A stretch of 64,000 nucleotides of DNA from IMG/VR virus record IMGVR_UViG_3300023174_000036, positions 1 through 64,000 of that record; one strand, given 5' to 3'. A program made the position numbers and the translations under genes. Below, one piece after another: positions 1 through 64,000 of this stretch; positions within the stretch are counted from its first letter, which is position 1, and every line of letters starts with the position of its first letter. The notes under the pieces are model-generated. The model searched no databases, had not been told where the DNA came from, and saw only the letters and a list, made by a program, of their open reading frames with translations.

Positions 1-303
1 GATCAGGCCAGCCAGGACAGCCCTACTGACTTACGCATGAACTTTGACTCAGCATGGGCTCCGCCTATTGCGGCCATGGAGAAGTTTCAGGACTTGGGCT
101 TTAAGGTCAAGCTCGTCTATTGGGAATCGGGTATGTGCTTCTGCGGTGTCTTTGATGAGAATGGCGATGACTACTTTGACTACACTGATATGTCAGCAGA
201 CGAAGTGGAAGCCAACATCAACCCAGAGATTGACGAGTGTATGTGCATCGTAGAGAACCTGCGTGAATGGGAAGAAGACAACGCAGAAGAGGAGGAAGAG
301 TAA
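1..303 (+). CDS. DUF1281/YubB-like ferredoxin-fold protein, 5'-truncated by window edge
   Basis: Frame open from base 1; FDSAWAPP...YWESGMCFCG motif; acidic tail. Confidence 0.55.
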   Translation, partial: DQASQDSPTDLRMNFDSAWAPPIAAMEKFQDLGFKVKLVYWESGMCFCGVFDENGDDYFDYTDMSADEVEANINPEIDECMCIVENLREWEEDNAEEEEE

Positions 304-464
304 TGGACTTTTGGACATGGCTTGCTTCCTGCCCAGTGAAGTATGAAGTCGATAGCCTACAGGGCTTTGACGGAGTCAGTGTAGCGTTCTACCCACCCAC
401 AGAGGACGAAGAAGAGAATCAGGAAATTGAGTTGAATCACGGAATTGACAGCATCAATGAATGA
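303..464 (+). CDS. Small acidic hypothetical early protein (MDFWTWL...)
   Basis: ATG overlaps upstream TAA (TAATG). Confidence 0.6.
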   Translation: MDFWTWLASCPVKYEVDSLQGFDGVSVAFYPPTEDEEENQEIELNHGIDSINE

Positions 465-473
465 TAGTATAAT
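445..473 (+). promoter_or_regulatory. sigma70-type early promoter
   Basis: TTGACA 445-450, 17 nt, TATAAT 468-473. Confidence 0.85.
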
Positions 474-502
474 TAACACTTAATAACAACAAAGGTACAG
501 CA

Positions 503-640
503 ATGAAAACCAATCGCGAGAAGAACACGGAGTATGATGCTAAGGCGCAAGCCAGCATCCGCCCCAAAGAACCTGAATACAACTGGAAACCACTCGAAGA
601 AGTCATTCGGCAATGGGTGCTAAAGAATGAGCAGACTTGA
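503..640 (+). CDS. 45-aa hypothetical protein (MKTNREKN...), not in ORF track
   Basis: Follows promoter; AAAGG RBS; ATG 503 to TGA 640. Confidence 0.6.
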   Translation: MKTNREKNTEYDAKAQASIRPKEPEYNWKPLEEVIRQWVLKNEQT

Positions 641-890
641 ACTATTCGGTAGACCCTGGACTGTATTCGATCCTGCTAACAAGGATCACAGAAGGTATTA
701 TCACCAATTTGTCCTAACGGCCAGTTGGGGTGAGTGCCCGGTTAGGTTTGTGGTGCCAGAAGACCACGGCGATTTGGTTACTATGATTCAACGCAGTTTG
801 ATTGCTTACTATGTAAACCGTGAGTTCAAATCAAAGAAACCACCTGCTCCTTTGGTTCGCCAAAAGAGGAAGAAAACGGTTGACAACTAA
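627..890 (+). CDS. Hypothetical protein with basic C-terminus
   Basis: 87-aa ORF overlapping upstream gene end. Confidence 0.65.
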   Translation: MSRLELFGRPWTVFDPANKDHRRYYHQFVLTASWGECPVRFVVPEDHGDLVTMIQRSLIAYYVNREFKSKKPPAPLVRQKRKKTVDN

Positions 891-908
891 CCGAAATAGT
901 TGTATAAT
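880..908 (+). promoter_or_regulatory. sigma70-type early promoter
   Basis: TTGACA 880-885, 17 nt, TATAAT 903-908. Confidence 0.85.
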
Positions 909-963
909 TAGAACATGAACAAGGCGTTCATATTTTTTAACACACACAGAAGAGGTATTTAAA

Positions 964-1329
964 ATGGCTACAGATAAATTGTTTACGGTTGCAGGTATTA
1001 GTAAATTGGATGGCGAGTACAAAGTTCGCTTTGCCAATGATATCATGCGTATCAAGGTGTTGGCAAAACATGGTCACGAAGACATTCGATTGGCTGATCT
1101 CGAGAAGGCAGTTACCAAGCTCGAGGCTGCACAGATGATCTTGACTATGGAAGACTTTGCTGATGCAATTGCCCAGGCAACTATCACAGAGTATCTTGAA
1201 GACAAGACTCCTAAGGCTAAGGTCTCTAAGCCTGTTGCTACCAAAGCAACGAAGACTCCGGTAGCGAAGACTACCAAGGCACCTGCGAAAGCAGTTAAGG
1301 TTACTGAGGACGAAGACGCTCCTTTCTAA
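964..1329 (+). CDS. Hypothetical protein with Lys/Ala/Pro/Thr-rich tail (possible DNA binding)
   Basis: GAGGT RBS; tail KTPKAKVSKPVATKATKTPVAK. Confidence 0.7.
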   Translation: MATDKLFTVAGISKLDGEYKVRFANDIMRIKVLAKHGHEDIRLADLEKAVTKLEAAQMILTMEDFADAIAQATITEYLEDKTPKAKVSKPVATKATKTPVAKTTKAPAKAVKVTEDEDAPF

Positions 1330-1332
1330 GCT

Positions 1333-1524
1333 ATGTCATTCATTCAGTATGAAGTATGGGGTGTGGTGGACGGACGCGATGAACTAGTCGAGTGCGTCCC
1401 CACTCTCAAAGAAGCAGAAGAGATCCTCAAGGCTGAATTTGATTCAAACGAATTCTATACCGAAATGTTTATACTGGAAGACAGGGATGATGTATTGAAA
1501 GAAGTACGAAGACAGGCACACTAG
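1333..1524 (+). CDS. Small acidic hypothetical protein
   Basis: 63-aa ORF 3 nt after upstream stop. Confidence 0.6.
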   Translation: MSFIQYEVWGVVDGRDELVECVPTLKEAEEILKAEFDSNEFYTEMFILEDRDDVLKEVRRQAH

Positions 1525-1529
1525 TTTCA

Positions 1530-1607
1530 GGGCCCCTAGCTCATGTTGGTTAGAGCAGTGGACTCATAATCCATTGGTGCCGTGTTCGACTCACGGGGGG
1601 CCCACCA
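1530..1607 (+). tRNA. tRNA with CAT anticodon, probably Ile2 (lysidine) rather than Met
   Basis: Acceptor GGGCCCC/GGGGCCC, anticodon loop CTCATAA, T loop TTCGACT, encoded CCA; C4-G69/C5-G68 pairs typical of TilS substrates. Confidence 0.9.
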
Positions 1608-1612
1608 TACAT

Positions 1613-1689
1613 CAGCCCTTAGCTCAGTTGGATAGAGCAACAGCCTTCTAAGCTGTAGGCCACTGGTTCGAATCCAGTAGGGCTGGCCA
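1613..1689 (+). tRNA. tRNA-Arg(TCT)
   Basis: Acceptor CAGCCCT/AGGGCTG, anticodon loop CTTCTAA, GGTTCGAATCC, encoded CCA. Confidence 0.95.
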
Positions 1690-1701
1690 ATACCCTGCCA
1701 T

Positions 1702-1730
1702 TTGACAGGGTTTCTTTTTGGTTGTATAAT
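1702..1730 (+). promoter_or_regulatory. sigma70 promoter overlapping the tRNA terminator
   Basis: TTGACA 1702-1707, 17 nt, TATAAT 1725-1730; CCCTG/CAGGG stem plus T-tract 1693-1719. Confidence 0.85.
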
Positions 1731-1758
1731 TGATACATACAACACAACGGAGCCCAAT

Positions 1759-2160
1759 ATGAGCAAGATTCTAAATTTTCGTCCAGTGTGCGTGAATCAT
1801 GGTTGCAACAAGCCAGTGATGCAAAAAGGCGGCACTATTGATAATCCCACTGGCTGGCGAGTGCATTGCGGGCATTGCCAAAAGGCATCATATGGCGGGC
1901 ACGCTCATGCTGTGGGTGTTACTCCATTCAAGACAGGCCAATGCTCAAATCAACAGGGCAAATTGGGATTCTCTTGTGTGATTGATTGGGAATCAGCCAG
2001 CCAGCAAGGATTGGCCATTGCCACTGAGATTGATCACATCAACGGCGACCACATGGATAACAGACTGGTAAATCTGCAGGAACTTTGCCCAGTGTGCCAC
2101 AAAATCAAAGGCCAACGAGAAGGCAACTATGACGGATGGCGCAACTACAGAGCTGGTTGA
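1759..2160 (+). CDS. HNH endonuclease-like zinc-binding protein
   Basis: DHINGDHMDNRLVNLQELCPVCH; extra CxxC pairs; start moved to ATG 1759 after GGAG. Confidence 0.8.
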   Translation: MSKILNFRPVCVNHGCNKPVMQKGGTIDNPTGWRVHCGHCQKASYGGHAHAVGVTPFKTGQCSNQQGKLGFSCVIDWESASQQGLAIATEIDHINGDHMDNRLVNLQELCPVCHKIKGQREGNYDGWRNYRAG

Positions 2161-2185
2161 CACTCTAACCAAAAGGCAGTATAAT
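2157..2185 (+). promoter_or_regulatory. sigma70-type early promoter
   Basis: TTGACA 2157-2162, 17 nt, TATAAT 2180-2185. Confidence 0.85.
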
Positions 2186-2213
2186 TAACACATAAACACA
2201 CACAGGAGCGAAG

Positions 2214-2462
2214 ATGATAGCAGAACAAACCCGCACAGTAGTATTCCAGGGCATCACATACGATGCCACACACGGTGGTCCATTCGATAGAGGCTCAGCA
2301 GACAGCTACTACGGTCGCCCACAAGTTCCCCACAAATACCCCAACGGCACTGGCAATGCTCCACGCATTGAAGCCCCAGAGCTGACCCTAGCAGAGATGC
2401 GCGAGTACTACAGGGGCTATGAGTACAATGAGTGCTTTGGCGACAAGAAAGACTGGGGTTGA
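2214..2462 (+). CDS. Hypothetical early protein (HGGPFDRGSADSYY motif)
   Basis: Own promoter and AGGAGCGAA RBS. Confidence 0.8.
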   Translation: MIAEQTRTVVFQGITYDATHGGPFDRGSADSYYGRPQVPHKYPNGTGNAPRIEAPELTLAEMREYYRGYEYNECFGDKKDWG

Positions 2463-2487
2463 CAGCCCGCCCAAAAGGCAGTATAAT
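2459..2487 (+). promoter_or_regulatory. sigma70-type early promoter
   Basis: TTGACA 2459-2464, 17 nt, TATAAT 2482-2487. Confidence 0.85.
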
Positions 2488-2517
2488 TAACACATAAACA
2501 CACACAGGAGCGAACCT

Positions 2518-2712
2518 ATGCTAGTACACTTTATCAACACCGGACACGGTTTGGACATGGGCGTGAAAGAAGTAGAATGCCAAAGCCTCCGGTTGGACCA
2601 TTCGGATGCACCCTACGCCATCGTAAGCCACCCTTTCCAACCCAACGGATGCTGTAGAGCAGAGCGCAACTATTTCAACGGCGAACTGCAATGGGTGGTT
2701 GACTTCGATTGA
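2518..2712 (+). CDS. Hypothetical early protein
   Basis: Own promoter and AGGAGCGAA RBS. Confidence 0.75.
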   Translation: MLVHFINTGHGLDMGVKEVECQSLRLDHSDAPYAIVSHPFQPNGCCRAERNYFNGELQWVVDFD

Positions 2713-2727
2713 TTTTGGCGCTATAAT
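2699..2727 (+). promoter_or_regulatory. sigma70-type early promoter
   Basis: TTGACT 2699-2704, 17 nt, TATAAT 2722-2727. Confidence 0.8.
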
Positions 2728-2760
2728 ACACACATACACAGCAAATAAGGAGCGAACTTT

Positions 2761-3090
2761 ATGCAACTGCTAATCACTACACAAACACAAGAAAACTACG
2801 GTGCCCACGATTGGGACGGAGTTGGTGAGTGCCCACAGTATTGGAAGTTCAAAGGCGGCCAGGACTACCGGTATGATTTGGGCAAGTTCGGTCGTAGCCA
2901 AGAGGCGCTCACTGAGTTGGTGATGGCCTTGCGTGGCCAGATTGAAGAAGACAATGACTACTACCGCAACCACATCATTGGTTGGGAAGTGGTTGCAGAC
3001 GACTACCTCACTGAGTTCGAACAGAGCCAGTTGGAGTACGAAGGGCGCATTGCCTATCCCGCAACCCGTTTGGAGTTGGAGACTGCATGA
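2761..3090 (+). CDS. Hypothetical early protein (ENYGAHDWDG..ECPQYWKFKGG)
   Basis: Own promoter and AGGAGCGAA RBS. Confidence 0.8.
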   Translation: MQLLITTQTQENYGAHDWDGVGECPQYWKFKGGQDYRYDLGKFGRSQEALTELVMALRGQIEEDNDYYRNHIIGWEVVADDYLTEFEQSQLEYEGRIAYPATRLELETA

Positions 3091-3188
3091 ACGACATCTT
3101 GTATGCGTTCTATATCACTATGGAACTGTGGATCTTCTGCGGTGTCCTGTTGACAGCTTTGGTAATTGAAGCTATAATTACTACTTAA
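3087..3188 (+). CDS. 33-aa hydrophobic peptide (MNDILYAFYITMELWIFCGVLLTALVIEAIITT), not in ORF track
   Basis: ATGA overlap with upstream stop; single TM-like stretch. Confidence 0.45.
   Translation: MNDILYAFYITMELWIFCGVLLTALVIEAIITT
3150..3178 (+). promoter_or_regulatory. sigma70-type early promoter
   Basis: TTGACA 3150-3155, 17 nt, TATAAT 3173-3178. Confidence 0.85.
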
Positions 3189-3212
3189 ACAACACAATAG
3201 GGAGCGACCCAA

Positions 3213-3596
3213 ATGGCTAAAACAAATTATGACAACTTCGCGAGCTTTGACCTTAACGAAGCCTGTGATCACTTTGACTGTACTGATCAAAAGGCCTGGA
3301 AGAAGATCCGTCCTTTCATCGTAGCAGACGGTGAAGAGTACGCAGAGGTCATGGAGAAAGAGTTTGACTTTGAAGAAGTCACCGACACAGACCACATGGT
3401 GTTTGAAGCAGGCGTCAAGTATGCGCTTACCAAAATGAACATTGCACTGGACAAAGCAGGCATAGACGTGCAGGTCTGCGAGGTAGACTTGGTAGAGAGC
3501 ATGGGCTTTATGATGGTCCGTTGCGATGACGAGCCCGAGGACTTTGTAAAACGAGTGCTGAAGAAGCCCGTCATGATGGTTGACAGCTGGGTGTAA
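3213..3596 (+). CDS. Acidic hypothetical early protein
   Basis: Own promoter and GGGAGCGAC RBS. Confidence 0.8.
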   Translation: MAKTNYDNFASFDLNEACDHFDCTDQKAWKKIRPFIVADGEEYAEVMEKEFDFEEVTDTDHMVFEAGVKYALTKMNIALDKAGIDVQVCEVDLVESMGFMMVRCDDEPEDFVKRVLKKPVMMVDSWV

Positions 3597-3608
3597 TCCA
3601 GTTATAAT
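3580..3608 (+). promoter_or_regulatory. sigma70-type early promoter
   Basis: TTGACA 3580-3585, 17 nt, TATAAT 3603-3608. Confidence 0.85.
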
Positions 3609-3643
3609 ACATACTTACACAACACAACATAGGAGCGAAACTT

Positions 3644-3970
3644 ATGATTACAGCAGATCAAATTGCAGTTGGCAAACAACTAGCAGAGCAAGCGTCAGTA
3701 GACATGTACAACCAAATGGGCCGCAAGGATGCATTTGCCTGTGGCTTTGCTTGGGTAGACGTCTACGTGGATCGTACTAACAGCAAGCAGGCTAAGGAAT
3801 TGATTGCCGCAGGCTTTAAGAAGGACTACAAACCAAAATGTCTGAGCATTTGGAATCCAGGCAATTTGCCAGTCCAAAACATCGACATCAAAGAAGCGGG
3901 TGCGGATGCTATGGCCACTTACTTGAGAGGTTTGGGTTTGAATGCCTACAGCGGATCACGTTTAGACTAA
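3644..3970 (+). CDS. Hypothetical early protein (CGFAWV...SRLD)
   Basis: Own promoter and AGGAGCGAA RBS. Confidence 0.8.
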   Translation: MITADQIAVGKQLAEQASVDMYNQMGRKDAFACGFAWVDVYVDRTNSKQAKELIAAGFKKDYKPKCLSIWNPGNLPVQNIDIKEAGADAMATYLRGLGLNAYSGSRLD

Positions 3971-3979
3971 CCAAATGAC

Positions 3980-4008
3980 ATGACACGGAGTCGCCTCCGT
4001 GTTATAAT
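3980..4008 (+). promoter_or_regulatory. sigma70 promoter with palindromic spacer (possible operator)
   Basis: ATGACA-17-TATAAT; ATGACACGGAG-TCGC-CTCCGTGTTAT inverted repeat. Confidence 0.7.
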
Positions 4009-4039
4009 TAATGTATATTAACACGCGAAGGAGCGAACA

Positions 4040-4936
4040 ATGGGTAATAAAGTTGTTACTAGTAAGATGTTGATGGCCCTGCAGAGTGATGTAAAGACTT
4101 TGGAAGTGGACACTACAGCAATTAAGGCCAAAGAAGCGGCATTGAAGAACGAAACAGATGAAGACATTTTGGGTCGTTTGCGTGACCGTTTTGAGATACT
4201 GGACGACATGACTCGTGCAGTCAAAGCAGGCAAGGTACGTGCTATGATTGTAACAGGCCCTCCAGGCGTTGGCAAGAGTTATGGCGTAGAGAATGTACTT
4301 TCAAAGCATGATGTGTTTGCTAACGTAGCACAAGACGAGAAGCTGAAGAAGTACGAAGTGGTTAAAGGTGCTATGTCAGCACTGGGCTTGTACAGCAAGC
4401 TATACCATTACAAGGATGCCAAGAACATCATTGTGTTTGATGACTGTGACTCAGTATTGCTGGACGACTTGAGCTTGAACATTCTCAAGGCAGCTTTGGA
4501 TACAAGCTCCAAGCGCATGATCCATTGGAACACTGACTCACACCTATTGCGTCGTGAAGGCGTGCCAGACAGCTTTGAGTTCAAGGGCGGTGCTATCTTT
4601 ATTACCAATATCAAGTTCGATCACGTTAAGAGCAAGAAGCTCCGCGATCACTTGGAAGCATTAGAGTCACGTTGCCATTACTTGGACTTGACTATTGACA
4701 CCACACGTGAGAAGCTACTACGCATTGAGCAGGTAGTTAACGAGTGTGGCATGTTGGACAAGTATGAGTTTGAAGACTACCAAAAGAGTGAAGTGGTAGA
4801 CTTTGTTAAGGCCAACGTTGACAAGCTACGTGAGCTGAGCTTGCGTACAGTACTTAAGGTAGCTGACTTGAAGCATGGCTTCCCGGACAAGTGGCGGGCA
4901 GTAGCAGAGGTTACATGTATGCGCAACAGCCGCTAG
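4040..4936 (+). CDS. AAA+ / P-loop ATPase
   Basis: Walker A GPPGVGKS, Walker B IIVFDDCD, sensor IFITN, ALESR; AGGAGCGAA RBS. Confidence 0.85.
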   Translation: MGNKVVTSKMLMALQSDVKTLEVDTTAIKAKEAALKNETDEDILGRLRDRFEILDDMTRAVKAGKVRAMIVTGPPGVGKSYGVENVLSKHDVFANVAQDEKLKKYEVVKGAMSALGLYSKLYHYKDAKNIIVFDDCDSVLLDDLSLNILKAALDTSSKRMIHWNTDSHLLRREGVPDSFEFKGGAIFITNIKFDHVKSKKLRDHLEALESRCHYLDLTIDTTREKLLRIEQVVNECGMLDKYEFEDYQKSEVVDFVKANVDKLRELSLRTVLKVADLKHGFPDKWRAVAEVTCMRNSR

Positions 4937-4945
4937 GCTAGTGTG

Positions 4946-5114
4946 TACAGTACAGCAAGCAGCCTACAAGAGCTGTACGCTGTAGCAGTAGGACAAGCTA
5001 GTAGATTCGCTCCCGAACGCTTGCCCATAAACACTAACGCCAACAAGGCAATGGTGTTTGGATCTAGGAACTCGTAAGCCCGATTCGCTCCCGGCTAGTT
5101 CCTAGATTTTTTTT
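4946..5114 (+). ncRNA. Putative structured RNA (four hairpins; two loops with GAUUCGCUCCCG) ending in an intrinsic terminator
   Basis: Stems 4950-4978, 4991-5026, 5029-5059, 5062-5107 followed by T-tract; 12-mer repeated at 5004-5015 and 5082-5093. Confidence 0.65.
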
Positions 5115-5255
5115 GATCGGATTATCGAAAAAGAAAAGCCTCCCGGAGGTTGAGAATACGAAATATTCTGCGAGGGGGGGTCGGGGCATATACATTTACA
5201 ACTGTTGTATTTTTACAACAGCGCATGGAATTTTGGTGGGCATAGGTGCCAAATC

Positions 5256-5860
5256 ACCCCACCAAAAGCATAAGTACTTCTTTATAATTTTTTGCGCAAC
5301 GCCGCTACAGGTACACAGGACCATTTTGGGCATAAATACCACATAGAGGATCCATCATGCCAACACCCATATTACCCACCAAAACACAACTAGCTGGACT
5401 GCAATTCACACCCAAACAGCTGGTAGCAGACAAAACCGTTGAAGAGTATCTCACCATTACCAACAACTATGATTTCATACTCAAACTCATAGCCCAATAC
5501 AGAAGCGGAGCCAGAGCGTCATGGGCGGGTACTGGTGTAACTCCAGATGCATCCACTTATACTGAATTTGTTTATTTTTGTGATCTCCCCACATTGAATC
5601 TATTGATTGAGTATCTCACCAATGTAGACTATGGTTATGGCTATGTTGTGAAAGTGGCCAAAACTTCAGTTGGTTGGGAAACCAGAACCACTGCTATCTC
5701 CGTCACACCCAGTGACAGTTACATACTGCCCACTGGCAACAACGCAGGCAAATACGCACTGTTGGTATCTTGGGCTTAAAAACAACCCCACCAGAACTTC
5801 AAGTACTTCCCAAATTTTTTTTTGCGCCCACAAAAAATGGGCCCTAAAGACCCATTTTGG
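5256..5860 (+). repeat. Imperfect ~75-80 bp direct repeat at 5256-5329 and 5785-5860
   Basis: Shared blocks ACCCCACCA, AAGTACTTC, TTTTTTGCGC, CCATTTTGG in the same order and similar spacing. Confidence 0.75.
5357..5779 (+). CDS. Hypothetical protein, probably late
   Basis: CATAAATA at 5331-5338, GAGGA RBS. Confidence 0.75.
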   Translation: MPTPILPTKTQLAGLQFTPKQLVADKTVEEYLTITNNYDFILKLIAQYRSGARASWAGTGVTPDASTYTEFVYFCDLPTLNLLIEYLTNVDYGYGYVVKVAKTSVGWETRTTAISVTPSDSYILPTGNNAGKYALLVSWA

Positions 5861-5873
5861 TTGTTACTGTGCG

Positions 5874-5945
5874 TTAACGATTCATCACATACATGGTAAT
5901 TTCAAAGCCAAATCGCATTTCTTGTGCTGTTGGTTTAGTCCACAT
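5874..5945 (-). CDS. pqqA: PQQ precursor peptide PqqA (MWTKPTAQEMRFGFEITMYVMNR), not in ORF track
   Basis: 23 aa; MWTKP start, R-x-G-F-E-x-T-x-Y core with the ExxxY Glu/Tyr pair; AGGAGG RBS at 5953-5958. Confidence 0.95.
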   Translation of the reverse strand: MWTKPTAQEMRFGFEITMYVMNR

Positions 5946-6065
5946 GGTAGTTCCTCCTGGTTGATTACGGTTGTACATACTGTTCTTACACTAGTATGTA
6001 TCCGTATAGTAGCACGTATTCACCATGGAACACATAGTGAAAATCATTGATTCACCATAGTGATA

Positions 6066-6425
6066 TTATGGAGCAAAGTCACTGGCAGCTTGTGCTATAC
6101 GCCTGGCTTTAAGCTCATCTTCTTCACCAGTGTTGAGTTTCCCGCTCCATCCTGCCAAACTCAAAAACGGTACTCCCACTCTACTGGCAAAAGCACTGAG
6201 TCCATTCCAAAAGTTTGCGGCTCCATATGTGTTCACCGCATAGTTCAGCACACGCCATTGATCCACAGTCAAATAGGGTTTTAGCTGTGGGGCCGCAGTT
6301 ATAGCACCAGCGGCAACAGCACCAGTCCAATTGCCCTTGCTTATATAGTTCAGTATGGTTCGAATCAACACAGCATTTGCTGTGGCTTTTTCTGGCGCGG
6401 GCTCAGTGATTTCTTTCAGTCTCAT
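6066..6425 (-). CDS. Hypothetical late protein (MRLKEITEP...)
   Basis: Start moved to ATG 6425, 5 nt after TATAAATA (6431-6438). Confidence 0.65.
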   Translation of the reverse strand: MRLKEITEPAPEKATANAVLIRTILNYISKGNWTGAVAAGAITAAPQLKPYLTVDQWRVLNYAVNTYGAANFWNGLSAFASRVGVPFLSLAGWSGKLNTGEEDELKARRIAQAASDFAP

Positions 6426-6707
6426 ACATATATTTATAAGTATACATATGCTGATACCCATTCCGCTAGACCCCATAGCCGTAGACATCATAATAGAGCT
6501 ACTGTTGGAGTCTTTACAGTCATACGGGGCTGGGTGAGCATTAGCACTCATTTCGTGCGTTAACGCTCTGCTACTTCGTAGCTGTAAAAAATCTGCGCTT
6601 CGCGTTTGTTCTAAAATTTTGCGCTGGCGCTTCGCGATACTAAATAATCAGCGGTCCAATTAGTTTGAATCGCATAAATACACTTATAATTAAGGATATA
6701 CGATACA

Positions 6708-7025
6708 ATGAACCCGTTACCAACAACTTATACATTAGGACAGCGTACAATGAATTTTGTGGGTGCGTTGCAAAGTCTTTCTATTCACAGCAAGGAACAC
6801 CAGCACGTGGCACACCGAATTCTAGACAAGGTACATGCACCCAGATATCTTCACACGTTAACGCCAGAAGTGCTGGCCACCATGTACAGAACCATGCTGA
6901 CTGAAGCTGGACTTGATTCAGACTGTGTCACACAGTTCACTGACATTGCTGTGCAAATGAACCTGTTCCGTGATGTGGAAACACTGGATGACAATGTGAC
7001 TCCTTGGGTAGAACCACAGTCCTAA
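6708..7025 (+). CDS. Hypothetical protein
   Basis: CATAAATA 6673-6680 and AAGGA RBS. Confidence 0.65.
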   Translation: MNPLPTTYTLGQRTMNFVGALQSLSIHSKEHQHVAHRILDKVHAPRYLHTLTPEVLATMYRTMLTEAGLDSDCVTQFTDIAVQMNLFRDVETLDDNVTPWVEPQS

Positions 7026-7053
7026 AACCATGCCCGTTCCGCACGGGCATTTT
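7025..7053. terminator. Hairpin between convergent genes
   Basis: ATGCCCGT-TCCGC-ACGGGCAT followed by T residues. Confidence 0.6.
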
Positions 7054-7058
7054 CACCT

Positions 7059-7316
7059 CTAACTCCAGTGCAACAAGAACAGGGTTTTGTTGCGTTCTCG
7101 GCGGAAAGCTATACAGGCCTGCCAGTAATCCACACTGGTGCCGTTGTGATAAGCCCATTCCGAATAGTGATGTCCTATGTATTGATTCAGCCATGCTTCC
7201 ATCTCATCCACTGCTGTGACCCAATCCCATTGATCATTCACAATTATGGTGGGCCATGTGGCATAGGCAATGTGCTCAAACGGATGCAGTTCCGGAAGAT
7301 AAAAGCTTCTTGGCAT
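7059..7316 (-). CDS. Hypothetical Trp-rich protein (MPRSFYLPE...)
   Basis: Start moved to ATG 7316, 5 nt after CTAAATA. Confidence 0.65.
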   Translation of the reverse strand: MPRSFYLPELHPFEHIAYATWPTIIVNDQWDWVTAVDEMEAWLNQYIGHHYSEWAYHNGTSVDYWQACIAFRRERNKTLFLLHWS

Positions 7317-7381
7317 AAAAATATTTAGCCCATACACTAAAAAGTTAAATATCATATACACCAACAAGGATCACGTGCCGT

Positions 7382-7921
7382 ATGACTTTAATAGAATTTC
7401 CGCTTGAAAAATTCATCAACGCTTACCAGTTCAACGGGTCAGAAACCAATGCTGAACTGATAAGATTAATACGCGAGGACGGCGGCAAATTAAGTCAGCA
7501 AACTGTGGTCAAAGCCTACATGACTGATTGGCGCTTGACCATGGATCATCAAAGTCCGTTACTGGATCCTTTCTTCAAGTTTCTCAATGAAGGGTTGTCC
7601 CACAGTATAGCCAGCCTTGCAGGTGTTACCAAAGATCCTTTCAAATATCGCATTGCCAACATTTGGGGAGCAATATACAGCAAGGATGACCACACTGAAG
7701 CACACAGTCACGCACCTTGTCAAATGAGTTTTGTGTACTATGTTCAAGCAGATGACTCAGTATCTGCTCCATTGATATTTCCTGAAATTGAACACACAGT
7801 GATACCCAGCACTGGCATGCTGGTCATATGCCCAGGTTGGCTTACCCATTATGTGCCCAAGTACAATCCAGTCACTGGGCAAGAACGCATAGTTATTGCA
7901 GGCAATATAGAACTACAATGA
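7382..7921 (+). CDS. Putative 2OG-Fe(II) oxygenase
   Basis: HSH...SFVYY...PGWLTHYV...RIVIAGN. Confidence 0.8.
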   Translation: MTLIEFPLEKFINAYQFNGSETNAELIRLIREDGGKLSQQTVVKAYMTDWRLTMDHQSPLLDPFFKFLNEGLSHSIASLAGVTKDPFKYRIANIWGAIYSKDDHTEAHSHAPCQMSFVYYVQADDSVSAPLIFPEIEHTVIPSTGMLVICPGWLTHYVPKYNPVTGQERIVIAGNIELQ

Positions 7922-8475
7922 TAGACAGCACAGCACCAATCAGTTTTAACCTTGGACGATTTGTAAACACATACCAGTTCAGTGATTCTGAAACAATTCA
8001 AGCACTGATAGACACAATTAGGGCAGAAGCTGTGCGTGGCCAAAGACCCAGTAATGTACAGGCTTTGGTCACATGGAATCTTTACAACATTGATCACAAT
8101 GCCCAACCACAGGATAGATTTTTTACTTTTTTAAAAACCAGCCTTGAACACAGTTGGTCCAACTTGCTGTGTGATAACAAGGGCAGTGAATCAGTCAACT
8201 TTCGTATCAGCAGTATGTGGGGAGCAATTTATCAGCCAGGCGATTGGGCAGATTATCACACACACGGGCCCAGCAGAACCAGTTGGGTATATTATTTGCA
8301 AGCTGATCCTACTCAGGGTGCTCCTTTGGTTTTTGATAATACTGGTTATGAAATAATGCCCACCACTGGACAATTGATCATGTTCCCCAGCTGGTTGGGG
8401 CACAGTGTTCCCAAATTTATGCCCAAAGATGCCAGTGAACGCATTGTGCTGGCTGGCAATGTGGAAATACAATGA
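7918..8475 (+). CDS. Putative 2OG-Fe(II) oxygenase, tandem paralogue
   Basis: HTH...SWVYY...FPSWLGHSV...RIVLAGN; ATGA overlap. Confidence 0.8.
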   Translation: MIDSTAPISFNLGRFVNTYQFSDSETIQALIDTIRAEAVRGQRPSNVQALVTWNLYNIDHNAQPQDRFFTFLKTSLEHSWSNLLCDNKGSESVNFRISSMWGAIYQPGDWADYHTHGPSRTSWVYYLQADPTQGAPLVFDNTGYEIMPTTGQLIMFPSWLGHSVPKFMPKDASERIVLAGNVEIQ

Positions 8476-8506
8476 ACATCACGTTGCCTTTGTCAAGACA
8501 GTACAA

Positions 8507-8950
8507 TTAGTCCTTGTGGTAGTAACGGTAGTTCACTGAGGTTTCGTTGGTCTGGTGCACGAGTGCGCCATTCTTGATATGAAAGCGTCGGGCCATTTCA
8601 GTTTGTGGACTCAGTGTAACAATGTCGTTGACTTCACTGTGTTCTTTCAAAATCCAATCAGCAGCCTTTTTGATTAAAGCCGCACCTGCGCCAGGACTGT
8701 AACTCCAAATGGTATAAAACACAGCTACATTTTTGCTCTTGCTGACTGATTTTAAATCTTCTTCGTTCTTGGGGATTTCTGTGAGCCATTGCAAACAAGT
8801 AGCCGCCAGGATCTCTTCCCCTGCTTTGAGTAACAAGATTTCAGCCGCATCGTTGATACGTTGCTCAAGAGGAATATGCGGACGAACTGGATCGTCTTTG
8901 ATTACTCGGGTCAAAGGGTCAGTGATGTCTCTAATGTGGTGCAATTCCAT
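8507..8950 (-). CDS. Hypothetical protein, possible GNAT-like fold
   Basis: FYTIWSY.PGAG..LI and A.RFH.KNGA motifs; ATAAATA 8981-8987. Confidence 0.55.
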   Translation of the reverse strand: MELHHIRDITDPLTRVIKDDPVRPHIPLEQRINDAAEILLLKAGEEILAATCLQWLTEIPKNEEDLKSVSKSKNVAVFYTIWSYSPGAGAALIKKAADWILKEHSEVNDIVTLSPQTEMARRFHIKNGALVHQTNETSVNYRYYHKD

Positions 8951-9019
8951 GATAAGTCCTAGTGTGTATCTTTATATGCGTATTTATTAACAAGTGTGTG
9001 AAATGTTGTTACAACTAGA

Positions 9020-10507
9020 TTACACCAGGTCATCACCCGGCAAACTGTTCAACAATTCACGCAATTTGGTACTGGCCACTTCAGCTTTGATTTTAGGTTT
9101 GGCCAAGTCAAATCCTTCCTTGGGACTTGCCCGCTCCCAAGCAGTTGTGCTGCCAGCTTCTTCGCCTTGTGCAGTTTGTCTTTGCTTGATGCTGTTGAGT
9201 AGCGTTGAACCTGCACTGGCTTGCCCTGAGCCATATGAATCTTCTTGTTCGCAGTCAGTGATACGCAAACTGTCAATGTTGAACTCCAAATCAATCTTTT
9301 GTCCAACACCACTGCTACTACGTGTTTTCATCAGTTGTATTTGATAACGTCCACGTTCACGCATGGCCCTGCTGGTAAAGATACCAAACACGTTATCAGC
9401 TGTCTGGATCTTACTTAATCCGCCTGAAATATGACTGTGGTCAAATTCAATTTCTTCCACAGCTCCACGATTCAACTGCGCCGCAGTGATAAACACACAG
9501 TTCTTTTCCACTGCCAAATTGCGCAGTTCTTCCGACACATACTTGTCTTTGACAAACAAGTTTTCAGCACTGATGCGCTTGCTCAAGGGCATTAACAAGT
9601 CCATGTAGTCTACCAACAGTACATCGACCTTACGGCCCATTTTGATTTCATACTCTTTCAAATAAGCACGAATGTCATTGGCAGTCTTGCCACTGGGCAT
9701 GTATTTGACTTGAAACTGTCCCGACTTCTTGCCAATCATTTTGACTTTCATTTCAACATCGTCAATGTTCTTGAAAATCTCTCTAGTGGCCATACCAGTT
9801 ACCATGGCATCCACACGCATACTCACAAGTTCTTCACTCAACTCAAGTGTTAAGTAAATTACATTATATCCAGCAAGAGCATAGTTGACACCAAGATTAG
9901 CCAGGAATAGGGATTTACCAGCACCGCTACCGCCCGCCCAAATGTTGAGTTCGCCACGATTAAAGCCCCCAAACAACTTGTCATCAACTGCTTTCCAACC
10001 TGTAGATATTTGTCCATTTTTATCCTTAATCCTCATTAGTCTAGCACGGGGATCTTCAAAGTAGTCAGTACCCATGTCTCGTTGCAGGCCAATTTGCACA
10101 GCCGCTTTGATCTTTTCTTCCACTGGTCCATACTCACCTTTTTCCAGCAAGTCGGCTGATTCTAAAATTGCACGTTCAAGACCTTTGTGGCGGGTAAATG
10201 TTTCAAAGTCATTCATCAACCATTCAAAATGTTCTTCCCGTAATTCAGTGGCGGCTTTTAAGTTTGAACCTGTGGCCGCATTTAAAATGTCAGGTGTGGG
10301 CAACACATTGTTCTCACTCACATATTTGGTTAAGAATTCTGCTGGCTCTTGTAGTCTACGGTCAAACAGTTTGCTGTCAAAAATGCTTTGGCAACGCACA
10401 AATGTACCAGCATCTGCCAACATCATTTCCAAATAGACTTTTTGGATTTCATATCCATAGTCTACATTTTGTCTTGCTTTATCTTTGTCTTTGTTGTATT
10501 CACTCAT
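9020..10507 (-). CDS. DnaB-like replicative helicase (T4 gp41-like)
   Basis: GGSGAGKS, LTLELSEE, LLVDYMD, TAAQLNR, MKTR. Confidence 0.95.
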   Translation of the reverse strand: MSEYNKDKDKARQNVDYGYEIQKVYLEMMLADAGTFVRCQSIFDSKLFDRRLQEPAEFLTKYVSENNVLPTPDILNAATGSNLKAATELREEHFEWLMNDFETFTRHKGLERAILESADLLEKGEYGPVEEKIKAAVQIGLQRDMGTDYFEDPRARLMRIKDKNGQISTGWKAVDDKLFGGFNRGELNIWAGGSGAGKSLFLANLGVNYALAGYNVIYLTLELSEELVSMRVDAMVTGMATREIFKNIDDVEMKVKMIGKKSGQFQVKYMPSGKTANDIRAYLKEYEIKMGRKVDVLLVDYMDLLMPLSKRISAENLFVKDKYVSEELRNLAVEKNCVFITAAQLNRGAVEEIEFDHSHISGGLSKIQTADNVFGIFTSRAMRERGRYQIQLMKTRSSSGVGQKIDLEFNIDSLRITDCEQEDSYGSGQASAGSTLLNSIKQRQTAQGEEAGSTTAWERASPKEGFDLAKPKIKAEVASTKLRELLNSLPGDDLV

Positions 10508-10524
10508 ACTTTATTATACGCTCT

Positions 10525-11472
10525 TTAAATTTTAATTGCAATGTGTTTGACAGGAGCCCATCGATATTTCCACTCTCTTTGCTTGGTATGATACAGCACT
10601 GAACCAATTGCACTACTAGGATCTCCGGGATTAGGTAGGCTCCAACAGTACTTAAATCTTGGCTCTACAAACTTTTTATTAGCTGTACTATTCATAGCAC
10701 ATCCGCCCATGTAAACTAAACTATCTGTATCAATTAGTTGTTTAGCTTTGAGCATAACAGCTGATACTTGATCTTCAAACACCTGTTGTACTGCGGCCGC
10801 AATGTCGCATTGATCTTGCAAATTATTAATAGGATAGGGCCAATCTAAAACACCTCTATGTAAGTTACGGGTTAAATTAACTGTGTAATCTATATAACTT
10901 TTAACCTCGGGCAAATATCTTTTGGGGTCACCTTGTTCTGACATTTGTTGTAGCAAATATTCTTGCTTGATTGGTTCTAATCCTATCAGTTGTGTAAACG
11001 CACTATAGAATAATCCTAGACTATGTGGATAACTTCTGCTCCACACTTTTTTTATTTCACCGTGTAGCCCTTCCCAGATAGTTGCACACTCAAACTCTCC
11101 TATTGCATCGAGGACGACAATAGCACAATGATTAAAAGGACTAGTATAGTAACCGGCGGCAGCATGACTTGCATGATGCGGCGTATAAGTGATTGGTGCA
11201 TAGTGTAACCTTATATTATTTAAATATCTTTTAGGTAATACTGACAAATCCATTGCTGTTTTATATTGACCAGCATACACTTGTCTAGCTTTCTTAACCC
11301 AAGGTCTTTCATACCAAAATAATCTATCCGGAGCTCCTTGGTGCAATGCTTCGGTTATTATAGATGTATCAAACTCATCGTCTTTACAAGTAGTCCACGA
11401 AATAAGTGCGCCGTCCTTAAATACGGCTAGACTTGACCCGTGATTAAGAGCGTTTATCCCCCACTGTATCAT
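10525..11472 (-). CDS. Carbamoyltransferase N-terminal (Kae1-like) domain only
   Basis: HHASHAA, DAIGE, SLGLFYS, GGCAMN, PGDPSSAIG; no C-terminal domain. Confidence 0.8.
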   Translation of the reverse strand: MIQWGINALNHGSSLAVFKDGALISWTTCKDDEFDTSIITEALHQGAPDRLFWYERPWVKKARQVYAGQYKTAMDLSVLPKRYLNNIRLHYAPITYTPHHASHAAAGYYTSPFNHCAIVVLDAIGEFECATIWEGLHGEIKKVWSRSYPHSLGLFYSAFTQLIGLEPIKQEYLLQQMSEQGDPKRYLPEVKSYIDYTVNLTRNLHRGVLDWPYPINNLQDQCDIAAAVQQVFEDQVSAVMLKAKQLIDTDSLVYMGGCAMNSTANKKFVEPRFKYCWSLPNPGDPSSAIGSVLYHTKQREWKYRWAPVKHIAIKI

Positions 11473-11582
11473 TTGTAGATAAATGGATCGCGTTTACGTA
11501 ATTCTTCAAGACGTTTTTTGAAACGCTTGCGTTCTTGGTATTTGTACCAAGGTGTAAGTAACCAATTAATTATTTTATTCAT
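11469..11582 (-). CDS. 37-aa basic peptide (MNKIINWLL...RKRDPFIYK), not in ORF track
   Basis: ATGA overlaps at both ends; AAGGAG RBS. Confidence 0.7.
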   Translation of the reverse strand: MNKIINWLLTPWYKYQERKRFKKRLEELRKRDPFIYK

Positions 11583-12547
11583 TCTATCTCCTTAAACCAT
11601 TTCTTTGCTCTCAATTGTATTTTGAGACTGTTTGATTCTTTTGCCGATACAATCAAGTATAATGTAGCCAATCTTCCTAATTTTATCACAGCATCATTTA
11701 CATCTTTAACGCCTTCGGGCCAATCAGGCATACTAACTGACCAGCCGTATTCTAATGCTTGCTCCACAGTCTTAGGACCTTCGTGATCTCTGTCTGGTAC
11801 TAGTATAATTTCCTTGCTTAGTTGTTTAAGCAACCAATTCTGACTGTCCTTTATTTCTGCTCCAAGTAAAGCACATCCATCAATACTTATCGCATCAAAC
11901 GGTCCTTCACAAACAATTACGAAGTTTCGATTGTTTATTTGTCTATCTAAATTAAACACATATCCCGGTTGTTGCTCGCTAATATACTTGGGTTTAACGT
12001 CGCCTATGGCCCGGGCAGTGTATCCTACAATGACATTGTCTTTGAGGAACGGTATAATCAACCGGTTGCTAAAACCTATCTTAGGAGTCCAATAGAAAGG
12101 ATAATCTTCGAGATATAAATTTCTATTTGAAAGATACTCGAGTACAGGAACTAACTTGTCCGGGATATGGTTTAAACTGGAAATGAGTTCACTATCAGGC
12201 GGTAATTCACGTGGTTCAAACTTAGGTATAACACTACGTATTACTGTATTTGTATTGTCATTTAATCTAAGAGCTTCTAGACGTAATTGATTTATAATGT
12301 CGTCACTCATGTTGAGTAATCGCATTAACTTATTCATCTTTTGACTAATTGCTCTGCCAGGTTGCCAACTGGCTTTGAACTGGCAATTAAAACAATGATA
12401 GCTGACAGCATCACCGGCATTGACGATAAAACCGCCACGTTGGCGTTTATCATCACAGCAAGGGGCATTAAAACTTATCCAACCGCTTGGAGTTTGTTTT
12501 CGCTTACCTGGTAAGTGTTGTAATAGTGTGTCGGCTATGAGGCTCAT
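11579..12547 (-). CDS. DNA primase (T4 gp61-like)
   Basis: Zn finger PCC...HCFNC; TOPRIM VCEGPFDA, PDRD, KDVND. Confidence 0.92.
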   Translation of the reverse strand: MSLIADTLLQHLPGKRKQTPSGWISFNAPCCDDKRQRGGFIVNAGDAVSYHCFNCQFKASWQPGRAISQKMNKLMRLLNMSDDIINQLRLEALRLNDNTNTVIRSVIPKFEPRELPPDSELISSLNHIPDKLVPVLEYLSNRNLYLEDYPFYWTPKIGFSNRLIIPFLKDNVIVGYTARAIGDVKPKYISEQQPGYVFNLDRQINNRNFVIVCEGPFDAISIDGCALLGAEIKDSQNWLLKQLSKEIILVPDRDHEGPKTVEQALEYGWSVSMPDWPEGVKDVNDAVIKLGRLATLYLIVSAKESNSLKIQLRAKKWFKEIE

Positions 12548-12559
12548 AGCACATTATAC

Positions 12560-13366
12560 TTAACTTACCACTACTTTGTCAACTGTTCCGAATGCCGAAT
12601 TATAGTTTCCGTTTTTCCAAGAAACTCTAAAATAATTGTAGTTACCAATCTCAACATCATTAAATGTGATAGTTGTAGTGGTTGCAACTGTGGTAGTTAT
12701 TGTTCGAATAGGCAATGCATTTAAATAAGAATTCACTGAAATAGTGCTGTTCTCCGTTCCTTCTAAATAAATGGTTCCTTTAAAGTTAGTAACTTCAATT
12801 TCAAAATCAAGAATCTTAACAGGCTCGGCTTCGTAAAATTTTGTGGCTATTGCAGGTGTGTGGTTTGTAACATTGCCATCGAGATCTATTTCCTGTGTAA
12901 AGTGTTCATATACCCTATCATCTCGAAAAGTTGGCATAGCATCGCCGACTACTTCTATAGTGCCCACGGCACCAAATCTTGTGTCAGCGTATAACAACAC
13001 ATCATCACCCATGGTATTCATGGCAGAAACACTGTATTTTAAATATTGACTGGTCAATTCATCTAAATCGTCTTGAGGTATAACAACTTTGGCAATGCCT
13101 TTCAATGCAGTTGGAGTAACAGTGTACGGGCTATTTCCCAAAGCATTACCCTGTGCATCCATGACATTAAGTTTGATAATTGGCAGTGTTGATAAATCAA
13201 TACGCTTTTGATCGGCATTCTTTATATCAAACTCAATGGTGTTATCAATGCCATTATAAATTTTTATTGTTCTCTGATACACGTTTGTATACTCCACAGT
13301 AAATCCTGCCAAATTGGCTAATAGTATGATCCTATTAGAATATAAATAACTTGAAATTTTTTGCAT
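12560..13366 (-). CDS. Hypothetical beta-rich protein, possibly virion
   Basis: 268-aa ORF; ATAAATA at 13387-13393; AAGG RBS. Confidence 0.7.
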   Translation of the reverse strand: MQKISSYLYSNRIILLANLAGFTVEYTNVYQRTIKIYNGIDNTIEFDIKNADQKRIDLSTLPIIKLNVMDAQGNALGNSPYTVTPTALKGIAKVVIPQDDLDELTSQYLKYSVSAMNTMGDDVLLYADTRFGAVGTIEVVGDAMPTFRDDRVYEHFTQEIDLDGNVTNHTPAIATKFYEAEPVKILDFEIEVTNFKGTIYLEGTENSTISVNSYLNALPIRTITTTVATTTTITFNDVEIGNYNYFRVSWKNGNYNSAFGTVDKVVVS

Positions 13367-13391
13367 TTGGACGGACCTTTATATACTATTT

Positions 13392-13766
13392 ATGGCAAAA
13401 CTACGAGACAATATAGAACAACAACTACCCTTTATCAGCGTGTTAAACTACGGTGAAAACGAATACGTGGGTATCATTATAAATCAAGATCAGTTTGTTA
13501 CTAGTTTCTATGATCTAAATGCTATTCGTACACCAGAAGAAAAATCTCAATTTTTAATTATTGGCGAAGCATGGTGGTGGGAATCAAATCGACAATTTCC
13601 AATTAATATATTCTGTAGAGAACAGATATATCCATTTCAGTATGCTATCAAGACTTTTAACAGCAAAGATACACGAATATTACTTGGTCCGTGTGTTAAT
13701 TTAATGAATTTAACTGTTAAACGTGTTAAACGTAAGAGTGTACAGTTAGTCCGTAAGGTTCGTTAA
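13392..13766 (+). CDS. Hypothetical protein
   Basis: 124-aa ORF filling divergent gap. Confidence 0.7.
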   Translation: MAKLRDNIEQQLPFISVLNYGENEYVGIIINQDQFVTSFYDLNAIRTPEEKSQFLIIGEAWWWESNRQFPINIFCREQIYPFQYAIKTFNSKDTRILLGPCVNLMNLTVKRVKRKSVQLVRKVR

Positions 13767-14324
13767 TTTTTCACAAATTAAATTCATCTGCACCACAACG
13801 GCCGCCGCATATGCCACCGCGTGGGCTTTCTTAAAATAATATTCATCTCCGACAGGCTTTACCCACACCTCGTCTAAAACTTTGTTCCAGTCTTGACCTA
13901 TCAAATAGCGTTTTGCAGGGCGAATCATTGCTAGTACAGCCGCAAGTTGCTCGATGGTCTTTGGTTGCATTTCTCGAAGTATTGATCCGTGTCCGTTCAC
14001 GTGAAACAGCAGATTTGAAAAGTCGTCCTGTTGCAATAAATCCCATAACGGTTCAGTCTCCAGTAATTTTTTTAAGTGCTCTTTATTTTTAACGCCTTCA
14101 TAGACGCCTACATTCAGGAAATCTATTTTAAAATATCCTCTGTCTTCTGCAGATTTATAATCAATGGTGCTTAGTCCAGTTAACGGGTTGTACGGAATAG
14201 ACGTACAATATATGCCAGTGTTATGCTTTTTAAAAATGCCATGGTCTTCTATAGCCGCAGTAACGTGTTTGAAATGTTCAAGGGCTCGTGTTCTATCTGC
14301 AAAGTCAATATCAATATCTGGCAT
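13746..14324 (-). CDS. Minimal DnaE (Pol III alpha)-like protein
   Basis: PDIDIDF, HNTGIY, GYFKIDFL, LAMIRP, FKKAHAVAY motifs. Confidence 0.85.
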   Translation of the reverse strand: MPDIDIDFADRTRALEHFKHVTAAIEDHGIFKKHNTGIYCTSIPYNPLTGLSTIDYKSAEDRGYFKIDFLNVGVYEGVKNKEHLKKLLETEPLWDLLQQDDFSNLLFHVNGHGSILREMQPKTIEQLAAVLAMIRPAKRYLIGQDWNKVLDEVWVKPVGDEYYFKKAHAVAYAAAVVVQMNLICEKLTNLTD

Positions 14325-15019
14325 TATATATTTGATTCCTTGGCTACTTGGCGAACTAATTCAGTATCTGCTGGCAGTTTTTTAAATCTGTTTAACCAAA
14401 AAGGTATATCCATAATTGCAGTGACGGCAGTCAACTGATCGTCTGTAAATTTCTTTATCATTGCTTTACCGCTTGAACTGTTTAATACCAACCACGGACT
14501 TACTTTGCCATCTTTAATATCATAAGTGGCACGACTAAGACTCACGTAATGAAAATAATGATTCCATTGACTATTGTTGTCATCAGCCCACGACATCATG
14601 TGATTGATAGTTCGCTGTAGAGCAGTTTCTACAGTTTCCGTCCGGACCAAATTGATAACATACTTGTCGTACAACTCATCCCTGCACCAATGGTCGAGTT
14701 TGACTCCGCTGGTAACAACGTAGTCAATAAATCGGTCCGGGTACAAAGGATTAACATTACTAACAAAGCTGCCAAACTTGACAAAAGCATTGTAATAAGG
14801 GCTCCTAGCAAAATCCTCATAAGTTTTATCTTGTTTACTATTTTGCGTTTTTCTGTAAAATCTGTTATAAGTGTCATATCCCAACATCACATGTTTTTCA
14901 GTCTTAGCAAGAGATCGTCTCTTTTGCTCGCACAAATGTACAGCCAATGTTTTTTCCTTTGTAAATCCTGATTTACAAAATTGGCAAGTGTACGTTTTGT
15001 TTTCGGAACTAATTATCAT
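14324..15019 (-). CDS. Hypothetical protein with N-terminal zinc finger
   Basis: YTCQFCKSGFTKEKTLAVHLC. Confidence 0.75.
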   Translation of the reverse strand: MIISSENKTYTCQFCKSGFTKEKTLAVHLCEQKRRSLAKTEKHVMLGYDTYNRFYRKTQNSKQDKTYEDFARSPYYNAFVKFGSFVSNVNPLYPDRFIDYVVTSGVKLDHWCRDELYDKYVINLVRTETVETALQRTINHMMSWADDNNSQWNHYFHYVSLSRATYDIKDGKVSPWLVLNSSSGKAMIKKFTDDQLTAVTAIMDIPFWLNRFKKLPADTELVRQVAKESNI

Positions 15020-15492
15020 TTAATCTTTTTGGCAATAGTTGCTTCGTCATACCCGTGTCGTCTTGCTAGATCTTTAAGCTCTTTGTCTGTAGACAGTTTT
15101 GCCATAATTTCAATTTCGTCTAGTTTTTTATTAGGGTATAGTTCTTCTAAAAATTTAGATTTCTTACTACTGCCTTCTTTCTTTTTATTTCCTAACCACT
15201 GGTGAAAGAACACAGTACTCTTGTCATAACTGCACATACACAGCAACAACCATAATAACTTAGGATGTTTTTGAAGCACATTCCAATTTTTATTAAAGTA
15301 CTCGTTAACAGTTAATACAAAATGTTCTTGTACGTCTCGTTTGGAACTTTGTACATTGCTGATATAACGATTGAGAATAAAATATTCGTTCTTAAGAGCT
15401 TTGCGTTGCTCTGCATCCATCTCGTCCCATAAGGTTCGAAAGTTCATATCTACAGCCGCAAGTTTTTCTTTAAGTTCAATTTTTTCACTCAT
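15016..15492 (-). CDS. Possible clamp-loader small subunit (gp62-like)
   Basis: FILNRYIS...NE...W..KKK...LEELYP pattern, size and replication-gene context. Confidence 0.45.
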   Translation of the reverse strand: MSEKIELKEKLAAVDMNFRTLWDEMDAEQRKALKNEYFILNRYISNVQSSKRDVQEHFVLTVNEYFNKNWNVLQKHPKLLWLLLCMCSYDKSTVFFHQWLGNKKKEGSSKKSKFLEELYPNKKLDEIEIMAKLSTDKELKDLARRHGYDEATIAKKIK

Positions 15493-15773
15493 AGCGGTTT
15501 ATCCTTACTAAGCCTATATATCATTATAGCACGGTCTAATGCTTTTTGTAAAGCGGGATTGGTCTTTGCTTCTCGCCGAATCTCTCCCCACAGCTTATCT
15601 TCCATTATATGTTCGCGCAATGGTCGACCATCATTTGTGCGAGGATCAGGTTTATCTTCCATTTCGTACTTATAACCAATTAGTTTGCGTTCCGTGGCAC
15701 CAAACTCTCGGGCATATACTTCATCACCGTTGCGTTCGTAAATGTAAGTAGCACCAGGTTTAAGACTGCCCAT
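15489..15773 (-). CDS. Hypothetical protein (MGSLKPGATYIYER...)
   Basis: Overlapping operon arrangement. Confidence 0.7.
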   Translation of the reverse strand: MGSLKPGATYIYERNGDEVYAREFGATERKLIGYKYEMEDKPDPRTNDGRPLREHIMEDKLWGEIRREAKTNPALQKALDRAIMIYRLSKDKPL

Positions 15774-16404
15774 CTTGCATATCCTCACGAGGCACTAATA
15801 TTGAATCAAATGCCATAACAGTTCTATGCCCATCACCTTTCCACGGATACACAGTATGCGGAAGATGACTTGGGAATAAGATAAAAGTTCCAGGCTCCGG
15901 CGTGTATTTCCAAGTATCGTTCATTATAAACTTGGTCAAATCTTTGTTTGTAGGCAACCTAAATAAAATTTGACCATCTGAGGGTAGTCTGGCTTCATCG
16001 TAATCCGGCGCACTGATATAAATGTTACCACTTAAATTGCCGGCAGGATGTGTGTGCATTTCTTGATAGTCGCCGGCAGTTTGCCTAATGGTCCAAATGC
16101 TGGTAACTTTGGGTTGACAATATTTTAAATCTTCTACGCCAGATTGTGTGGTAATTAAATCCATATAACCCTGGCATGCTTCTTCTAACCAAGATACAAG
16201 CCACTGTACATCTACATTCAAATTGTTGGGATAAACTTGTATTTGTTGTCCGCCTCGAATACTTAAACCTGCGTTATTTGCATCATTGAGTTCAGGATGC
16301 GAATGTAACATTTCAGAAAGATTAAATATTTTACTAAACTCAACGGGACTTACAGGGCCTGCTACCACAACCGTCGGCACAAAATAAGCTATTTTTAATG
16401 TCAT
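15760..16404 (-). CDS. Putative 2OG-Fe(II) oxygenase
   Basis: HTH..LSGNIY...FPSHLPHTVYP...RTVMAFD. Confidence 0.8.
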   Translation of the reverse strand: MTLKIAYFVPTVVVAGPVSPVEFSKIFNLSEMLHSHPELNDANNAGLSIRGGQQIQVYPNNLNVDVQWLVSWLEEACQGYMDLITTQSGVEDLKYCQPKVTSIWTIRQTAGDYQEMHTHPAGNLSGNIYISAPDYDEARLPSDGQILFRLPTNKDLTKFIMNDTWKYTPEPGTFILFPSHLPHTVYPWKGDGHRTVMAFDSILVPREDMQDGQS

Positions 16405-16907
16405 AATATTTTATCCAAGTGAATGATTTCGCTTTGTCTACTAATTTCTTTAACAAAGTATGCACAGTCTGGTTTGTCTCCAAACCTTGTGGGTGTTGCT
16501 AACAATTGCCCATTCTTCATTTTAGGAAAGTACCATTTAACATCGTTATAAAAATTTACAATTTCAATCTTCTTAAACTCAACTCTAAAGCTACTAAGTG
16601 GATTAAAAATTAGTGCTTCAAAACCTCTGTCATTTAAACTGGTTAACGGAAGAATTTCAATATCAGTTGCGGCACTGCTGTCACCTACTGCTATACTCCA
16701 ATCCAACGGCATTGCTATTTCATCTTCGCCTATTCGCAAAACCATTGCTGGAGCATTAAATGATTCTAAAAAGATTAACGGCATAAAGAAAAAATCTGGT
16801 TCTTTTGCGTCACTATTATCTAACACAGCGAATCTTGTGTTTTCATCCACTTCATCTGGTAAATTATTAAGTGAAAATGTTTTGTTATCAAGTGTTAATA
16901 TTTGCAT
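16401..16907 (-). CDS. Hypothetical protein, possible degenerate Hint fold
   Basis: 168 aa, AAGGA RBS; beta-strand pattern. Confidence 0.65.
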   Translation of the reverse strand: MQILTLDNKTFSLNNLPDEVDENTRFAVLDNSDAKEPDFFFMPLIFLESFNAPAMVLRIGEDEIAMPLDWSIAVGDSSAATDIEILPLTSLNDRGFEALIFNPLSSFRVEFKKIEIVNFYNDVKWYFPKMKNGQLLATPTRFGDKPDCAYFVKEISRQSEIIHLDKIL

Positions 16908-16913
16908 AATTCC

Positions 16914-18380
16914 TTATTTTTGCCAATCTGTCTTTTCAATAGTGAAAGGATATTTGGCATCCTTGTAAAATTTCTTTCGTTCTGTAAGATGCCGTTTAGC
17001 ATACTTACAAGTGGACGTAATGTCCCATATTTGGACAAAATCTTTGTCTTCTGCTTTTCTTATGCCGCGGCCAATGCTTTGAATAACTCTAGTAAACGAT
17101 TTGCCAGACTCCAGCAATACCAAGTTAAAGATCCTAGGAATATTAATACCAACAGCCGCGACACCATAGGTTGCAACAATAATTTTGTTAGTACTTGTTT
17201 TAATTTCATCATACTCCTCTTTCCTATCTTTAGTTTTGACCTCTCCAGACACAAAAACAGCATCCTCTAATTCATTAATAATAAATTTGCCTGAATCAAT
17301 TCTATTAACTAGAACCAATGTGTTGCCTGTTTGTGATATTTTTTTAATTAATTTGCTGACATAGATCATTCTATCTTCGTCAGTCACTAGATACTTTAAT
17401 TCCTCGCTATATGCGGTAAATTCAGGTAGGTCTATCAGTTGTACTATATTAACATGGCAAGTGCTTAATACGCCAATATCTTGCAGTTCATGTGCTTTGA
17501 TTCCGCCAACTACCGGGCCAAGGCTTGCAAAAATTTGTTCGTATTCGAATTTTTCTTTAGGAACAGTACCGGTTAAACCCCAACGTATAGGTGCATTGCA
17601 TAAATTTTGTGTAAGCAAATTCTTTAACACTTCGGCTTTGGCCATATGCACTTCGTCAACAATCACACATTTGACTCCGTCAAGGAATTCAGCCAGTGTT
17701 ACAATATCGTGCTCGTGATTTTTACTTTTCTTATCTAGAATATTAAGACTTTGCCATGTACAAATGGTATGTGTTTTGTTTAAATCTTTACGGTCGCCAT
17801 AGTAAACACCTACATCTAGACCCACTGCAATAAAATCTTCCTCAGTTTGCTCCACTAAACTCTTGTTAGGCACAATAGTAATTGTGCGGCCATATTTCTC
17901 AGCCAACTGACTTAGGGTTGCAGTGGTAATTGTTTTGCCAGCACCTGTGGCAATTTCTTGCAAGCTCTGTGTATTGGTTAAAAATGTATTAATTGCCGCC
18001 ACTTGATAGTCACGCAACATAATAGGTTGGCCAGCCTGCTGGTGACCTTTTGGCCATACTTTACCTTGATCGGCCCAGTATGTTTCAGTCACTGGAGTAA
18101 ACGAAATTGCGCTGGTAGTGCGTAAATCTTCTACGTCATCAACACTAATTCCCAGCTTGCTCAGTATGCCAAATATAGCTTCTAGTTGGCTGAGATAACC
18201 ATTGCCGCCGAGACCAAATAAACTAACCATGCCGTCCCACCGTCCAAGTTTAAATGCTGGATGATATCTTGCATAGGGAATTTCGTATTTAAAAGAGTTG
18301 GCTAGCTTCTTGCGAGCATCAAGTGGCAAGCCTTCTAACTTGATGTTGACTTCGTCTTTGATTATCAATTTAACTGCCAT
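16914..18380 (-). CDS. uvsW: UvsW-like SF2 DNA helicase
   Basis: LRDYQ, ATGAGKT, DEVH, LTGT, QSIGRGIR; start at ATG 18380. Confidence 0.9.
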   Translation of the reverse strand: MAVKLIIKDEVNIKLEGLPLDARKKLANSFKYEIPYARYHPAFKLGRWDGMVSLFGLGGNGYLSQLEAIFGILSKLGISVDDVEDLRTTSAISFTPVTETYWADQGKVWPKGHQQAGQPIMLRDYQVAAINTFLTNTQSLQEIATGAGKTITTATLSQLAEKYGRTITIVPNKSLVEQTEEDFIAVGLDVGVYYGDRKDLNKTHTICTWQSLNILDKKSKNHEHDIVTLAEFLDGVKCVIVDEVHMAKAEVLKNLLTQNLCNAPIRWGLTGTVPKEKFEYEQIFASLGPVVGGIKAHELQDIGVLSTCHVNIVQLIDLPEFTAYSEELKYLVTDEDRMIYVSKLIKKISQTGNTLVLVNRIDSGKFIINELEDAVFVSGEVKTKDRKEEYDEIKTSTNKIIVATYGVAAVGINIPRIFNLVLLESGKSFTRVIQSIGRGIRKAEDKDFVQIWDITSTCKYAKRHLTERKKFYKDAKYPFTIEKTDWQK

Positions 18381-19560
18381 GATTTGCCTTCGAATCCAAT
18401 ACTGGTTTAGTGTCAGTATACGACACAACCAAGTCACAACAGTTGGCATATACCATAGATTTATTATTTCGTATAGTGTCTAACACAATCACACTCATAG
18501 GAGTCCATTTATTTTTTAATAAGAATTTAGGTATCTTATTAGCTTGAATCCCTACAACAACAGTATCGTCATCTAATTGAGCGTTGTATTTGTTACTGGA
18601 TATAAGTTGATTAAATTCTTTGCCAATGCCTTGGCTATCTAATCTAAAATATATACCAACACTGTTATTGACTTTGTTTTCTTTCAATGCTGTATCTAGC
18701 ACTTTCATATTTTTATATACTATGTCGGAATCCCAATTAGGAAATACTATTAGTATAGGAGCTCTACGTAGCTCTATCAAAGAAGATATCACTTGTTTTA
18801 AACTATAGAGTTTGCTGTCTACCCATACTTTAGATGTGTTCCTGTATGCAAGTTCTCCTGCTAATGTTCCAGGTTTTTCTTCTTTATTATCAAATGTGTA
18901 CTGATATCTAAAACTTCTATCTTTGATTATCAAATGATCAATTATTGTTTCGATGCCAAGTTCACTGGTAATACTTTTGTGAAAATTTTGATTTGAAATA
19001 TTAGAAATGTCAAACCTATCCTCGACTTCTTTTCTTTCCCAGCTTTTAATTATATTTGCGTAACTAATAATTTCTTCATCTATTTCAAATTGCAACGGAG
19101 ATAATAGATCAACTAACAACATAATATTTTGTTCAGTTAATGTTGCTGTGTATCCTTTGGCAGGATGTACTTGTACAAACCCTTCTATCTTATTGGCATT
19201 GGTTTGTAATAATTTTCTTATGTTAGCCGAATATGAAAAATTAATACTCAATAACACATCACCATCAACAGTCTTAGATAGTTGTAATTTTTTATATTCT
19301 TCGACTTGTCTAAAAGAACGTGTCCATACAGGATCAACTAGTAAATCGGACATATCGTGCCAAACTGTTTGTAACGATAGTATATGTTCCTTAAATAATT
19401 TTAATATCAATTTAGATTGATTTTCGGTAATAAAATAATGAGAATTTACAGATGTTGCAAGACTACGCAATACTCTGCTATCTCTAGCAGACATTAAGTC
19501 TTCTACAGTGGGATTAGTATTATTTACAATGTCTAGTAATAGCTCGTCTATAGTTATCAT
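18370..19560 (-). CDS. Hypothetical protein
   Basis: Long ORF; start at ATG 19560 after TTGACA-16-TATAAT. Confidence 0.75.
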   Translation of the reverse strand: MITIDELLLDIVNNTNPTVEDLMSARDSRVLRSLATSVNSHYFITENQSKLILKLFKEHILSLQTVWHDMSDLLVDPVWTRSFRQVEEYKKLQLSKTVDGDVLLSINFSYSANIRKLLQTNANKIEGFVQVHPAKGYTATLTEQNIMLLVDLLSPLQFEIDEEIISYANIIKSWERKEVEDRFDISNISNQNFHKSITSELGIETIIDHLIIKDRSFRYQYTFDNKEEKPGTLAGELAYRNTSKVWVDSKLYSLKQVISSLIELRRAPILIVFPNWDSDIVYKNMKVLDTALKENKVNNSVGIYFRLDSQGIGKEFNQLISSNKYNAQLDDDTVVVGIQANKIPKFLLKNKWTPMSVIVLDTIRNNKSMVYANCCDLVVSYTDTKPVLDSKANHGS

Positions 19561-19607
19561 ATGAATTATTATAACACACTTTTGTTGTTTGTCAAAGAAA
19601 ATAGACA

Positions 19608-19640
19608 AAAAAATAGGCCTCAATATTATTTAAGGCCTAT
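19608..19640 (-). terminator. Intrinsic terminator
   Basis: ATAGGCCT/AGGCCTAT stem followed by T-tract on minus strand. Confidence 0.7.
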
Positions 19641-19663
19641 CGGACACCTTTTGGTGGAATTAG

Positions 19664-20119
19664 TTATAAACTTGCGTCTTCCATACCGGCAATTCTTAGT
19701 TTTACAATATTAGTGATTTGCCATTGCTTCTGATCAAGACCTTTGGTAATGCCAAGCCACTTGTTGCGCAACAGTGCAAATTCATTTATAATCTTTTCAA
19801 AGTCCACAACGTCAGCTTCGCCTTCTACAAATCTTTCACAATCTCTAGAACTTAATGCCCGCTGATAATTTTCAAGATATTTTCTAAAATGACTGCTTTT
19901 TAAACGGCGTAATTCAATGTTTAGATACTCTAAGATAGCTTCGATTTCTTGCAATTGTCCAAATCTATGTTCAACAACTCCAGGAAGAGCAGCCGAAGAT
20001 TTTTCCAAATTACCAACAAGTTTGATCTCAGATTTAGCTGACATCAACTCATCTTCAAAGTGCTGAACAGCATCAGGGATATGACTAATATCCTTGGCTA
20101 TCTTAGTGTACCATCCCAT
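19664..20119 (-). CDS. uvsY: UvsY-like recombination mediator
   Basis: Helical 151 aa ending KQWQITNIVKLRIAG; near uvsX/uvsW. Confidence 0.7.
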   Translation of the reverse strand: MGWYTKIAKDISHIPDAVQHFEDELMSAKSEIKLVGNLEKSSAALPGVVEHRFGQLQEIEAILEYLNIELRRLKSSHFRKYLENYQRALSSRDCERFVEGEADVVDFEKIINEFALLRNKWLGITKGLDQKQWQITNIVKLRIAGMEDASL

Positions 20120-20352
20120 TAAAACTCCATTTCTTTATAATCGCGGTCGTCTTCGTCTTCGTCGTCAAGATAATAACTAATAGCTTGGTCAAGTGTATCG
20201 TCAATACCGATAGCACCTTTCATTACTTTATCACTGACGCCAAAGTCTGCAAGCAAATCAATGTATCTTTCTGCCACATTCTCTAGTTGTTTTTTATCTA
20301 GATACTCTACAAAATTTAACCAAATATCACCAATTTGTGTTTCATTCAACAT
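20119..20352 (-). CDS. Small acidic hypothetical protein
   Basis: Overlaps both neighbours. Confidence 0.7.
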   Translation of the reverse strand: MLNETQIGDIWLNFVEYLDKKQLENVAERYIDLLADFGVSDKVMKGAIGIDDTLDQAISYYLDDEDEDDRDYKEMEF

Positions 20353-21397
20353 GCTCTTCTGTCTCCTCAGGAATGGTAGTTGTTGTTTTAATCAAATGAA
20401 ATTTATTCATTATCATATCTAATTTATCATCTTTCCATTCTTTTCGGTAGAATTTGTGTTCTTCTCCAGTCTCGGGATCAATCCATGCAAGTCTATTACC
20501 AGACTGTTTCAATAGACCTTGTTTTTCAAACATATCTACTAGACCACTGTATGGGTTCATACCTGTACTGTATGGGATTTTAATTTGCAATGTTTCAAAA
20601 GGTTTGCTATAGCGTGTTTTCATAATCTTGCATGAAGCACGAATACCATTCACTTCTGCAACCTTGTTGCCGTCTTCGTCTTCTTTCAACTTCAATTTCT
20701 TCATAGCAACTACGATAGAACTTGCGTAAACGAATCCTTGTCCACCTGAGATTTTGTCATCTGGATCAAACATATCTTGGCTAGCGTATGTGTGGTTGGT
20801 ACATACCATTCCAACGTTGTGATTACCAAACATGTTAACACAGTTACGAACTAATGAGGTTAATGCTTTTGGCTTACGGCCCATATCACCTTTCATGTCA
20901 CCAGCTTGAAACTGGTTAATGTCAGTGGGAGTAAGCAACATACCTAGTGAGTCTATGACAAACATGACCTTAGGACGATTTTCCATTACTTTATAATCTG
21001 TCATGAATTCGTGTATCGTTTTAGCAACGTCATCAATCATGGCCATATTAAGTTTAAGTAACTTGTCTTCACTGGTGTCAACGCCAAGGTCTTTCAACCA
21101 TTGTTCGTCAAGTGCATTTTCTGTATCAATTAAGATACAGTAGATACCTTGATCTTGTGCATTCTTAATGATGTTTCCGGAACAAATATAACTTTTGCCC
21201 GCTCCGGATTCGCCAGCAAATACCGTAACTTTGCCCAACGGAACACCTTTGTTCCAGTCACCGCTAATTAGATAGTTTAGTGCAAAATTACCTGTGCTAA
21301 CCCAATCAGTTGGGTCATTAAACCCAATGCCCAAACCGTCAATTGACTTGGTCAAGGTCTTTCTAAATTTACTTAAATCAAACGCTTTAGTTGCCAT
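20342..21397 (-). CDS. uvsX: RecA-like recombinase UvsX
   Basis: GESGAGKS, IDTENA, VIDSLG, SGGQG, KTR. Confidence 0.93.
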   Translation of the reverse strand: MATKAFDLSKFRKTLTKSIDGLGIGFNDPTDWVSTGNFALNYLISGDWNKGVPLGKVTVFAGESGAGKSYICSGNIIKNAQDQGIYCILIDTENALDEQWLKDLGVDTSEDKLLKLNMAMIDDVAKTIHEFMTDYKVMENRPKVMFVIDSLGMLLTPTDINQFQAGDMKGDMGRKPKALTSLVRNCVNMFGNHNVGMVCTNHTYASQDMFDPDDKISGGQGFVYASSIVVAMKKLKLKEDEDGNKVAEVNGIRASCKIMKTRYSKPFETLQIKIPYSTGMNPYSGLVDMFEKQGLLKQSGNRLAWIDPETGEEHKFYRKEWKDDKLDMIMNKFHLIKTTTTIPEETEEHVE

Positions 21398-21398
21398 A

Positions 21399-21611
21399 TT
21401 AAACGTCCCTATCCATTTCGCATGCTTCACGTACCAGTGAAACTACTTCATCTAGGTTGTTACACAAGATTTTAGCGTTAACATAATCGCCTTTCTTGTT
21501 GCGTCCACCTGCTTCCACCATGAAGCCATTGTCGTACATGTTAACTGTAAACGACTCATTTACTTTGGTCAATTTGTCGCCAAATGACTTTATTGTTTTT
21601 GCTGTTGCCAT
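21399..21611 (-). CDS. Hypothetical protein
   Basis: AGGAG RBS. Confidence 0.75.
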   Translation of the reverse strand: MATAKTIKSFGDKLTKVNESFTVNMYDNGFMVEAGGRNKKGDYVNAKILCNNLDEVVSLVREACEMDRDV

Positions 21612-21677
21612 TTTATTTCTCCTAATAAAGATAACCCGGGCGTATGACTAAGTCACAGAGGCCCAAGTCGTTTGCTT

Positions 21678-22655
21678 TTACTTCTGACGATTGCGAATCA
21701 TTGCAAGAATGTCTTGCGCACGACTATCACCGCCTTCTGTTGCTTGTGGAGCACTTGCTTTTGGAGCAGGTGCTGTTTTAGCTACAGGAGCGTCTTCCTC
21801 GTCATCGTGTGCTACAGGAGCACTTGCTTTAGGAGTTGATTGCTTTTGTGGATCGCCAGTGTTCTGACTCATGCCAGCTGGCTTGAAGTACTGACCCCAA
21901 CGTTCCATATCATATGGCTCGCCGTCAACTGACGCTTCAAACATTTCTTTCATGACCTTGAGTTCAACATCAGTTGGCTTTTTAGGCAAGAAGTCGTTTA
22001 GATTAAACAAACCATGCTCTTTGATTGCCGCTTGTTCCTGATCATTTAGTGGACGCTCACGACGACTCCAAGTACTGGTTGAGTAGTCAGCATATCCGCC
22101 CTTTGAACCTTTCTTCATGCGATAGTCCAAACCATGCACAAAGTCAGTTGGCAAATCTTCCAACTCTGGATCAACCAATGCTGAACGAATTGATGTAAAG
22201 ATTTGTGGGCCGATGATAAATCTACGGATTGGGTTTGCTGGTGTTTCTTTTTCTGCAAGACCATCTTCTACTACGAAGCCTTGGAAAATATAACTGCGTT
22301 TCTTCCAGTACTTACGGCCCATGTCTTCCAATGCTGGGTCTTTGAACCATGCACGAACTTCTGAAAGAATAGGACAAGTGTCGCCATACATTTCTACGCA
22401 TGGTACTTGAACAATGGTTGGTTTGCTTTCTGATTCACCTTTGATTCCGGCGAATGGCAATTTGATCATTGCACGCTCTACCCAGAAAAAAGTGTTGTCG
22501 GTGTTTCCATCTGGAAGGAAGCGTAGAACAGCTTCGTCACCTTCTTTTAGATTCCAGAATGGGTAAATTGAATTGTCCCCACCTGTTCTGTTACCGTCTG
22601 AACCACGTGATTCAGCTGCCTTAAGTTTTGCTCGAATTTCAGCCAAAGATGCCAT
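21678..22655 (-). CDS. Single-stranded DNA-binding protein (T4 gp32-like)
   Basis: LRFLPD, CVE..G..CPI, YWKKRSY, GYADYSTS; AAGGAG RBS. Confidence 0.88.
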   Translation of the reverse strand: MASLAEIRAKLKAAESRGSDGNRTGGDNSIYPFWNLKEGDEAVLRFLPDGNTDNTFFWVERAMIKLPFAGIKGESESKPTIVQVPCVEMYGDTCPILSEVRAWFKDPALEDMGRKYWKKRSYIFQGFVVEDGLAEKETPANPIRRFIIGPQIFTSIRSALVDPELEDLPTDFVHGLDYRMKKGSKGGYADYSTSTWSRRERPLNDQEQAAIKEHGLFNLNDFLPKKPTDVELKVMKEMFEASVDGEPYDMERWGQYFKPAGMSQNTGDPQKQSTPKASAPVAHDDEEDAPVAKTAPAPKASAPQATEGGDSRAQDILAMIRNRQK

Positions 22656-22799
22656 AATAATTTCTCCTTTTATATGCCTTTGTTTGCCTAATATTGTTTT
22701 ACACCTGTAAAACAAAAAGTGCATACATGTTATTGTACGCACTTTTATTTAGTAAAGCAAGAGAAATTATGCTCTAAATGTGAGCATTTTACTCAATTG

Positions 22800-24095
22800 T
22801 TATCGGTGATTAACCAAACTCACAATACGCTGTAATTCGTTGTAACCAACTGATTCTGCGGTGACTTTAGATTGTGCCGCGGCTGCTTTGGCCTTGTCTT
22901 CTTTATCATACCTAGATCCTTCTGGATACGGTTTGTATTTTTTATCCGGATTAACAGAAGCCGCTTGCGGTGGTGCCGCTTGCGGTGGTGCCGCTTGCGG
23001 TGGTGCCGCTTGTGCTACATCCGCAGGTGGTGCTGGATCTTCCTCACTACGATTCATTGCTTGTTGATATTGATCGTAGCTCATGTTGTTTGGTAATGCC
23101 CCTTTAATCTTAACAGTTGGATCAGCGGGTGTCTTAGGCTTTGGTGGTGCCAATTTAACTGCATATGGCTTGCCTCTCCAATTAAATTGCTTTTCGCCTT
23201 TTTTCCTTGCATCAGCAAATGCTTGATTAAACGTCATACTATCGCGATTAATTGGCTCAGCAGGAACTGCTGGAGTTACTGAGGCAGCTTGTGCTGGTTG
23301 AGCGTTAAGTTTAGAGTTTTTATAATCGCTGTATTGTTTCATTAAGCCTGCAATTTCTGGATCTTCGCTATCGCCATATGACTGAGCCAGCGTATCTAAT
23401 TGTTTTTCTTCTTCAGGAGTTAATGCTTCATTCAACTGACGTGATTCAATTAATCGTAATTTGCTTAAGAAGTAACTAGTACCTTCATTAGCTTTTAGTT
23501 TGGCGCCGTTGGCTTGCAAAGCGTAAGGAGATTGAGCGGCCGCTGGCGCTGCCGCGGTTGCTGGAGCCATTGCCTTTGCCAATAGTTCTTTAAATTGTTG
23601 TAGACTTTTTCCTACAGCTTCTCCGCTTGCACTGGCGGCGGCTGTTAAATCTTGTGTACTAGGAGCAGTTGGAGTAACACTTGCGGCTTGATTTGCATCT
23701 GGAGCGGCCATTAATTCTGGTTGCTCAGTAGGTGTTGGGGGATTCATTGCAACCCATTTACCATTTTCAATTTTGAAGGTACGCATACCTTTTGCGTCAA
23801 CTGCGTATGTTACTCCATCCTTACCAGTTTCACTTGCAACTGATCCAGGAGCAAGTTGTTCACGATGTTGTACAAGTGCCATGTTTGCACCAGCAGTGGA
23901 ATTCTTGCTAGCATCGTATGCACGTTGTTCGTCTCGGCTGTTACCGCCGGTAAGGCCTTCATAGCCCTGGCCGTTACCCCATGTGGAAGGATTGAATATA
24001 CTCCACTCGTCTACTTGTTGATTTTCGTAAACTTTCAAGTATTCTCTTAGGCTGTTTACTTTGTCCTTGAGTTGGCTTTCTGTAATCTTTTTCAT
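22800..24095 (-). CDS. Ala/Pro-rich hypothetical protein, probably head-associated
   Basis: Low complexity; FNQAFADARKKGEKQFNWRGKPY motif; QAAPP repeats. Confidence 0.7.
   Translation of the reverse strand: MKKITESQLKDKVNSLREYLKVYENQQVDEWSIFNPSTWGNGQGYEGLTGGNSRDEQRAYDASKNSTAGANMALVQHREQLAPGSVASETGKDGVTYAVDAKGMRTFKIENGKWVAMNPPTPTEQPELMAAPDANQAASVTPTAPSTQDLTAAASASGEAVGKSLQQFKELLAKAMAPATAAAPAAAQSPYALQANGAKLKANEGTSYFLSKLRLIESRQLNEALTPEEEKQLDTLAQSYGDSEDPEIAGLMKQYSDYKNSKLNAQPAQAASVTPAVPAEPINRDSMTFNQAFADARKKGEKQFNWRGKPYAVKLAPPKPKTPADPTVKIKGALPNNMSYDQYQQAMNRSEEDPAPPADVAQAAPPQAAPPQAAPPQAASVNPDKKYKPYPEGSRYDKEDKAKAAAAQSKVTAESVGYNELQRIVSLVNHR
22960..23012. repeat. 15-bp tandem repeat, ~3.5 copies (QAAPP)
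   Basis: GCCGCTTGCGGTGGT repeated. Confidence 0.9.
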
Positions 24096-24104
24096 AATAA
24101 GTCC

Positions 24105-26798
24105 TTATCTTAATCCTGCAATTTTAAGCATTGTTGTTAGTTCTGAGCTTTCCATAGTGGGCATGTTGCCACCTTTCGGCATCTTGTCCATAATACCTTT
24201 CATCATAGCATGAGGATCCATATTACCACTAAATCCTGGCATGTCTAATTTTTGTTGGCCTTGTGGAACTTTGTCCATCATACCTTTCATCAAGTTGCCC
24301 ACATGGCTTTGAATTTGCGAACCCATCTTGTCAGGATCACTAAAATCAAAATCCATATCTTGTCCGTTTGCGCCTGGCATTTTTAATTTCATGCCTTTGG
24401 CAATATCTCTAAACTTGGCCATTGCATCTGCGTGGCTAGCTGGTTGCCCGTCTATTGTGCCTGTTTGATTATTTGTACTTGTAGATGTGGTGTTTGTACT
24501 TGTAGACGGAGCAGTAGCTTGTGTTGCATCGCTGGATCTGTCCATTTGATTAGTGTAGTTAGCAGATGATGGATCGTTAGCTTCTTGATCCTTGTACTGT
24601 TTTACCAATTCGTCAATGTCAGCATCTGAGTGTTTTGCTTTGAAGTCTGCCATGAGTTTAGCAAACTCTTCAGCTGACTCAGTGGATGCTTCGTCAATTG
24701 TGCTGTGCATACCGGACAAATGTTTGATATGGCCTAATTCATCGCCAGGCTGATTCACACTGCTGGGCGGATCCATTTTTTTAACCATTTGAATCACGCG
24801 GCCAACATCTTCCTTGGTTGCATTTTCAAAGTTGCCATTCTTAAAATTACTGATAATTTTTGTAATAACTCTAGTAGGACCAATGGTGAAGTTGCCTTCA
24901 GTAATTGTAGCGTCTCTGTTCCAGAAACCACTAATACTTTTTAATATTTCTTCTACTCCACTTTCTTTGGATTTGAATCCCACACTGGCTGGATTAATTC
25001 CACATTCTTGCAGAGCACTGAGTAAAGACATTTTCTTATGTCCAAAATCCAATTCAGTATCTGGACCTGCGCCACATTCAACTGCTTTGATTAATTTTGC
25101 TTTTAATGATGCAACACTTTCTGCAACAGGGCCTGCCAATTGCTCTTCGGGTGCTGGTTCAGGAGCGGCTGCTTGTGGTGCTGGTGCTTCGGGTGCTGGT
25201 GCTGGTGCTGGTTCAGGAGCGGCTGCTTGTGGTGCTGGTGCTTCGGGCTCTGCATCTGCCCCGCCAACTTCTTCGCCACCGCTGAAATCAATAGCATTAG
25301 AATTTAAAATACGTGCAATGTCATCGTTATCTTGAGCAATTCTTTCCAACTCCAATTGCACAGTTGCACGAACATCTAATTCAGGATCTGCTTTTTTTAA
25401 TTCGTCTAATGGAAATAAAGCTTCTCCAGTTACTGGGTCAACTTCAGGCAAATACTTAGACAATGTGTCAATAATATTAATATTAGCGCCCGGGCCGCCA
25501 GTCATTGGTGACTGGAATATTCTGTTTAGTTCTTGTATTGCACTGTTTCTAACTTTTTCATTTTTATCAAAAATTCCAAGACCTTCATCGTCGCCTTCAA
25601 CAATACCATTCATGAAGTTTTCAAATTGATCTTCAGGATCAAATGATTCTGTCTTAGGAATACCTTTTTGTGCAAGAGCTTTTGCGGCATCTTTACCTGT
25701 GCGATTGGGATTATTTTTTTTCTTGAAAGCAGATTGTTTTTTGTCAGCATCTTGTTCAGCTTTGTCTTTGTACCAAGGAGCAACATCTTCTTTGTCGTCT
25801 TCTGCTAATAAATCTTCTGCTGTTAGTTCTTTAACTGGCAATTGTGTGCCATCAACTAGTCTATAGATATATGGGAATACTGATTTTAATTCTTCATTAA
25901 ATGTACGAATAGTCAAACGATCAATCCAATCGTCCATTACTGCTTCAGGAATTAATTGTTCGTCTTGACTTTGAAAAGATTCAGCAAACTGCTCGTAGTA
26001 TGTGGAACGTTGTAAATTATGAATTTCTTTTTTAACTGATTCAATGCGCTCAATTACTTTGCTGGTAACTTCGCCCATTGCTTCGCTTAGTTGTGTTTGA
26101 CGTCCTACGTAGTTTTTAAATTTACGTAAGCTGGCAAGTTCTTCGCTAAGTCCACAAATATGCATACCAATTCCATCGTAAGGATGGCCGCCGTGTTTAA
26201 TGTGTTCTGCAAGAGCACGAGCACCATTAATATGTTTTGTAGGATAACGGAAACGTTCACCTGCGGCATTTTCAATATAGATACTTTCAATGTGCATAGT
26301 TCTGCCAGCGGCAAGTTCTGTGTTAACAGGTTGACTATGTTTAATAACTAATCGCGCTTCGCCTAAATCTTGGTAGCTTATTCTAGCAGTACCAAACAGC
26401 TTGTTTTCCATAATTGTATTATCCTTAACTTTTGCTCGAAACTGGTAGTCTCTTTTATCTAAATTGCTTTTGCCCATACGCTGAACATCATAATTTAACA
26501 GTCTATTTTTAGCAAATTTTCTAAAACTTCTAATAAATTTAAATGCGCCTGGGTGTTGTTTTTCTACAATATCACCGCTAACTTCGATTACTATGCCGTC
26601 ATCTGCATCTAGTGTAATAGCCACAGTTCCAATATCTTCACCGTCTTCTTTGTATTCAAATTCAAAAAATCTAGCTTTTGGAATATCTGTCTTTTTACTA
26701 AGCACATTGGCGTTTTCATCTCCGATAGTTATATCAGAGAATCTTGTTTGAATCTTGCCGTATAAATCCAAGGCAATTTTATCTAAATTAGCATCCAT
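24105..26798 (-). CDS. Large acidic virion/head-associated protein
   Basis: 897 aa; next to terminase; Pro/Ala linker; Met-rich tail. Confidence 0.7.
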   Translation of the reverse strand: MDANLDKIALDLYGKIQTRFSDITIGDENANVLSKKTDIPKARFFEFEYKEDGEDIGTVAITLDADDGIVIEVSGDIVEKQHPGAFKFIRSFRKFAKNRLLNYDVQRMGKSNLDKRDYQFRAKVKDNTIMENKLFGTARISYQDLGEARLVIKHSQPVNTELAAGRTMHIESIYIENAAGERFRYPTKHINGARALAEHIKHGGHPYDGIGMHICGLSEELASLRKFKNYVGRQTQLSEAMGEVTSKVIERIESVKKEIHNLQRSTYYEQFAESFQSQDEQLIPEAVMDDWIDRLTIRTFNEELKSVFPYIYRLVDGTQLPVKELTAEDLLAEDDKEDVAPWYKDKAEQDADKKQSAFKKKNNPNRTGKDAAKALAQKGIPKTESFDPEDQFENFMNGIVEGDDEGLGIFDKNEKVRNSAIQELNRIFQSPMTGGPGANINIIDTLSKYLPEVDPVTGEALFPLDELKKADPELDVRATVQLELERIAQDNDDIARILNSNAIDFSGGEEVGGADAEPEAPAPQAAAPEPAPAPAPEAPAPQAAAPEPAPEEQLAGPVAESVASLKAKLIKAVECGAGPDTELDFGHKKMSLLSALQECGINPASVGFKSKESGVEEILKSISGFWNRDATITEGNFTIGPTRVITKIISNFKNGNFENATKEDVGRVIQMVKKMDPPSSVNQPGDELGHIKHLSGMHSTIDEASTESAEEFAKLMADFKAKHSDADIDELVKQYKDQEANDPSSANYTNQMDRSSDATQATAPSTSTNTTSTSTNNQTGTIDGQPASHADAMAKFRDIAKGMKLKMPGANGQDMDFDFSDPDKMGSQIQSHVGNLMKGMMDKVPQGQQKLDMPGFSGNMDPHAMMKGIMDKMPKGGNMPTMESSELTTMLKIAGLR
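25150..25247. repeat. 44-bp direct repeat in Pro/Ala linker (25150-25193, 25204-25247)
   Basis: PEAPAPQAAAPEPAP twice. Confidence 0.85.
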
Positions 26799-26805
26799 GA
26801 TATAT

Positions 26806-28404
26806 TTATCCTATGCCTGAGGAAATGAATATAGGCAATGGTGCGTCCCATTCTTCGCCAAATTCTGTGTTTACACTTAGGGTTTCAAATACCCGAGGAT
26901 CCCAATCTGCCAGCACCACGCTCATGCGGATTATCAGCAATAATGCACTTACCAAGTCATCATTTTGCCCAGATTTGGCTTTGAAACTGGTACCCGATGC
27001 AACAAAACTCTTTAGTTCACTGATTAGTCCTTTGCTGAGAATCCGCATTTTGTTTCCTTCAATAAGGAATTTTAATCGGGCACACGCTGATATTTTGTTA
27101 CCAAAGGTAGTGTTAAATCCCTTACGGAATTTCCTTACATGACCTTTCTTTACTGGCTCGCTGACAAACAATCCAGGAAATGTATCCTCGCCCATGTCTT
27201 TAATAACTACCAGAGCCGCTTCGCCTAGCGTGTTGTTTTCACAAGACCAGTAAATGCTGTTGGGATAACCTGGACCAATCTTTTCTTCTAAATTCTTTAG
27301 TATATCTCTAAATATTTTCACTTGATCTTGCACAATGGTCAAGTTATGTTGCCATTCTGCTACTTGGGTAAAACTGGGTAATTCAAACACTTGTATTGCC
27401 GCATAATCTCCGCCTGTGCCCAAACTAGGGTCTAATGCCGCCAAATACAAGTTTCCGCCTACTGGCTGTTTGTACCATCTAACTTGTCCCATTTTTTCAA
27501 CAGGATCTCGGCCCAGCAACTCTGCCAGTTTTAATGAACTGATTAAGGTTTCATCATATACTAAAAATTCGCAACCGTACTCACGCCGGAATCGCTCTTC
27601 TCCAATACGTCCCAGTTCTACACGTTTCCATTCATCGTCTCGATCTGGATGCTCATTCCATTCTGCACGGAATCCGTGGAATCCATTACGCCCTAATCCG
27701 TCTGTACGTACATCGCCATATTCGTCAAATGTGTCCTGACTCTCTTTCCAAATGATGGCAAATTCGTCTTCGTCACTGTTGGGCGTTGAAGTGATAATTG
27801 CTCGACCACCAGTTGCTAGTGTCGGGGAAATTGAAGTCCAAAACTCAGTGGCGATATTTGGCTGTACGAAAGCAAACTCATCGCAATATAGTAAGGATAT
27901 GGACATACCACGACCGGTATTACCAGTAGTAGTAGCTGATACAATTCTTGAGCCGTTGTCAAAGTCTATACTCCCTTTGTTGTAGCTGACCACACCACAT
28001 CGGATATGGTCAGCACATAGTTCGTATCCATAGCGGATACGTTGCATAATTTCCTGTGCACCTGTGTATTTGTGTGCGGCAACTAGAATAGTCTGATCTG
28101 GATGAAACATTGCAAACCATAACAGGTAACTGGAGGCGCATGTTGTTTTACCACTCTGACGCGGTAGCATGTTAATGTTGAATCGAAAATCGTGATAACT
28201 GTGTAATAGCCGCTCTTGATATTCAAACGGCTGGAACAACATCTTGCCTTTGACGGGATGTTGTATGTGAAAATGATTGCGAGAAAAATGCAAGTAGCCG
28301 TTGGTTGGATCTGAGCAAGCTAATAAATCTACAACTTGATCTTCCGTGAATTTTTCTCGGGTATGTGCTTTCTTGGTGATTACACCATCTAAACTTTTTG
28401 CCAT
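26806..28404 (-). CDS. Terminase large subunit (gp17-like)
   Basis: PRQSGKTT, LYCDEFAF, TSTPN, DPSLGTGGD, DDLV. Confidence 0.95.
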   Translation of the reverse strand: MAKSLDGVITKKAHTREKFTEDQVVDLLACSDPTNGYLHFSRNHFHIQHPVKGKMLFQPFEYQERLLHSYHDFRFNINMLPRQSGKTTCASSYLLWFAMFHPDQTILVAAHKYTGAQEIMQRIRYGYELCADHIRCGVVSYNKGSIDFDNGSRIVSATTTGNTGRGMSISLLYCDEFAFVQPNIATEFWTSISPTLATGGRAIITSTPNSDEDEFAIIWKESQDTFDEYGDVRTDGLGRNGFHGFRAEWNEHPDRDDEWKRVELGRIGEERFRREYGCEFLVYDETLISSLKLAELLGRDPVEKMGQVRWYKQPVGGNLYLAALDPSLGTGGDYAAIQVFELPSFTQVAEWQHNLTIVQDQVKIFRDILKNLEEKIGPGYPNSIYWSCENNTLGEAALVVIKDMGEDTFPGLFVSEPVKKGHVRKFRKGFNTTFGNKISACARLKFLIEGNKMRILSKGLISELKSFVASGTSFKAKSGQNDDLVSALLLIIRMSVVLADWDPRVFETLSVNTEFGEEWDAPLPIFISSGIG

Positions 28405-28416
28405 ACATTATTTACA

Positions 28417-28444
28417 TAAAAAAAGCCACCCGCAGGTAGCTTTT
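28417..28444 (-). terminator. Intrinsic terminator
   Basis: AAAAGCCACC-CGCA-GGTAGCTTTT with A-tract. Confidence 0.7.
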
Positions 28445-28466
28445 GATATTTTGATTAGGATACTGT

Positions 28467-29267
28467 TTAATCGTATTTGTTATACTTGTCACGAATCTTG
28501 TCTAAGTTTTTGCCTTCTTTACCAGCTTTAGCTAATGCTTGCATACCTTTTTTACCGTATTTTTCATAGCCTTTAGCCGCACGACTCATAGTCTTTTTGT
28601 CGCCAGCTTCTTTGATTTCTTGATACATTTGAGATAACTTAGATGCTAGTGCTTCGTGCATTGGATTGCCGCCGCCGTTTACTTTTCTTGCTTCTGCGCC
28701 TTTGCTGGCAAGGTCGTTTCCAGTGGCAGTGACTGCGTCAATGCCTGCTGTGCTAGTATCTGGATGTGTTGTAGCTGATCCAAACCCGCCGTCGCCCATT
28801 TCTTCGTCAAATGCAACTTCAATATCATTATCACCGCCGAATAACTTGCTAACATCGTGACTGTGAACATCAGTATTATCGCTGCCTTCGATATCACGTA
28901 ATATATTCATTAGATCACGAACACCTCCGGCTCCTGAGCCGTGCAATGTGATATTCATATCTAAATTATCTTGCTGACCTTGTGGACCACTCATACCCAT
29001 CATACCCATTGGCATATCACCGCACTCTTCCAATGATTCGTTTGCAGTAGTTGGTTCTTTTTTAGTGTTATCCGTTTTATCTGACGTTTTGGCAGCTTGG
29101 TTTCCTGGCAATGTACTGCTGAGTCTTTCGCCTGGAACTTTTGGCTTATAAGAAACAGTGCCGTCAGGATTCTTTGTTTTAATCACGCCACCAGGTGCAG
29201 TTGGTTCTGAAGGAGCGGCTCCTTCGTCTATACTTCTAATACGTTGATATAATTCTGTAAAGTTCAT
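28467..29267 (-). CDS. Hypothetical head-associated (core/internal-like) protein
   Basis: GGAGG RBS; low complexity; basic C-terminal repeat. Confidence 0.65.
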   Translation of the reverse strand: MNFTELYQRIRSIDEGAAPSEPTAPGGVIKTKNPDGTVSYKPKVPGERLSSTLPGNQAAKTSDKTDNTKKEPTTANESLEECGDMPMGMMGMSGPQGQQDNLDMNITLHGSGAGGVRDLMNILRDIEGSDNTDVHSHDVSKLFGGDNDIEVAFDEEMGDGGFGSATTHPDTSTAGIDAVTATGNDLASKGAEARKVNGGGNPMHEALASKLSQMYQEIKEAGDKKTMSRAAKGYEKYGKKGMQALAKAGKEGKNLDKIRDKYNKYD

Positions 29268-29268
29268 G

Positions 29269-29856
29269 TTATTTTCCTCCTATTGGACTTTTACTTCCAG
29301 TAGCTTTTGTTTTTGATTGCTTAGGTTGTTTTTCAACAGGAACTTTTTTAGCCAGTAACGTATCGTTAACACCTTTAACTTGTTCTAATTCTTTTTTAGT
29401 TTTAGTTAATTCTTTAAGAAAGTTTTCTTTCTTTTTCTCGCCTACTAGATCTTGATTATTGCTGTTTTCGTATTCGTCAGCAAGAACTGATTTTCCAGAT
29501 TTAGTAGCATATTGATTATTGATAGCAAGCTCTTCTTCTTCTTTAATATTGCGTACACGAACATCATGTGCAGACTTATGTAATTTTTCTGCTAACAAAG
29601 TAGCAACTTGCAAACTAGTTGCAGGATAGCTGGTAGTCACATCAAACACCGTTACACCAATATTTTTATGGTTAGGAAAATCTGCTGGAGATTCTTGTAT
29701 TGGAGTGCTTTTACCTGCACTGCAAGATTCCACTTGAAATTGTCCCAAAGCAGATTTAATAATTGCGGCGCAGTCCTTTGGACAATCACCTGCAATTTTA
29801 ACTTTAAATTCGTAGACTCGTTTGCTTTCTACTAGATACTGTGTAAATGATTTCAT
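29269..29856 (-). CDS. Hypothetical head-associated protein
   Basis: N-terminus MKSFTQYLVES resembles T4 capsid-targeting sequence; ATAAATA 29875-29881. Confidence 0.7.
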   Translation of the reverse strand: MKSFTQYLVESKRVYEFKVKIAGDCPKDCAAIIKSALGQFQVESCSAGKSTPIQESPADFPNHKNIGVTVFDVTTSYPATSLQVATLLAEKLHKSAHDVRVRNIKEEEELAINNQYATKSGKSVLADEYENSNNQDLVGEKKKENFLKELTKTKKELEQVKGVNDTLLAKKVPVEKQPKQSKTKATGSKSPIGGK

Positions 29857-29877
29857 TGTATATTCCTGATAATGTAT

Positions 29878-30357
29878 TTATTTCATATTGCGTAGTTTTT
29901 CCAATAGACTATTGCGATCTGCTACTATAAAGCCGTCACCGGGTATACTGACACTGTTGTCTTCTTGGACTGAATCATTATCTAACTTTTGTTTCTTGAG
30001 TTGTAACTCAATCATTTTGAGTTTTTTGTCAATTTTAGCGGCTTTAGCGTCAATGGCATTTTTAAGCATACCGCCAGCAACTTCAAAAATACGTCCGCTG
30101 TAGCGAGCTTCTACATTCATGCCTAGGTCCATCAAATCGTCATACGCATCCGTAGCACGTTGCGCTAATGCATCAAACTCAGCATCGCTAGCATCGCCTA
30201 ACCCTTTAACTGCGGGCAATGCCGCTGAGATTTTGTCAAATTCGCTCATGTCGCGAAGGAACGGTTGTGCGACTTCAGCTTTGGCTTTTTTCTTTTCTTC
30301 TTCCGTGACCAGCTTTTTGCTTTCAGGAAGGTTTAAAATTTCTTCAAGTTTCTTCAT
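29878..30357 (-). CDS. Probable terminase small subunit (gp16-like)
   Basis: Helical; RIFEVAGGMLKNA resembles the gp16 RxxEV motif; size and context. Confidence 0.6.
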   Translation of the reverse strand: MKKLEEILNLPESKKLVTEEEKKKAKAEVAQPFLRDMSEFDKISAALPAVKGLGDASDAEFDALAQRATDAYDDLMDLGMNVEARYSGRIFEVAGGMLKNAIDAKAAKIDKKLKMIELQLKKQKLDNDSVQEDNSVSIPGDGFIVADRNSLLEKLRNMK

Positions 30358-30365
30358 ATTATTAC

Positions 30366-30803
30366 TTATGCAGTGCCGGTATGAAACAGATCATTTTCGT
30401 TGAGTATACGAAACTTGATACCCTGTTGTTTACACCATAAATTGGCGGCACTCCATTTGGCTTGATTCTTAATAAACTGCGCTTGATTGTATTTGTTTTT
30501 GCCCACACGCTCAATAATTTGCTGACTGGATGGTTTAATTTCAATCAGCTCAACAATCATTTTGCTGTTTTTATCTACATACTGAATAAAAAAATCCGGT
30601 ACATATACTGTTTGGCGGCCAGTTAGCGGGTCTCTATATGGTATTTGTATGGCTTCACTTGCCCATTTTTGTACACTTTTGTTGTTGTCGCAAAAATTCA
30701 TGAAACTCCATTCCCAACTAGATCTATATGTAGGAACTTTGTTTCCTACATATTTTTCTGGGTGTTTCATTACAAATTTTCCGCGAGCAAATTTGGATGC
30801 CAT
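30366..30803 (-). CDS. Head completion nuclease (T4 gp4-like, TnsA fold)
   Basis: YRSSWE, WASE..IPY, YVPDF, EIKP, NQAKWSAA. Confidence 0.9.
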   Translation of the reverse strand: MASKFARGKFVMKHPEKYVGNKVPTYRSSWEWSFMNFCDNNKSVQKWASEAIQIPYRDPLTGRQTVYVPDFFIQYVDKNSKMIVELIEIKPSSQQIIERVGKNKYNQAQFIKNQAKWSAANLWCKQQGIKFRILNENDLFHTGTA

Positions 30804-30804
30804 A

Positions 30805-31167
30805 TTACACTAAAATATTTCTACTTTCGTAAGTGTCTGCTATTGTAGAAATATGATACCCCAGTATGCTTGTTTTTTCTCTGTATGAGTTTAATACCTG
30901 AGCAACTACTTGCCCAAGCTGAACATCAGTTAGTCCTTTAAGACTGTCAAGTAATACAAATACATTTACATTATCAACACGCGACTGATTAAGCAGAATA
31001 ATTGCAGTACTTCTTGCACTGTCTGTGTCAAATCCTCGTTTCATAAAGAATCCAACAGTGGCATCAATTTCGTTGGCAGGAAACGTAACTTCGTGTACAA
31101 AGAAGTTATCAAAAAATTGTTTAGCATCGACTTTACTTGATTGCTCTTGCGGTAAATTATTGGCCAT
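30805..31167 (-). CDS. Hypothetical protein
   Basis: In operon; AGGA RBS. Confidence 0.7.
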   Translation of the reverse strand: MANNLPQEQSSKVDAKQFFDNFFVHEVTFPANEIDATVGFFMKRGFDTDSARSTAIILLNQSRVDNVNVFVLLDSLKGLTDVQLGQVVAQVLNSYREKTSILGYHISTIADTYESRNILV

Positions 31168-31170
31168 ATA

Positions 31171-32166
31171 TTATCCTAGATTAACTTTTTTAGCTTCAGT
31201 TGCTGTTGACTCGGCTGTTTTAACTGGGAATGTTATTCCTTGTATACCGCCAATAGTTTGTGTTGAATTTGTAGATAATAATCCTGGAGTACCTTGCAGT
31301 GCTTTTTCCTGAGTGTTTTGATAAGTGTTAACCGACTCAACAATGTTGTTTAATGTTTCTGCACTGTTTCTGGTAACATTTTGTTGTGATACAAAACTTG
31401 GACTTAGGCTATTAGAGTCAACAACTCCTTCTAATGGACTAGGGGTAACGTCGTAGTGTTCTAAACCAAACCCTTCTACTGTTTCTGGACTAACAGTTCC
31501 TGCGCCATATGATACTGCTTCAAATGAAATAGTCATTGTATTATCATGAACCTTAGTGCTGGAATAATCTAACCCTGCATGATCCCAGCTGGCAATTAAC
31601 GGATTATGTAATTTGTAACTTACAAATTCATGTCGAGCCATTTGATAAATTGTTATATGGTTAAAAAATGGAATATTGCTACCGTTATCTAAACCAAATG
31701 GCGTGGTAATAAAATCAAAATTCTTAGTTGCATTTCTGTTATAAGCAGTTCCATTTTTTGCACTAGTTGGATCTGCATAGTAATAACTGTAATAGTTTTG
31801 CCACAATTGATTGATTAAACCCATGTTATCGTCATGAAATTTAATTGTTGCATTTTCAAACTTATGTTGCATCTGTATTACTTTTTTTCTGTTATATTGA
31901 TTAGCAGTCTCTGACGATATAGTAAATTTAGGTAACGATATACTTTTGACCAGCATATTAATTTCGTTTCTATGTCGTTGTAATAAGTCAATACTTTTTA
32001 ATGCGCCGGGATTTATACTAAAAGATACATGAAATAAATGATCAAACTTTGGAGCAAGTCTAAATGAATCGTCTGCAAATAGTCTGCTTGCGTGACGTTG
32101 ATCCCGCAAGTAAACATGACTTGTAGGACTATGTGATTTTAAATATTTGCTAGGTGTAAAGGCCAT
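31171..32166 (-). CDS. Tail tube-like / baseplate-tube junction protein
   Basis: VKSISLPKF...NQYNRK...IKFHDD; follows tube gene. Confidence 0.65.
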   Translation of the reverse strand: MAFTPSKYLKSHSPTSHVYLRDQRHASRLFADDSFRLAPKFDHLFHVSFSINPGALKSIDLLQRHRNEINMLVKSISLPKFTISSETANQYNRKKVIQMQHKFENATIKFHDDNMGLINQLWQNYYSYYYADPTSAKNGTAYNRNATKNFDFITTPFGLDNGSNIPFFNHITIYQMARHEFVSYKLHNPLIASWDHAGLDYSSTKVHDNTMTISFEAVSYGAGTVSPETVEGFGLEHYDVTPSPLEGVVDSNSLSPSFVSQQNVTRNSAETLNNIVESVNTYQNTQEKALQGTPGLLSTNSTQTIGGIQGITFPVKTAESTATEAKKVNLG

Positions 32167-32185
32167 AATAATATTTATCTTAAAT

Positions 32186-32203
32186 ATTAACTACGTAGTT
32201 AAT
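32186..32203. promoter_or_regulatory. Perfect 18-bp palindrome, putative operator
   Basis: ATTAACTACGTAGTTAAT next to late promoter; 13-bp copy at 51081-51093. Confidence 0.55.
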
Positions 32204-32214
32204 GACTAGTCACT

Positions 32215-32240
32215 AAAAAACCCGCTGAGCGGGTTTTTTT
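32215..32240. terminator. Intrinsic terminator after tail tube gene
   Basis: AAAAAACCCGC-TGA-GCGGGTTTTTTT. Confidence 0.85.
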
Positions 32241-32250
32241 AATTTGTTGA

Positions 32251-32895
32251 TTATCTGTAAGGAACGCCGCCACCTGTTGTAGCAGTACCTGCACGTTTCT
32301 GTCCAAAACCTTCAGTTCCCATACCAGCGCCTGGCCCAATTTGCTGTGCGTTGTCGTATTGGATACTAATATCAATAGTCATAACGTCGGCAGCACCAGT
32401 ATAGCTCAGTGTTTGATAATTTGTGCTGTCAACGTAACAGCCATACAATTCCCAAGTTTCAAGCACTGTGGGAGTGTTAGTACCGTTACCGCCATCTAAC
32501 ATTTCAATTCGTGTTAGGAACTTATAATCACCAGCACTTGCCGCAGAGCTTTGTTCAAAGAAGTCAAACTGCTTTTGATTTTGCTCGCCAACTAATTTAG
32601 TCACGTTGTTAGAAACATCGTCACGTAATTTAATTGTTAGTGGTTGCCATGTTGGCTTACCAGCATAGTGAATCTTACTGTTATAAACTTCAATAGTCTG
32701 ATCTGCAAATTTCACGTTAGGTCTGCCACAATCAGCTACTTGTTTTGTTAATTCTACTGTACCACCTGATACACCAAAGTTTTCAAAACTAACTCTGAAT
32801 CTGTACTTTAACTTAGGCATTAACATGCCTTGAGTACTTGAGCTTTGGTTACTAGCTAGCGGTACTGTAAATCTTGATAATGATGCAATTGACAT
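32251..32895 (-). CDS. Tail tube protein (gp19-like)
   Basis: KYRFRV, YAGKPTWQPLTIKLRDD, WELYGC; follows sheath. Confidence 0.85.
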   Translation of the reverse strand: MSIASLSRFTVPLASNQSSSTQGMLMPKLKYRFRVSFENFGVSGGTVELTKQVADCGRPNVKFADQTIEVYNSKIHYAGKPTWQPLTIKLRDDVSNNVTKLVGEQNQKQFDFFEQSSAASAGDYKFLTRIEMLDGGNGTNTPTVLETWELYGCYVDSTNYQTLSYTGAADVMTIDISIQYDNAQQIGPGAGMGTEGFGQKRAGTATTGGGVPYR

Positions 32896-32911
32896 TGTGT
32901 TCTCCTAATTA

Positions 32912-35900
32912 TTATAGACCTTTAATCTCGCCAGTATTCTTCAAGCGTAATGGAATGTAGATAAATTCCACTGCTTTTACTGGTTCAATTGCGACATCAA
33001 GGTATAGTTCGCTACGATCGATTCGTGCTGGTGTATTGTTTGATGTATCGCAAACTACAAGATAGTCGTACAATGCACGTTGTCCTACTAGTTCTAATAG
33101 TAAACTTTCAGCGGCTTGTTTGATTTCATTACGTGTGATAGTGTCGTTTGGTTCAAACACATATGGTTTTGCCAATTGACTAAACTGTCTACGTAGATAA
33201 ATTACCAAACGTGCAACGTTGATTCTGTCTAATGAACTAGCACTCAGTTGACGTGTGTACTGTCCGTAGTTTACTAAACCTGTTCCGGTAATGTATGTGA
33301 TTGGGTTTACATGGATACTTGCAAGTGTATCGCGTTGTCCAGTGTTTAATGCTGTTGCATTGAATTCGCCTGTTAACGAGTCAATGTAACCTACTGAACT
33401 TACGTTAGTGATACCGCCACGGCGTGTACCAGCTGGAGCAAACCATGGATATGAAACATTATCGCTCAATGCGATAGTGCGCATCATCATGTAGCTTGGA
33501 GGAACAACAACGTTATTTCCCAACAAGTCTGTAGTGTAACCCCATGGATAGAACATACCCAAGTATGCATCTGTGGTTAACAAACCATCGTCGCCGTTGT
33601 TAACTGCATTGTCAGTATTGTTACCCCAGTTACTGATTGTTGTTGCATCTGGCTTCAAGCGAGCAGGAGTATCACCAATAACAAATGCACTAATGCCTCT
33701 ATCATAATTCAATGCAACCAATGATGTGATTGTTTCAGGATAACCTGGGCAAGCAATCAAGTTAAATATGCGACTTTCTTCGTCACGAATTTGTTGGTTA
33801 GCGTTGATTTCTGCATTTAATGCGGCAACCACAACTTCACGTACTGCTTTACGTCCAAAATTTCCAGCGCCGTTAACTTGGTTAGCGGCAGCACTGAGCC
33901 AACGATGTGGATAGTAGTTGGTCATCAATGCGTTTGATTGACGAGTATTTCGTGTAGTGGTATCAACGTAATTTCTAACAAATTTCAACACGTTGTATCC
34001 GCTACGACGCATGTTCCATAACAACATGCCTTTTGGATATAGTGCAGGATCCGGAGCATCAAAATCTAAGAAGTTGCTGGTCAACAAATCACTAATTTCT
34101 GCTTTAGTAGCAGTTAGACCGTCTGTGTTCCAACGTGCATCGTGGAATAGTACACCGTTTTCACTTGTTTGATCTGAGTTGTCTAACAATACCCATTTCT
34201 TAGTTAGATAATTGTATCGTTTGATTAACGGATAGTTTTCTAAATCGCTAGTGTCAATCCACAAGTCGCCGTTGGCCAACGGTGTTCCGTCGCTTTGTAC
34301 AGTTGGTTGTGTTGCACTTACTTTAGGACCCATTGGATCGGTTATATCTCCACCAACTTGGTTTTGAGTGTAGTTCTTATAGCCAACCCATGTGGTGCCG
34401 TTGTGTATCATGATATCAACTTCGTCAATATCGTTGTTGTACCATAATTGGCCGTCAGCGGCAATGTTTGTTGGAGGTGTTGCACTTGCGGCTGCAATTG
34501 CTGTACCGTTTAACACAGCTGACCATAAACTTGCAACATAGTTATTTGCAGTGCCTGCTGGGTTAGGATACAAATTAGCAGTTGTGCTAGTTGAAAATAT
34601 TTTTGCTAAAGGCAAATTAGTAGTGTCAACTAATCTAAAATCTCCACCAACAGTGTGAGTAATGTTAATTGAGTTGTTGGCATTTTTTGTAGCAACTAAT
34701 TTTGAATCAGGTAATGCGGCGTTAAAGGCAGCAATAACTGCATCTGAATCTGCGGCAGCACCTGCGGCTGTGAATGTAATAGTCACAGCTGAAGTTAATG
34801 TACCACTACCAATTACGCTTTCTTGTACTGTAAAGCTGTTTGCGCCTGCTGTAAATGTACTGCTAGTAATAGGCGAGCTAGTAATAGTAGTTGCACCTAC
34901 ACCACTGCGTTTGTAAATTTTAAATGTAGCAATCTCTGGACCGCCTTCGTCATCGTTGTATTTGACATACACTGAGTTAACTGACAAATTGATACCACCA
35001 CCGCTTGGATCAAGTGTTGCCAACGCAGACTGATTTGTTGGGAATAGCTTTGTAGTTTGTGTGATCCAAGAACGAGTTGCGCTGTTGTATTTCTTAATAA
35101 TCCAGTCTGCGCCAGCATTTGCGTTGGTAGTTTTAACCCATACAGAGCCAGTTGGACGACCGTTAGCAGTTGATGTGTTGTCCGTAATTTTATATGTAGG
35201 AACACTTGTGTGTGCTGACATTGCCATGGCAGGAGCCATGTATGTTGTAGAGCTTAAACCAACTTTGGCTACTGTAGTTCCAGATAATACAATGTCTACA
35301 CCTGTTGAGAACAAGTTTAATTTTTCATTAATTATTGCGGCTGTTACACCAGAAACTGTAGTGCCAATTGCGGCTACTAATCCAGTTAGCGTAGTTACAC
35401 CAGTGAATGTAGTTGAATTGATAACAAGAGTATCGCCAGTTAACAATGTAATTGAACTATTAGCAATAGTTCCTGTGGCTGCTGGCCAACTTGCGGCCCA
35501 TGCTGTGGAACCAACTTCAACCCATGTGCCTGCGGCAGTTGCTGATGTATATTTTTTAAAATATAATTTGTTTAATGTTGTTACTGCAACCATTGCATAG
35601 TCGCCAATTGCGCCAACGCTTGCTAATGGTACATAATTAGGAGCCGCTGTAACTTTAGAAGCTTCTGTAATTACTGTTACTTTTTGTACACTGAATGATT
35701 GTCCGTCTGCAACTGTTGCAGGGCTAGCGTTCCATTCAAATACACCAAATTTAGTGTCAGTGGTATCAAGCCAATATGTGCCGTCTTCTGCTGGACTTGT
35801 TGGTGTTGTTGGAGTACCAGTAAGTTGTCCTACATCCAAGTCAGCACGTACAACATATGCACGATTACTCACGCCTAAGAAACTGTATGCAGTAGCTAGG

Positions 35901-36181
35901 CCATATTCATTCTGTTCGCCAGCATGGATAGGATTATTATTTGCATCAGTATAAAATTTAGGAATACCAAACGTATCTGACAAATCTTTCTGACTTGTTA
36001 GTAAGTATACTTTTCCAGCGTTTGCTTTCAATGTGCCAGGCGCTGTGCCTGTTGCCGCTCCGTTTTGTTTGTTTTCTGCTGATGCAACTACAATTAACGG
36101 AACTGTGCCGGCCGCGGCTGGTGTATAGAAACTTTCATCTATAACTGTTACGCTTACGCCTGGTGAACTAAGTTGAGCCAT
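32912..36181 (-). CDS. Tail sheath protein (gp18-like) with large insertions
   Basis: SPGVSVTVIDES, PWFAPAGTRRG, DRINVARL, FEPND, EFIYI. Confidence 0.95.
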   Translation of the reverse strand: MAQLSSPGVSVTVIDESFYTPAAAGTVPLIVVASAENKQNGAATGTAPGTLKANAGKVYLLTSQKDLSDTFGIPKFYTDANNNPIHAGEQNEYGLATAYSFLGVSNRAYVVRADLDVGQLTGTPTTPTSPAEDGTYWLDTTDTKFGVFEWNASPATVADGQSFSVQKVTVITEASKVTAAPNYVPLASVGAIGDYAMVAVTTLNKLYFKKYTSATAAGTWVEVGSTAWAASWPAATGTIANSSITLLTGDTLVINSTTFTGVTTLTGLVAAIGTTVSGVTAAIINEKLNLFSTGVDIVLSGTTVAKVGLSSTTYMAPAMAMSAHTSVPTYKITDNTSTANGRPTGSVWVKTTNANAGADWIIKKYNSATRSWITQTTKLFPTNQSALATLDPSGGGINLSVNSVYVKYNDDEGGPEIATFKIYKRSGVGATTITSSPITSSTFTAGANSFTVQESVIGSGTLTSAVTITFTAAGAAADSDAVIAAFNAALPDSKLVATKNANNSINITHTVGGDFRLVDTTNLPLAKIFSTSTTANLYPNPAGTANNYVASLWSAVLNGTAIAAASATPPTNIAADGQLWYNNDIDEVDIMIHNGTTWVGYKNYTQNQVGGDITDPMGPKVSATQPTVQSDGTPLANGDLWIDTSDLENYPLIKRYNYLTKKWVLLDNSDQTSENGVLFHDARWNTDGLTATKAEISDLLTSNFLDFDAPDPALYPKGMLLWNMRRSGYNVLKFVRNYVDTTTRNTRQSNALMTNYYPHRWLSAAANQVNGAGNFGRKAVREVVVAALNAEINANQQIRDEESRIFNLIACPGYPETITSLVALNYDRGISAFVIGDTPARLKPDATTISNWGNNTDNAVNNGDDGLLTTDAYLGMFYPWGYTTDLLGNNVVVPPSYMMMRTIALSDNVSYPWFAPAGTRRGGITNVSSVGYIDSLTGEFNATALNTGQRDTLASIHVNPITYITGTGLVNYGQYTRQLSASSLDRINVARLVIYLRRQFSQLAKPYVFEPNDTITRNEIKQAAESLLLELVGQRALYDYLVVCDTSNNTPARIDRSELYLDVAIEPVKAVEFIYIPLRLKNTGEIKGL

Positions 36182-36285
36182 TTTTTAATCTCCATGAGTA
36201 CATGTTCTTCAATGTATTTAGTGGATTTTGGATTTTTATCCTTGTTATTAGCTAGAAAAAGGTTTTGAAAAGGTGTAAATAAAGT

Positions 36286-36612
36286 ATGAGACCACTTTGT
36301 ACTTGCGGAATTAAACCTGCGGCTGTTAACTATAAAAAAAATGGGCGTACTTATTATAGGAGCCAGTGTGAATCTTGTCTCGCTGGTAAAGGCGTTGCTA
36401 GATGGTATCGTTCAGGATATCGTATGAAAAATACTTGCGATAAATGCGGGTTTAAAAGCCTGCATAAAGAAGTATTTGCAGTGTTCCACGTAGATGGAGA
36501 TTTAAATAATTGCAGGCCGCTTAATCTTAAGACAGTGTGTGCAAATTGTCAGCGTGTTCTTCACAAAGAAGGTCAGAAGTGGAAGCAAGGTGATCTTGTA
36601 CCAGATCTTTGA
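36286..36612 (+). CDS. HNH-like zinc-binding protein
   Basis: CDKCGF...HVDGDLNN...NLKTVCANC; GTAAATA 4 nt before ATG. Confidence 0.75.
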   Translation: MRPLCTCGIKPAAVNYKKNGRTYYRSQCESCLAGKGVARWYRSGYRMKNTCDKCGFKSLHKEVFAVFHVDGDLNNCRPLNLKTVCANCQRVLHKEGQKWKQGDLVPDL

Positions 36613-37225
36613 CTCTGGCAAACAAGTCATCTATACTGCCATTGTTATCAAGTACTGCATCAAATCTAGTTCCAACCCATGCAGTTTCGCTGGCATGAAT
36701 TCCTAATTTTTCAAGTTTGCTACGGCTAGTGGACCAAGAAAAATTACCAGTTTCTCCCTTGTTGGCATTAACAGCATCGTCGTACCATTCAGGTTCCGGA
36801 CCACGATGAACCCGTATTACAATACCGCCAGCGTCTTTAATACTTTTGATTTCATTAGGAAATCTGCAATCGCTGATAACGATGTCGTCTTTGCTGTTAC
36901 GGAGTTTGTTTTCAAGACTAGCAATCCATATGTCATCGTGAAAGCTCTTACGGCACACTTCAGTGCCCCAGTATTGTAGTACCCAGCGAGGTGTTAGGTT
37001 AGGCATATCAAGTCGTTGAGCCCACCATGGGTCTACTTGTTCGCGCCATTCACGTGCTTGTTTTGTGCGTCCTTCAAGCATTGTTCTATCCCAGCCAAAC
37101 ACATGAGCTACCGCGTCTTTTAAGGAGTTAGCAAATGATTCTCGTCGGAAGCCATGGAAGTTAGTAAGATAATCAGCAACTGTATCTTTGCCAGAACCAA
37201 TAAACCCGCATACACCTATAATCAT
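36527..37225 (-). CDS. Deoxynucleoside monophosphate kinase (T4 gp1-like)
   Basis: GFIGSGKDT, FANSLKD, PRWVLQYWGTE, DCRFPNE, HASE; TTGACC-17-TATACT upstream. Confidence 0.92.
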   Translation of the reverse strand: MIIGVCGFIGSGKDTVADYLTNFHGFRRESFANSLKDAVAHVFGWDRTMLEGRTKQAREWREQVDPWWAQRLDMPNLTPRWVLQYWGTEVCRKSFHDDIWIASLENKLRNSKDDIVISDCRFPNEIKSIKDAGGIVIRVHRGPEPEWYDDAVNANKGETGNFSWSTSRSKLEKLGIHASETAWVGTRFDAVLDNNGSIDDLFARVKDLVQDHLASTSDLLCEEHADNLHTLS

Positions 37226-37282
37226 AGCGTCTCCTAATGTAACGCTAGTATATAACAGATTTATTACAAGGTCAAATATTTT

Positions 37283-38071
37283 TTAACCAATTACAAAAGT
37301 ATAACCCGTGCCGCCCGCAACATAGGTTTCTAGTTCTTTATCCAGTTCTTTTAATTCGGTAGTACCTGCACTAATTAAATCTTTACCGTTTAGCTGAATG
37401 CCGCCCGAACCTGGGCCAGCAATGGTGCCAAACTTGCTACGAGCTTCGCCCAGCATGATTTTACAGTTGGCAAGCGAATAATCCTTCAACCACTGTTTAG
37501 CATAAATGTCTTGTAGTAAAACCCAGTCGGGTCGAAAATTTTGGCTCTTGATTAAAATTTGTTCGCCTTGAGCAAACGGTCGTTGAAGAATATTTAAAAT
37601 ATGACTGGTTGGTTTCCAATTGAATTCAATGAATGCACCAAACATACGACCAGCTAGTTTTTGATATCCTGCAAACATTTCATATGTGGCCAAGCCGCCC
37701 ATAGACGACCCGGTTAACAAATAAGTGTTGGTATAGGCCAAATTAAACGGTTCAAACAAAGTTCCGCCTGCGCCCATGCCAGTACGCGAACCGATAGCTC
37801 TACGGAACACACTTTGTACACTGATAATTTCGTCAGGCAGTCTATATTCGTTTACATCCTGTTGTAGTTCTAAAAAACTGTAGCTTTCTTCAACAGCATT
37901 TGGACTACGTTGTCTATATCGGTTCATAGCACGATCTAGCGCAGTTTCATAGTGGATTGGATCTAGCTCTACTTCGATCATTCCATCGCCCAGCATGGCT
38001 TTAACGTATTCAAATACTTTGTTTCGCTCTATTATCGATGATGATGTATTAGTTGGGGCTTTATCGTCCAT
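37283..38071 (-). CDS. Neck protein (gp13-like)
   Basis: LGDGMIEVELD, WLKDY..A..K..LG..RSKF..GGIQLNG. Confidence 0.85.
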   Translation of the reverse strand: MDDKAPTNTSSSIIERNKVFEYVKAMLGDGMIEVELDPIHYETALDRAMNRYRQRSPNAVEESYSFLELQQDVNEYRLPDEIISVQSVFRRAIGSRTGMGAGGTLFEPFNLAYTNTYLLTGSSMGGLATYEMFAGYQKLAGRMFGAFIEFNWKPTSHILNILQRPFAQGEQILIKSQNFRPDWVLLQDIYAKQWLKDYSLANCKIMLGEARSKFGTIAGPGSGGIQLNGKDLISAGTTELKELDKELETYVAGGTGYTFVIG

Positions 38072-38086
38072 TTTAGTTCTCCACTC

Positions 38087-38108
38087 ATATTTATCTAACG
38101 ATAAATAT
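38087..38108. promoter_or_regulatory. Back-to-back divergent late promoters
   Basis: ATATTTATC-TAAC-GATAAATAT palindrome between gp13- and gp14-like genes. Confidence 0.7.
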
Positions 38109-38111
38109 CAT

Positions 38112-39548
38112 ATGCCAAGACTATCCCTATACAAACCCGAACGTGGGCAAGATTTTAAGTTTATGGACCGACAAATATCTGAAATGTTTCAGGTTGGCGG
38201 TACTGACGTATATTTGCACAAATACATGGGTCCAAAGCTAAATGCCAACGGCACTGCCGATCAGCCTGTTATTGACTCATATAATGTAGCAAATATACAA
38301 GATTTGTTATTTTTAGAAAATCGTGATAGGAAGTATGACGAAGAAATTTATCGCATCAGGGGATGGTATAATGTTGCAAACATTGACTTTAATCTAAGTC
38401 AGTTTGGATTTTTCATTGATAATGATTCCATTTTTATGACAGTGCATATTAATGATTTTATCAAATATATTGGTCGAAAACCTATTGCAGGAGATGTATT
38501 TGAGCTGCCGCATTTGCGTGACGAATTTGCATTAAACGATTACGATATCAGTTTACCGCGTTACTATGTTATTGAAGATGTGGGCCGTGCCAGTGAAGGT
38601 TTTAGTGCAACATGGTATCCGCATTTGTATAGACTCAAGTGCAAAAAAATTGTGGATAGTCAACAATTTGCTGACATACTCAATAAACCAGCAACAGATG
38701 CCAACGGTGATCCAAGTGGTTTAACACTGAGAGAATTACTCAGCACCCACAGTAAAGAATTAGAAATCAATGATCAAATAGTTGCACAGGCAGAGGCCGA
38801 CGCTCCAAAAAGCGGATACGAAACTAGACAATTTTATACACTAGCTGTGAATGAAACCGGCAAGCCCGTGCTGTCAACAGCAGATGCTGGCAACATTGAT
38901 GCCAGCAATGCATCCAATATACGTGCAAGTAGTCAAGATGGCGTTCCTGATAGAACGGGTTACACTGGATATCTTGTAGGCGACGGGTTTCCTGTCAACG
39001 GTCTTGATTTTGGATTTGGTATACAGTTTCCTGCCACAGCCATGCAAGATGATTTCTTTTTACGCACTGACTTTTTACCTAATAGATTGTTTAGATTTGA
39101 CGGTTCTCGATGGGTCAAAGTTGAAGATGCTGTACGCATGAACATGACCAATAACGATTCAAGAAATACACAAAAGACTGGATTCATCAACAACAACAGT
39201 TACATGTATACTGATAAAGTTATTGAAGATGCGGTTACATTGACTAAGGGTACCAGTGTAATCAACACTACAATTGATTTTGCAAGAACTGCTCCTTACA
39301 TTGTTTTAAAGATAGACACATATACTATGGAATATGCTATCGCAGATTATCCAACCATGCTTACTTCTTACAGTTACACTAGTCCGTTGGGTGTAGTGTC
39401 TAACAAGATTAGAATTACATTGCCTGTTGTGGGATCTGTACAACAAACTGTTCCTTACGATGGTGTGTGGACTGCAACATTGTACAATGTAAGAATGGCG
39501 CAAAAACAAAGCCTTAGCAAGGCGCTTAGACCTAGGGCAGATTTATAA
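38112..39548 (+). CDS. Neck/head-closure protein (gp14-like), extended
   Basis: DLLFLENRDRKY, LSQFG, PIAGDVFELP; start moved to ATG 38112. Confidence 0.7.
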   Translation: MPRLSLYKPERGQDFKFMDRQISEMFQVGGTDVYLHKYMGPKLNANGTADQPVIDSYNVANIQDLLFLENRDRKYDEEIYRIRGWYNVANIDFNLSQFGFFIDNDSIFMTVHINDFIKYIGRKPIAGDVFELPHLRDEFALNDYDISLPRYYVIEDVGRASEGFSATWYPHLYRLKCKKIVDSQQFADILNKPATDANGDPSGLTLRELLSTHSKELEINDQIVAQAEADAPKSGYETRQFYTLAVNETGKPVLSTADAGNIDASNASNIRASSQDGVPDRTGYTGYLVGDGFPVNGLDFGFGIQFPATAMQDDFFLRTDFLPNRLFRFDGSRWVKVEDAVRMNMTNNDSRNTQKTGFINNNSYMYTDKVIEDAVTLTKGTSVINTTIDFARTAPYIVLKIDTYTMEYAIADYPTMLTSYSYTSPLGVVSNKIRITLPVVGSVQQTVPYDGVWTATLYNVRMAQKQSLSKALRPRADL

Positions 39549-41047
39549 TGCAACATTTTTACGACGGACAAATAAGACGTTACTTAACGCAGACAATGCG
39601 TGTGTTTAGCAATTTTGTAGTCAAGTACGGTGACGGTACTCTAGTACGCATACCAGTGCTGTACGGCGATGCAGATAGACAAGCCGCGAGTATTATAAGA
39701 CAAAACAGTGAAAATAAAATAAACAGCACTCCCCGCATTGCTGTGTATGTGTCCGAACTTAGTTTAGATAGAGATCGTTTAAGTGACAGCAGTTATGTTG
39801 GTAAAATGCATTTTAGAGAACGTGACACTCAAATTGATCCCGCTACTGGTCATGAAACATACAATCAAGCACAGGGTAGAAATTTTACTGTTGAAAGATT
39901 AATGCCAACTCCTTTTAAATTAAAATTAAAAGTTGACATATGGGCCGCAAATACAGATCAAAAATTACAAATACTTGAACAAATTTTAGTGTTGTTTAAT
40001 CCAAGCCTAGAATTGCAAACCACCGACAACTATATTGACTGGACTAGCTTAACAGTTTTAAATTTAAACGATATTAAATGGAGTAGTAGACAAGTTCCTG
40101 TGGGTAACGACACGCCAATTGATATTGCCAGTTTGGGATTAGATACTCCTATCTGGATCAGTCCGCCTGCTAAAGTCAAACATCTTGGTGTTATCACAAA
40201 AATTATCACAAGTTTTTATCAAGATTCAGACACTAGCCCAACTGGATATATTGACGGATTAGGTGAAGATCTAGCAACACCAACTACCACATTATCAACG
40301 TTGTTGTCATCAATGACCACTACAATAAGTCAATATGGCATACAAATTTACAACAAACAAGCTATACTGTTGGGATCAAGCGAAAGCGTAACTCCTCCAG
40401 AACCCACATTAGAAATTCCAGTACGTCGTGGTTCCAAAATCAATTGGCAGGAATTGTTTGATCAATATCCTGGCAAATACGTTGCGGGATCCAGCAGATT
40501 GTATTTGACTCAACCCAACGGGTCGTCAGTTGTGGGCACTATTGCAATTAATGCCTTAGATGCTAGTATTTTAACAGTTGACTGGGATCCAGATACTTTA
40601 GTTACTAACACCGGCATAGACAGCCTTGGAAGATTAGACTTTGAAGGCTCTGTTAATGATAGTCCTGGATATAATGCAAGTACTGGCTATCGTCCTAATA
40701 GTCCAGGAACATTTGATGCTATTGTTAATCCATTGACGTTTAATCCTGGCGCAGTTGCCGCTGGCACTAGATACTTAATTATTGAAGATATTGGAAACAT
40801 TATTAATGCTGATGGTGCAGATGCTTGGAAAAGCACAGGCGGTGCAGATCTCATAGCCAATGCTAACGATATTATTGAATGGACTGGCACACAGTGGCGG
40901 GTTATATTTGACAGTGTTCACAAAGCTGATGTAATGATATGGCAAACGAATATATACACTGGAGTTCAATACTTATGGAACGGAGTTTCCTGGGTCAAGA
41001 GCTTTGAAGGTGAATATAGGGCCGGCCAATGGAAGATAGAACTTTAA
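39548..41047 (+). CDS. Tail terminator / sheath stabiliser (gp15-like), extended
   Basis: FYDGQIRRY, IPVLYG, MPTPF, QILEQILVLFNP. Confidence 0.8.
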   Translation: MQHFYDGQIRRYLTQTMRVFSNFVVKYGDGTLVRIPVLYGDADRQAASIIRQNSENKINSTPRIAVYVSELSLDRDRLSDSSYVGKMHFRERDTQIDPATGHETYNQAQGRNFTVERLMPTPFKLKLKVDIWAANTDQKLQILEQILVLFNPSLELQTTDNYIDWTSLTVLNLNDIKWSSRQVPVGNDTPIDIASLGLDTPIWISPPAKVKHLGVITKIITSFYQDSDTSPTGYIDGLGEDLATPTTTLSTLLSSMTTTISQYGIQIYNKQAILLGSSESVTPPEPTLEIPVRRGSKINWQELFDQYPGKYVAGSSRLYLTQPNGSSVVGTIAINALDASILTVDWDPDTLVTNTGIDSLGRLDFEGSVNDSPGYNASTGYRPNSPGTFDAIVNPLTFNPGAVAAGTRYLIIEDIGNIINADGADAWKSTGGADLIANANDIIEWTGTQWRVIFDSVHKADVMIWQTNIYTGVQYLWNGVSWVKSFEGEYRAGQWKIEL

Positions 41048-41478
41048 CAGACAAAATTATATGTAGTGGAGCATTGATTTGTTCTCAGGATACCAATAGA
41101 TTTTTATTGTTGCAAAAAGCACACGGTAAACATGCTGGTACTTGGGGACTAGTGGGCGGCACTAATCTCGTAGGAGAAAATCCATGGCAGGGTTTGCAAC
41201 GAGAAATGGAGGAAGAGATCGGTACTCTTCCTTATATTAAAAAAACACTCCCCCTTGAAAAATTTGTCAGCAATGACAGTATTTTTAATTTTCATACATA
41301 TTTTTGTGTAGTAGAAAAAGAATTTATTCCGGTACTGAGTGCAGAACACGATGCATGGGGGTGGTTTGATCTTAGTAGATTACCAAAACCTGTACATAGA
41401 GGTCTTGATTTAAGTTTAAAAAACAAAGTCATTCAAACAAAAATACAAACTGTAATAGATATTATAGATAGTTTATAA
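41029..41478 (+). CDS. Nudix hydrolase
   Basis: GGTNLVGENPWQGLQREMEEEIG Nudix box. Confidence 0.85.
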   Translation: MEDRTLTDKIICSGALICSQDTNRFLLLQKAHGKHAGTWGLVGGTNLVGENPWQGLQREMEEEIGTLPYIKKTLPLEKFVSNDSIFNFHTYFCVVEKEFIPVLSAEHDAWGWFDLSRLPKPVHRGLDLSLKNKVIQTKIQTVIDIIDSL

Positions 41479-41481
41479 AAT

Positions 41482-41507
41482 AAAAAAGCCGCATATAGCG
41501 GCTTTTT
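41482..41507. terminator. Bidirectional terminator
   Basis: AAAAAAGCCGC-ATATA-GCGGCTTTTT between convergent genes. Confidence 0.85.
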
Positions 41508-41524
41508 GTTGAGTACAGTTTGAA

Positions 41525-44500
41525 TTAAGCCTGCGCTTCACCCCAACGTAGAACCAAGTTACAAGGAATGTTTCCTGAACCTGACGCACGGTAAACGTTA
41601 ACAGCTAGCACGTCTGGACCATTAGGATATGCACCTCGTCCGCCTAACACTGTATTTGTAAGTTCTTTCAATCCACTTAGATCCAATACGCTTTGTGTTC
41701 CTGGCGCCGCAATGAACGAGAAAACCTGCTCACCCGGTTGCGCATATGGTGGTTGTCCAAATTTGAACGTAACCGTTGTACTTGCAGGAGTAATTGTAGT
41801 AGCATCCGATGATTGGTTAAATGTCACACGATAATACTGTGTACCAAAATATGTTACCAATGATGCAGTATTAACATAGGTACTACCTGGGAATATACCG
41901 CCTTGGTTGACCTCGGTACCCACCGTAGCATTAGTTGCTTCCCAACTTGCTTTTTGGAAGAAGATCTGTGATGTTCTTGTAACTGGATAACTGTTAGTTA
42001 CCGTACAAGTGCTAACACCCGATGTTGCGCCTGTGGCATTTCTACTCATTGTTATGTAATAATACTGAACGCTGTTGAATGTTCCGTAGAAAGTAATAGC
42101 ACTGATTACTGTGTTTGCTGGAATAAAACCACCAGTTTGAGCACTGAGTGCCTGACCAGTTTGCAAACCGTTGGCAATATAAGTGGCATAGTTTGCGGCT
42201 GTAATAAACAAGTTAGGATAATTGCTCAGTGTTGAACTTGACTGTCCAGGGATAATTTCAAGAGCTAGCGTACCTGTTGGAAACGCCGCTGTTGTAATGG
42301 CACTTGTGGTTTGACTTGCGCCGCCTGCCCATACCACTGAACCACCGGAAGCAACTTGTGAGAAACTAGGCAATCCGCCAGCACCTGAAGTTTGTAGTCC
42401 GTTCCAAGTGATATCAGTAACGTTGGTTGGATAATTTTGTGGATTTAATACACCTTCAATAATCAATCCGCCAGTACCAGTGTCAGCTGTAATTTCAAGA
42501 GCTTGTAATAGTAACTGCGCACGATTCAACAGGTCTCTGTCGCCCAAATCACCAATTAGTGAGTTACTTACACTTGGTGCAAGACGAATCAAGAAAGCTG
42601 TTTGTTTGGTAGTAGTTACTTGCAAGTTTGTGCTTTGATAGTTAAACAAGTAGCCGCGATCTGAGTCAAATCCGCCGTCTTGTAAAAAGGCCGAACCCCA
42701 ATGACTGATGTTAGGTGTAGCTGTTTGACTGCAAAACAACACACCTGTGGTAGCAGTATGAGTAGCGGCCGCGCCTGCTGTGAATGTGCGTTGACTACCA
42801 GCAGTGTATATTGACAAATTGGTTGCTCTCACTGCACCTGTTAAATTACCAGCACCTGTTGTGGTGCTCTTGCCAGTGTAGGCAATCAATTCGTTATCAA
42901 TATAAACTGTTCCAGCTGTTGGGAACAGTGTTAGGTCTGCCACTGGAATTGTGTTTGCCACAGCATCAATAGTTGCTGTCAACTGACTTCTTGCGCCTTC
43001 ATTCAGCACTTCATAACGAACTGGACTGTTACCTGAACGCTGATATGCTTCTCTGTTTACGTTGTTGCCTTTGAGTCTGTGTACAAATATGTACTTGCCT
43101 TCTGGACCTCTTAGCATAAAATCAATAAATCCAGCGCCATACCAAGTCCATTGCAAGCCAATCATCTGCATTCTACCAGGTAAGATATTGAAACCGCTTG
43201 GATTGAATGGGCCGTTAGATCCGTCGCAACGGTCAATGTTCCACTTACTTTGTGGCACTATATAATCAATGGTCTTTGCAATCTTAATACCCAATGCAGT
43301 ATTAACACCGCGATAGTCTGGGCTCATGGTCAAACTGGTGTCGTTTGTAATACCAGTAACAATGTGTGTCATTCCGCGAATAACAATACGATCACCCACT
43401 GTCAACTGACTGGTAAATCGTGTGTTCACTCCGTTTAATAAATTACTGTCTGGAATTGCTGTTACGTTACCAGATATTTGGAATGTGCTTGAACGTTTGC
43501 CAACGGCCATGGTCTGGCCGTCATACTGCCAAAACTGTCCATTTTGATCATCAAATGTGCCTGCACGAACAACAGAGCCTGTCCATCTTTCAACAACCAC
43601 AAAACTTGGGCCGTCTAATGCCGCAGTGGTTCCGCCAAGTACGCTTTTGGCAGTTACCGTAAATGTACGTTCATCAACAATAGTGGCCACAGTGTATGTG
43701 TCCATGTAGCCTGAAGTGAATATGCCCCACAAGCTGATAGTTGCACCCACTTGAAGATTATGATCAACATCATCTGTAGTTACGGTAATAGTACTGCCAA
43801 TTGTGGTGCCGCTTGCAGTAACCAGTTTTAAATCATAGTTTGGTGCAAACAACGCACCGGTGTTGTAGTTAATGGCCTTACCAGATTGGTAACGAATATA
43901 TTTCTTGCTCATACGAATTGCCTGAGCACCGTATGCTGGACTACCTGTGCTTAAAATAACGCCGCCGTCAAGTGGACGATGCTGATAGAACGCATCTGGA
44001 CGAGCATAAACTACACCACCAAGTGTGCCAGTAATCACGGCAGCGGCTCTACTTGTGTAAGTAAATGTTGTAGGTGTTGGCACTGATTCAATAAAATATG
44101 GGCCGCCTGCAACTTTGTGATTTTGTGTGTCGCCTGCATCACTGCTGATACTTACTATAATTGTACTGCCAGGAAGTAGTCCATGAGCATTGGGAAAAGT
44201 CACTGTGATAACCGGAGTTGCGGCACCTGAATATGCAAATGACGGTGCACTGATTGATGCACCAGTATAAAAGCCGCCTTTACGCAATTGAATATATGAT
44301 GTGTACAGTGTGTCGCCACTGTTACCCACTGCGGCTTTTGCATAGTAGGTGAAGCTACTGGTTGACGGTGTTGAGAAAATAGTAAACGATCCTTCTGCGC
44401 GGCTAAATCCTGTAACGCCTGTGCTGAGACCTTTGATAGTGAATGGTTGTCCAACTACCATACTGTGCAGTGAACTTGTGGTCACTGTGATTAAACTTGC

Positions 44501-45019
44501 ACCAGTAGCGCCGTTGGTTGTGATGGCACTAACTGTCATGTCAGTGCCAGGAATTTCATAGATGCTTGGATAGCCACGAAGCATACTGACTGCTTGCCAT
44601 TTGGTACCTTGCAATCCGTATTCAAAGTCAGCGTCTAGCATGGAGTAAGGCTGTGAAACACGAGTACGTTCAAACGCATCTGTACCCATTTCCCAAGGAC
44701 GCACTGTTTGTATTGGCTCTTCGCGGAAAATTTGGATAGCGTCGTTGGCGCTGTGTCCTACACTGCTTACTGCAAGAGTAATTGTTGTGATACCGTCTGT
44801 GTTATCCAACACTGTTGTAAAGTTGCTATCATTGGCTCGACTGAAGCTGATTGCAGTATTGGCGTTGGTTGTGTCGGCAAAATTGTAATAAATTATGTTT
44901 CGTGTGGTATTGGTAATAATTAACAGTTGATTTAAATCAACTTTACCTGGTACCTTAATCGTGCCTACACCTGCCGCGCCTGGCGTAAAAACATATTGTC
45001 TGATCTGACTTTTAGCCAT
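41525..45019 (-). CDS. Large virion structural / fibre-like protein
   Basis: 1164 aa, Thr/Gly/Ser-rich repeated beta modules; CTAAATA and GGAG upstream. Confidence 0.75.
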   Translation of the reverse strand: MAKSQIRQYVFTPGAAGVGTIKVPGKVDLNQLLIITNTTRNIIYYNFADTTNANTAISFSRANDSNFTTVLDNTDGITTITLAVSSVGHSANDAIQIFREEPIQTVRPWEMGTDAFERTRVSQPYSMLDADFEYGLQGTKWQAVSMLRGYPSIYEIPGTDMTVSAITTNGATGASLITVTTSSLHSMVVGQPFTIKGLSTGVTGFSRAEGSFTIFSTPSTSSFTYYAKAAVGNSGDTLYTSYIQLRKGGFYTGASISAPSFAYSGAATPVITVTFPNAHGLLPGSTIIVSISSDAGDTQNHKVAGGPYFIESVPTPTTFTYTSRAAAVITGTLGGVVYARPDAFYQHRPLDGGVILSTGSPAYGAQAIRMSKKYIRYQSGKAINYNTGALFAPNYDLKLVTASGTTIGSTITVTTDDVDHNLQVGATISLWGIFTSGYMDTYTVATIVDERTFTVTAKSVLGGTTAALDGPSFVVVERWTGSVVRAGTFDDQNGQFWQYDGQTMAVGKRSSTFQISGNVTAIPDSNLLNGVNTRFTSQLTVGDRIVIRGMTHIVTGITNDTSLTMSPDYRGVNTALGIKIAKTIDYIVPQSKWNIDRCDGSNGPFNPSGFNILPGRMQMIGLQWTWYGAGFIDFMLRGPEGKYIFVHRLKGNNVNREAYQRSGNSPVRYEVLNEGARSQLTATIDAVANTIPVADLTLFPTAGTVYIDNELIAYTGKSTTTGAGNLTGAVRATNLSIYTAGSQRTFTAGAAATHTATTGVLFCSQTATPNISHWGSAFLQDGGFDSDRGYLFNYQSTNLQVTTTKQTAFLIRLAPSVSNSLIGDLGDRDLLNRAQLLLQALEITADTGTGGLIIEGVLNPQNYPTNVTDITWNGLQTSGAGGLPSFSQVASGGSVVWAGGASQTTSAITTAAFPTGTLALEIIPGQSSSTLSNYPNLFITAANYATYIANGLQTGQALSAQTGGFIPANTVISAITFYGTFNSVQYYYITMSRNATGATSGVSTCTVTNSYPVTRTSQIFFQKASWEATNATVGTEVNQGGIFPGSTYVNTASLVTYFGTQYYRVTFNQSSDATTITPASTTVTFKFGQPPYAQPGEQVFSFIAAPGTQSVLDLSGLKELTNTVLGGRGAYPNGPDVLAVNVYRASGSGNIPCNLVLRWGEAQA

Positions 45020-45087
45020 TTATACTATCTCCAATGTATTAAGTTTATTTAGCTTAAATGCAGGGTTCATACTGTAACCTGGGCATT

Positions 45088-45864
45088 TTAGCGTCCTGTG
45101 AAATAAGCAAACATTATGCTGTTTTCCACGTATCTCTTTGTAGCCAACTGACTTGAGTTTGAATTCCATTTTTCGTCCGGTGCTGTGACCGTTGCTGAAG
45201 TGAATCTACCAGTTGATGCAGTGGTTGTGCCAACTGCTGTATTATCTATTGTGCCAGTTACGGCTGGGTTAACTGTTATAGTACCTGTGCCAGTTGGGCT
45301 AAATGTTATAGACTGGTTGGTTGCTGTTGCACTGATTTGCCCAATTAAGTTAGTAGCAACGCCTGCAGTTCCAAGTGTTATTGATCCAGTTGGGCTGACA
45401 GTTACACTGCCGCCAGGACTAACAGTTACACTGCCAGTTGGACTAATTGTGGCGCTGTTGGTAACTGATAGTGTGCTGAATCTACCAGTAGCTGATGTTG
45501 TAGCACCAATGTTTATATTGTTAATGTTACCCGTAACGCTGGGAGACATAGTAACTGTGCCAGTTGGGCTAAGGGTTACTGTGCCAGTTGGACTGAGAGT
45601 TACATTTCCAGTTCCTGCTAGGCTAACTGTTCCTGCAACATTTAAACCGGTCAATGTTCCTAAAATATTAACAACACTTGATCCTAAAGTTGTTCGACTT
45701 AATAATAAATCTCCAGACGATCCTATATAAGATCCTTGCGTTAATTCAAGACGAGATCCAGTGACTGTTATTGTTTGTGTTATTAAATTTCCAGTGGAAT
45801 CTACAACGAAATACGGGCTAGTATATCCGCTTGCTGATCTAAATAGTTCGTAAACAGTACTCAT
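45088..45864 (-). CDS. Fibre-like repeat protein (SPTGT repeats)
   Basis: VTLSPTGT repeats; LATKRYV collar-like motif. Confidence 0.7.
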   Translation of the reverse strand: MSTVYELFRSASGYTSPYFVVDSTGNLITQTITVTGSRLELTQGSYIGSSGDLLLSRTTLGSSVVNILGTLTGLNVAGTVSLAGTGNVTLSPTGTVTLSPTGTVTMSPSVTGNINNINIGATTSATGRFSTLSVTNSATISPTGSVTVSPGGSVTVSPTGSITLGTAGVATNLIGQISATATNQSITFSPTGTGTITVNPAVTGTIDNTAVGTTTASTGRFTSATVTAPDEKWNSNSSQLATKRYVENSIMFAYFTGR

Positions 45865-45874
45865 AAATTTCTCA

Positions 45875-46549
45875 TTAACTCATTATCATACCGTAGGCAG
45901 CGGCCAAAGCCGCGGCATATCCCACGGTAACTGCACTGGAGGCACCTGCTGGTTGTGCTGTCATTCTAACTGTGGTAAATCGACCAGCTAGCGGCGCACC
46001 AAGGCCAACGCTAACATTATTCATACTACCAGTTTGTGCGGGATTAATAGTTACTAAACCAGTACCAGTTGGGCTTATACTGATGTTGGCGTTGTTGCCG
46101 TTAAATGACACGTTGCCGGTTGAAGACAAAATAGTGAATGTTGCAGGTGCTGGTGTTGTTGCTCCAAAAACAACATTATTAATATTGCCAGTCACTGTGG
46201 GATTCACAGTTAGCGTGCCAGTTCCAGTTGGACTGATAACAATATTGGCATTGTTTGGGCTAAAATTCACTGTTGACAATGCTGTCAATCCGTTAAATGT
46301 GCCTGCTGCCGGTGCAATAGCACCAATAACAATATTGTTGATTGCACCAGTAACTGTGGGATTCGCTGTTAAAGAATTAGTCACAGTTAAATCTGTAATA
46401 GTTCCGCTGGTATTAAGAGTTACAGTATTGGTAACTGCATTGGTCGTAACAGAAATGCCGCCAGCTGGCTGAATAGTAAGTGTGTTATTTGTTGAATTAA
46501 GACCAATAGTGGGTTGGCCAGCTACTGCTAAGTAGGTATATCCGTTCAT
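45875..46549 (-). CDS. Fibre-like repeat protein, paralogue
   Basis: ISPTGTG..T.NP...G.INN..G...P..G.F repeats. Confidence 0.7.
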   Translation of the reverse strand: MNGYTYLAVAGQPTIGLNSTNNTLTIQPAGGISVTTNAVTNTVTLNTSGTITDLTVTNSLTANPTVTGAINNIVIGAIAPAAGTFNGLTALSTVNFSPNNANIVISPTGTGTLTVNPTVTGNINNVVFGATTPAPATFTILSSTGNVSFNGNNANISISPTGTGLVTINPAQTGSMNNVSVGLGAPLAGRFTTVRMTAQPAGASSAVTVGYAAALAAAYGMIMS

Positions 46550-47739
46550 ACTGATGCTCCAAGTAGTATAGATTTCAATTGACTCAAGGCTATCAAATAC
46601 TCGCCCTGTGTTGATGTTGATTCTATTGTGATAGTAGTAAATTGTGCTGGCGCTGGAGTTGTTAATCCAATAGTTACATTGTGCATAGCTCCTGGTACAG
46701 CTGGGTTTATAGTCAATGTGCCTGTGCCAATTGGACTAATAGTTATAGTTTGACTATCGGCAAATGTCACATGTCCGTTTGCTGACAAACTACTAAATGT
46801 TCCAGCCCTTGGTGTAGTTGAGCCAACACGTACATTATTAACATTCCCCGGTGTAGCAGGATTAAATGTCACTGTACCGCTGCCAGTTGGCGACATGGTT
46901 ATTTGTTGATTGCCGTCTGTCATAGTGACTGAGCCACTGGCCGACAGTTGTGTAAATGTTCCCGGCTTGTTATTAGTACTGCCAATAGCTACATTGTTTA
47001 AGGCGCCACCACTTGTTGGATTAATAACAAATGAATTACTAATTGCCAAATCAGTAATACTTGTCAAATTAAGTGTAAGTGTATTTGAAGTAGCGTTTGT
47101 TGTAATTGTTAGCGAACCGTCTGTGTTAACAAAATTCATTTTTGAAAATACAAAATCAGACGTTAGTGTGCTTTGTCCAGGAACTACAATATTGTTTATA
47201 GCACTTACTATAATAGACCCAGCATCATCAAGTTCTAAAAAGCCGTTGGGCAAATTAGAATTATTCCAGTTTCTCAACACACCCGCTTCACCGCCAAGAT
47301 TGGTTGCATCGCCCGTTACTGTAGGAATCCCAATAGGATTTAATCTTTCAGAATACGTTGCTTTGAATGTTAATTTGATATCCGCTAATGGAGTAACGCC
47401 ATCTGGTTGAAAATAAGGTGTTGCTATCAGTGTAATTCTTGAATTGTCAGAAGTTGCTGTGAACTTGACTAGATCTATTCCCAAGTTAAGTCTACCATAA
47501 CTCATTACGGATACTTCGTTTACTCGGGCTGAGACTAACAAGTTCACGTGTTCAACATCGTTGACTCCACGCTCGATTACAATCTCGTAAGCCGCTGTTG
47601 AGAACTCGCCTGCCATCCACTGATCAACCACCGTGGTATTAGGCACACGTATTTCTTGCCCTTTAAAGGAAAAATTTGCGCCGTTTCTAAGTTTAAGAGT
47701 GTTTCTTAAACCCTTTATAAAAAAATCAGAAAAGTTCAT
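46546..47739 (-). CDS. Fibre-like repeat protein, paralogue with extra N-terminal domain
   Basis: Same repeat; ATAAATA 47760-47766. Confidence 0.7.
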   Translation of the reverse strand: MNFSDFFIKGLRNTLKLRNGANFSFKGQEIRVPNTTVVDQWMAGEFSTAAYEIVIERGVNDVEHVNLLVSARVNEVSVMSYGRLNLGIDLVKFTATSDNSRITLIATPYFQPDGVTPLADIKLTFKATYSERLNPIGIPTVTGDATNLGGEAGVLRNWNNSNLPNGFLELDDAGSIIVSAINNIVVPGQSTLTSDFVFSKMNFVNTDGSLTITTNATSNTLTLNLTSITDLAISNSFVINPTSGGALNNVAIGSTNNKPGTFTQLSASGSVTMTDGNQQITMSPTGSGTVTFNPATPGNVNNVRVGSTTPRAGTFSSLSANGHVTFADSQTITISPIGTGTLTINPAVPGAMHNVTIGLTTPAPAQFTTITIESTSTQGEYLIALSQLKSILLGASV

Positions 47740-47831
47740 AGAGTCTCGCCATTACAGTGTATTTATTCATAGTCAGGATTATTGGTCAGCCTCTTAAAAA
47801 CTGCTAAATTACTATAACTAAGGAGTTAAAC

Positions 47832-48404
47832 ATGGGTCGTTATTCAGAGTATTTCCAAGATATTTGGAAACTGCAAGCAAATCGCAAAGTGTTAGGGTTA
47901 ACACTATTCGGGGTAATTTATGATAATTCAACCCCTTTTACACCAGGTAATAAATTAATAGTAGCCGAAGGCGTTGCTGAAGCACTGTCAATATTGTCAA
48001 AAAAGGGTTACGATTTTTTAATTATTGCTGGACAACCTCCCAGCAAAACACGTAATCTAGATCAAGTGGATTTTGAAAATATCCTTGGTGCAACTCGTGA
48101 ACTGATGCAATCAACAAATTCTAGAATAAAGAATGCCTACTATGCTCCGGGTACAGATAAAAATGACCCATATGTCAAACCCAATACCGGTATGTTTGAA
48201 CGTGCTGGCAGTGAAAACCAGCTGACTTGGGAAGAGATTTATTATGTGGGTGCGGAAATTAATGACGTCAAAGCCGCAACAAAAATGAAAGCAATGCCTA
48301 TCCTTATCAAATCTGCTAGTACAAAAACCAAAGCATTTGAATTAACACATCAAATAAAAGTCAAAGAGTTTGGCAGTTTATTAGAATTTGCTAATTCAAT
48401 ATAA
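47832..48404 (+). CDS. GmhB/HisB-like HAD protein with degenerate active site
   Basis: GVAEAL, KPNTGMF, YVGAEINDVKAA; motif I reads GLTLFGVI instead of FLDRDGVI. Confidence 0.7.
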   Translation: MGRYSEYFQDIWKLQANRKVLGLTLFGVIYDNSTPFTPGNKLIVAEGVAEALSILSKKGYDFLIIAGQPPSKTRNLDQVDFENILGATRELMQSTNSRIKNAYYAPGTDKNDPYVKPNTGMFERAGSENQLTWEEIYYVGAEINDVKAATKMKAMPILIKSASTKTKAFELTHQIKVKEFGSLLEFANSI

Positions 48405-48430
48405 AAAAGGAGCTTAACGCTCCTTTTTTT
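48403..48430. terminator. Bidirectional terminator
   Basis: AAAAAAGGAGC-TTAAC-GCTCCTTTTTTT. Confidence 0.85.
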
Positions 48431-50135
48431 ATACTTCTTCGAAATCACCTTTTTTAGTAATCAGCTTGCCTAATTCTGGAAGCCACATATACTTTAAGTC
48501 TGACTTAGCCAACGTTTCTAATGCCTGCTTGACTGTTTCTACTAGTGGGTCGCCTGCAAGATTAAAACTGGTATTAAACAGGATAGGAACATTTTTAATC
48601 TTGTTGAACTCACTGATCAAATCATAGTAGTGAGAATTTTGTTCTTTAGTTACAGTTTGAATTCTACATGTACCGTCAACGTGTGTAATTGCAGGAATCA
48701 ATGCTTGCTTATCTTCTTTAACATCCACTGCATACATCATAAACGGACTATCACTGCGTGTTCTAAAGTCAAACCACTCGCCGGCATGTTCTGCCATAAC
48801 AGATCCTGCAAAAGGCCTAAACCATTCTCTACGCTTTACTTTGTTAACAATAGCTTTGCCGTCTTGAACTGTTGGATCAAACAAAATACTACGATTACCC
48901 AATGCACGTGGGCCTGCTTCACTGCGACCTTGATACAACGTAACAATATTTCCGTCTGCAATTAACTGTGCAACTTCTGTGCTGGTCACAGACCTTTCTA
49001 AAAACCCAGTGTAGTCAATATTGTCATATCTTTTTTCGTCAATAGGACCAATATACAATGAAGTTAGCGGTGCTGGTGTTGCATCTTCGCTTACAGATCT
49101 ATAAACATGTTGACACACGCCCATGGCATTGCCGCCATCGTGACTGATTGGTTCATGGTAAAACTCAACATCTGGGAATTCTTTCAAGTATTCGTAGTTG
49201 GCAACACAGTTTAATCCAAATCCGCCCGCCATAACAATTTTCTTTTTACCAGTGAGTTCAATAGTTTTACGTATTAGACCAAACACACGTTCTTCAGCGG
49301 CCTTTTGCACAGCATACGCAATGTCTTTACGATAATCTCCAACTAGTGATTCGTCATCATGCCATTCTTTTTTATCATTTAGTTCTAATAAATCTGGATC
49401 TAAATCTGCACGAATAAAGTTACCTGCTGGAAAACGTGGTTTAATAAACGCACGATTGTTGAATCTACCATCATTAATTTTAATGTCTGGATTAGGTTTA
49501 CCATATGGTGCTAGACCCATGGTTTTTCCTGCTTCGATTGGGTGAAAGCCAAGGAACTGTGTCACTGCTTCATATGCTTTAGTAAGGCCGTGACTATCGG
49601 AAATTTCCGATTGGTGACCGTTTTCTTCTAATGCAAAATTATCAGCATGGTTTGCGCCGTATTGCTTGTAATGACACTCTACTTTTGCCGGGTAACCTAC
49701 AGACCAAATTGATTCTACTTCCCAAGTTATCTTTTTAAACTCAGGATCACTGCATCCACTGCCAGCACCATCAATTACCAATGCGGCCGCTTCGTCAAAT
49801 CCACTGTTATAAAATGCAGTGAGTGCATGAGTCATATGGTGTATGTCTCCTGCTGGCACTGTTTGAAATGGGATTCCTGGTTGTTTTTTTCGAACAACTG
49901 ATGTATACACATCTTCCTGATTCCACGGTGTTATAGGAAAATCATTCGATGTTGAACAAATAATCAAGAAATCCACATGATCAGTATATGTAAAAGCAAG
50001 GTCAATACCGGCAAATGGATTACCGTCATATTTGGTTCGTGTTAACCGCTCTTCCTCTACATAAAAAATTAATTCGCTATCTTTATATAGTGCTGTACTA
50101 CCATTGTGACCAATATTGATTCCTAAAAGATACAT
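48429..50135 (-). CDS. Carbamoyltransferase (CmcH/NodU family), full length
   Basis: EEERLTR, HHMTHA, GKTMGLAPYG, EAGPRALGNRS, RPFA, HVDGTCRIQTV, NTSFN. Confidence 0.95.
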   Translation of the reverse strand: MYLLGINIGHNGSTALYKDSELIFYVEEERLTRTKYDGNPFAGIDLAFTYTDHVDFLIICSTSNDFPITPWNQEDVYTSVVRKKQPGIPFQTVPAGDIHHMTHALTAFYNSGFDEAAALVIDGAGSGCSDPEFKKITWEVESIWSVGYPAKVECHYKQYGANHADNFALEENGHQSEISDSHGLTKAYEAVTQFLGFHPIEAGKTMGLAPYGKPNPDIKINDGRFNNRAFIKPRFPAGNFIRADLDPDLLELNDKKEWHDDESLVGDYRKDIAYAVQKAAEERVFGLIRKTIELTGKKKIVMAGGFGLNCVANYEYLKEFPDVEFYHEPISHDGGNAMGVCQHVYRSVSEDATPAPLTSLYIGPIDEKRYDNIDYTGFLERSVTSTEVAQLIADGNIVTLYQGRSEAGPRALGNRSILFDPTVQDGKAIVNKVKRREWFRPFAGSVMAEHAGEWFDFRTRSDSPFMMYAVDVKEDKQALIPAITHVDGTCRIQTVTKEQNSHYYDLISEFNKIKNVPILFNTSFNLAGDPLVETVKQALETLAKSDLKYMWLPELGKLITKKGDFEEV

Positions 50136-50143
50136 AATATTCC

Positions 50144-51067
50144 TTATTTGACTGTTTTCTTGATGTGGGCACGGATGTTGGCAATGATTGTTTTAAGTTC
50201 TTCTTTGCTAAAATCCATAATTGTATCGTTTAATCTATCTGCTTCTTCGCTAGCAAACCCAGCAATTCTAATTGGGCTGTACACACGTTCAATGTTTTTC
50301 TTTTCTACAATATTAAAATGCTCTGGATAGGTAGTGTTAATTGGAAAAGTACTTCCGCACACCACAGTTCCTGGTTTGTCAAATGCATAAGCCATATGTT
50401 GTCCTACGCTGTCACACCCAATGAAATAGTCACTAGACTCAATAACTGCGGCCCATACACGCAATGGCACATTGCCTTCTGGTTGGAACAAGGGAAGATT
50501 AATCACATCTAATTTGTGTTCTCCCATGTAAACCATGTTGTAATCCTTGGCCAATTCGCCCACAAGTTCAATAAACGTACTTTGCTCAATACTGCGACTG
50601 CTTGGATCAAACACAATACCTGGTCCCATACTACTGCTACGGCCAAAAGGCTGAATAACAATTGTTTTTTCTTTTTGGCTTGCTTGGCGCACTTGAGATA
50701 ATATTCCCATAGCACTCATTTCTTCTGTTTTGCTTAATACCAGTGTTGGTTTATTATTCTTTGTTGAACGTTCTCCAACAATTTCCCACCAAAAACTCTG
50801 TTGTAAACTACTGCGTTGATTGTAGTATTCGTGATCTCTATAAGGTTCAGTTGATACACATAAGTTATCTTTGATAAGATTTTCAAACAAGCCTTTGTGA
50901 TTCACATCCCAGGCTTTTTCTTGTAATGTGGGATGTCCAAGGAATATCTCCAAGCCGCCTTCACAAACAATTCCTGCCAACTCGCCTCTGCGATCTAACT
51001 CTTCAAGAGCGGGTATACTAGCAATTACGCGGCCTGCCCCACCATTGATAAACACAACTTTTTTCAT
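50144..51067 (-). CDS. Glycosyltransferase, GT9 (heptosyltransferase)-like
   Basis: IVIQPFG, FIGCDSVGQHMAYAFDKPGTVV. Confidence 0.7.
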   Translation of the reverse strand: MKKVVFINGGAGRVIASIPALEELDRRGELAGIVCEGGLEIFLGHPTLQEKAWDVNHKGLFENLIKDNLCVSTEPYRDHEYYNQRSSLQQSFWWEIVGERSTKNNKPTLVLSKTEEMSAMGILSQVRQASQKEKTIVIQPFGRSSSMGPGIVFDPSSRSIEQSTFIELVGELAKDYNMVYMGEHKLDVINLPLFQPEGNVPLRVWAAVIESSDYFIGCDSVGQHMAYAFDKPGTVVCGSTFPINTTYPEHFNIVEKKNIERVYSPIRIAGFASEEADRLNDTIMDFSKEELKTIIANIRAHIKKTVK

Positions 51068-51125
51068 AATATTCCTTAATCTACGTAGTTAATTATTTAT
51101 AGTTCAAAAAAATGTCAAGGTGCAA

Positions 51126-51908
51126 TTACGAAATATTGTGCTGTTGAATATGTTCAAACAATTTTTCTGCATAAAACATATGTGGCACTTCTGTAAAATG
51201 ATTCATAATTAGCATTTGATCAGGATAATTTTTGCATCCATAATCGTAAAAACTACTAGTATCCAAATTATAATAGTTTTTGCATGAAAAGTCTAGATTT
51301 TTGGTATTAAATAACGGGTGACATGTATTAACAAACAAGTGTGCATATCCTCTATTTTCCAATAATTCATGTAGTGCAATAATCCTGGCTTCCTGATTTG
51401 GAACTTGAAGCACATCATCCCACAAGTATTTGGAGGCCCATGGCACTATACTATTATCAGTATCAACAACATCATCGCCGACTGTGAATGTTATTCCCGA
51501 CTGCGGGTTACAAAATACTACTCCAAAGTCTTGAAATTCGACAGGGTATGACGGATCTTTATTAGTCTTAAAATGATTTAAAACTTCTCTCCAATTGGGA
51601 ATTTTACTAAGCCATGCTTCTCCTGATATTTCAATTCTAGATAATGAGCTCCAACCCACTAAAACAAATGTATCCTTAGGATCATGTCCAGATTTTTCTA
51701 ATTCATTGAGATCAAAAATTGTTCTTTTAAAAATATGATCATTACTTGAACCGTTGTATGATTTATTAATATAAGTGTCACAGTTCAAATAGCGGCTTAG
51801 ATGCTTGGCAAATGAGTGTTCTTTACAAGCAACATCTCTGCTGCCAGGTGCAATAGTTTCCATTCCAAACACAAAACTATCACCATTAGTATACAGTGTT
51901 TTTTTCAT
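51126..51908 (-). CDS. SGNH/GDSL-like hydrolase or acyltransferase
   Basis: LYTNGDSF, GSSN, VGWSSLSRIE, C-terminal HF...H. Confidence 0.6.
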   Translation of the reverse strand: MKKTLYTNGDSFVFGMETIAPGSRDVACKEHSFAKHLSRYLNCDTYINKSYNGSSNDHIFKRTIFDLNELEKSGHDPKDTFVLVGWSSLSRIEISGEAWLSKIPNWREVLNHFKTNKDPSYPVEFQDFGVVFCNPQSGITFTVGDDVVDTDNSIVPWASKYLWDDVLQVPNQEARIIALHELLENRGYAHLFVNTCHPLFNTKNLDFSCKNYYNLDTSSFYDYGCKNYPDQMLIMNHFTEVPHMFYAEKLFEHIQQHNIS

Positions 51909-52624
51909 ATTATATTTTCTCTAATCTTTTTCAATACTTGTCGTTGTCTTCCTGAATGAAAAAACAATTTATACAAGTAAGTTAACGATTTCTTGGGTTG
52001 ATATTTTTTATAATTAACGCATCCTTGGGTCATATTCCATAATTCAGGAGTTAAATCAAACCGTACTAACTTAATAGAGTCCGTGGTATTAAATTTTATA
52101 TAGTACAACGGATCACCCGTTGAAATGTTAAGAGTTTGAAATCTATGTTTCATTTCAAAAGCGCCTTCTATAGGTCTAAACCATTTTGCAATATTAAATG
52201 TTCCTGGAATATATGTACAACTAGATTGAAATTCAGTATTATGTAAAAATGCAGGACTAGTTGTTATTTCTAAATCATCTTCGCAAAAAAATAAGAAATT
52301 ATGATAGACATTAAACATAGGGTTGGAACGCGAAGTTGGTTTTGGTGTAAAATGCTCAGAAATTTCATCTCTATGTCCTTGTTCATTTACAAAAGTTCCG
52401 TTTGAATAGTCCACTGTGAGTTTGCTAGTCCATGGACAACGTACTACAAATGTGTTCTGCACTGATTTTAAAAATGCCGGACAATCCATGTAGTTGTTAT
52501 ATGCATTTTCTTTATTTTTATTGGCTAGCAATTCTTTATATAAACTATCAGGTTCTTGATACAGCATAAAATCATTGCCGTACAAGTCTGGTGGAACTGA
52601 TGCAGAATAGTAGATAGTCTTCAT
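51905..52624 (-). CDS. Hypothetical protein (CPAF...PG.F...GDPL family)
   Basis: ATGA overlap; similar pattern to 53226-53906. Confidence 0.65.
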   Translation of the reverse strand: MKTIYYSASVPPDLYGNDFMLYQEPDSLYKELLANKNKENAYNNYMDCPAFLKSVQNTFVVRCPWTSKLTVDYSNGTFVNEQGHRDEISEHFTPKPTSRSNPMFNVYHNFLFFCEDDLEITTSPAFLHNTEFQSSCTYIPGTFNIAKWFRPIEGAFEMKHRFQTLNISTGDPLYYIKFNTTDSIKLVRFDLTPELWNMTQGCVNYKKYQPKKSLTYLYKLFFHSGRQRQVLKKIRENII

Positions 52625-53229
52625 TATCGAGGAATTTTAATAAACCAACCAGTTAAAATATACTTGTTTTGTGTAAACATAGTATTGCCGCGATGTACAT
52701 GAGTCATCCCTGCTGGCCAAATTACAACGGTTCCGGCTGTAGGTTTAACACGAGTTCGTTGATATAAAAATTCAGTTTCTCCCTCGCCGTCGGGCACATC
52801 ATTTAGATATATCATCCATACCAACTCACGTTGTGACATGTTATAGTTACTACTTTCATAATGCCAAGTGTGAAATCCACCGCTGGGTTCTGTACATTGT
52901 AGTTTTAACTCGCTGGGCCACAGTGGTAATTCTGCTAGCTGTTGATATTTTTCAACATATTTGTCCAGTGCAACCCATAACCAACTTACTACATTTTCTG
53001 CATGTTTATCGTGATAATTCAAAAACCATGCAGAATCGTCTCTTAATAATGGCATACCTTTCTTAATATTATCTTTTGCAGAATGTATAATATTTCGTTG
53101 CATAGTTTTGTTAAGTTCAAAATTTTCAATCAACATTTGACAAAATTCAGCAGGTATAAATCTAGGAAATTCTGCAATAAAATCCTTTTCAGTCATTATG
53201 ATATTATCAAGGTCTATATTATGCTTCAT
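52624..53229 (-). CDS. Prolyl-4-hydroxylase-like 2OG-Fe(II) oxygenase
   Basis: WHYE, IYLND, GETEF, THVHRG, KYILTGW. Confidence 0.88.
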   Translation of the reverse strand: MKHNIDLDNIIMTEKDFIAEFPRFIPAEFCQMLIENFELNKTMQRNIIHSAKDNIKKGMPLLRDDSAWFLNYHDKHAENVVSWLWVALDKYVEKYQQLAELPLWPSELKLQCTEPSGGFHTWHYESSNYNMSQRELVWMIYLNDVPDGEGETEFLYQRTRVKPTAGTVVIWPAGMTHVHRGNTMFTQNKYILTGWFIKIPR

Positions 53230-53906
53230 AGTAGTTTATCCATGTTTCTATATTGCGCGGCAGTGTGCATTTTACTTGCAATCCAATTTCTTAAAACACC
53301 AACTGATTTTTTAATTGGAGAATCCGAATCGTACATTTTTATTTCTGGTTGTTTTTTGACAGCAACTAACTGCATTAATGGTGTGCCTTTTTTCAATAAT
53401 AATTCACCTTCAAATTTTCTTAAAATTATTTGTACAAGAATCATAGGATATTTACTACTGTCAATAATACCCGATGCCACTGTAAAATGAGGAGACTCGT
53501 TATAAAATACCGGAAGGCATAATATTGACGTGTCTTTTTTAGTTCGTACATACCATGGACAACGTAACTTCATAGAGAAATTAAAATATTCTGGTCCAAA
53601 CGAATATCCAGCAAAAGTACGCTCATCGTGAAATTGTATATCTTGGAATGGGTTACCATCGTGGTCAGTCATAGTTCCACTGCCCGAAGCATTGACACTG
53701 TGATCTGGATTAACTGTTATTAGTATGTCTTGCCATAGATTTATCACGTATCCTGTAGAAATTAAATCTCTAATTCCAGGACAACTCATCATTGAATGGC
53801 TTTCTTTTTCAAAAGGCAGCGGGCGTGTAGGACTTGATGCCGCTAATATTGGTTCTATTTTTTCAATTCCTGCTATTATAGGAAAAAACTCAATCTGTTC
53901 ACTCAT
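53226..53906 (-). CDS. Hypothetical protein (CPGI...PW...SGIID...KGTPLMQ)
   Basis: Start moved to ATG 53906 after GAGG. Confidence 0.65.
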   Translation of the reverse strand: MSEQIEFFPIIAGIEKIEPILAASSPTRPLPFEKESHSMMSCPGIRDLISTGYVINLWQDILITVNPDHSVNASGSGTMTDHDGNPFQDIQFHDERTFAGYSFGPEYFNFSMKLRCPWYVRTKKDTSILCLPVFYNESPHFTVASGIIDSSKYPMILVQIILRKFEGELLLKKGTPLMQLVAVKKQPEIKMYDSDSPIKKSVGVLRNWIASKMHTAAQYRNMDKLL

Positions 53907-53909
53907 TAA

Positions 53910-53945
53910 AAACCTCACTGTGTGTTATATAGCACAGTGAGGTTT
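53910..53945 (-). terminator. 13-bp hairpin: terminator that also sequesters downstream RBS
   Basis: AAACCTCACTGTG/CACAGTGAGGTTT. Confidence 0.7.
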
Positions 53946-53964
53946 GTTGTTGCTGTAATACTGA

Positions 53965-54561
53965 TTAAGGTGCAGGTGCGCCAGGTGAATTACTTTCAGC
54001 AACATCTGCTGGTTTAGTAGCGTTTGGATTAGTGTTAACACGTTTAATGCGAACCTCAGTAAAATCAGGATTTTTACGGTCCCAATCTCTACCAAAACCT
54101 ACATTAATAGTGAATGTTTGTCCAACTTCATACCCTTCGCCTGCGTCGTTGATTTCAACACTAACTGCTTTTTCAGTTTGCTGGTCATAAGTTACAGTTG
54201 CAACCAAACGCTTACCGTCACCAATGTCATATTGATTTCTAACTGGTGGTGTTTCGTAGTTAGACCCTGCATTGGTAATTTCTAATTCCAATACTGCTCC
54301 CAGTGGGATAGCAATTGGCTTTGGAGCAGTGTCTGGGGCAGGTGCTTCAGCTGTTTTCTTTTCTCCCCAGGCTGAGCCTGTATACCAAGTTTGTGAACTT
54401 TCTTCAAAAACATTTCCAATTGCCGCATGTTCGTCGGGTACTTGTCTCCAGAATTCTAGTGCATCTGGATGCCATAATCCGTTTGGATCTTCGTCATGAA
54501 GTTGGTAAATTTCAAAATTACCGTCTCCATCGCTATCAACCATTTTTGCCCATTGTGTCAT
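53965..54561 (-). CDS. Hypothetical virion or fibre-assembly protein
   Basis: AGGAG RBS; ITNAGSNY / INDAGEGY repeats. Confidence 0.7.
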   Translation of the reverse strand: MTQWAKMVDSDGDGNFEIYQLHDEDPNGLWHPDALEFWRQVPDEHAAIGNVFEESSQTWYTGSAWGEKKTAEAPAPDTAPKPIAIPLGAVLELEITNAGSNYETPPVRNQYDIGDGKRLVATVTYDQQTEKAVSVEINDAGEGYEVGQTFTINVGFGRDWDRKNPDFTEVRIKRVNTNPNATKPADVAESNSPGAPAP

Positions 54562-54571
54562 TTAAATCTCC

Positions 54572-56197
54572 TTAATCTTTCCAATAAATTATTGCAACGC
54601 CTGAACCTGCGTTACTAACGATGTTGTCCAATATGCATGGTGGAAATGCCAGTGGTGTACTTGCCGCGCCATTACAGCAGTCAAAAGATCCGCCCCAACA
54701 TATACATAAAATATAGCATTTAAACACGCCTGCGCCGCCGCCCAATCCTGCTTTACTTGCAAATCCGTGAACACCAATTCCGCCTGAACCGCCAAATATA
54801 CCAGCTTGGCTGATAATGCCTGGAGCCACGTTCCTTGGTTGATCGTATGCATTGGTAGCACTGCCCTGTAATCCCATTTGGCAAACTGCTTGCCAATCCA
54901 GGAACCAGCCTGGAGTACATGGCCAACCCACGTTGATAGGATCGCACAAGTTAGGATAAACTGCACCGCCGGTGCCAGCACCTTCGCCTGAATCTTCTGG
55001 TTTACCTCCCCATGAACATCCCTGTACCCAATAGTTACCTTGGTCCATTTGTCCGTCTGTACAATAACCTAAACCTTTGCCTGGAGCTCCTGTTCCTGAG
55101 ATAGAAAATACGTCATGCCACGGCCATTTTTTAGGCGCTGTTCCACAGCAAACATCGTGTTCGCTACGGCCTGTACACATACATAATGCGCAAGTCCAAT
55201 ACATGGTATCTGGAATACCTTCGTGATTATCGCAGCCACCGCGACCACCAGCACCTGTTCTCCAAATGCCGCCTTCGCACAAGCCAACCCATAGGGTTTG
55301 TTCGCAACTTGACATTTTTGGTACAAAACGACTGCCACCACCACCACCAGAGATTGTTATACTACATAAGCCTGGTTGACTACTGTTTCCGTACATACGA
55401 CAAATGCAGTTACAACGTGCAGAAATATGGCAACATTTGTTCAAATATCCAATGCCGCCACCGCCGCCTGCCATTGCTCCGCCTTCCGAGCCGCCGTAGG
55501 TACTTTGCTTACTACAAACAGTTCCACCGTTTCCACCGCATGGGTATACAAAACTGCCTGCTGATCCGCCACCTGGAAAATAGGGTACACAATATGCGTC
55601 ACCAACTGAGCTAATACAATTGCAGCCGTAAACTACACAATATCCACAGCAAGTGGTAGGAAATATACAGATACAAGTACTTGGGCATGTGCCATTGACC
55701 TCTTGATAGTTTCGTCCCCATCCACCGCATCCACCGCGACTGTTCATTACGTTGCCGCCTGAACCTGCGCCTGGAGTTCTAGTCACTGCGCCAGCGCCAG
55801 TTAGTGTTTGAGCAACACCACCTTGGCAAGTGTATCCAATAGTGGTATCTTGACTTTGGCGTCCAACTACAATGGTCATAACACAACCAGCTGTCACTGT
55901 ATGCACTGATTCGGCATAGCCACCGCCTGACCCTGCAAAATTACAATAAAAATCACTTACACATGCTTTACCACCACCACCAACTGCAATTGCTCGCACA
56001 CAAGCAGTTGAACTGCCTGCAGTAGTTGGTGGTACAACAAATGTATAACTACCTGGTTTATCTAAAATAACCCTATTTTGCCAGCATTCGTTAGAATCAT
56101 ATGAATATTTGTAATTATTAACCTGGTAGCATGTAGTGGGTGAATAACTAGTGCAAGCCGTTGGCTGTGCTGTTCCTGTACTTATATAACGTCCCAT
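54572..56197 (-). CDS. Cys/Gly-rich adhesin-like protein
   Basis: PGSYTFVVP...VGGGG...GSGGGY; ends GSGVAIIYW; ~45 Cys. Confidence 0.75.
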   Translation of the reverse strand: MGRYISTGTAQPTACTSYSPTTCYQVNNYKYSYDSNECWQNRVILDKPGSYTFVVPPTTAGSSTACVRAIAVGGGGKACVSDFYCNFAGSGGGYAESVHTVTAGCVMTIVVGRQSQDTTIGYTCQGGVAQTLTGAGAVTRTPGAGSGGNVMNSRGGCGGWGRNYQEVNGTCPSTCICIFPTTCCGYCVVYGCNCISSVGDAYCVPYFPGGGSAGSFVYPCGGNGGTVCSKQSTYGGSEGGAMAGGGGGIGYLNKCCHISARCNCICRMYGNSSQPGLCSITISGGGGGSRFVPKMSSCEQTLWVGLCEGGIWRTGAGGRGGCDNHEGIPDTMYWTCALCMCTGRSEHDVCCGTAPKKWPWHDVFSISGTGAPGKGLGYCTDGQMDQGNYWVQGCSWGGKPEDSGEGAGTGGAVYPNLCDPINVGWPCTPGWFLDWQAVCQMGLQGSATNAYDQPRNVAPGIISQAGIFGGSGGIGVHGFASKAGLGGGAGVFKCYILCICWGGSFDCCNGAASTPLAFPPCILDNIVSNAGSGVAIIYWKD

Positions 56198-56332
56198 TTC
56201 TTATGCTTCCTTATAGTAAACAATAGCCATGCCAGATCCAGCATTGCTCAATAAATTATCCAATATGCATGGTGGAAATGCCAGTGGTGTACTTGCCGCG
56301 CCATTACAGCAGTCAAAAGATCCGCCCCAACA
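54627..56332. repeat. 74-bp perfect repeat shared by the two Cys/Gly-rich genes (54627-54700, 56259-56332)
   Basis: Encodes CWGGSFDCCNGAASTPLAFPPCIL in both. Confidence 0.9.
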
Positions 56333-57844
56333 CACGCAAGTGAAATGACATTTGGATGTGCCGCCGCCGCCACCAAAACCAGCTTTGCTGGAAAAGTTAC
56401 AGCCGCCCAATCCACCTGAACCGCCTAGTGTTCCTGCACAAGTTAAGAATCCGCTGAATAATTTGTCCTTTAGTGCATAGGCCGCATCGCATCTGAATGG
56501 ATCTGCCAGTGCGCCAAGACAGCACAGCAATATCCAGTTTACTGAACAAGCTGGACTAGCGTCATTTACTGGATAAGCATCTCCCCATTGGTCTGCATTA
56601 CAACAGCGAAACATTGCGCCGCCTGTGCCAGCGCCTTCGCCTGAGTTTGCTGGACGACCCCAGAATGAACTCAATTGGGTTGGTTCGCAACACCAAAAAT
56701 AATTTGTTTCGTTAACATGACCTGGTGCTCCTACGCCGCTGATGTTACAAATGTCCCACCATGGATATGAGCATGGATCAAAACGTTTGGGATTAAAGTC
56801 AATTTTCCAATGTGCGCAACTAACACCATACGACTCGTTGTAACGACAGCGTTGCCACATGTTCCATCTTGCTGGCTGTGCTTCTGTAGCTTGAGTATTT
56901 GGGCCGCCCAAGCCGCCACAACCGCCCTGCCATTTGTGCATAGTACAAATACCTTCCCAGCTACGACATTGCATAGGTTGCGGAGTGTGACTGCCACCAC
57001 CACCACCAGCACCTGTTGGAGCACAGATTTGCCATAATTGACAATTGCCGCCTACAATTCCGTCATAGCCTGGACATACGCAGTTACAGCAAGTGAACTG
57101 CCAAACGGGTGCTGGACTGCCACCTGCATGTCCGCCGCCCACGCCACCACCGCCACCTGCAGTTCCGCCGTGACTGATAGTTCCTGAATTACAAACAATC
57201 ATGCCGCAACCACCTTGGCAGTGTCGTGGACTACCAGCTGAGCCGCCGCCAGCGTATGCTGCCACGCAACAACCATTTCGGGTATCGCCGTGATCAGCAT
57301 CTGTATATGAAAATACAACACAGTATCCACAGCAAGTTGTGGCATTTTGATAGATACAAGCACCACAATAATGGGTTAGTGATCCGTTACAGAAATTACA
57401 GTTAAAACCAGCACAGCCGCCGCAACTATTCCAGTTACCGCCTGATGCCGCACCTGGTGTACATGCTGCCGCGCCGCCAGCAGTGTGAACGCCTACGCTG
57501 TTACATGCAACTGATGAATCTTGACTCTGACGGCCTACCACAATAGTAAATGTTGTGGCACCTGGAGTAACAGCATGGCATTTGTCGCTGTATGCGCCGC
57601 CTGCTCCAGCAAAACCACAACAGTTTCCGTTGGTACAAACTGGTTTGCCACCACCACCCACAATTACAGTTCTTGCGCAAATAGCATTAGATGGTACTGT
57701 GTATGTATAAGTGCCTGGACGATCATATACTATTTTATATTGCCAGCACTCCTTACCGTCGTAATAAACTTTAGCACCCGGAACTTTTGGGGCTACTTTA
57801 GCAAGATTTTGTGCAGTTATATTAATTGGTACAAAACGTCCCAT
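56201..57844 (-). CDS. Cys/Gly-rich adhesin-like protein, paralogue
   Basis: PGTYTYTVP...VGGGG...GAGGAY; ~51 Cys. Confidence 0.75.
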   Translation of the reverse strand: MGRFVPINITAQNLAKVAPKVPGAKVYYDGKECWQYKIVYDRPGTYTYTVPSNAICARTVIVGGGGKPVCTNGNCCGFAGAGGAYSDKCHAVTPGATTFTIVVGRQSQDSSVACNSVGVHTAGGAAACTPGAASGGNWNSCGGCAGFNCNFCNGSLTHYCGACIYQNATTCCGYCVVFSYTDADHGDTRNGCCVAAYAGGGSAGSPRHCQGGCGMIVCNSGTISHGGTAGGGGGVGGGHAGGSPAPVWQFTCCNCVCPGYDGIVGGNCQLWQICAPTGAGGGGGSHTPQPMQCRSWEGICTMHKWQGGCGGLGGPNTQATEAQPARWNMWQRCRYNESYGVSCAHWKIDFNPKRFDPCSYPWWDICNISGVGAPGHVNETNYFWCCEPTQLSSFWGRPANSGEGAGTGGAMFRCCNADQWGDAYPVNDASPACSVNWILLCCLGALADPFRCDAAYALKDKLFSGFLTCAGTLGGSGGLGGCNFSSKAGFGGGGGTSKCHFTCVCWGGSFDCCNGAASTPLAFPPCILDNLLSNAGSGMAIVYYKEA

Positions 57845-57858
57845 TGCATTACCCCTTA

Positions 57859-58197
57859 TTAAGTTGTACTAGTTTCTATGCCGTATGCTACAGCACTAAC
57901 ACCTGTATTGCTTGCACGTACTGTGATATATTTGTTAGTTGAATCACAAACAATACCAGTACGCTCAAGTACGGAGTTTGCTGGAATAGTAACGTCATAT
58001 TCTAAAAATGCGTTATCAGCAGGAGCAGTGTTACCTGATGCTGATGTAGTTGTTAGTGCAATACGCACCTGGACTGCTGTTGCATTTCTATTACACAATG
58101 ATACGTTAACCACTGCAAATGTTGTTGCAGGGCAAGTATACAAATTTGTGTATGTTGCTGATGCTAAATCAGCGATTCCTAGTCTTCCTGTTGCCAT
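57859..58197 (-). CDS. Small beta-rich virion protein
   Basis: GGAG RBS; LYTCP...VSLCNRN...LERTGIV...YGIE. Confidence 0.7.
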   Translation of the reverse strand: MATGRLGIADLASATYTNLYTCPATTFAVVNVSLCNRNATAVQVRIALTTTSASGNTAPADNAFLEYDVTIPANSVLERTGIVCDSTNKYITVRASNTGVSAVAYGIETSTT

Positions 58198-58212
58198 GTT
58201 TTAATTCTCCAA

Positions 58213-61200
58213 TTATCTTAATAAGAAGTAGTTTAGTGCTAAGGGACTACCATCTACTCCCTGTGTAAAGTTTGCTCTATTCTTTATATTTATCGCCGCG
58301 CCTGTTGTATTACTTATCACATTTCCAGTAATTTGTAAATTACCAGCTACCAACGTATTTACGTTTACTGTAGATCCACCACCACCAATTTGGCTAGCAA
58401 TAAATGTTCTAATTGCTCGCTGTGTTGGTACGATATTGTCACTATTTGCAGTAAATGTACCGTCTGTTGAGAAACTGGTAATACTGGTATTTGAGCTACC
58501 CAGTGTAACAGCACCCAATGTCAGTGTTTGTAATCCGCTCAAGTTAAACGCATTGGCATTCAATGTGGCAATACCAGTTGACTGTTGAACTGTGAACAAA
58601 TCACCCACGTTAAAATTACCATCTTGGTCAGTACTGGTGTAGAACACACGACCACCGTTATTTTCAACAGTTTCGTTGGCCTGATCTGCTGCCTGGGTTG
58701 GTATACCTGGGTAGTTGGTTGTGGCAAAATTACCAGTTCCAATACTTAAGAAATCGTGTCCAGTTAAACGACATTGGCTATACAATATTCGCATGGTAAT
58801 AGCAACACCGTGTACGGGGCTAAGACTAATGCTCATGCTTGGGCTGAGTTGTAGGGCCGCACTGTAATTACCAGTACTACCACTTAAACTACTCACGCTG
58901 ACCAATTTGTAATAAGTTGCATTTCCGGCAAATTGTACGTTTGCACCTGGAGTTGGAACTGACGTCATTCCGCTGACATTTATGTATTGAGTTGTTTGGA
59001 ATATATCAGCAAATCCAACACCAGAAACGTTGGTAGTTGCTGTGGTATATCCAGTTCCTCTGTTGGTAAACGATGGATTACCCAATGCACCAATGCCCAT
59101 ACGCACTGTAAAGGTTGCGGCACTGGTTGCATTTGGATCAGTAATGGTCACCGATGGTGCAGTTGCATATCCACTTCCAGGTTCTATTAGTCTGAAACTA
59201 GCAATTTGTCCCGAAGCAATAACCACACGAGCTTGTGCTGTTGTAAAGTTAGGAATTGAAACTGCATTGGCGCTGGTTACTGTACCGCCAGCAATAACAA
59301 CCCAAGTTGGCAACGCCGCGTTTATCGTTATAGATCCAGTAGTGCTGGTATAGTTATTGCTCACAGTCCATGTACTGCTGGAACTGGTTGCAGTACCTGT
59401 CAAATTGGCCACTATTCTAGTGCCAGCACTGATTCCAATACCATTCAATGTTTGTCCAACCACAATGCCAGATCCAGTTGGAGCACTGGTCACTGTTAGT
59501 GTTGTGCTGGTAATGCTACCAGTAAAGCTGGTTTTTGTGTTACCAAATTCCAGTGCGGCCCATGAATCGTTAGTCAACGCACGACTAGTCCAGTTAATAC
59601 CATCCGGACTGCTTGCGGCAGCGCCCGCGCCAGACACACTGGTCCATGCACCAAGACTCAAATTGGCAATTTGAACAATTGGAGTCAGTGTTGCGCTGGT
59701 ACTTAATGTAACTTGATTATTAACAGGATCAACTGTGGCAATATAGTATGTTGTGCCTGAAGTTAATCCGCCCAAATATGAACCAGCTGTGGTTGGCACA
59801 GAGCCGCCAATGCCTGGAGCAACTGTGATACTATCGCCAAGATAACTTGTACTAATAATCAACTGGTTTGTAGCACTAAGAATACCAGTAATATAATAGT
59901 TGAAACTTGCACTTAGAGATGTTGCCAAACTGCCTGTGCTGGTGTCGCTGATTTGAGTAGTCCACTGTGCATTTCCTGCAGATCCACCATTTTGTAGTGT
60001 GATAACTGGTGTTAATGTTGGTGAAGCACTGACTGTAATATTAGCACCTGACACACTGGCCACATAATATAAGCGGCCGTTTACTAGTCCAAACTTGTCG
60101 TCAATACCAGTAGTCCATGCATCGTTACCGTTGATTAGTGTGGCAATTGGGCTTAATGTTGGACTTGTACTCAAACGCACATAGTTTCCGCTTGCACTTA
60201 CAGCCGCAACATAGTAAGGAGTACCTGATGTTAAGCCACCAAAGCCTGCGGCAAACGATCCAACAAAGCTACCTGCTGTTGTACCGCTGGTAAATGACAC
60301 CGCATTTCCAAAGTATGTTGTACTGACAGCAATCTGGTTAGTGCTTGGAACAGTTGCAATCACATAATATGTTGTGCTGTTGCTTAAACCACCAAATGTT
60401 CCGCTTGCTGGAGTAGTAAACTGTTCACCATCTTGTATGTGTCGAACACTATTCACTACCATCAAGTTAGCAGTACCTGTAATTGTTGTACTGGTTACGT
60501 TTGGACCTGTAAAGTAGTTAACTTGCCATGTTCCGCCAGCGCCAGTAATGCCGTTGATGTTGGAAACAATATAAGTTGGCTTGCTGATCACACTACCTGA
60601 AGTAATCATACTGCCAGTAGTGGTGTTTAAATAGCTGACTGTTGTTGCACTAGATGCTGTAACTACAAAAGTTCCGTTGTATCCAACAGGAGTTACACCT
60701 TGAATAGTAATCAACTGTCCAACAATTGGAGCAGTGGCACTTGAGAATGTAATAGTGGCTGTTGTGCCGTTACCACTGGTTGCTGTAACTGCATAATTTT
60801 GTGCAATTGGTATATTTGTACCAGTTAATATCATGCCTGGGAACGGTGCGCCAGCTGACACTGTTAATACACCAGCAGTTGATATTGTACTAGTAGTCAT
60901 ACTAGTTGTCTGTTGACCTAGTGTACTACCAACTGTTACTGATACAGCGTCAGTGACTGGTGTAATAACTTGTCCAACTGCGGCACTTACACTGTTGCTT
61001 AAACGTGCCCAGTTACCGCCTGATGCAGTTTCAAGAATAGTGGTAGTTGCGCCTCCCAGCACGTCACCTGCTCTAACAAGCCATGCACCGTTGGCATTTG
61101 TCAATGGTAATTCTGGAGTTAGAGTTGGGCTTGAGCTGAGTTTTACATAGTTACCAGTGACTGCTGTGACATAATAAACTGCGTTGGCCACATCGCCTGG

Positions 61201-64000
61201 CATTAAATTACCAAAACTTGCACCAACGTTCATAGGAACCACTAATCCAGTACCAGTACCAAGTGTAAAGTTTGCACCTTTAAATGTAGCACTGATTGCA
61301 ATAGTAGTTGCGTTGACCACTTGTGAAATATAATATGTTGTTCCAGCAACAATGTTATTGGAACTGCTGTTAAATTGCACTGGTGCACCAACTATCATGC
61401 CTGCTGTGCTTGGAACTGTGATTATGTTGTTAGTACCAGTAATAGTTGTTGATGCCACTGCAACTGTTGCTGATAAGTTAGTTTGCCATAATGATCCAGT
61501 GATGTTGTTTACCACATAGCATGGCTCACTGATAATTGTACCAGTTGTGGTCAATGCACCAGTTGCACTACTGTTAAATGTTACTTGTGTAGTTGAAGCT
61601 GTGGCCACGGTCCATGTACCGTTGTATGTTGTTGGAGTCATACCGCGAACAGTAATGGTTTGACCAACAATAAACGGAGTAGCACCTTGTGTTGCATAAG
61701 TCAGTGTCACAACTGATCCAGATCCTGATGATACTGTTACTGGAATACTCTGTGCTGTTTGAACACCAGTACCAGTCAATACCATACCCGCAACAGGAGT
61801 TCCCGAACCAACTGTTAACACACCCAGTGTATCTATGCTACTTGCAGTTAGAGAAGTTGTGGCATTAGTAGTGGCTGAAGCTATTACGCTTTGAGAAACT
61901 GCTGTTAAGAACAAGCTGGCGCCAGCAGTGATACCAGTTGCACTTGCAAGTAATAATTGATTTGAACCGCTGGCTGTTTGAGTTGCAGTTGTATTCACTA
62001 TTGTTGCGGTTGGCACAATTACGTTACCTTGCACAACACCAGTACCACTGCTGAGTGTGATTAAATTACCACTGCTGGCAGTCTGTTGAATACTTGGAGT
62101 ACGTGCGGCAGATCCTCCACCAAATGTTATATTTTGTCCCACTGTTAATCCAGCGGAACTTGCCACGTTAATGGTGTTATTCGTACCAGTCATTGCGGTT
62201 GCCGCAACTGCCAATGCTGTATTGGTTTGATAATTTACACCACTGATTGCAAGGGTACCTGTTGGTGCAAAACTGGTGCTGACTGTGTAAGTACCTGCTC
62301 CTCCCGACCCACCCACAAACGCTGTGATATAACCTGTCAAACTGTTACCGTAAATGGTGTTGGTTTGTGTGATATTGTGACTTATACTCAAAGTATAACT
62401 TAAACCGCTGAATGAAGTTCCGCCAGCAATGGCTGCGGTTGTTGCTGGAGTAATATAGTAAGTGCCTGCGGCACCTGGTGCATAGAAGTTGTATGTTCCA
62501 GAACCGTCAGCAATAAAGTTGTTTGACAATGTGATAGTTGTGCTGGCTATGCTAGTCACATAGGTGTTTGTTGGAATACCAGTTCCTGTAACTAACTGTC
62601 CGTTGGCAATACTTGCGGCACTGCTCACAACAAACTGATTAAATCCAGCTACCCCAAAACCAGCTGTTGCAGTCAATGTTGGACTAGCAACTGCGGCCAC
62701 ACTGCTGGTTACTTGTGCAGTTACAAATGCTGCCGAGCTGGTGATAGTTCCGCCAGTTCCAAGATCGTTTGTTAATGCACTGTAGAAACGTACAAAAGTT
62801 GCGGTACATGCTGAAACAACCCATGATGTGTTATATGCACTAACACTTGTACCTGTAATGTCAATACGTTGTCCAACAGCAAATGCCGCTGATCCAGTTG
62901 AAGCATAGTTTACCCTAACTTCAAGTCCGTCTGTTACAATGCTGGTGATGTTGAGAAACTGTGCTTGAGGAATTGTCGCAGGGCCACTTAGCACTGCGCC
63001 TGGAACAACAGACCCAACACCCACTGCACTCACAGTCATAACTACTGGAGTTGCAACTATGCTTGAAGTACTTGCAAGTGTTTGTGGAATATTCACAGTC
63101 CATGTGCTTGATGCACTTGTGCTGGTGCCTGTTAAGTTTCCAGTGATATAGTTCCCGCCAAGTACATTGTTTCTAGTAGGATCAAGTGTGCTGATGCTCA
63201 ATACCATACCAATGTTTAGGCCAGCACCGCTTGGTGCTGATGTCACAGTCAATATGTTACCACTGATACTGCCTGTAAATGTAACATCAGTACCTTTGGC
63301 CACACCAGCGAACCAGCTGGCAGTTGCTGCCGCTGTGATAGTTGTGCCAGTTGCAACGTTAGGGCCAGCAATAAACATACCGCTTGTTGGAGTTCCTGTT
63401 GTTGCACCTGGAATCGATAATGCTGTTCCAATAATTTGTTGGAAGTTTGATGTATAACTGTTGCCACTTAGAGCTTGTCCAAGTGCCACAGTACCAGTTA
63501 CTGTTCCGCCAACTGTTAATGTTGTTCCTGATACACTGCTTGCAGATGATGTAAATGCAGTAGTTCCAGTAATAAAAGTAGGAGTGCTTTGAACAAATCC
63601 AAATGTAGTAACTGTGGTTGTTAAACTGCTGGTAAATTGTATCTGACTTGTTGTTGGCGTACCAGTAACCGTCCATGATCCGTTGTAACCAGTAGGAATA
63701 GCACCTACAATTCTAACAGTTTGTCCAGTAACAAACGGAATAGTCTTTTGTGTGGCATATGTCACTGTTACTGTAGTAGAATTTCCGCTCATTGCTGTGA
63801 TAACAATGTTTTGTGCAGTTGTGACACCTGTGCCAGACAGCACCATACCCACTGCAAGGCTTCCAGATTGAGCCATACCTGGACTTAAAATTCCGTTGGC
63901 ATCAATACGAGATGTACCGCTCAATAATGCCACTGCTCTGTTGGCATTTGTTGTTGTGGTTGTTACTGTGGCTACTGATGGTACTATACTTTGTCCTGTG
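58213..64000 (-). CDS. Giant Thr/Gly/Ser-rich virion (fibre/baseplate) protein, 5'-truncated by window edge
   Basis: Frame has no stop up to base 64000; repeated modules; conserved C-terminus GHDFLSIGTG...GGRVFYTSTDQDGNF..GDLF...VPTQRAI. Confidence 0.85.
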   Translation of the reverse strand, partial: TGQSIVPSVATVTTTTTNANRAVALLSGTSRIDANGILSPGMAQSGSLAVGMVLSGTGVTTAQNIVITAMSGNSTTVTVTYATQKTIPFVTGQTVRIVGAIPTGYNGSWTVTGTPTTSQIQFTSSLTTTVTTFGFVQSTPTFITGTTAFTSSASSVSGTTLTVGGTVTGTVALGQALSGNSYTSNFQQIIGTALSIPGATTGTPTSGMFIAGPNVATGTTITAAATASWFAGVAKGTDVTFTGSISGNILTVTSAPSGAGLNIGMVLSISTLDPTRNNVLGGNYITGNLTGTSTSASSTWTVNIPQTLASTSSIVATPVVMTVSAVGVGSVVPGAVLSGPATIPQAQFLNITSIVTDGLEVRVNYASTGSAAFAVGQRIDITGTSVSAYNTSWVVSACTATFVRFYSALTNDLGTGGTITSSAAFVTAQVTSSVAAVASPTLTATAGFGVAGFNQFVVSSAASIANGQLVTGTGIPTNTYVTSIASTTITLSNNFIADGSGTYNFYAPGAAGTYYITPATTAAIAGGTSFSGLSYTLSISHNITQTNTIYGNSLTGYITAFVGGSGGAGTYTVSTSFAPTGTLAISGVNYQTNTALAVAATAMTGTNNTINVASSAGLTVGQNITFGGGSAARTPSIQQTASSGNLITLSSGTGVVQGNVIVPTATIVNTTATQTASGSNQLLLASATGITAGASLFLTAVSQSVIASATTNATTSLTASSIDTLGVLTVGSGTPVAGMVLTGTGVQTAQSIPVTVSSGSGSVVTLTYATQGATPFIVGQTITVRGMTPTTYNGTWTVATASTTQVTFNSSATGALTTTGTIISEPCYVVNNITGSLWQTNLSATVAVASTTITGTNNIITVPSTAGMIVGAPVQFNSSSNNIVAGTTYYISQVVNATTIAISATFKGANFTLGTGTGLVVPMNVGASFGNLMPGDVANAVYYVTAVTGNYVKLSSSPTLTPELPLTNANGAWLVRAGDVLGGATTTILETASGGNWARLSNSVSAAVGQVITPVTDAVSVTVGSTLGQQTTSMTTSTISTAGVLTVSAGAPFPGMILTGTNIPIAQNYAVTATSGNGTTATITFSSATAPIVGQLITIQGVTPVGYNGTFVVTASSATTVSYLNTTTGSMITSGSVISKPTYIVSNINGITGAGGTWQVNYFTGPNVTSTTITGTANLMVVNSVRHIQDGEQFTTPASGTFGGLSNSTTYYVIATVPSTNQIAVSTTYFGNAVSFTSGTTAGSFVGSFAAGFGGLTSGTPYYVAAVSASGNYVRLSTSPTLSPIATLINGNDAWTTGIDDKFGLVNGRLYYVASVSGANITVSASPTLTPVITLQNGGSAGNAQWTTQISDTSTGSLATSLSASFNYYITGILSATNQLIISTSYLGDSITVAPGIGGSVPTTAGSYLGGLTSGTTYYIATVDPVNNQVTLSTSATLTPIVQIANLSLGAWTSVSGAGAAASSPDGINWTSRALTNDSWAALEFGNTKTSFTGSITSTTLTVTSAPTGSGIVVGQTLNGIGISAGTRIVANLTGTATSSSSTWTVSNNYTSTTGSITINAALPTWVVIAGGTVTSANAVSIPNFTTAQARVVIASGQIASFRLIEPGSGYATAPSVTITDPNATSAATFTVRMGIGALGNPSFTNRGTGYTTATTNVSGVGFADIFQTTQYINVSGMTSVPTPGANVQFAGNATYYKLVSVSSLSGSTGNYSAALQLSPSMSISLSPVHGVAITMRILYSQCRLTGHDFLSIGTGNFATTNYPGIPTQAADQANETVENNGGRVFYTSTDQDGNFNVGDLFTVQQSTGIATLNANAFNLSGLQTLTLGAVTLGSSNTSITSFSTDGTFTANSDNIVPTQRAIRTFIASQIGGGGSTVNVNTLVAGNLQITGNVISNTTGAAINIKNRANFTQGVDGSPLALNYFLLR

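Follow-up and report, generated by a model that had tools for sequence, protein, structure and literature searches.

RNA hairpin loops complementary to the ribosome-binding sites of early genes in an uncultured freshwater giant phage

The sequence analysed here is a window of 64,000 nt (64 kb) that forms the start of a 356-kb IMG/VR phage contig (IMGVR_UViG_3300023174_000036). Its first 5.1 kb carry a block of early genes on the plus strand, each led by its own promoter, and six of these share an extended ribosome-binding site. The last of the six encodes an AAA+ ATPase and is followed by a structured non-coding stretch of 178 nt. The features of this region are as follows.

2157-2216, plus strand: early promoter (TTGACA-17-TATAAT, 2157-2185), short CA-rich leader, candidate target site AGGAGCGAA at 2204-2212 and ATG at 2214 of an 82-aa protein with no family; predicted loop/leader duplex -14.1 kcal/mol.
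2459-2520, plus strand: early promoter (2459-2487), leader, candidate target site AGGAGCGAA at 2506-2514 and ATG at 2518 (64 aa); duplex -13.9 kcal/mol.
2699-2763, plus strand: early promoter (2699-2727), leader, candidate target site AGGAGCGAA at 2748-2756 and ATG at 2761 (109 aa); duplex -13.9 kcal/mol.
3150-3215, plus strand: early promoter (3150-3178), leader, variant candidate target site GGGAGCGAC at 3200-3208, complementary to UCGCUCCC, and ATG at 3213 (127 aa); duplex -16.8 kcal/mol.
3580-3646, plus strand: early promoter (3580-3608), leader, candidate target site AGGAGCGAA at 3631-3639 and ATG at 3644 (108 aa, phrog_22149); duplex -14.1 kcal/mol.
3980-4042, plus strand: promoter of the ATPase gene (ATGACA-17-TATAAT, 3980-4008), whose spacer is itself a covarying hairpin (3984-4003), and leader with candidate target site AGGAGCGAA at 4029-4037 and ATG at 4040; duplex -13.9 kcal/mol.
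4040-4936, plus strand: AAA+ ATPase gene (298 aa), a homologue of T4-type NrdC.10 (phrog_1250) and host gene of the 3'UTR.
4937-5114, plus strand: the whole non-coding 3'UTR element, four hairpins ending in an intrinsic terminator.
4937-4986, plus strand: 5' hairpin module with the conserved loop words AGCAGCC..AGAGCUG, optional in that it is present in 16 of 63 distinct relatives.
4991-5026, plus strand: display hairpin 1, stem 4991-4998 with 5019-5026 and a 20-nt loop carrying seed 1, AUUCGCUCC, at 5005-5013.
5028-5060, plus strand: middle hairpin (AAACAC.../...GUGUUU) with a small GCC-AACAA-GGC tip, present in part of the relatives and probably a spacer or scaffold.
5062-5114, plus strand: display hairpin 2, which is also the intrinsic terminator, with outer stem 5062-5072 with 5097-5107, invariant inner stem CCG/CGG (5080-5082 with 5092-5094), a 9-nt loop with seed 2, AUUCGCUCC, at 5083-5091 and a U-tract at 5107-5114.

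A preliminary description made from the sequence alone had reported the shared ribosome-binding site, its absence from genes after 5.1 kb, and a folded stretch of some 170 nt in which the complementary sequence appears twice in loops, and all of these observations were confirmed. Each of the six leader sites lies 5-9 nt before an ATG and behind a perfect or near-perfect TTGACA-17-TATAAT promoter, and GATTCGCTCCCG lies at 5004-5015 and 5082-5093. The 7-mer GGAGCGA occurs exactly 8 times in the window on both strands together, comprising the six leaders on the plus strand and the two loop copies on the minus strand, whereas shuffled sequences gave 2.2 expected copies and a maximum of 6, with 0 of 100 shuffles reaching 8. 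No gene after 5.1 kb has the motif. However, three other promoter-led early genes in the window (starts 503, 964 and 1759) lack it, so that it marks a subset of the early genes and not all of them.

The stretch 4937-5114 is predicted to fold into four hairpins (-59.1 kcal/mol, z = -3.5), the last being the terminator, ATCTAGGAACT/AGTTCCTAGAT followed by a T-run. Its 11-bp outer stem is directly followed by T8, an arrangement shared by nearly every relative. Both motif copies lie in loops and opening the 8-nt seeds costs only 1.0-1.7 kcal/mol. The predicted loop/leader duplexes range from -13.9 to -16.8 kcal/mol, in comparison with -6.5 to -8.5 kcal/mol for the same leaders with a canonical 16S rRNA tail. 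A ranking of all ORF starts of the window by plain duplex energy against the whole 3'UTR was misleading, as it ignores intramolecular structure and pairs spurious ORFs with the stems, and we therefore rely on the exclusive motif count.

We considered whether the stretch might represent a known RNA or a small gene. A covariance-model search against Rfam 15 returned only the two tRNAs for the whole window at gathering thresholds and nothing for region 4800-5400 at E<=10, including for the C4 antisense RNA model. A tRNA-like T-loop reading of the motif was rejected as ARAGORN and Rfam find nothing there. A 44-aa GTG ORF at 4943-5077 was also rejected, because the region varies in length and sequence between close relatives everywhere except the loops. 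The word GGGCATA, considered as an enriched promoter word downstream, is not enriched in the window overall.

In order to address the conservation of the element we collected relatives through the ATPase gene, behind which the element is conserved. In cultured-phage DNA (INPHARED) near and distant nucleotide searches found only tRNA matches and nothing for the element, and a protein search found the ATPase only at 47% identity or less. In PA5oct-like Pseudomonas phage 30-3, RB69 and Vibrio phage phi-Grn1 the ATPase gene is followed directly by the next gene and complementarity is only 6 nt, which is not significant. No cultured model was found. A search for homologous proteins returned only close relatives, while a search of representative sequences reached outgroups. 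A scan of IMG/VR for the 14-mer CGATTCGCTCCCGG gave many single hits, but by our rough estimate hundreds of matches are expected by chance in a collection of that size and only hits next to an ATPase homologue were informative; these revealed a sister clade.

In about 90 distinct relatives (ATPase 70-100% identical) the 9-nt loop AUUCGCUCC is invariant while the stems around it are rewritten by compensatory changes. In display hairpin 2, compared over 39 relatives, all 9 outer pairs show compensatory changes and 89.5% of cells are paired, with a covariation score of 0.74 against at most 0.43 when partners are slid. The equivalent of display hairpin 1 in 26 relatives has 7 of 9 pairs with compensatory changes and 98.7% of cells paired. 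In both cases 0 of 500 shuffles reach the observed score and slid controls are far lower. An invariant 9-nt loop on an invariant 3-bp inner stem, set on variable outer stems, is typical of protein-recognised hairpins, and the second loop sits inside a terminator, raising the question as to whether the loops bind a phage or host protein in the manner of boxB/N or a coat-protein operator, for instance to control termination, with the complementarity to the leaders being secondary. This explains neither why the loop is the exact complement of the leader motif in the main clade nor the lineage comparisons described below, and we consider it improbable.

The leader motif is likewise conserved. Over the related loci L001-L080 (our numbering of the relatives) there are 355 plus-strand copies upstream of the ATPase stop codon, of which 338 have an ATG 5-9 nt after GGAG and 327 have a -10 box within 60 nt. 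There are 158 minus-strand copies inside the 260 nt after the gene and only 31 copies in 364 kb further downstream. Among 403 distinct early leaders the positions after GGAG are C, G, A and A in 95, 76, 71 and 65%, respectively, whereas non-early genes of the window have A or T after GGAG. The match is nevertheless partial, with only about half of the promoter-led early leaders in the clade, and 6 of 9 in the window, carrying it in full. About half of the early leaders match over only 5-6 nt, and in some main-clade genomes (L007, L010) the ATPase leader itself lacks the motif, so the regulon is partial and fluid. The same loop is found in the sister clade (ATPase 62-70% identical), relocated about 800 nt downstream behind two extra genes, and at the ends of other early operons.

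Within the main clade the core (UCGCUCC/GGAGCGA) never varies, and co-variation of loop and leader therefore rests on comparison between deeper lineages. In more distant ATPase lineages the 3'UTR hairpin loop carries a different sequence, and each time it is complementary to that lineage's own leader. Loop and leader change together across at least 12 lineages, for example GAUGGAGCG/CGCUCCAUC, AAAGGAACAGAA/UUCUGUUCCUUU, GGAGGAGCAA/UUGCUCCUCC, GGAGAGAG/CUCUCUCC, and AGGAGUAACUA/UAGUUACUCCU beside AAGGAGCAA/UUGCUCCUU, with one U.G wobble variant, and the architecture is the same each time, a display hairpin followed by a terminator. As a mononucleotide-shuffle null for leader/UTR matches gave more 8-10-mers than naive expectation (6% at 8 nt or more), we compared cognate with non-cognate pairs by permutation. 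Across 12 lineages the cognate match averages 9.4 nt against 6.0 nt for non-cognate pairs and is uniquely best in 8 of 12 rows (p<1e-5, not corrected for phylogeny). Some related lineages lack the element altogether, namely the marine clade L272-282, L288-290, L266, L268, PA5oct-like and T4-like phages. A protein site would not be expected to track the leader in at least 11 other lineages with unrelated loop sequences.

These data also bear on a role at the DNA level, either as an asymmetric site for a DNA-binding protein present in both orientations or as short inverted repeats left by recombination around a gene cassette. The word does occur in both orientations within 3 kb and the leader copies lie at a fixed distance downstream of the promoters. 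However, DNA sites have no reason to sit in the loops of hairpins whose stems are maintained by compensatory changes, to tolerate U.G wobble or always to include the Shine-Dalgarno (SD) sequence, and six leaders sharing one partner is not a pairwise flanking of cassettes. We regard this reading as very unlikely.

The preliminary description had offered as an alternative a minus-strand transcript displaying GGGAGCGAA in loops as a CsrB/RsmZ-like decoy for a factor that binds the early leaders. On the minus strand the loops do carry the leader sequence itself, with GGA motifs, the minus strand folds about as well as the plus strand, and this model also predicts loop-leader co-variation, which therefore does not exclude it. 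The strand evidence disfavours it. The element lies between a stop codon (4934-4936) and a U-tract on the plus strand, so it is certainly transcribed as mRNA 3'UTR, and in some lineages it overlaps the stop codon. No sigma-70-like minus-strand promoter was found between 5100 and 7000. Stem variation uses G.U pairs, which would be C.A mismatches on the minus strand (7 against 0 in hairpin 1, about 35 against 14 in hairpin 2), and in lineage L306 the leader U faces a loop G, a wobble in the antisense model but a mismatch to the leader in the decoy model. As GGA lies on the minus strand only, the favoured strand lacks the GGA-containing loops of CsrB/RsmZ-type RNAs, and the decoy is very improbable.

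Our favoured explanation, held with fair but not full confidence, is that the 178 nt after the ATPase gene are the shared 3'UTR of a nested set of early transcripts, a plus-strand anti-SD element presenting AUUCGCUCC twice in accessible hairpin loops. These loops would base-pair over 8 nt (GGAGCGAA, or GGGAGCGA at 3200) with the SD region of six early mRNAs, including the ATPase mRNA. In this view the duplex, about twice as stable as that with the 16S tail, would block 30S binding and lower translation, and it may create a double-stranded nuclease target. As the element is only made once a transcript is finished, and 3' fragments protected by terminator hairpins tend to outlive their mRNAs, the expected behaviour would be a pulse of early protein synthesis followed by self-limitation. 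The complementarity, the conserved structure with invariant loops, the strand and the co-variation of loop and leader across lineages are demonstrated by our analysis. In the absence of expression data for this uncultured phage and host, transcript ends, processing, abundance, repression as the outcome, its timing, any RNase III cleavage, and action within one transcript (cis), between molecules as a processed 3' fragment (trans) or both are inferences from sequence and precedent, and an 8-bp seed without a known chaperone may be weak in vivo.

The interpretation given in the preliminary description, a 3'UTR-derived two-seed sRNA that shuts off a whole early regulon including its own host gene, is thus supported in part. 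Its core, a plus-strand 3'UTR RNA whose loops base-pair with the SD region of early mRNAs, is strongly supported by the comparison with related phages that had been named beforehand as a check. Release of a separate sRNA acting in trans remains an inference, as pairing within the same transcript fits the window equally well, shut-off is likewise inferred, and a whole early regulon is overstated. The terminator is shared with the parent mRNA and a consensus scan found no plus-strand promoter between 4008 and 5114, although such a scan cannot exclude a weak one. In the sister clade promoter-led GGAGCGA leaders lie downstream of the single element and its terminator, which is only a hint of action in trans.

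It is also possible, although unlikely, that the pairing is real but serves a purpose other than repression, closing the mRNA into a loop to protect the 5' end or the GGAG site from a nuclease (a RegB-like enzyme or RNase E), or coupling mRNA stability to translation. The same complementarity and co-variation would apply, and in several lineages (L312, L316 and the short clade) the anti-SD begins at or within 3 nt of the stop codon, so terminating ribosomes would melt it, which suggests coupling to translation. A 5'/3'-UTR interaction controlling stability is known for B. subtilis hbs (PMC5737220). Against this, an 8-12 bp duplex covering the SD sequence is expected to exclude the 30S subunit, and in two experimental precedents (PMC3868564, PMC12697547) the outcome was repression and faster decay.

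The first of these precedents is the anti-SD motif (UCCCCUG) of the icaR mRNA 3'UTR of Staphylococcus aureus, where a pyrimidine-rich motif complementary to the SD region of the same mRNA blocks the initiation complex and creates an RNase III substrate (PMC3868564). The element described here likewise lies in the 3'UTR of an mRNA whose SD it matches, with complementarity maintained in evolution, and the distant ATPase lineages (single gene, own promoter, display hairpin plus terminator) have exactly the icaR layout. It differs in belonging to a lytic giant phage, in being displayed in hairpin loops and duplicated, and in matching, in the main clade, a special extended SD shared by several genes, and there is no sequence homology. 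The second precedent shows that anti-SD-like 8-mers hundreds of nt from the RBS pair with it, inhibit initiation and speed decay (Gill et al. preprint, PMC12697547), which is the physical mechanism proposed here. There such sequences are deleterious and depleted, whereas here one is conserved, structured, duplicated and co-evolving with the leader, so it has been selected for.

C-rich-loop sRNAs of Firmicutes (RsaE/RoxS type) similarly use two or three loop-displayed pyrimidine seeds that pair with the G-rich SD of many mRNAs, but these are stand-alone bacterial genes with their own promoters and generic seeds (CCCC), whereas the present seed lies in a 3'UTR and carries a specific extension (UUCG before CUCC). 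The c4 antisense RNA of phages P1/P7 and CI RNA of P4 (PMC12197685) provide a phage analogue. Such RNAs are made from the same transcription unit as their targets, with short complementary sequences thought to lie in loops and one target covering a ribosome-binding site. Our two loop copies, with all targets at RBSs, resemble these in working principle only. The c4 RNA lies upstream of its targets, is cut out by RNase P, serves lysogenic immunity and controls one operon, whereas the present element is at the 3' end, in a virulent-type giant phage, with up to six or more candidate leaders. Processed 3'UTR-derived sRNAs such as CpxQ and SroC also share the terminator of the parent mRNA, but are not known to target their own mRNA's SD. 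A functional analogy only can be drawn with the T4 RegB endoribonuclease and RegA translational repressor (PMC3014915). These proteins discriminate early mRNAs through their ribosome-binding sites, RegB cutting GGAG in early SDs, while here the discriminator would be an RNA. As in T4, early genes of this phage use GGAG-type SDs and later genes mostly do not, and the ATPase is a homologue of a T4-type gene. We found no paper describing the element, and the earlier statement that nothing of this kind has been described holds, as far as we could search, for lytic phages, although close bacterial and temperate-phage analogues exist.

A more far-reaching possibility, which we put forward only tentatively, is that the terminator-protected 3' fragment accumulates during infection and acts in trans as an RNA timer, silencing a class of early genes marked by a private extension of the SD sequence (GGAGCGAA). 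This would be an RNA-based counterpart of T4 RegB/RegA early shut-off, evolved from an older self-limiting 3'UTR/5'UTR loop of a single ATPase gene, and it would be widespread in very abundant freshwater giant phages.

Post-transcriptional control by RNA is almost unexplored in lytic phages and the known means of switching off early genes (T4 RegB, RegA) use proteins. The parts described here are short and portable, a leader of about 25 nt and a hairpin of about 45 nt, which makes the idea accessible in a reporter system without the unknown host and, if it works, would give an orthogonal pair of ribosome-site barcode and silencer for synthetic biology. The locus is a clear, sequence-defined case in which a phage appears to tag a set of early mRNAs with an extended ribosome-binding site and to carry the matching anti-sequence in the 3'UTR of the same transcription unit, with natural co-variation across many lineages as evidence, and the ATPase search alone returned 8000 related proteins. 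It extends the 3'UTR anti-SD principle, known from a single bacterial gene (icaR), to viruses and to a multi-gene set, and suggests how a self-limiting loop on one gene can grow into a regulon.

The first 5.1 kb of the window hold nine perfect or near-perfect sigma-70-type promoters (TTGACA-17-TATAAT), all on the plus strand and each followed 25-35 nt later by a small gene. The last six of these genes, with starts at 2214, 2518, 2761, 3213, 3644 and 4040, have the ribosome-binding site AGGAGCGAA, with the gene at 3213 having GGGAGCGAC. The last gene encodes an AAA+ ATPase of phrog_1250 and is related at 34-37% identity to a gene annotated NrdC.10 in RB69 and as hypothetical or 'thioredoxin' in other T4-like phages. 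It is followed by a 178-nt non-coding stretch that folds into four hairpins (-59.1 kcal/mol, z = -3.5), in which the dodecamer GATTCGCTCCCG occurs twice, each time in a loop. The features of this region are as follows.

1530-1689, two tRNA genes, tRNA-Met (CAU) and tRNA-Arg (UCU), inside the early region
1692-1730, terminator hairpin after the two tRNA genes, overlapping the -35 box of the next early promoter (1702)
1759-2160, promoter-led HNH endonuclease gene
3980-4008, plus strand, promoter of the ATPase gene, with a hairpin in its spacer at 3984-4003
4040-4936, plus strand, AAA+ ATPase gene
4937-4986, hairpin of the 3'UTR without a seed
5004-5015, first copy of the dodecamer, in a hairpin loop
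5028-5060, further hairpin of the 3'UTR without a seed
5082-5093, second copy of the dodecamer, in the loop of the terminator hairpin, which is followed by eight T
5115-5356, region after the terminator with G-rich boxes

In order to determine how specific the motif is to these sites we counted GGAGCGA across the 64 kb. It occurs eight times on both strands together, and these eight are exactly the six leaders and the two loops, whereas shuffled sequences give 2.2 expected and none of 100 reach 8. What the preliminary description had observed, namely six early genes sharing one extended ribosome-binding site and two hairpin loops complementary to it, together with its coordinates, is confirmed in full, the only correction being that three other promoter-led early genes (starts 503, 964 and 1759) lack the motif. 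The two hairpins of the 3'UTR that carry no seed have conserved loop words of their own, AGCAGCC..AGAGCUG in 16 of 63 distinct relatives and GCC-AACAA-GGC, and no complementary partner for the first was found in the window. The region after the terminator contains, in addition to its G-rich boxes, three copies of GGGCATA (5184, 5238, 5328) and an inverted repeat ACAACTGTTGTA...TACAACAGCGC, and similar words follow the element in relatives. It may represent another promoter class or an origin, although GGGCATA is not enriched in the window as a whole.

The window is the start of IMGVR_UViG_3300023174_000036, a 356-kb contig of an uncultured phage, and our searches of cultured phages found nothing similar at the DNA level. 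The ATPase however is very common in metagenomes, with all 8000 candidates scored having E<=1e-20. Using it as an anchor we retrieved 80 and then 80 more loci at 70-100% identity. About 99 of 123 distinct downstream regions carry the word TCGCTCC, and 90 of them carry it exactly twice.

Comparison of these relatives shows that the structure is conserved and that the loops are invariant. The loop AUUCGCUCC is closed by a short inner stem, CCG/CGG in the terminator hairpin, and is identical in all these relatives, while the outer stems have entirely different sequences that still pair. In the terminator hairpin, across 39 distinct sequences, all 9 outer pairs show changes on both sides and 89.5% of cells are paired, compared with 37-58% when partners are slid, with a covariation score of 0.74 against at most 0.43 and none of 500 shuffles reaching it. 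In the first display hairpin, across 26 sequences, 7 of 9 pairs are compensatory and 98.7% of cells are paired, with a score of 0.74 against at most 0.14. Stem variation uses G.U but almost never A.C, the counts being 7 against 0 in hairpin 1 and about 35 against 14 in hairpin 2, which fixes the plus strand as the folded one. Together with the position of the element between a stop codon and a U-tract, and the absence of a minus-strand promoter nearby in our scan, this disfavours the alternative put forward in the preliminary description, in which a minus-strand transcript acts as a decoy. Such a decoy would also predict co-variation of loop and leader, but it fails on the strand evidence and we consider it very improbable.

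Variants of the element keep the same principle. In a short form the first loop starts three bases after the stop codon (CUG-AUUCGCUCC-CAG). In a sister clade whose ATPase is 62-70% identical (for example locus L124 at 7338-8250 and locus L087 at 1114-1990) the ATPase is followed by a Cys-rich protein gene (conserved GKSYC..HY..YKKG) and a small hydrophobic protein gene, and only after these two extra genes, about 800 nt further on, come a single copy of the loop element and a separate terminator. Some genomes carry further copies of the anti-Shine-Dalgarno (SD) module at the ends of other early operons. In the relative L078 (about 226-330) this is a two-loop unit plus terminator directly followed by a new TTGACA promoter, and in the relatives L030 (about 1860) and L045 (about 2130) it is a single loop, CUAG-UUCGCUCC-CUAG, shortly after a stop codon.

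The leader motif is conserved as well. In the loci L001-L080, GGAGCGA occurs 355 times on the plus strand upstream of the ATPase stop codon, and of these 338 have an ATG 5-9 nt after GGAG and 327 have a -10 box within 60 nt. It occurs 158 times on the minus strand inside the 3'UTR element and only 31 times in 364 kb further downstream, where the plus-strand cases are again promoter-led ribosome sites. Among 403 distinct promoter-led leaders that contain GGAG, the next four bases are C (95%), G (76%), A (71%) and A (65%), whereas non-early genes of the window have A or T after GGAG. The extension is therefore a mark of the early class and does not serve pairing with 16S rRNA. Only about half of the early leaders carry the full 7-8-nt match, with others reading GGAGCA.. 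or GGAGCT.. and expected to pair over 5-6 nt. The C is nearly universal even in leaders that then diverge from the loop complement, including GGAGCCC at 1748 of the window, which is unexplained by 16S pairing and only partly explained by the loop.

As the core never changes within the main clade, we looked further out using representatives of 50%-identity clusters of the ATPase and their contigs. Several independent lineages have the same layout of own promoter, short leader, ATPase, a hairpin with a large loop and then a terminator. In these lineages the loop has a different sequence, and each time it is complementary to that lineage's own leader.

Table. Leader and 3'UTR sequences in distant ATPase lineages (L numbers denote the loci representing each lineage).
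L271: leader GAUGGAGCG; 3'UTR CGCUCCAUC
L285: leader AAAGGAACAGAA; 3'UTR UUCUGUUCCUUU; 12 nt
L330: leader CAUCCACGCAAA; 3'UTR UUUGCGUGGAUG; 12 nt, next to the SD
L293, L295, L298: leader GGAGGAGCAA; 3'UTR UUGCUCCUCC
L300: leader GAGGAGCAAG; 3'UTR CUUGCUCCUC
L304, L315: leader GGAGAGAG(A); 3'UTR CUCUCUCC
L292: leader UGAGAGGU; 3'UTR ACCUCUCA; two copies
L367: leader GAGGGC; 3'UTR GCCCUC; three copies

Among close relatives there is also a compensatory series, consisting of AAGGAGCAA with UUGCUCCUU in L316, AGGAGUAACUA with UAGUUACUCCU in L312, and AAGGAGUAACUA with UAGUUGCUCCUU in L306, where the leader U faces a G. On an ATPase tree these types fall into separate, well-supported clades. With one representative for each of 12 lineages, the longest perfect complement is 9.4 nt on average for cognate pairs and 6.0 nt for non-cognate pairs, the cognate is the unique best in 8 of 12 rows, and no permutation out of 100,000 reaches the observed sum. 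A broader energy-based test on 50 leaders gives the same answer. These tests are not corrected for phylogeny, however the pair types differ in sequence and in register, so they are not inherited copies of one state. Other lineages have a plain terminator or no intergenic space and no complementarity, and the feature is gained and lost. A hairpin recognised by a protein does not explain why the loop tracks the leader, and we regard this reading as unlikely. A DNA-level site or inverted repeat, which we consider more unlikely still, does not explain the placement in loops, the co-variation of the stems or the wobble.

In order to address the strength of the predicted pairing we calculated duplex energies in the window. 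The 12-nt loop sequence forms an 8-bp duplex of -13.9 to -16.8 kcal/mol with each of the six leaders, whereas the same leaders reach only -6.5 to -8.5 kcal/mol with a canonical 16S 3' tail, and the early leaders without the motif reach -2.8 to -9.3 kcal/mol with the loop. Opening the seeds in the folded 3'UTR costs 1.7 and 1.0 kcal/mol. The loop contains UUCG, which fits the YUNR U-turn pattern common in antisense loops.

The element most likely represents a plus-strand 3'UTR anti-SD module. No terminator by the criteria of our scan lies between 2157 and 5060, and transcripts from all six promoters can therefore end at 5107-5114 and carry the two loops. In this view pairing of a loop with a leader covers the ribosome site and should prevent initiation, and because the loops are transcribed last each mRNA can be translated while it is being made and would then be limited. 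A terminator-protected 3' fragment could persist and act on other molecules. The complementarity, the structure, the strand, the conservation and the co-variation are established by our sequence analysis, whereas repression, its timing and the choice between cis and trans action are inferences from it. In favour of action in cis, in the distant lineages the match is private to the ATPase's own leader and sometimes lies outside the SD. In favour of action in trans, promoter-led GGAGCGA leaders in the sister clade lie downstream of the single element and its terminator. In addition, the spacer of the ATPase promoter, between ATGACA and TATAAT, is a perfect 8-9-bp hairpin (3984-4003) that may stop upstream transcripts before they reach the element. 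In 32 of 45 distinct relatives the same place folds at -5 kcal/mol or better with quite different stem sequences, and it is therefore a covarying hairpin overlapping a promoter, possibly a weak terminator or a 3' stabiliser for the upstream gene. The terminator after the tRNA genes, which overlaps the -35 box at 1702, is a second case of a terminator and a promoter sharing bases.

Experimental precedent for the physical step exists. The icaR 3'UTR motif UCCCCUG pairs with its own SD, blocks initiation and creates an RNase III site (PMC3868564), and anti-SD-like 8-mers several hundred nt from the RBS inhibit initiation and speed decay in B. subtilis (PMC12697547). A stabilising or translation-coupling role of the same pairing cannot be excluded, although we consider it unlikely. 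The interpretation offered in the preliminary description, of a 3'UTR-derived sRNA that shuts off translation of a whole early regulon, is thus supported in part, strongly as regards the pairing, while a separate sRNA acting in trans and shut-off as the outcome remain hypotheses. We are reasonably confident, though not certain, of a model combining pairing and repression.

No Rfam family matches the element, even at E<=10, and full-text literature searches found no description of such an element in phages. It would work like the icaR 3'UTR and like C-rich-loop sRNAs, and it resembles P1 c4 RNA in being made from the unit it would control (PMC12197685). By function it would be an analogue of T4 RegB/RegA, which single out early mRNAs through their ribosome sites. 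It is not a member of any of these families by sequence or structure, and the principle of such pairing is already known. What is new is its occurrence in lytic-type giant phages, the display of the motif in loops and its duplication, a private extension of the Shine-Dalgarno sequence shared by a set of early genes, and a visible evolutionary path from a single-gene loop to a multi-gene set.

What the first reader, a model, noticed from the sequence alone, without database searches (positions are those of the whole stretch)
5874..6014. Hidden phage-encoded pqqA (PQQ precursor peptide), below the ORF-track cutoff
Seen: minus-strand AGGAGG RBS, then MWTKPTAQEMRFGFEITMYVMNR. Upstream are a leader hairpin (TACATACT/AGTATGTA, ~5975-6000) and an extended -10-like TGcTACTAT (6006-6014). 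Established: PqqA is the RiPP substrate whose ExxxY Glu and Tyr are cross-linked by PqqE to make PQQ, the cofactor of methanol (MxaF/XoxF) and other dehydrogenases. One peptide is consumed per cofactor. No pqqBCDE is in the window. Inference: this is an auxiliary metabolic gene that supplies only the stoichiometric substrate to the host pathway. The EMRFGFE.TMYVMN variant resembles Methylophilaceae PqqA and suggests a methylotroph host. Phage pqqA may already have been noted in freshwater viromes, so novelty needs checking.
Basis: partly seen in the sequence, partly recalled or inferred. Interest (0 to 1): 0.82.

Follow-up and report, generated by a model that had tools for sequence, protein, structure and literature searches.

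The report
Jumbo phage carries PQQ precursor gene
A 356-kb freshwater phage carries a genuine 23-codon copy of pqqA, the peptide that methanol-eating bacteria use up to make the cofactor PQQ; phage pqqA was first reported in 2020, so this is a new example, not a new idea.

Summary
On the minus strand, 5945-5874 encodes MWTKPTAQEMRFGFEITMYVMNR. An AGGAGG lies 7 nt upstream and a hairpin plus T-run terminator lies downstream. The peptide passes both curated PqqA models (Pfam 39.5 bits against a cut-off of 21.1; TIGR02107 37.9 against 20). The window is part of a 356,312-bp IMG/VR contig from a contractile-tailed jumbo phage. No pqqB-E and no PQQ dehydrogenase is in the window. The EMRFGFE(V/I)TMY core is essentially confined to Methylophilaceae among GTDB species genomes. 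It also occurs in at least 120 IMG/VR viral contigs and in six cultured methylophage isolates, where it is unannotated or overlaid by an ORF called on the wrong strand. Viral copies are under purifying selection like host copies (pN/pS 0.27 against 0.29). A lake metatranscriptome contig spans 5831-6012, which matches the predicted unit. Independent DNA assemblies bridge the gene to both phage flanks. The claimed extended -10 is not better than chance. The idea is published (Coutinho et al. 2020, Lake Baikal VP_266), so this is a new member of a known kind. The added point is that the gene is common, and routinely missed, in methylophages.

The parts
5874..5945 (-). pqqA coding sequence: 23 codons plus TAA, peptide MWTKPTAQEMRFGFEITMYVMNR. 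Glu15 and Tyr19 form the E-x-x-x-Y pair that is cross-linked in PQQ biogenesis.
   Evidence: Sequence read. PF08042 39.5 bits (cut-off 21.1). TIGR02107 equivalog 37.9 bits (cut-off 20). It is the only such motif in the window.
5953..5958 (-). Shine-Dalgarno AGGAGG, 7 nt upstream of the ATG.
   Evidence: An SD-like motif is present upstream of 116 of 116 viral and 110 of 111 host copies.
5974..6000 (-). Leader stem-loop: 8-bp arms TACATACT / AGTATGTA with an 11-nt loop. It would lie at or near the 5' end of the transcript. A role in mRNA stability is inferred, not shown.
   Evidence: -9.0 kcal/mol, z -2.75. The 63-nt leader segment has z -3.4, against medians of -1.05 for viral and -1.28 for host loci. 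Not conserved in sequence in other phages.
6006..6014 (-). Candidate extended -10 (TGcTACTAT), 60 nt upstream of the ATG. Weak evidence.
   Evidence: Located. Not called by the promoter scan. The motif class is not enriched upstream of pqqA genes, but host TATAAT-like hexamers peak 50-59 nt upstream of the ATG, a similar distance. The RNA-library contig reaches 6012.
5832..5858 (-). Intrinsic terminator: stem AAAATGGGTC / GGCCCATTTT, then a T-run ending at 5832. It lies between pqqA and the convergent gene 5357-5779.
   Evidence: Region fold -17.3 kcal/mol, z -2.4. Own scan gave -10.4 kcal/mol for the stem followed by T-run. The RNA-library contig ends at 5831. Terminator-like sites follow 66 of 116 viral and 102 of 111 host copies.
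5831..6012 (.). Extent of the metatranscriptome contig that covers the pqqA unit (depth 6.6). Contigs carry no strand.
   Evidence: read-laying run X9, record 26. In the same run, 4000-4667 and 6338-7673 have zero depth. DNA run X2 from the same study is nearly flat (mostly 4-9x).

Best explanation
This is a functional, independently expressed pqqA gene carried by a large lytic-type (jumbo, contractile-tailed) phage of freshwater Methylophilaceae. It is a monocistronic mini-gene with its own ribosome-binding site and terminator, and probably its own promoter. It has the same architecture as the 3-12 'orphan' pqqA copies that Methylophilaceae keep beside a single pqqBCDEFG set. During infection the phage transcript would supply PqqA peptide. 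The host's PqqD/PqqE would cross-link Glu15 to Tyr19, and the host peptidases, PqqB and PqqC would finish PQQ. Each PQQ molecule consumes one peptide while the enzymes are re-used. The precursor is therefore the one part of the pathway whose supply would fail first if host transcription declines during infection. By providing it, the phage would keep PQQ, and so periplasmic methanol/alcohol dehydrogenase activity and energy supply, going through the latent period. This resembles the logic of cyanophage psbA. Shown: family membership, phage location, absence of the rest of the pathway nearby, Methylophilaceae-type sequence, purifying selection, recurrence in many phages, and presence in an RNA library. 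Inferred: processing by host enzymes, the effect on PQQ level, and a benefit to the phage.
For: Identity: both curated PqqA models are passed at about twice the cut-off, and E-x-x-x-Y is intact. Phage context: hallmark genes; TerL is 53% identical to PA5oct-type jumbo phages; 100% match to a 356,312-bp IMG/VR contig. Not a chimera: contigs from three independent DNA runs bridge pqqA to both flanks (X2 5700-6442, X3 5469-6307, X5 5237-6800). Precursor only: no pqqB-E in the window or beside any of 120 viral pqqA loci, against 27 of 120 host loci. No PqqC or PqqE relatives were found in IMG/VR. No PQQ dehydrogenase is in the window or in genuine phage records. Host type: the core motif is found almost only in Methylophilaceae genomes, and the two commonest peptide variants are identical in viruses and hosts. 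Selection: 108 distinct viral CDS give pS 0.51 and pN 0.14, so pN/pS is 0.27 at codons the search did not constrain, against 0.29 in hosts. Recurrence: six cultured methylophage isolates whose records span Kyanoviridae, Zobellviridae and unclassified Caudoviricetes. Expression: an RNA-library contig spans 5831-6012 within a very uneven RNA profile. Host logic: Methylophilaceae have 3-12 pqqA copies but one pqqBCDEFG set (PMC4109929). In a methylotrophic PQQ-overproducing mutant (strain FJNU-A26), pqqA1 and pqqA3 transcripts were about 3.5- and 4.3-fold above wild type at the peak of PQQ synthesis (PMC9851590).
Against: No experiment shows that a phage PqqA is processed or that PQQ rises in infected cells. 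PQQ is a stable cofactor, so it is not obvious that new synthesis is needed within one infection cycle. The window's peptide has Ile between the cross-linked residues (E-I-T-M-Y). All 124 host copies sampled have Val, and Ile occurs in only 3 viral copies. This is a conservative change, but it is untested. The RNA evidence is unstranded, comes from assembled contigs of one run, and cannot formally exclude DNA carry-over. Only 64 kb of the 356-kb genome could be read. The scans for pqqC, pqqE and a dehydrogenase elsewhere rest on short exact peptide patterns and would miss divergent versions. The host is inferred, not demonstrated.
Confidence: 0.75

Rival explanations
1. Neutral passenger. A scrap of host DNA was picked up recently and has no selected role in the phage.
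For: Host and viral peptides are often identical. The gene sits at different positions in related phages, as expected for recently moved DNA. Only 66 of 116 viral copies keep a terminator-like site, against 102 of 111 in hosts.
Against: Viral copies show saturating synonymous divergence with the peptide conserved (pN/pS 0.27, like hosts). All 116 keep an SD. The gene recurs in at least 120 viral contigs and six isolates from sea and lakes. The window's CDS is at most 87.5% identical in DNA to any other copy and 84.7% to the nearest host copy, so it is not a recent capture.
Confidence: 0.08
2. A decoy, or a peptide with another role. The phage peptide would occupy PqqD/PqqE to shut PQQ synthesis down, or would act as a small regulatory peptide unrelated to PQQ.
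For: The window's variant has an unusual Ile16 and Gln8. No pathway enzymes accompany it. Nothing here measures the product.
Against: Most phage peptides are residue-for-residue identical to host PqqA, so they should be ordinary substrates. The selective constraint matches that on host copies. Blocking energy metabolism would not obviously help a phage that needs host energy.
Confidence: 0.08
3. A recombination or attachment-site homology. The phage would keep a pqqA-like stretch as a target for integration into the host's many pqqA copies, as temperate phages do with tRNA genes.
For: Hosts have many dispersed copies. In Venkman, MEP301, P19250A and MW202481 the gene lies near recombination genes such as ERF, YqaJ and a recombinase.
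Against: Attachment needs DNA identity. Here conservation is at the amino-acid level, with free synonymous change. The complete gene with SD and start codon is kept, not a 3' fragment. No integrase was found among the window ORFs scanned.
Confidence: 0.04
4. An assembly chimera. Host DNA would have been joined to a phage contig by mis-assembly at a repeated pqqA sequence.
For: Other pqqA copies are present in the same lake samples and cause contig breaks inside the gene in run X2 (loose ends at 5889 and 5921).
Against: Contigs from three independent runs and studies run through pqqA into phage sequence on both sides without mismatches. The IMG/VR contig agrees with them.
Confidence: 0.01

Closest known systems
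Viral PqqA of Lake Baikal population VP_266 (Coutinho et al. 2020, Microbiome 8:163; PMC7678222)
   Same: A PqqA precursor peptide encoded by a large T4-like freshwater phage assigned to Methylophilaceae, and interpreted as an auxiliary metabolic gene that boosts PQQ for methanol oxidation.
   Different: VP_266/VP_139 were reported with a viral methanol dehydrogenase, radical SAM and SAM-cycle genes, at 35% GC. This window is about 41% GC, belongs to a 356-kb contig whose terminase is closest to PA5oct-type jumbo phages, and holds no dehydrogenase in the 64 kb readable.
Orphan pqqA copies of Methylophilaceae (3-12 per genome; Beck et al. 2014, PMC4109929)
   Same: Same peptide class (EMRFGFEVTMY core), the same 23-aa length, and the same mini-gene layout with SD and terminator, away from pqqBCDE. 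97 of 124 sampled host copies have no pqqB-E in the fetched locus.
   Different: This copy sits in a phage genome between phage genes. It has Ile16, Gln8 and Arg23, a combination not seen in any sampled host copy. Its DNA is only 84.7% identical to the nearest host copy.
pqqA in cultured methylophages: Venkman, Melnitz, MEP301, MEP401/402, P19250A
   Same: 78-83% identical peptides, each a stand-alone small gene in a phage that lacks the rest of the pathway.
   Different: Those phages have 35-44 kb genomes, or 141 kb for the Kyanoviridae myovirus Melnitz. Their records leave the gene unannotated or call an ORF on the opposite strand. The Melnitz paper does not list it among its AMGs.
Cyanophage psbA (D1 protein): analogy only, from general knowledge
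   Same: The phage supplies the one rapidly consumed component of a host energy-generating system and relies on the host for everything else.
   Different: An unrelated protein and pathway. D1 is a turnover-prone enzyme subunit, whereas PqqA is a sacrificial substrate. The psbA effect has been shown experimentally and the pqqA effect has not.

Membership tests
PqqA (PF08042 / TIGR02107), PQQ precursor peptide | Scores above the curated family thresholds. | tested here: met
   PF08042 39.5 bits against 21.1, covering the full model 1-19. TIGR02107 (equivalog) 37.9 bits against 20, model 1-21 of 21.
PqqA (PF08042 / TIGR02107), PQQ precursor peptide | Conserved Glu and Tyr spaced E-x-x-x-Y, the atoms that become PQQ, in a peptide of about 20-40 residues. 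| tested here: met
   Glu15-Ile-Thr-Met-Tyr19 in a 23-aa peptide. Ile replaces the Val found in all 124 sampled host copies.
PqqA (PF08042 / TIGR02107), PQQ precursor peptide | Located immediately upstream of pqqB in a pqqABCDE operon. This is the typical context, but it is not required in Methylophilaceae. | tested here: not met
   No pqqB-E in the window. The same holds for 97 of 124 sampled host copies and for the orphan copies described in PMC4109929, so this does not exclude membership.
PqqA (PF08042 / TIGR02107), PQQ precursor peptide | Bound by PqqD, cross-linked by PqqE and converted to PQQ. | not testable with these tools
   Needs complementation or an in vitro assay. No solved structure chain matches the peptide.
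Phage auxiliary metabolic gene (AMG) | Lies inside a genuine viral genome with viral genes on both sides, and is not an assembly artefact. | tested here: met
   Hallmark genes. IMG/VR 356-kb viral contig. Bridging contigs from three independent DNA runs.
Phage auxiliary metabolic gene (AMG) | Homologue of a host metabolic gene, kept under selection in phages. | tested here: met
   Host-type peptide. pN/pS 0.27 across 108 distinct viral CDS.
Phage auxiliary metabolic gene (AMG) | Expressed during infection. | tested here: inconclusive
   A metatranscriptome contig at 5831-6012, depth 6.6, with silent stretches nearby. It is unstranded, from one run, and the infection state is unknown.
Phage auxiliary metabolic gene (AMG) | Changes host metabolism to the phage's benefit. 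| not testable with these tools
   Needs PQQ and dehydrogenase measurements in infected cells and a phage deletion mutant.

The most novel reading that the evidence does not exclude
pqqA may be the signature auxiliary gene of phages that infect Methylophilaceae methylotrophs. Unrelated phage types would have acquired it repeatedly: small siphoviruses and podoviruses, a T4-like myovirus and a 356-kb jumbo phage, in both sea and lakes. It would be maintained because precursor supply, not enzyme capacity, limits PQQ-dependent energy metabolism in infected cells. It has stayed largely invisible because a 23-codon gene falls below the minimum gene length that I recall for common gene callers (an explanation from memory, not tested here). 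If so, it is a ready marker for assigning uncultured phages to methylotroph hosts, and the first case of a phage feeding a RiPP pathway with substrate alone.
Probability: 0.45. Interest if true: 0.65.

Novelty: new member of a known kind. Interest (0 to 1): 0.5.

Why it matters
Methylophilaceae (OM43, LD28, Methylotenera) are major consumers of methanol in oceans and lakes, and their energy metabolism depends on PQQ-dependent dehydrogenases. A phage gene that props up PQQ supply would tie viral infection directly to one-carbon turnover. The practical gain here is smaller but concrete. The gene is present and overlooked in every group of cultured methylophage that the search hit, so the hypothesis can be tested now in existing phage-host pairs. 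The Methylophilaceae-specific peptide core also gives a simple host marker for metagenomic phages, including this jumbo phage. Finally, it warns that standard annotation misses, or calls on the wrong strand, very short auxiliary genes.

Tried and rejected
That pattern fixes the core motif.

(2) The 'Acinetobacter phage MD-2021a' hits looked at first like phages carrying a whole pqq operon. They are bacterial chromosome contigs (ppk, pqqBCDE, gcd) filed as phage, and I used them only as a control and a probe source.

(3) Clustering the viral loci by shared flanking genes, to count independent acquisitions, collapsed 111 of 119 loci into one mosaic network. I abandoned it as a lineage count.

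(4) PHROGs has no family for the peptide or its immediate neighbours, and no PDB chain matches the peptide.

(5) The extended -10 was tested comparatively and is not enriched. The sigma-70 scan found nothing upstream of pqqA.

(6) The repeated ATGGTGAAT upstream occurs only twice in the window. That count alone is reached in 21 of 100 shuffles, so I record it only as an observation.

23 residues with a near-invariant core carry too little signal, so I give nearest-neighbour identities instead.

(8) The rest of the 356-kb contig could not be read. Scans of IMG/VR for PqqC, PqqE and a PQQ dehydrogenase found no relatives anywhere, but they depend on exact short peptide patterns.

Full report
OBSERVATION.
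- ATG at 5945 opens a 23-codon frame, MWTKPTAQEMRFGFEITMYVMNR, closed by TAA at 5876-5874.
- AGGAGG lies at 5958-5953, 7 nt upstream of the ATG.
- The arms TACATACT (6000-5993) and AGTATGTA (5981-5974) form a stem-loop of -9.0 kcal/mol, z -2.75 against dinucleotide shuffles.
- TGCTACTAT lies at 6014-6006.
A GC-containing stem (5858-5834) runs into a T-run that ends at 5832, and the region folds at -17.3 kcal/mol.
- The mechanical ORF list gives a 34-aa version starting at 5978. That ATG lies inside the hairpin arm, has no SD, and is not used by any homologue. The 23-aa form is therefore the gene.

WHAT IT IS. The peptide passes both curated PqqA models at about twice their thresholds. Pfam PF08042 gives 39.5 bits against 21.1. 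NCBIfam TIGR02107, an equivalog model, gives 37.9 bits against 20. Glu15 and Tyr19 have the E-x-x-x-Y spacing of the residues that become PQQ. PHROGs has no family for it, and no PDB chain matches it.

WHERE IT SITS.
- Phage identity. The window encodes a T4-type large terminase, a tail sheath, a gp15-like sheath stabiliser, a DnaB-type helicase, a primase-like Toprim protein, a UvsX/RecA-like recombinase and an SNF2-type helicase. The terminase is 53% identical to PA5oct-type Pseudomonas jumbo phages, and the next best hits are other phages of 349-469 kb.
- Source contig. A 1,165-base stretch held for IMG/VR contig UViG_3300023174_000036 (356,312 bp) is 100% identical to window 5206-6370. The window is therefore part of a jumbo phage genome.
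- Not a chimera. Contigs from three independent DNA runs, from different studies, run through pqqA into both flanks (5700-6442, 5469-6307 and 5237-6800).
- Distribution. The phage is found in lake and freshwater metagenomes from several studies dated 2013-2025, and more weakly in wastewater runs.
- Neighbours. pqqA is convergent with an unknown 140-aa gene (5357-5779, plus strand) and lies downstream of an unknown 161-aa gene (6066-6551, minus strand). Neither has a Pfam or PHROG match.

PRECURSOR ONLY.
- tblastn with PqqB, PqqC, PqqD and PqqE probes finds nothing in the window.
- Pfam on 40 window ORFs of 102-1906 aa finds no PQQ enzyme or dehydrogenase.
- A host PQQ-dependent alcohol dehydrogenase (L128; PF01011, 273 bits) has no match in the window.
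- None of 120 viral pqqA loci has pqqB-E nearby, against 27 of 120 host loci.
- Profile-derived scans of IMG/VR for PqqC and PqqE found no confirmed relative.
- No genuine phage record holds a PQQ dehydrogenase.
- These scans use short exact peptide patterns, and the other 292 kb of this genome could not be read. 'Precursor only' is therefore firm for the window and for the neighbourhoods of viral pqqA, and probable for the whole genome.

WHOSE PEPTIDE.
- A degenerate DNA pattern for EMRFGFE(V/I)TMY hit at least 120 loci in GTDB species genomes. Almost all the titles shown are Methylotenera, Methylophilus, Methylobacillus, Methylovorus, Methylopumilus, or unclassified Methylophilaceae and Burkholderiales. 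Many genomes hold several copies.
- The same pattern hit at least 120 IMG/VR viral contigs.
- The two commonest peptide variants are identical in viruses and hosts.
- The window's own combination (Thr6, Gln8, Ile16, Arg23) occurs only in its own contig. Ile16 is absent from all 124 host copies.
- Its nearest CDS is viral (L108, 87.5% nt), and the nearest host copy is 84.7% identical.
- The control, a chromosomal Acinetobacter pqqA upstream of pqqB, is only 54.5% identical.
- The Methylophilaceae host call is thus well supported, but it remains an inference.

IS IT MAINTAINED AND EXPRESSED.
- Selection. Among 108 distinct viral coding sequences, the codons left free by the search pattern give pS 0.51, pN 0.14 and pN/pS 0.27. 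Host copies give 0.29. Selection therefore acts on the peptide, not on DNA identity.
- Signals. All 116 viral copies with enough flank have an SD-like motif, and 66 have a terminator-like site, against 102 of 111 in hosts.
- RNA evidence. In a lake metatranscriptome (X9), coverage of this 5-kb stretch is very uneven. It is zero at 4000-4667 and 6338-7673, 25.7x over the convergent gene (contig 5128-5807), and 6.6x in a contig spanning 5831-6012. That contig runs from the end of the terminator T-run to the -10 candidate. A further contig at 3.7x (5997-6260) extends into the upstream gene. DNA run X2 from the same study is nearly flat, mostly 4-9x. This fits a short pqqA transcript of about 180 nt, possibly with some read-through from upstream. 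But the contigs are unstranded and come from a single run.

THE REGULATORY DETAILS.
- The TGnTAnnnT motif class is not enriched upstream of pqqA genes: 17 of 116 viral loci against 15.7 expected, and 10 of 116 host loci against 10.3. The promoter scan called nothing there.
- In favour of the -10 candidate is its position only. It lies 60 nt from the ATG, where host TATAAT-like hexamers also cluster at 50-59 nt, and it lies at the edge of the RNA contig.
- Leader structure is a mild general tendency, with median z of -1.05 for viral loci and -1.28 for host loci. This window's leader is at the strong end, z -3.4.
- If transcription starts just downstream of 6006, the hairpin would be 5'-terminal. 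A stabilising role is plausible but untested.

MECHANISM. From established PQQ biochemistry, PqqD presents PqqA to the radical-SAM enzyme PqqE, which links Glu to Tyr. Peptidases, PqqB and PqqC then complete the cofactor. One peptide is consumed per PQQ, and the enzymes turn over. Methylophilaceae already meet this demand by gene dosage, with 3-12 pqqA copies against one pqqBCDEFG set (PMC4109929). In a methylotrophic PQQ-overproducing mutant (strain FJNU-A26), pqqA1 and pqqA3 transcripts were about 3.5- and 4.3-fold above wild type at the peak of PQQ synthesis (PMC9851590). A phage copy under phage control would keep the sacrificial substrate coming if host transcription falls during infection, and so sustain the dehydrogenase-driven energy supply. 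That last step is inference.

RIVALS.
- A neutral passenger is hard to reconcile with host-like purifying selection and with recurrence in many phages.
- An attachment-site remnant would need DNA identity, and would not need a complete gene with an SD.
- A decoy role is unlikely when most phage peptides are identical to host ones.
- Chimerism is excluded by the bridging contigs.

WHAT IS KNOWN.
- Coutinho et al. 2020 (PMC7678222) reported PqqA in Lake Baikal population VP_266. That is a T4-like, 35% GC virus assigned to Methylophilaceae. It was reported together with a viral methanol dehydrogenase and proposed as an AMG.
- A 2026 reservoir study lists viral pqqA, pqqD and pqqE among phosphorus-related AMGs (PMC13188868).
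- No other paper in the held library links PqqA to methylotroph viruses.
- The concept is therefore published, and this is a new member in a different and much larger phage.

WHAT SEEMS NOT TO HAVE BEEN SAID. The gene is present in all six cultured methylophage isolates returned by tblastn: Venkman, Melnitz (four records), MEP301, MEP401/402 and P19250A. It is also in a Manatee Spring podovirus genome. The site is unannotated in the Venkman, MEP301, MEP402 and P19250A records inspected and in the MEP401 hit. In Melnitz (gene 152) and MW202481 (UOF77531.1) it is overlaid by an ORF called on the opposite strand. The Melnitz paper lists mazG, phoH and hsp20 as AMGs and mentions PQQ only as a medium supplement. 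In relatives of this jumbo phage (L108 and L033; 71-82% amino-acid identity in the UvsX block) pqqA lies beside that block, not 14 kb away as here. The gene therefore moves as a small cassette.

VERDICT. Novelty is limited to a new host phage type and to how common, and how often missed, the gene is. Interest is moderate, at 0.5.

Noticed in passing
L001 (Melnitz MZ577097.1) 3001-3066; L003 (MW202481.1) 2001-2069; L002, L004, L005, L006: pqqA is missed in the deposited annotation of cultured methylophages. In Melnitz (gene 152, QZI94879.1) and MW202481 (UOF77531.1) an ORF is called on the opposite strand over it. In the Venkman, MEP402, MEP301 and P19250A records the site carries no feature.
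   Followed up: yes
L007 (CAKLQF020000010.1 105210-111275) and hits H43-H50: Records named 'Acinetobacter phage MD-2021a' in the phage collection are bacterial chromosome contigs (ppk, pqqBCDE, several gcd genes). They are not phage genomes and could mislead AMG surveys.
   Followed up: partly
window 5357-5779 (+): This unknown 140-aa gene, convergent with pqqA, has the highest depth in the lake metatranscriptome run over this stretch (25.7x; contig 5128-5807). It has no Pfam or PHROG match.
   Followed up: partly
window 6018-6063 (-): Two interleaved short direct repeats lie in the 120-nt spacer upstream of pqqA: TCACTATG at 6063-6056 and 6040-6033, and ATGGTGAAT at 6058-6050 and 6026-6018. 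These are the only two ATGGTGAAT sites in the window. They may be a phage promoter or operator, or chance.
   Followed up: partly
window 7382-7921 (+), 7918-8475 (+), 15760-16404 (-): Three paralogous PF13759 putative 2OG-Fe(II) oxygenase genes, two of them in tandem about 1.4 kb from pqqA.
   Followed up: no
window 10525-11472 (-) and 48429-50135 (-): Two carbamoyltransferase-family genes (PF02543; the second also has PF16861 at 206 bits) in one phage window. Their substrate is unknown.
   Followed up: no
window 1530-1607 and 1613-1689 (+): Adjacent tRNA-Met(CAT) and tRNA-Arg(TCT). This pair is the only part of the first 12 kb with nucleotide similarity to known phages (T4-like Enterobacter and Acinetobacter phages, 77-85%).
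   Followed up: no
window 58213-63933 (-) and 41525-45019 (-): Very large ORFs of 1906 aa and 1164 aa with no Pfam match at E <= 0.001.
   Followed up: no
L128 1373-3130 (-) and 3721-3753 (-): In a Burkholderiales MAG, an orphan pqqA copy lies about 600 bp from a PQQ-dependent alcohol dehydrogenase gene (PF01011, 273 bits). This is a host arrangement that pairs the precursor with a consumer enzyme.
   Followed up: partly
L108 1088-4644; L033 862-3985; window 19664-22742: Two other pqqA-bearing viral contigs encode proteins 71-82% identical to the window's UvsX/RecA-like block, with pqqA directly beside it. In the window pqqA is 14 kb away.
   Followed up: partly
window 1-10000 versus 10001-22000: GC content is 44-48% in the first 10 kb, which includes pqqA, and drops to 34-40% over the next 12 kb. 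The pqqA CDS itself is 36% GC.
   Followed up: no
window 8507-8950 (-): A 147-aa protein with a marginal match to the malonyl-CoA decarboxylase C-terminal domain (PF05292; 24.0 bits against a cut-off of 23.2). L120 has a homologue near its own pqqA.
   Followed up: no

What the first reader, a model, noticed from the sequence alone, without database searches (positions are those of the whole stretch)
6425..38114. Widespread apparent leaderless mRNAs: promoter box 4-5 nt before ATG with no Shine-Dalgarno
Seen: a TAAATA box (T4 late-promoter-like; T4 consensus TATAAATA) lies 4-5 nt before the ATG at 6425, 7316, 26798, 28404 (terminase), 32166, 36286 and 38112. The variant TAAGTA does so at 30357 and 6448. 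Helicase (10507; TTGCAA-17-TATAAT-5-ATG) and primase (12547; TTGACA-18-TATAAT-5-ATG) show the same geometry with sigma70 boxes. None has room for an RBS after the box. Inference: transcription starts at or next to the ATG, so many replication and late genes are translated SD-independently. This would complement an RBS-targeted shut-off of early genes and form a translational early-to-late switch.
Basis: partly seen in the sequence, partly recalled or inferred. Interest (0 to 1): 0.62.

Follow-up and report, generated by a model that had tools for sequence, protein, structure and literature searches.

The report
Leaderless late genes in jumbo phage
In this 356-kb freshwater jumbo phage and its uncultivated relatives, about a third of the T4-style late promoter boxes and a few host-type promoters sit 4-7 bases before the ATG with no ribosome-binding site; the layout is conserved and very probably gives leaderless mRNAs, but no transcript 5' end has been mapped.

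Summary
All 11 quoted sequences are at their coordinates, and 10 are true gene starts; 6448 opens only 29 codons.

- **Enrichment.** Genome-wide, TAAATA-N4/5-ATG opens 25 ORFs of at least 50 aa, against about 1 per other spacing (Poisson p 6e-20).
- **No Shine-Dalgarno.** These starts lack an SD, use ATG only, and have a pyrimidine at -1.
- **Two classes.** A second class of 49 TAAATA boxes lies 15-32 nt upstream, mostly with an SD. Almost nothing lies between the two classes.
- **Sigma factor.** The phage encodes a gp55-like late sigma.
- **Conservation.** In 40-80 related metagenomic contigs per gene, box and spacing are invariant while the spacer sequence drifts. terL always has a covarying terminator, then TAAATA, then 4-5 nt, then ATG.
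- **Orthologue switching.** Orthologues switch between a leadered (SD) and an ATG-abutting layout of the same promoter.
- **Host-type promoters.** Primase keeps TTGACA-17/18-TATAAT-5/6-ATG down to 46% identity.
- **Cultured kin.** T4, PA5oct and five cultured relatives show no such enrichment.

Leaderless mRNAs are the best explanation (about 0.7), but no transcription start was mapped because only contigs were available. The proposed early-to-late translational switch is not supported: most late promoters keep SD leaders, sigma70-type genes are leaderless too, and no RegB or RegA homologue was found.

The parts
28402..28414 (-). TAAATA-N4-ATG at the start of the large terminase gene (26806-28404)
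   Evidence: Box, 4-5 nt spacing and ATG are invariant in 47 distinct upstream sequences from 79 related loci, while the spacer sequence varies.
28421..28444 (-). Intrinsic terminator (hairpin plus T-run) ending 2-4 nt before the terL TAAATA box
   Evidence: All 47 relatives fold to a perfect hairpin (mean dG -14.3, z -4.6) with 20 different 5' arms, which shows compensatory change.
26796..26808 (-). TAAATA-N4-ATG at the start of an 897-aa virion protein gene; the TAA is the terL stop codon
   Evidence: ATAAATA-N4-ATG is invariant in 75 loci. Cultured relatives have ATAAATA, about 20-28 nt, an SD, then ATG.
30355..30368 (-). Variant box TAAGTA-N5-ATG at the start of a 159-aa small-terminase-like gene
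   Evidence: ATAAGTA-N4/5-ATG is conserved in about 60 loci.
32164..32177 (-). TAAATA-N5-ATG at the start of the tail tube gene (31171-32166)
   Evidence: Conserved at N4-5 in nearly all of 49 loci. Terminator 32215-32239 lies upstream.
36276..36288 (+). TAAATA-N4-ATG at the start of an HNH endonuclease gene
   Evidence: TAAATA-N4/5-ATG is present in 38 of 39 homologous loci; one has TAAGTA.
38102..38114 (+). TAAATA-N4-ATG at the start of a 478-aa virion structural protein gene
   Evidence: Conserved in 78 loci at N4-7.
38069..38093 (-). Divergent partner: TAAATA-N16 with a GGAG SD, then ATG 38071 (leadered class), back to back with the 38102 box
   Evidence: Conserved in 71 loci.
7314..7327 (-). 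TAAATA-N5-ATG at the start of an 85-aa gene
   Evidence: The homologue in L091 begins at this Met. L084 has TAAATA-N5-ATG; L091 does not.
6423..6436 (-). TAAATA-N5-ATG at the start of a 119-aa gene
   Evidence: The homologue in L084 starts at the same Met but lacks the box.
10505..10541 (-). Sigma70-type TTGCAA-17-TATAAT-N5-ATG at the DnaB-like helicase gene
   Evidence: TATAAT-N5-ATG is kept in close kin. Distant kin have TTGAC-N17-TATAAT, about 25 nt with an AAGGA SD, then ATG.
12545..12582 (-). Sigma70-type TTGACA-18-TATAAT-N5-ATG at the primase gene
   Evidence: A 12/12 consensus match. TTGAC-17/18-TATAAT-5/6-ATG is conserved in most of about 70 loci, down to 46% protein identity.
19558..19641 (-).
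   Evidence: No PHROG match.
29854..29880 (-). Example of the leadered class: TAAATA-N18 with an AGGA SD, then ATG 29856
   Evidence: ATAAATA-N17/18 with an SD-like AGGA/GGGA (weak in a few loci) is conserved in 69 loci.
6437..6450 (+). TAAGTA-N5-ATG at 6448: rejected as a gene start
   Evidence: It opens a 29-codon frame only and has no homologue. It is the opposite strand of the stretch just upstream of the 6425 box.

Best explanation
The window is the first 64 kb of a jumbo phage distantly related to the PA5oct and Rak2-like phages. The phage uses host RNA polymerase with a phage gp55-like late sigma that recognises a minimal -10-type box, (A)TAAATA, without a -35 element. In about a third of the genes served by this box the leader has been reduced to nothing. 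The box ends 4-6 nt before the ATG, so the A of the start codon falls at or within 1-2 nt of the predicted start site. In T4 the box is at -13 to -6, which makes N5 equal to +1. The resulting mRNA begins with AUG, carries no SD, and would be translated by the leaderless pathway, in which a 5'-terminal AUG is bound directly by the ribosome. A handful of consensus sigma70 promoters (primase, helicase, the 19560 ORF and a few others) are built the same way, with TATAAT-N5-7-ATG. Shown here: the motif geometry, its enrichment, the absence of an SD, the gp55 homologue, the upstream terminators, deep conservation, and orthologues that switch between leadered and ATG-abutting layouts. Inferred: the position of the transcription start and the mode of translation.
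For: 1. Enrichment and specificity. 25 long ORFs start at N4/5, against about 1 per other spacing, and only with ATG.
2. Bimodal spacing. In the first-start gene set there are 21 genes at 3-7 nt, 2 at 8-16 nt, and 45 at 17-30 nt, most of the latter with an SD. This is what a promoter that needs either no leader or a leader long enough for an SD would give.
3. One element in both classes. Both classes share A at -12 (17/27 and 35/49) and a pyrimidine just after the box.
4. Start-site context. The base before the ATG is a pyrimidine in 23 of 27 cases, against 83 of 186 SD-led genes (p 6e-5). This is the usual pyrimidine(-1), purine(+1) start-site context.
5. SD strength is at or below random.
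6. A gp55-like sigma is encoded. gp55 reads A-12, A-9 and A-8 of TATAAATA.
7. terL layout. A terminator hairpin with 20 different compensating stems and a T-run ends 2-4 nt before the box in all 47 distinct relatives. The only room for a promoter is therefore the box itself. Terminators also precede 32166 and 19560.
8. Conservation. Box and spacing are conserved while the spacer sequence drifts at 26798, 28404, 30357, 32166, 36286, 38112 and 12547.
9. Orthologue switching. g13366 is ATAAATA-N20 with an SD in close kin and ATAAATA-N4/5-ATG in distant kin. Helicase is TATAAT-N5-ATG here and TATAAT plus an SD leader elsewhere. The g26798 orthologue is leadered in the four cultured relatives that carry the box there.
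10. Coding starts at the ATG. In terL, MAKSLDG is conserved with TCA/AGT serine codon switches.
11. Stop-codon overlap is not the cause. The TAA of the box is an upstream stop codon in only 4 of 27 cases.
Against: - No 5' end has been mapped. The only RNA data were assembled contigs of a freshwater metatranscriptome. These span the junctions, including one contig at 28173-28920 across the terL terminator and start. They cannot show starts and may contain DNA.
- N4 is the commonest spacing. It puts the A one base closer to the box than the canonical T4 +1, so initiation there needs a start site 5 nt after the box, or a 1-2 nt leader in other cases.
- No gp45-type clamp was detected, and gp33 was not sought. 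The late machinery is therefore not shown to work as in T4.
- The host is unknown, so its capacity for leaderless translation is unknown.
- At 6425 and 7316 the box is not conserved in all relatives.
Confidence: 0.7

Rival explanations
1. The boxes are real late promoters, but the abutting gene is translated mainly from longer read-through or polycistronic transcripts. Translation would then occur by termination-reinitiation or 70S scanning. The closeness of box and ATG would simply reflect genome compaction.
For: Metatranscriptome contigs bridge every junction, including the terL terminator. At 26798 the TAA of the box is the terL stop codon, 7 nt before the ATG, which is a layout fit for coupling. 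Other genes in the same operons clearly use overlap coupling, with TAATG or ATGA.
Against: Only 4 of 27 boxes overlap an upstream stop codon. terL, 32166 and 19560 are preceded by strong, conserved terminators. Compaction does not explain the fixed N4-5 spacing, the empty 8-16 nt zone, the pyrimidine at -1, or the ATG-only rule. Contigs may derive from DNA.
Confidence: 0.13
2. UAAAUA acts in the mRNA, not as a promoter. It would be an A/U-rich translation enhancer, or the operator of a translational regulator or processing nuclease, placed 4-5 nt before the AUG. Phage-encoded bS21 or IF-1 might be involved.
For: The phage encodes bS21 and IF-1. A/U-rich upstream sequences can support SD-independent initiation (general knowledge).
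Against: The same box lies 15-32 nt upstream of 49 other genes, most of which have ordinary SDs. It matches the T4 late box read by gp55, and a gp55 homologue is present. In terL it directly follows a terminator. The parallel sigma70-type cases (TTGACA-17-TATAAT-N5-ATG) cannot be RNA signals. bS21 is also present in PA5oct and a Vibrio phage that lack the geometry.
Confidence: 0.05
3. Leaderless late and replication mRNAs would form a translational early-to-late switch that complements a shut-off aimed at the ribosome-binding sites of early genes.
For: There is precedent. Thermus phage phiYS40 makes mostly leaderless middle and late mRNAs and shifts host IF2 and IF3 levels. This phage has an IF-1 gene coupled by an ATGA overlap to a 56-aa ORF with TAAATA-N5-ATG. 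IF-1 is also present in the two relatives with the strongest enrichment.
Against: 49 of 76 TAAATA-associated genes keep leaders, mostly with an SD. Sigma70-type, presumably earlier, genes are leaderless too. No RegB or RegA homologue was found. IF-1 also occurs in phage Phosso, which lacks the enrichment.
Confidence: 0.1
4. The pattern is chance in an AT-rich genome, or the start codons are mis-called.
For: The genome is 60% A+T. 6448 and 53444 are such chance or internal hits.
Against: Poisson p 6e-20. Control hexamers and the reversed pattern show no spike. T4, PA5oct and five cultured relatives show none. The layout is conserved across 40-80 loci per gene.
Confidence: 0.01

Closest known systems
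T4 late promoters (TATAAATA at -13 to -6, read by gp55 with gp33 and the gp45 clamp)
   Same: Same core box, with A-12 favoured. No -35 element. A gp55 homologue is encoded.
   Different: Only TAAATA is invariant, and T-13 is not conserved. No gp45-type clamp was detected. T4 itself shows no enrichment of box-N4/5-ATG: 10 matches against 12 in the control, and almost none open real ORFs.
Predicted ATAAATA late promoter of Rak2-like jumbo phages (CBB, GAP32; PMC5259590)
   Same: Same motif upstream of structural genes and a gp55-like sigma. gp33 and gp45 were also not found there.
   Different: In cultured relatives (PA5oct, Serratia BF, XbC2, Munch, Phosso, Vibrio 2.275.O) the box lies about 20-30 nt upstream with an SD, and there is no N4/5 enrichment. 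The ATG-abutting layout was not mentioned in the passages of the two genome papers that I read.
Thermus phages phiYS40 and Lalka27a: mostly leaderless transcripts with mapped 5' ends
   Same: A large lytic phage in which many transcripts begin at the start codon. The -10-type element abuts the ORF.
   Different: There the transcripts were mapped experimentally, cover most of them, and occur in a host phylum where -10 boxes next to ORFs are common. Here only about 8% of genes are involved, the promoter is of the T4 gp55 type, SD-led genes predominate, and nothing has been mapped.
Lambda PRM-cI leaderless mRNA
   Same: A sigma70 -10 element a few nt before the ATG, and translation of a 5'-terminal AUG (PMC10491246). 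This is closest to the primase and helicase sites here.
   Different: That is a single regulatory gene in a temperate phage. Here replication genes are involved, and the primase layout is conserved across a wide phage clade.

Membership tests
T4-type (gp55-dependent) late promoter | 8-bp TATAAATA box about one helical turn upstream of the start site | tested here: inconclusive
   TAAATA is invariant, and A at the -12 position occurs in 63-71% of sites. The -13 T is not conserved. TAAGTA is a conserved variant at one gene.
T4-type (gp55-dependent) late promoter | No conserved -35 element | tested here: met
   There is no positional conservation upstream of -12. In terL the upstream DNA is a terminator whose sequence varies.
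T4-type (gp55-dependent) late promoter | Phage encodes a gp55 homologue | tested here: met
   phrog_12791 E 1.9e-73 and phrog_234 E 1.2e-24. The only PDB match is T4 gp55 (7d7c_F, E 6e-6).
T4-type (gp55-dependent) late promoter | gp45 sliding clamp as activator | tested here: not met
   No match to phrog_223 or PF02916. There is only a sub-threshold PF00712 hit (14 bits). A diverged clamp cannot be excluded.
T4-type (gp55-dependent) late promoter | gp33 co-activator | not tested
   No search was run. It was reported absent in the related phage CBB.
Leaderless mRNA | Primary 5' end at, or within a few nt of, the start codon | not testable with these tools
   Only assembled contigs of the RNA runs were available. 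They show no ends.
Leaderless mRNA | No Shine-Dalgarno sequence, and no room for one | tested here: met
   There are 4-6 nt between box and ATG. Mean anti-SD dG is +0.15 kcal/mol, and 5% of sites reach -4 or below.
Leaderless mRNA | AUG start codon | tested here: met
   The spike at N4/5 exists for ATG only (25 cases). GTG gives 0-1 and TTG gives 0. Power is limited because non-ATG starts are rare anyway.
Leaderless mRNA | The ATG is the real translation start | tested here: met
   Protein conservation begins at the ATG, and the upstream sequence is non-coding or holds stop codons. PHROG profiles align from residues 1-5. No proteomic proof.
phiYS40-type temporal switch to leaderless translation | Late or middle transcripts leaderless as a class, early ones leadered | tested here: not met
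   49 of 76 TAAATA genes are leadered. Sigma70-type promoters also include leaderless cases.
phiYS40-type temporal switch to leaderless translation | Infection changes initiation-factor balance | not testable with these tools
   The phage encodes IF-1 and bS21 but no IF3 C-terminal domain. Their effect is unknown.

The most novel reading that the evidence does not exclude
A whole clade of uncultivated freshwater and marine jumbo phages has converted about a third of its gp55-type late promoters into leaderless start sites by deleting the leader. The clade also carries its own IF-1, which is itself the second gene of a leaderless-type late operon, and bS21. Together these would retune host ribosomes late in infection so that SD-less phage messages are favoured. 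That would be a phage-encoded version of the phiYS40 translational takeover.
Probability: 0.15. Interest if true: 0.75.

Novelty: new variant of a known kind. Interest (0 to 1): 0.55.

Why it matters
**Known background.** Leaderless mRNAs in phages are known from lambda cI and from Thermus phages. T4-type late promoters are known to be minimal.

**What is new here.**
- The two are fused. A gp55-type box is placed so that the start codon is the start site.
- The layout is kept under selection across a large clade of environmental jumbo phages.
- It is absent from T4 and from all seven cultured relatives tested.

**If confirmed, it would:**
- add a class of phage transcripts that standard annotation, which relies on RBS-based start calling, mishandles;
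- give a natural series of orthologues with and without leaders for studying how leaders are lost;
- provide minimal promoter-plus-start modules of about 15 bp;
- raise the question of what phage-encoded IF-1 and bS21 do.

It matters little for the early-to-late switch idea, which the data do not support.

Tried and rejected
- **RNA evidence.** There were no 5' ends, and contigs bridge the junctions, so the result is inconclusive.
- **RegB and RegA of T4.** Neither has a homologue in the genome. These were single-sequence searches, so the negative is weak.
- **Clamp.** phrog_223, PF02916 and PF00712 gave nothing significant.
- **6448 (TAAGTA, + strand).** It opens a 29-codon frame with no homologue and was rejected.
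- **53444, 83685, 133600 and 322728.** These are internal or doubtful N4 hits counted in the 27. Removing them does not change the result.
- **Structure counting.** The count of structure pairs on alignment A1 was not run because MAFFT put hairpins of different register in different columns. Each sequence was folded separately instead.
- **Stop-codon overlap.** It was tested as the cause of the box and applies to only 4 of 27 sites.
- **IF-1 and bS21 against geometry.** bS21 does not correlate with the layout. IF-1 correlates only loosely.
- **Papers.** The phiYS40 primary paper (PMC1885378) is not held and is cited through a review and a preprint. Searches found no paper linking T4-type late promoters to leaderless mRNAs. 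The library is incomplete.
- **Not used.** The large protein searches, structure prediction and complex prediction were not needed.

Full report
**What the window is**

The window is the first 64 kb of a single 356,312-bp virus record (IMG/VR, 96% complete, 39.9% G+C). Its large terminase is 53% identical to that of Pseudomonas phage PA5oct and 41-50% identical to those of Rak2-like and other jumbo phages. No phage record matches at the DNA level. Gene functions at the sites in question:
- DnaB-like helicase (10507)
- primase (12547)
- 897-aa virion protein (26798)
- large terminase (28404)
- small-terminase-like protein (30357)
- tail tube (32166)
- HNH endonuclease (36286)
- virion structural protein (38112)

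**Check of the observation**

Every quoted sequence is present at its coordinate. In the whole genome there are 272 TAAATA hexamers on both strands.
- Counting every downstream ATG by distance gives 15 at N4 and 13 at N5, against 2-8 elsewhere.
- Restricting to ATGs that open at least 50 codons gives 14 and 11, against a mean of 0.93 for the other distances from 0 to 16. Poisson p = 5.7e-20.
- At N4/5, 25 of 28 ATGs open long ORFs. At other distances 15 of 67 do (Fisher p 1.2e-9).
- Nine other A/T-rich hexamers show no spike.
- The reversed pattern occurs 12 times against 28.
- The spike exists for ATG only.
- The TAA of the box is the stop codon of an upstream gene in only 4 of 27 cases.

6425 and 7316 are real starts. 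Homologues begin at exactly those methionines, and one has stop codons upstream. 6448 opens 29 codons with no homologue and is dropped.

**Two classes of the same box**

- Anchored on first-start ORFs, the distance from box to start is bimodal: 21 genes at 3-7 nt, 2 at 8-16 nt, and 45 at 17-30 nt.
- A stricter list gives 27 ATG-proximal and 49 leadered genes.
- Leadered genes mostly have ordinary SDs, with mean anti-SD dG of -5.0 kcal/mol and 68% at or below -4.
- Proximal genes have none, with mean dG of +0.15 and 5% at or below -4. The random median is -1.5.
- Both classes prefer A just before the box (17/27 and 35/49) and a pyrimidine just after it (21/27 and 35/49). They are therefore one element, (A)TAAATA-Y.
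- The base before the ATG is a pyrimidine in 23 of 27 proximal genes, against 83 of 186 SD-led genes (p 6e-5). This is the usual context of a start site.

**What reads the box**

- The genome encodes a 277-aa protein (G000:C1:94261-95094, minus strand) that matches 'sigma factor for late transcription' (phrog_12791, E 1.9e-73) and T4 gp55 (phrog_234, E 1.2e-24).
- Its only match in the PDB is gp55 of the T4 late transcription complex.
- In T4 the box TATAAATA occupies -13 to -6, and gp55 flips out A-12, A-9 and A-8. N5 therefore puts the A of ATG at +1, and N4 puts it one base closer.
- An ATAAATA late promoter and a gp55-like sigma, without gp33 or gp45, were already predicted for the Rak2-like phages CBB and GAP32.
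- I likewise found no gp45-type clamp.

**Conservation in relatives**

Three scans of IMG/VR gave 80 loci each around terL, the helicase and the 38112 gene.

terL:
- All 47 distinct upstream sequences read hairpin, T-run, 2-4 nt, TAAATA, 4-5 nt, ATG.
- The box, the ATG and the T-run are the invariant columns, and mean column identity is 74%.
- Every hairpin folds perfectly (mean -14.3 kcal/mol, z -4.6) with 20 different 5' arms. It is therefore a selected terminator.
- Upstream transcription is thus ended a few bases before the box, and the only room for a promoter is the box itself.

Other sites:

| Site | Layout | Conserved in |
|---|---|---|
| 26798 | ATAAATA-N4-ATG | 75 loci |
| 30357 | variant ATAAGTA-N4/5-ATG | about 60 loci |
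| 32166 | ATAAATA-N4/5-ATG | nearly all of 49 loci |
| 36286 | TAAATA-N4/5-ATG | 38 of 39 loci |
| 38112 | TAAATA-N4-7-ATG | 78 loci |
| 38071 (divergent neighbour of 38112) | TAAATA-N16/17 with GGAG | 71 loci |

Spacer sequences drift; spacer lengths do not.

**Orthologues switch layout**

- The gene at 13366 has ATAAATA-N20 with an SD here and in close kin, but ATAAATA-N4/5-ATG in distant kin.
- The helicase has TATAAT-N5-ATG here and in close kin, but TTGAC-17-TATAAT followed by a leader of about 25 nt with AAGGA in distant kin.
- The 26798 orthologue of four cultured relatives (Phosso, Serratia BF, XbC2, Munch) has the box, about 20-28 nt and an SD. The Vibrio phage's copy has the box about 17 nt upstream without a clear SD.
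- The primase keeps TTGAC-17/18-TATAAT-5/6-ATG in most of about 70 loci, down to 46% protein identity.
- The consensus scan rates it 12/12. It also finds a third such site: terminator, TTGACA-16-TATAAT-N7-ATG at 19560.
- These switches are hard to explain unless the boxes are promoters and the choice is between an SD leader and no leader.

**Distribution among phages**

The pattern TAAATA-N4/5-ATG, counted against its reversed control:

| Genome | Pattern | Control |
|---|---|---|
| This genome | 28 | 12 |
| G001 (large metagenomic relative) | 29 | 10 |
| G002 | 30 | 8 |
| G004 | 18 | 10 |
| G005 | 22 | 12 |
| G003 | 12 | 16 |
| T4 | 10 | 12 |
| PA5oct | 20 | 30 |

- In T4 the matches open essentially no real ORFs, and in PA5oct one or two do.
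- Phosso, Vibrio phage 2.275.O, Serratia BF and XbC2 show no excess, and Munch (12 against 16 in the control) falls short of it.
- The layout is therefore a derived trait of an uncultivated, mostly freshwater clade.

**RNA data**

One freshwater metatranscriptome holds this sequence at 100% identity, but only as assembled contigs.
- The contigs cover 26600-26857 in part and 27829-32400 almost without a gap.
- They bridge the junctions, including 28173-28920 across the terL terminator and start.
- They cannot show ends and may include DNA.
- The transcription start therefore remains inferred.

- Leaderless geometry is a minority among late promoters (27 of 76).
- It also occurs at consensus sigma70 promoters of replication genes, so it does not separate temporal classes.
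- No RegB or RegA homologue was found.
- The nearest precedent for a leaderless late programme is in Thermus phages phiYS40 and Lalka27a, where 5' ends were mapped. Their host phylum commonly has -10 boxes next to ORFs.
- One lead remains. The phage encodes IF-1 and ribosomal protein bS21. IF-1 is coupled by an ATGA overlap to a 56-aa ORF with TAAATA-N5-ATG.
- IF-1 is present in G001 and G002 but also in Phosso. bS21 is also present in phages without the geometry.
- This is a hint, not evidence.

**Verdict**

Leaderless transcription and translation is the best-supported mechanism, at about 0.7. The translational switch is unsupported. I judge this a new variant of known things: a gp55-type promoter fused to the start codon, conserved across a clade. 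I found no report of it in the papers held.

Noticed in passing
G000:C1:233984-234175 (-) and 234193-234363 (-), outside the window (L215): The phage encodes translation initiation factor IF-1 (PF01176, 75.7 bits). It is overlapped by ATGA with an upstream 56-aa ORF that itself has TAAATA-N5-ATG. IF-1 is also present in relatives G001 and G002 and in Sinorhizobium phage Phosso.
   Followed up: partly
G000:C1:294442-294597 (-), outside the window (L214): The phage encodes ribosomal protein bS21 (PF01165, 66.9 bits) with an ordinary GAGGA SD. bS21 is also present in G001, G002, G004, PA5oct, Phosso and Vibrio phage 2.275.O, so it does not track the leaderless geometry.
   Followed up: partly
window 32187-32202: A perfect 16-bp palindrome, TTAACTACGTAGTTAA, lies between the terminator (32215-32239) and the TAAATA box of the tail tube gene. 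It is conserved in relatives. A 2-mismatch copy at 51077-51092 follows another TAAATA box. This may be a regulator site.
   Followed up: partly
window about 36240-36275 and homologues in L217-L296: HNH endonuclease genes carry a conserved tandem GAAAAGG...AAAAGG element just upstream of their TAAATA-N4/5-ATG. The mobile gene therefore seems to travel with its own minimal late promoter.
   Followed up: no
G000:C1:267792 (-) and 267835 (+): A divergent gene pair (630 aa and 223 aa) is separated by 42 bp. Both genes have the ATG-abutting layout, TAAGTA-N5-ATG and TAAATA-N4-ATG.
   Followed up: no
G000:C1:272004 (-): A 185-aa gene with TAAATA-N4-ATG starts 3 nt after what looks like the 3' end of a tRNA gene (...GGTTCGAATC...CGCCA). 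The tRNA was not checked with ARAGORN.
   Followed up: no
window 26600-32400: An identical sequence is present in a 2015 freshwater metatranscriptome (run X1). Contig depth is uneven: about 16 over the structural genes at 29245-32400 and 2.5-3.4 inside terL. This suggests real transcripts and lower terL expression downstream of the terminator, but contig depth is a poor measure.
   Followed up: partly
window 30366-31167 and 39548: Neighbouring genes in the same clusters use neither an SD nor a box. They use stop-start overlaps (TAATG or ATGA), conserved in relatives. Three initiation modes therefore coexist in one operon.
   Followed up: no
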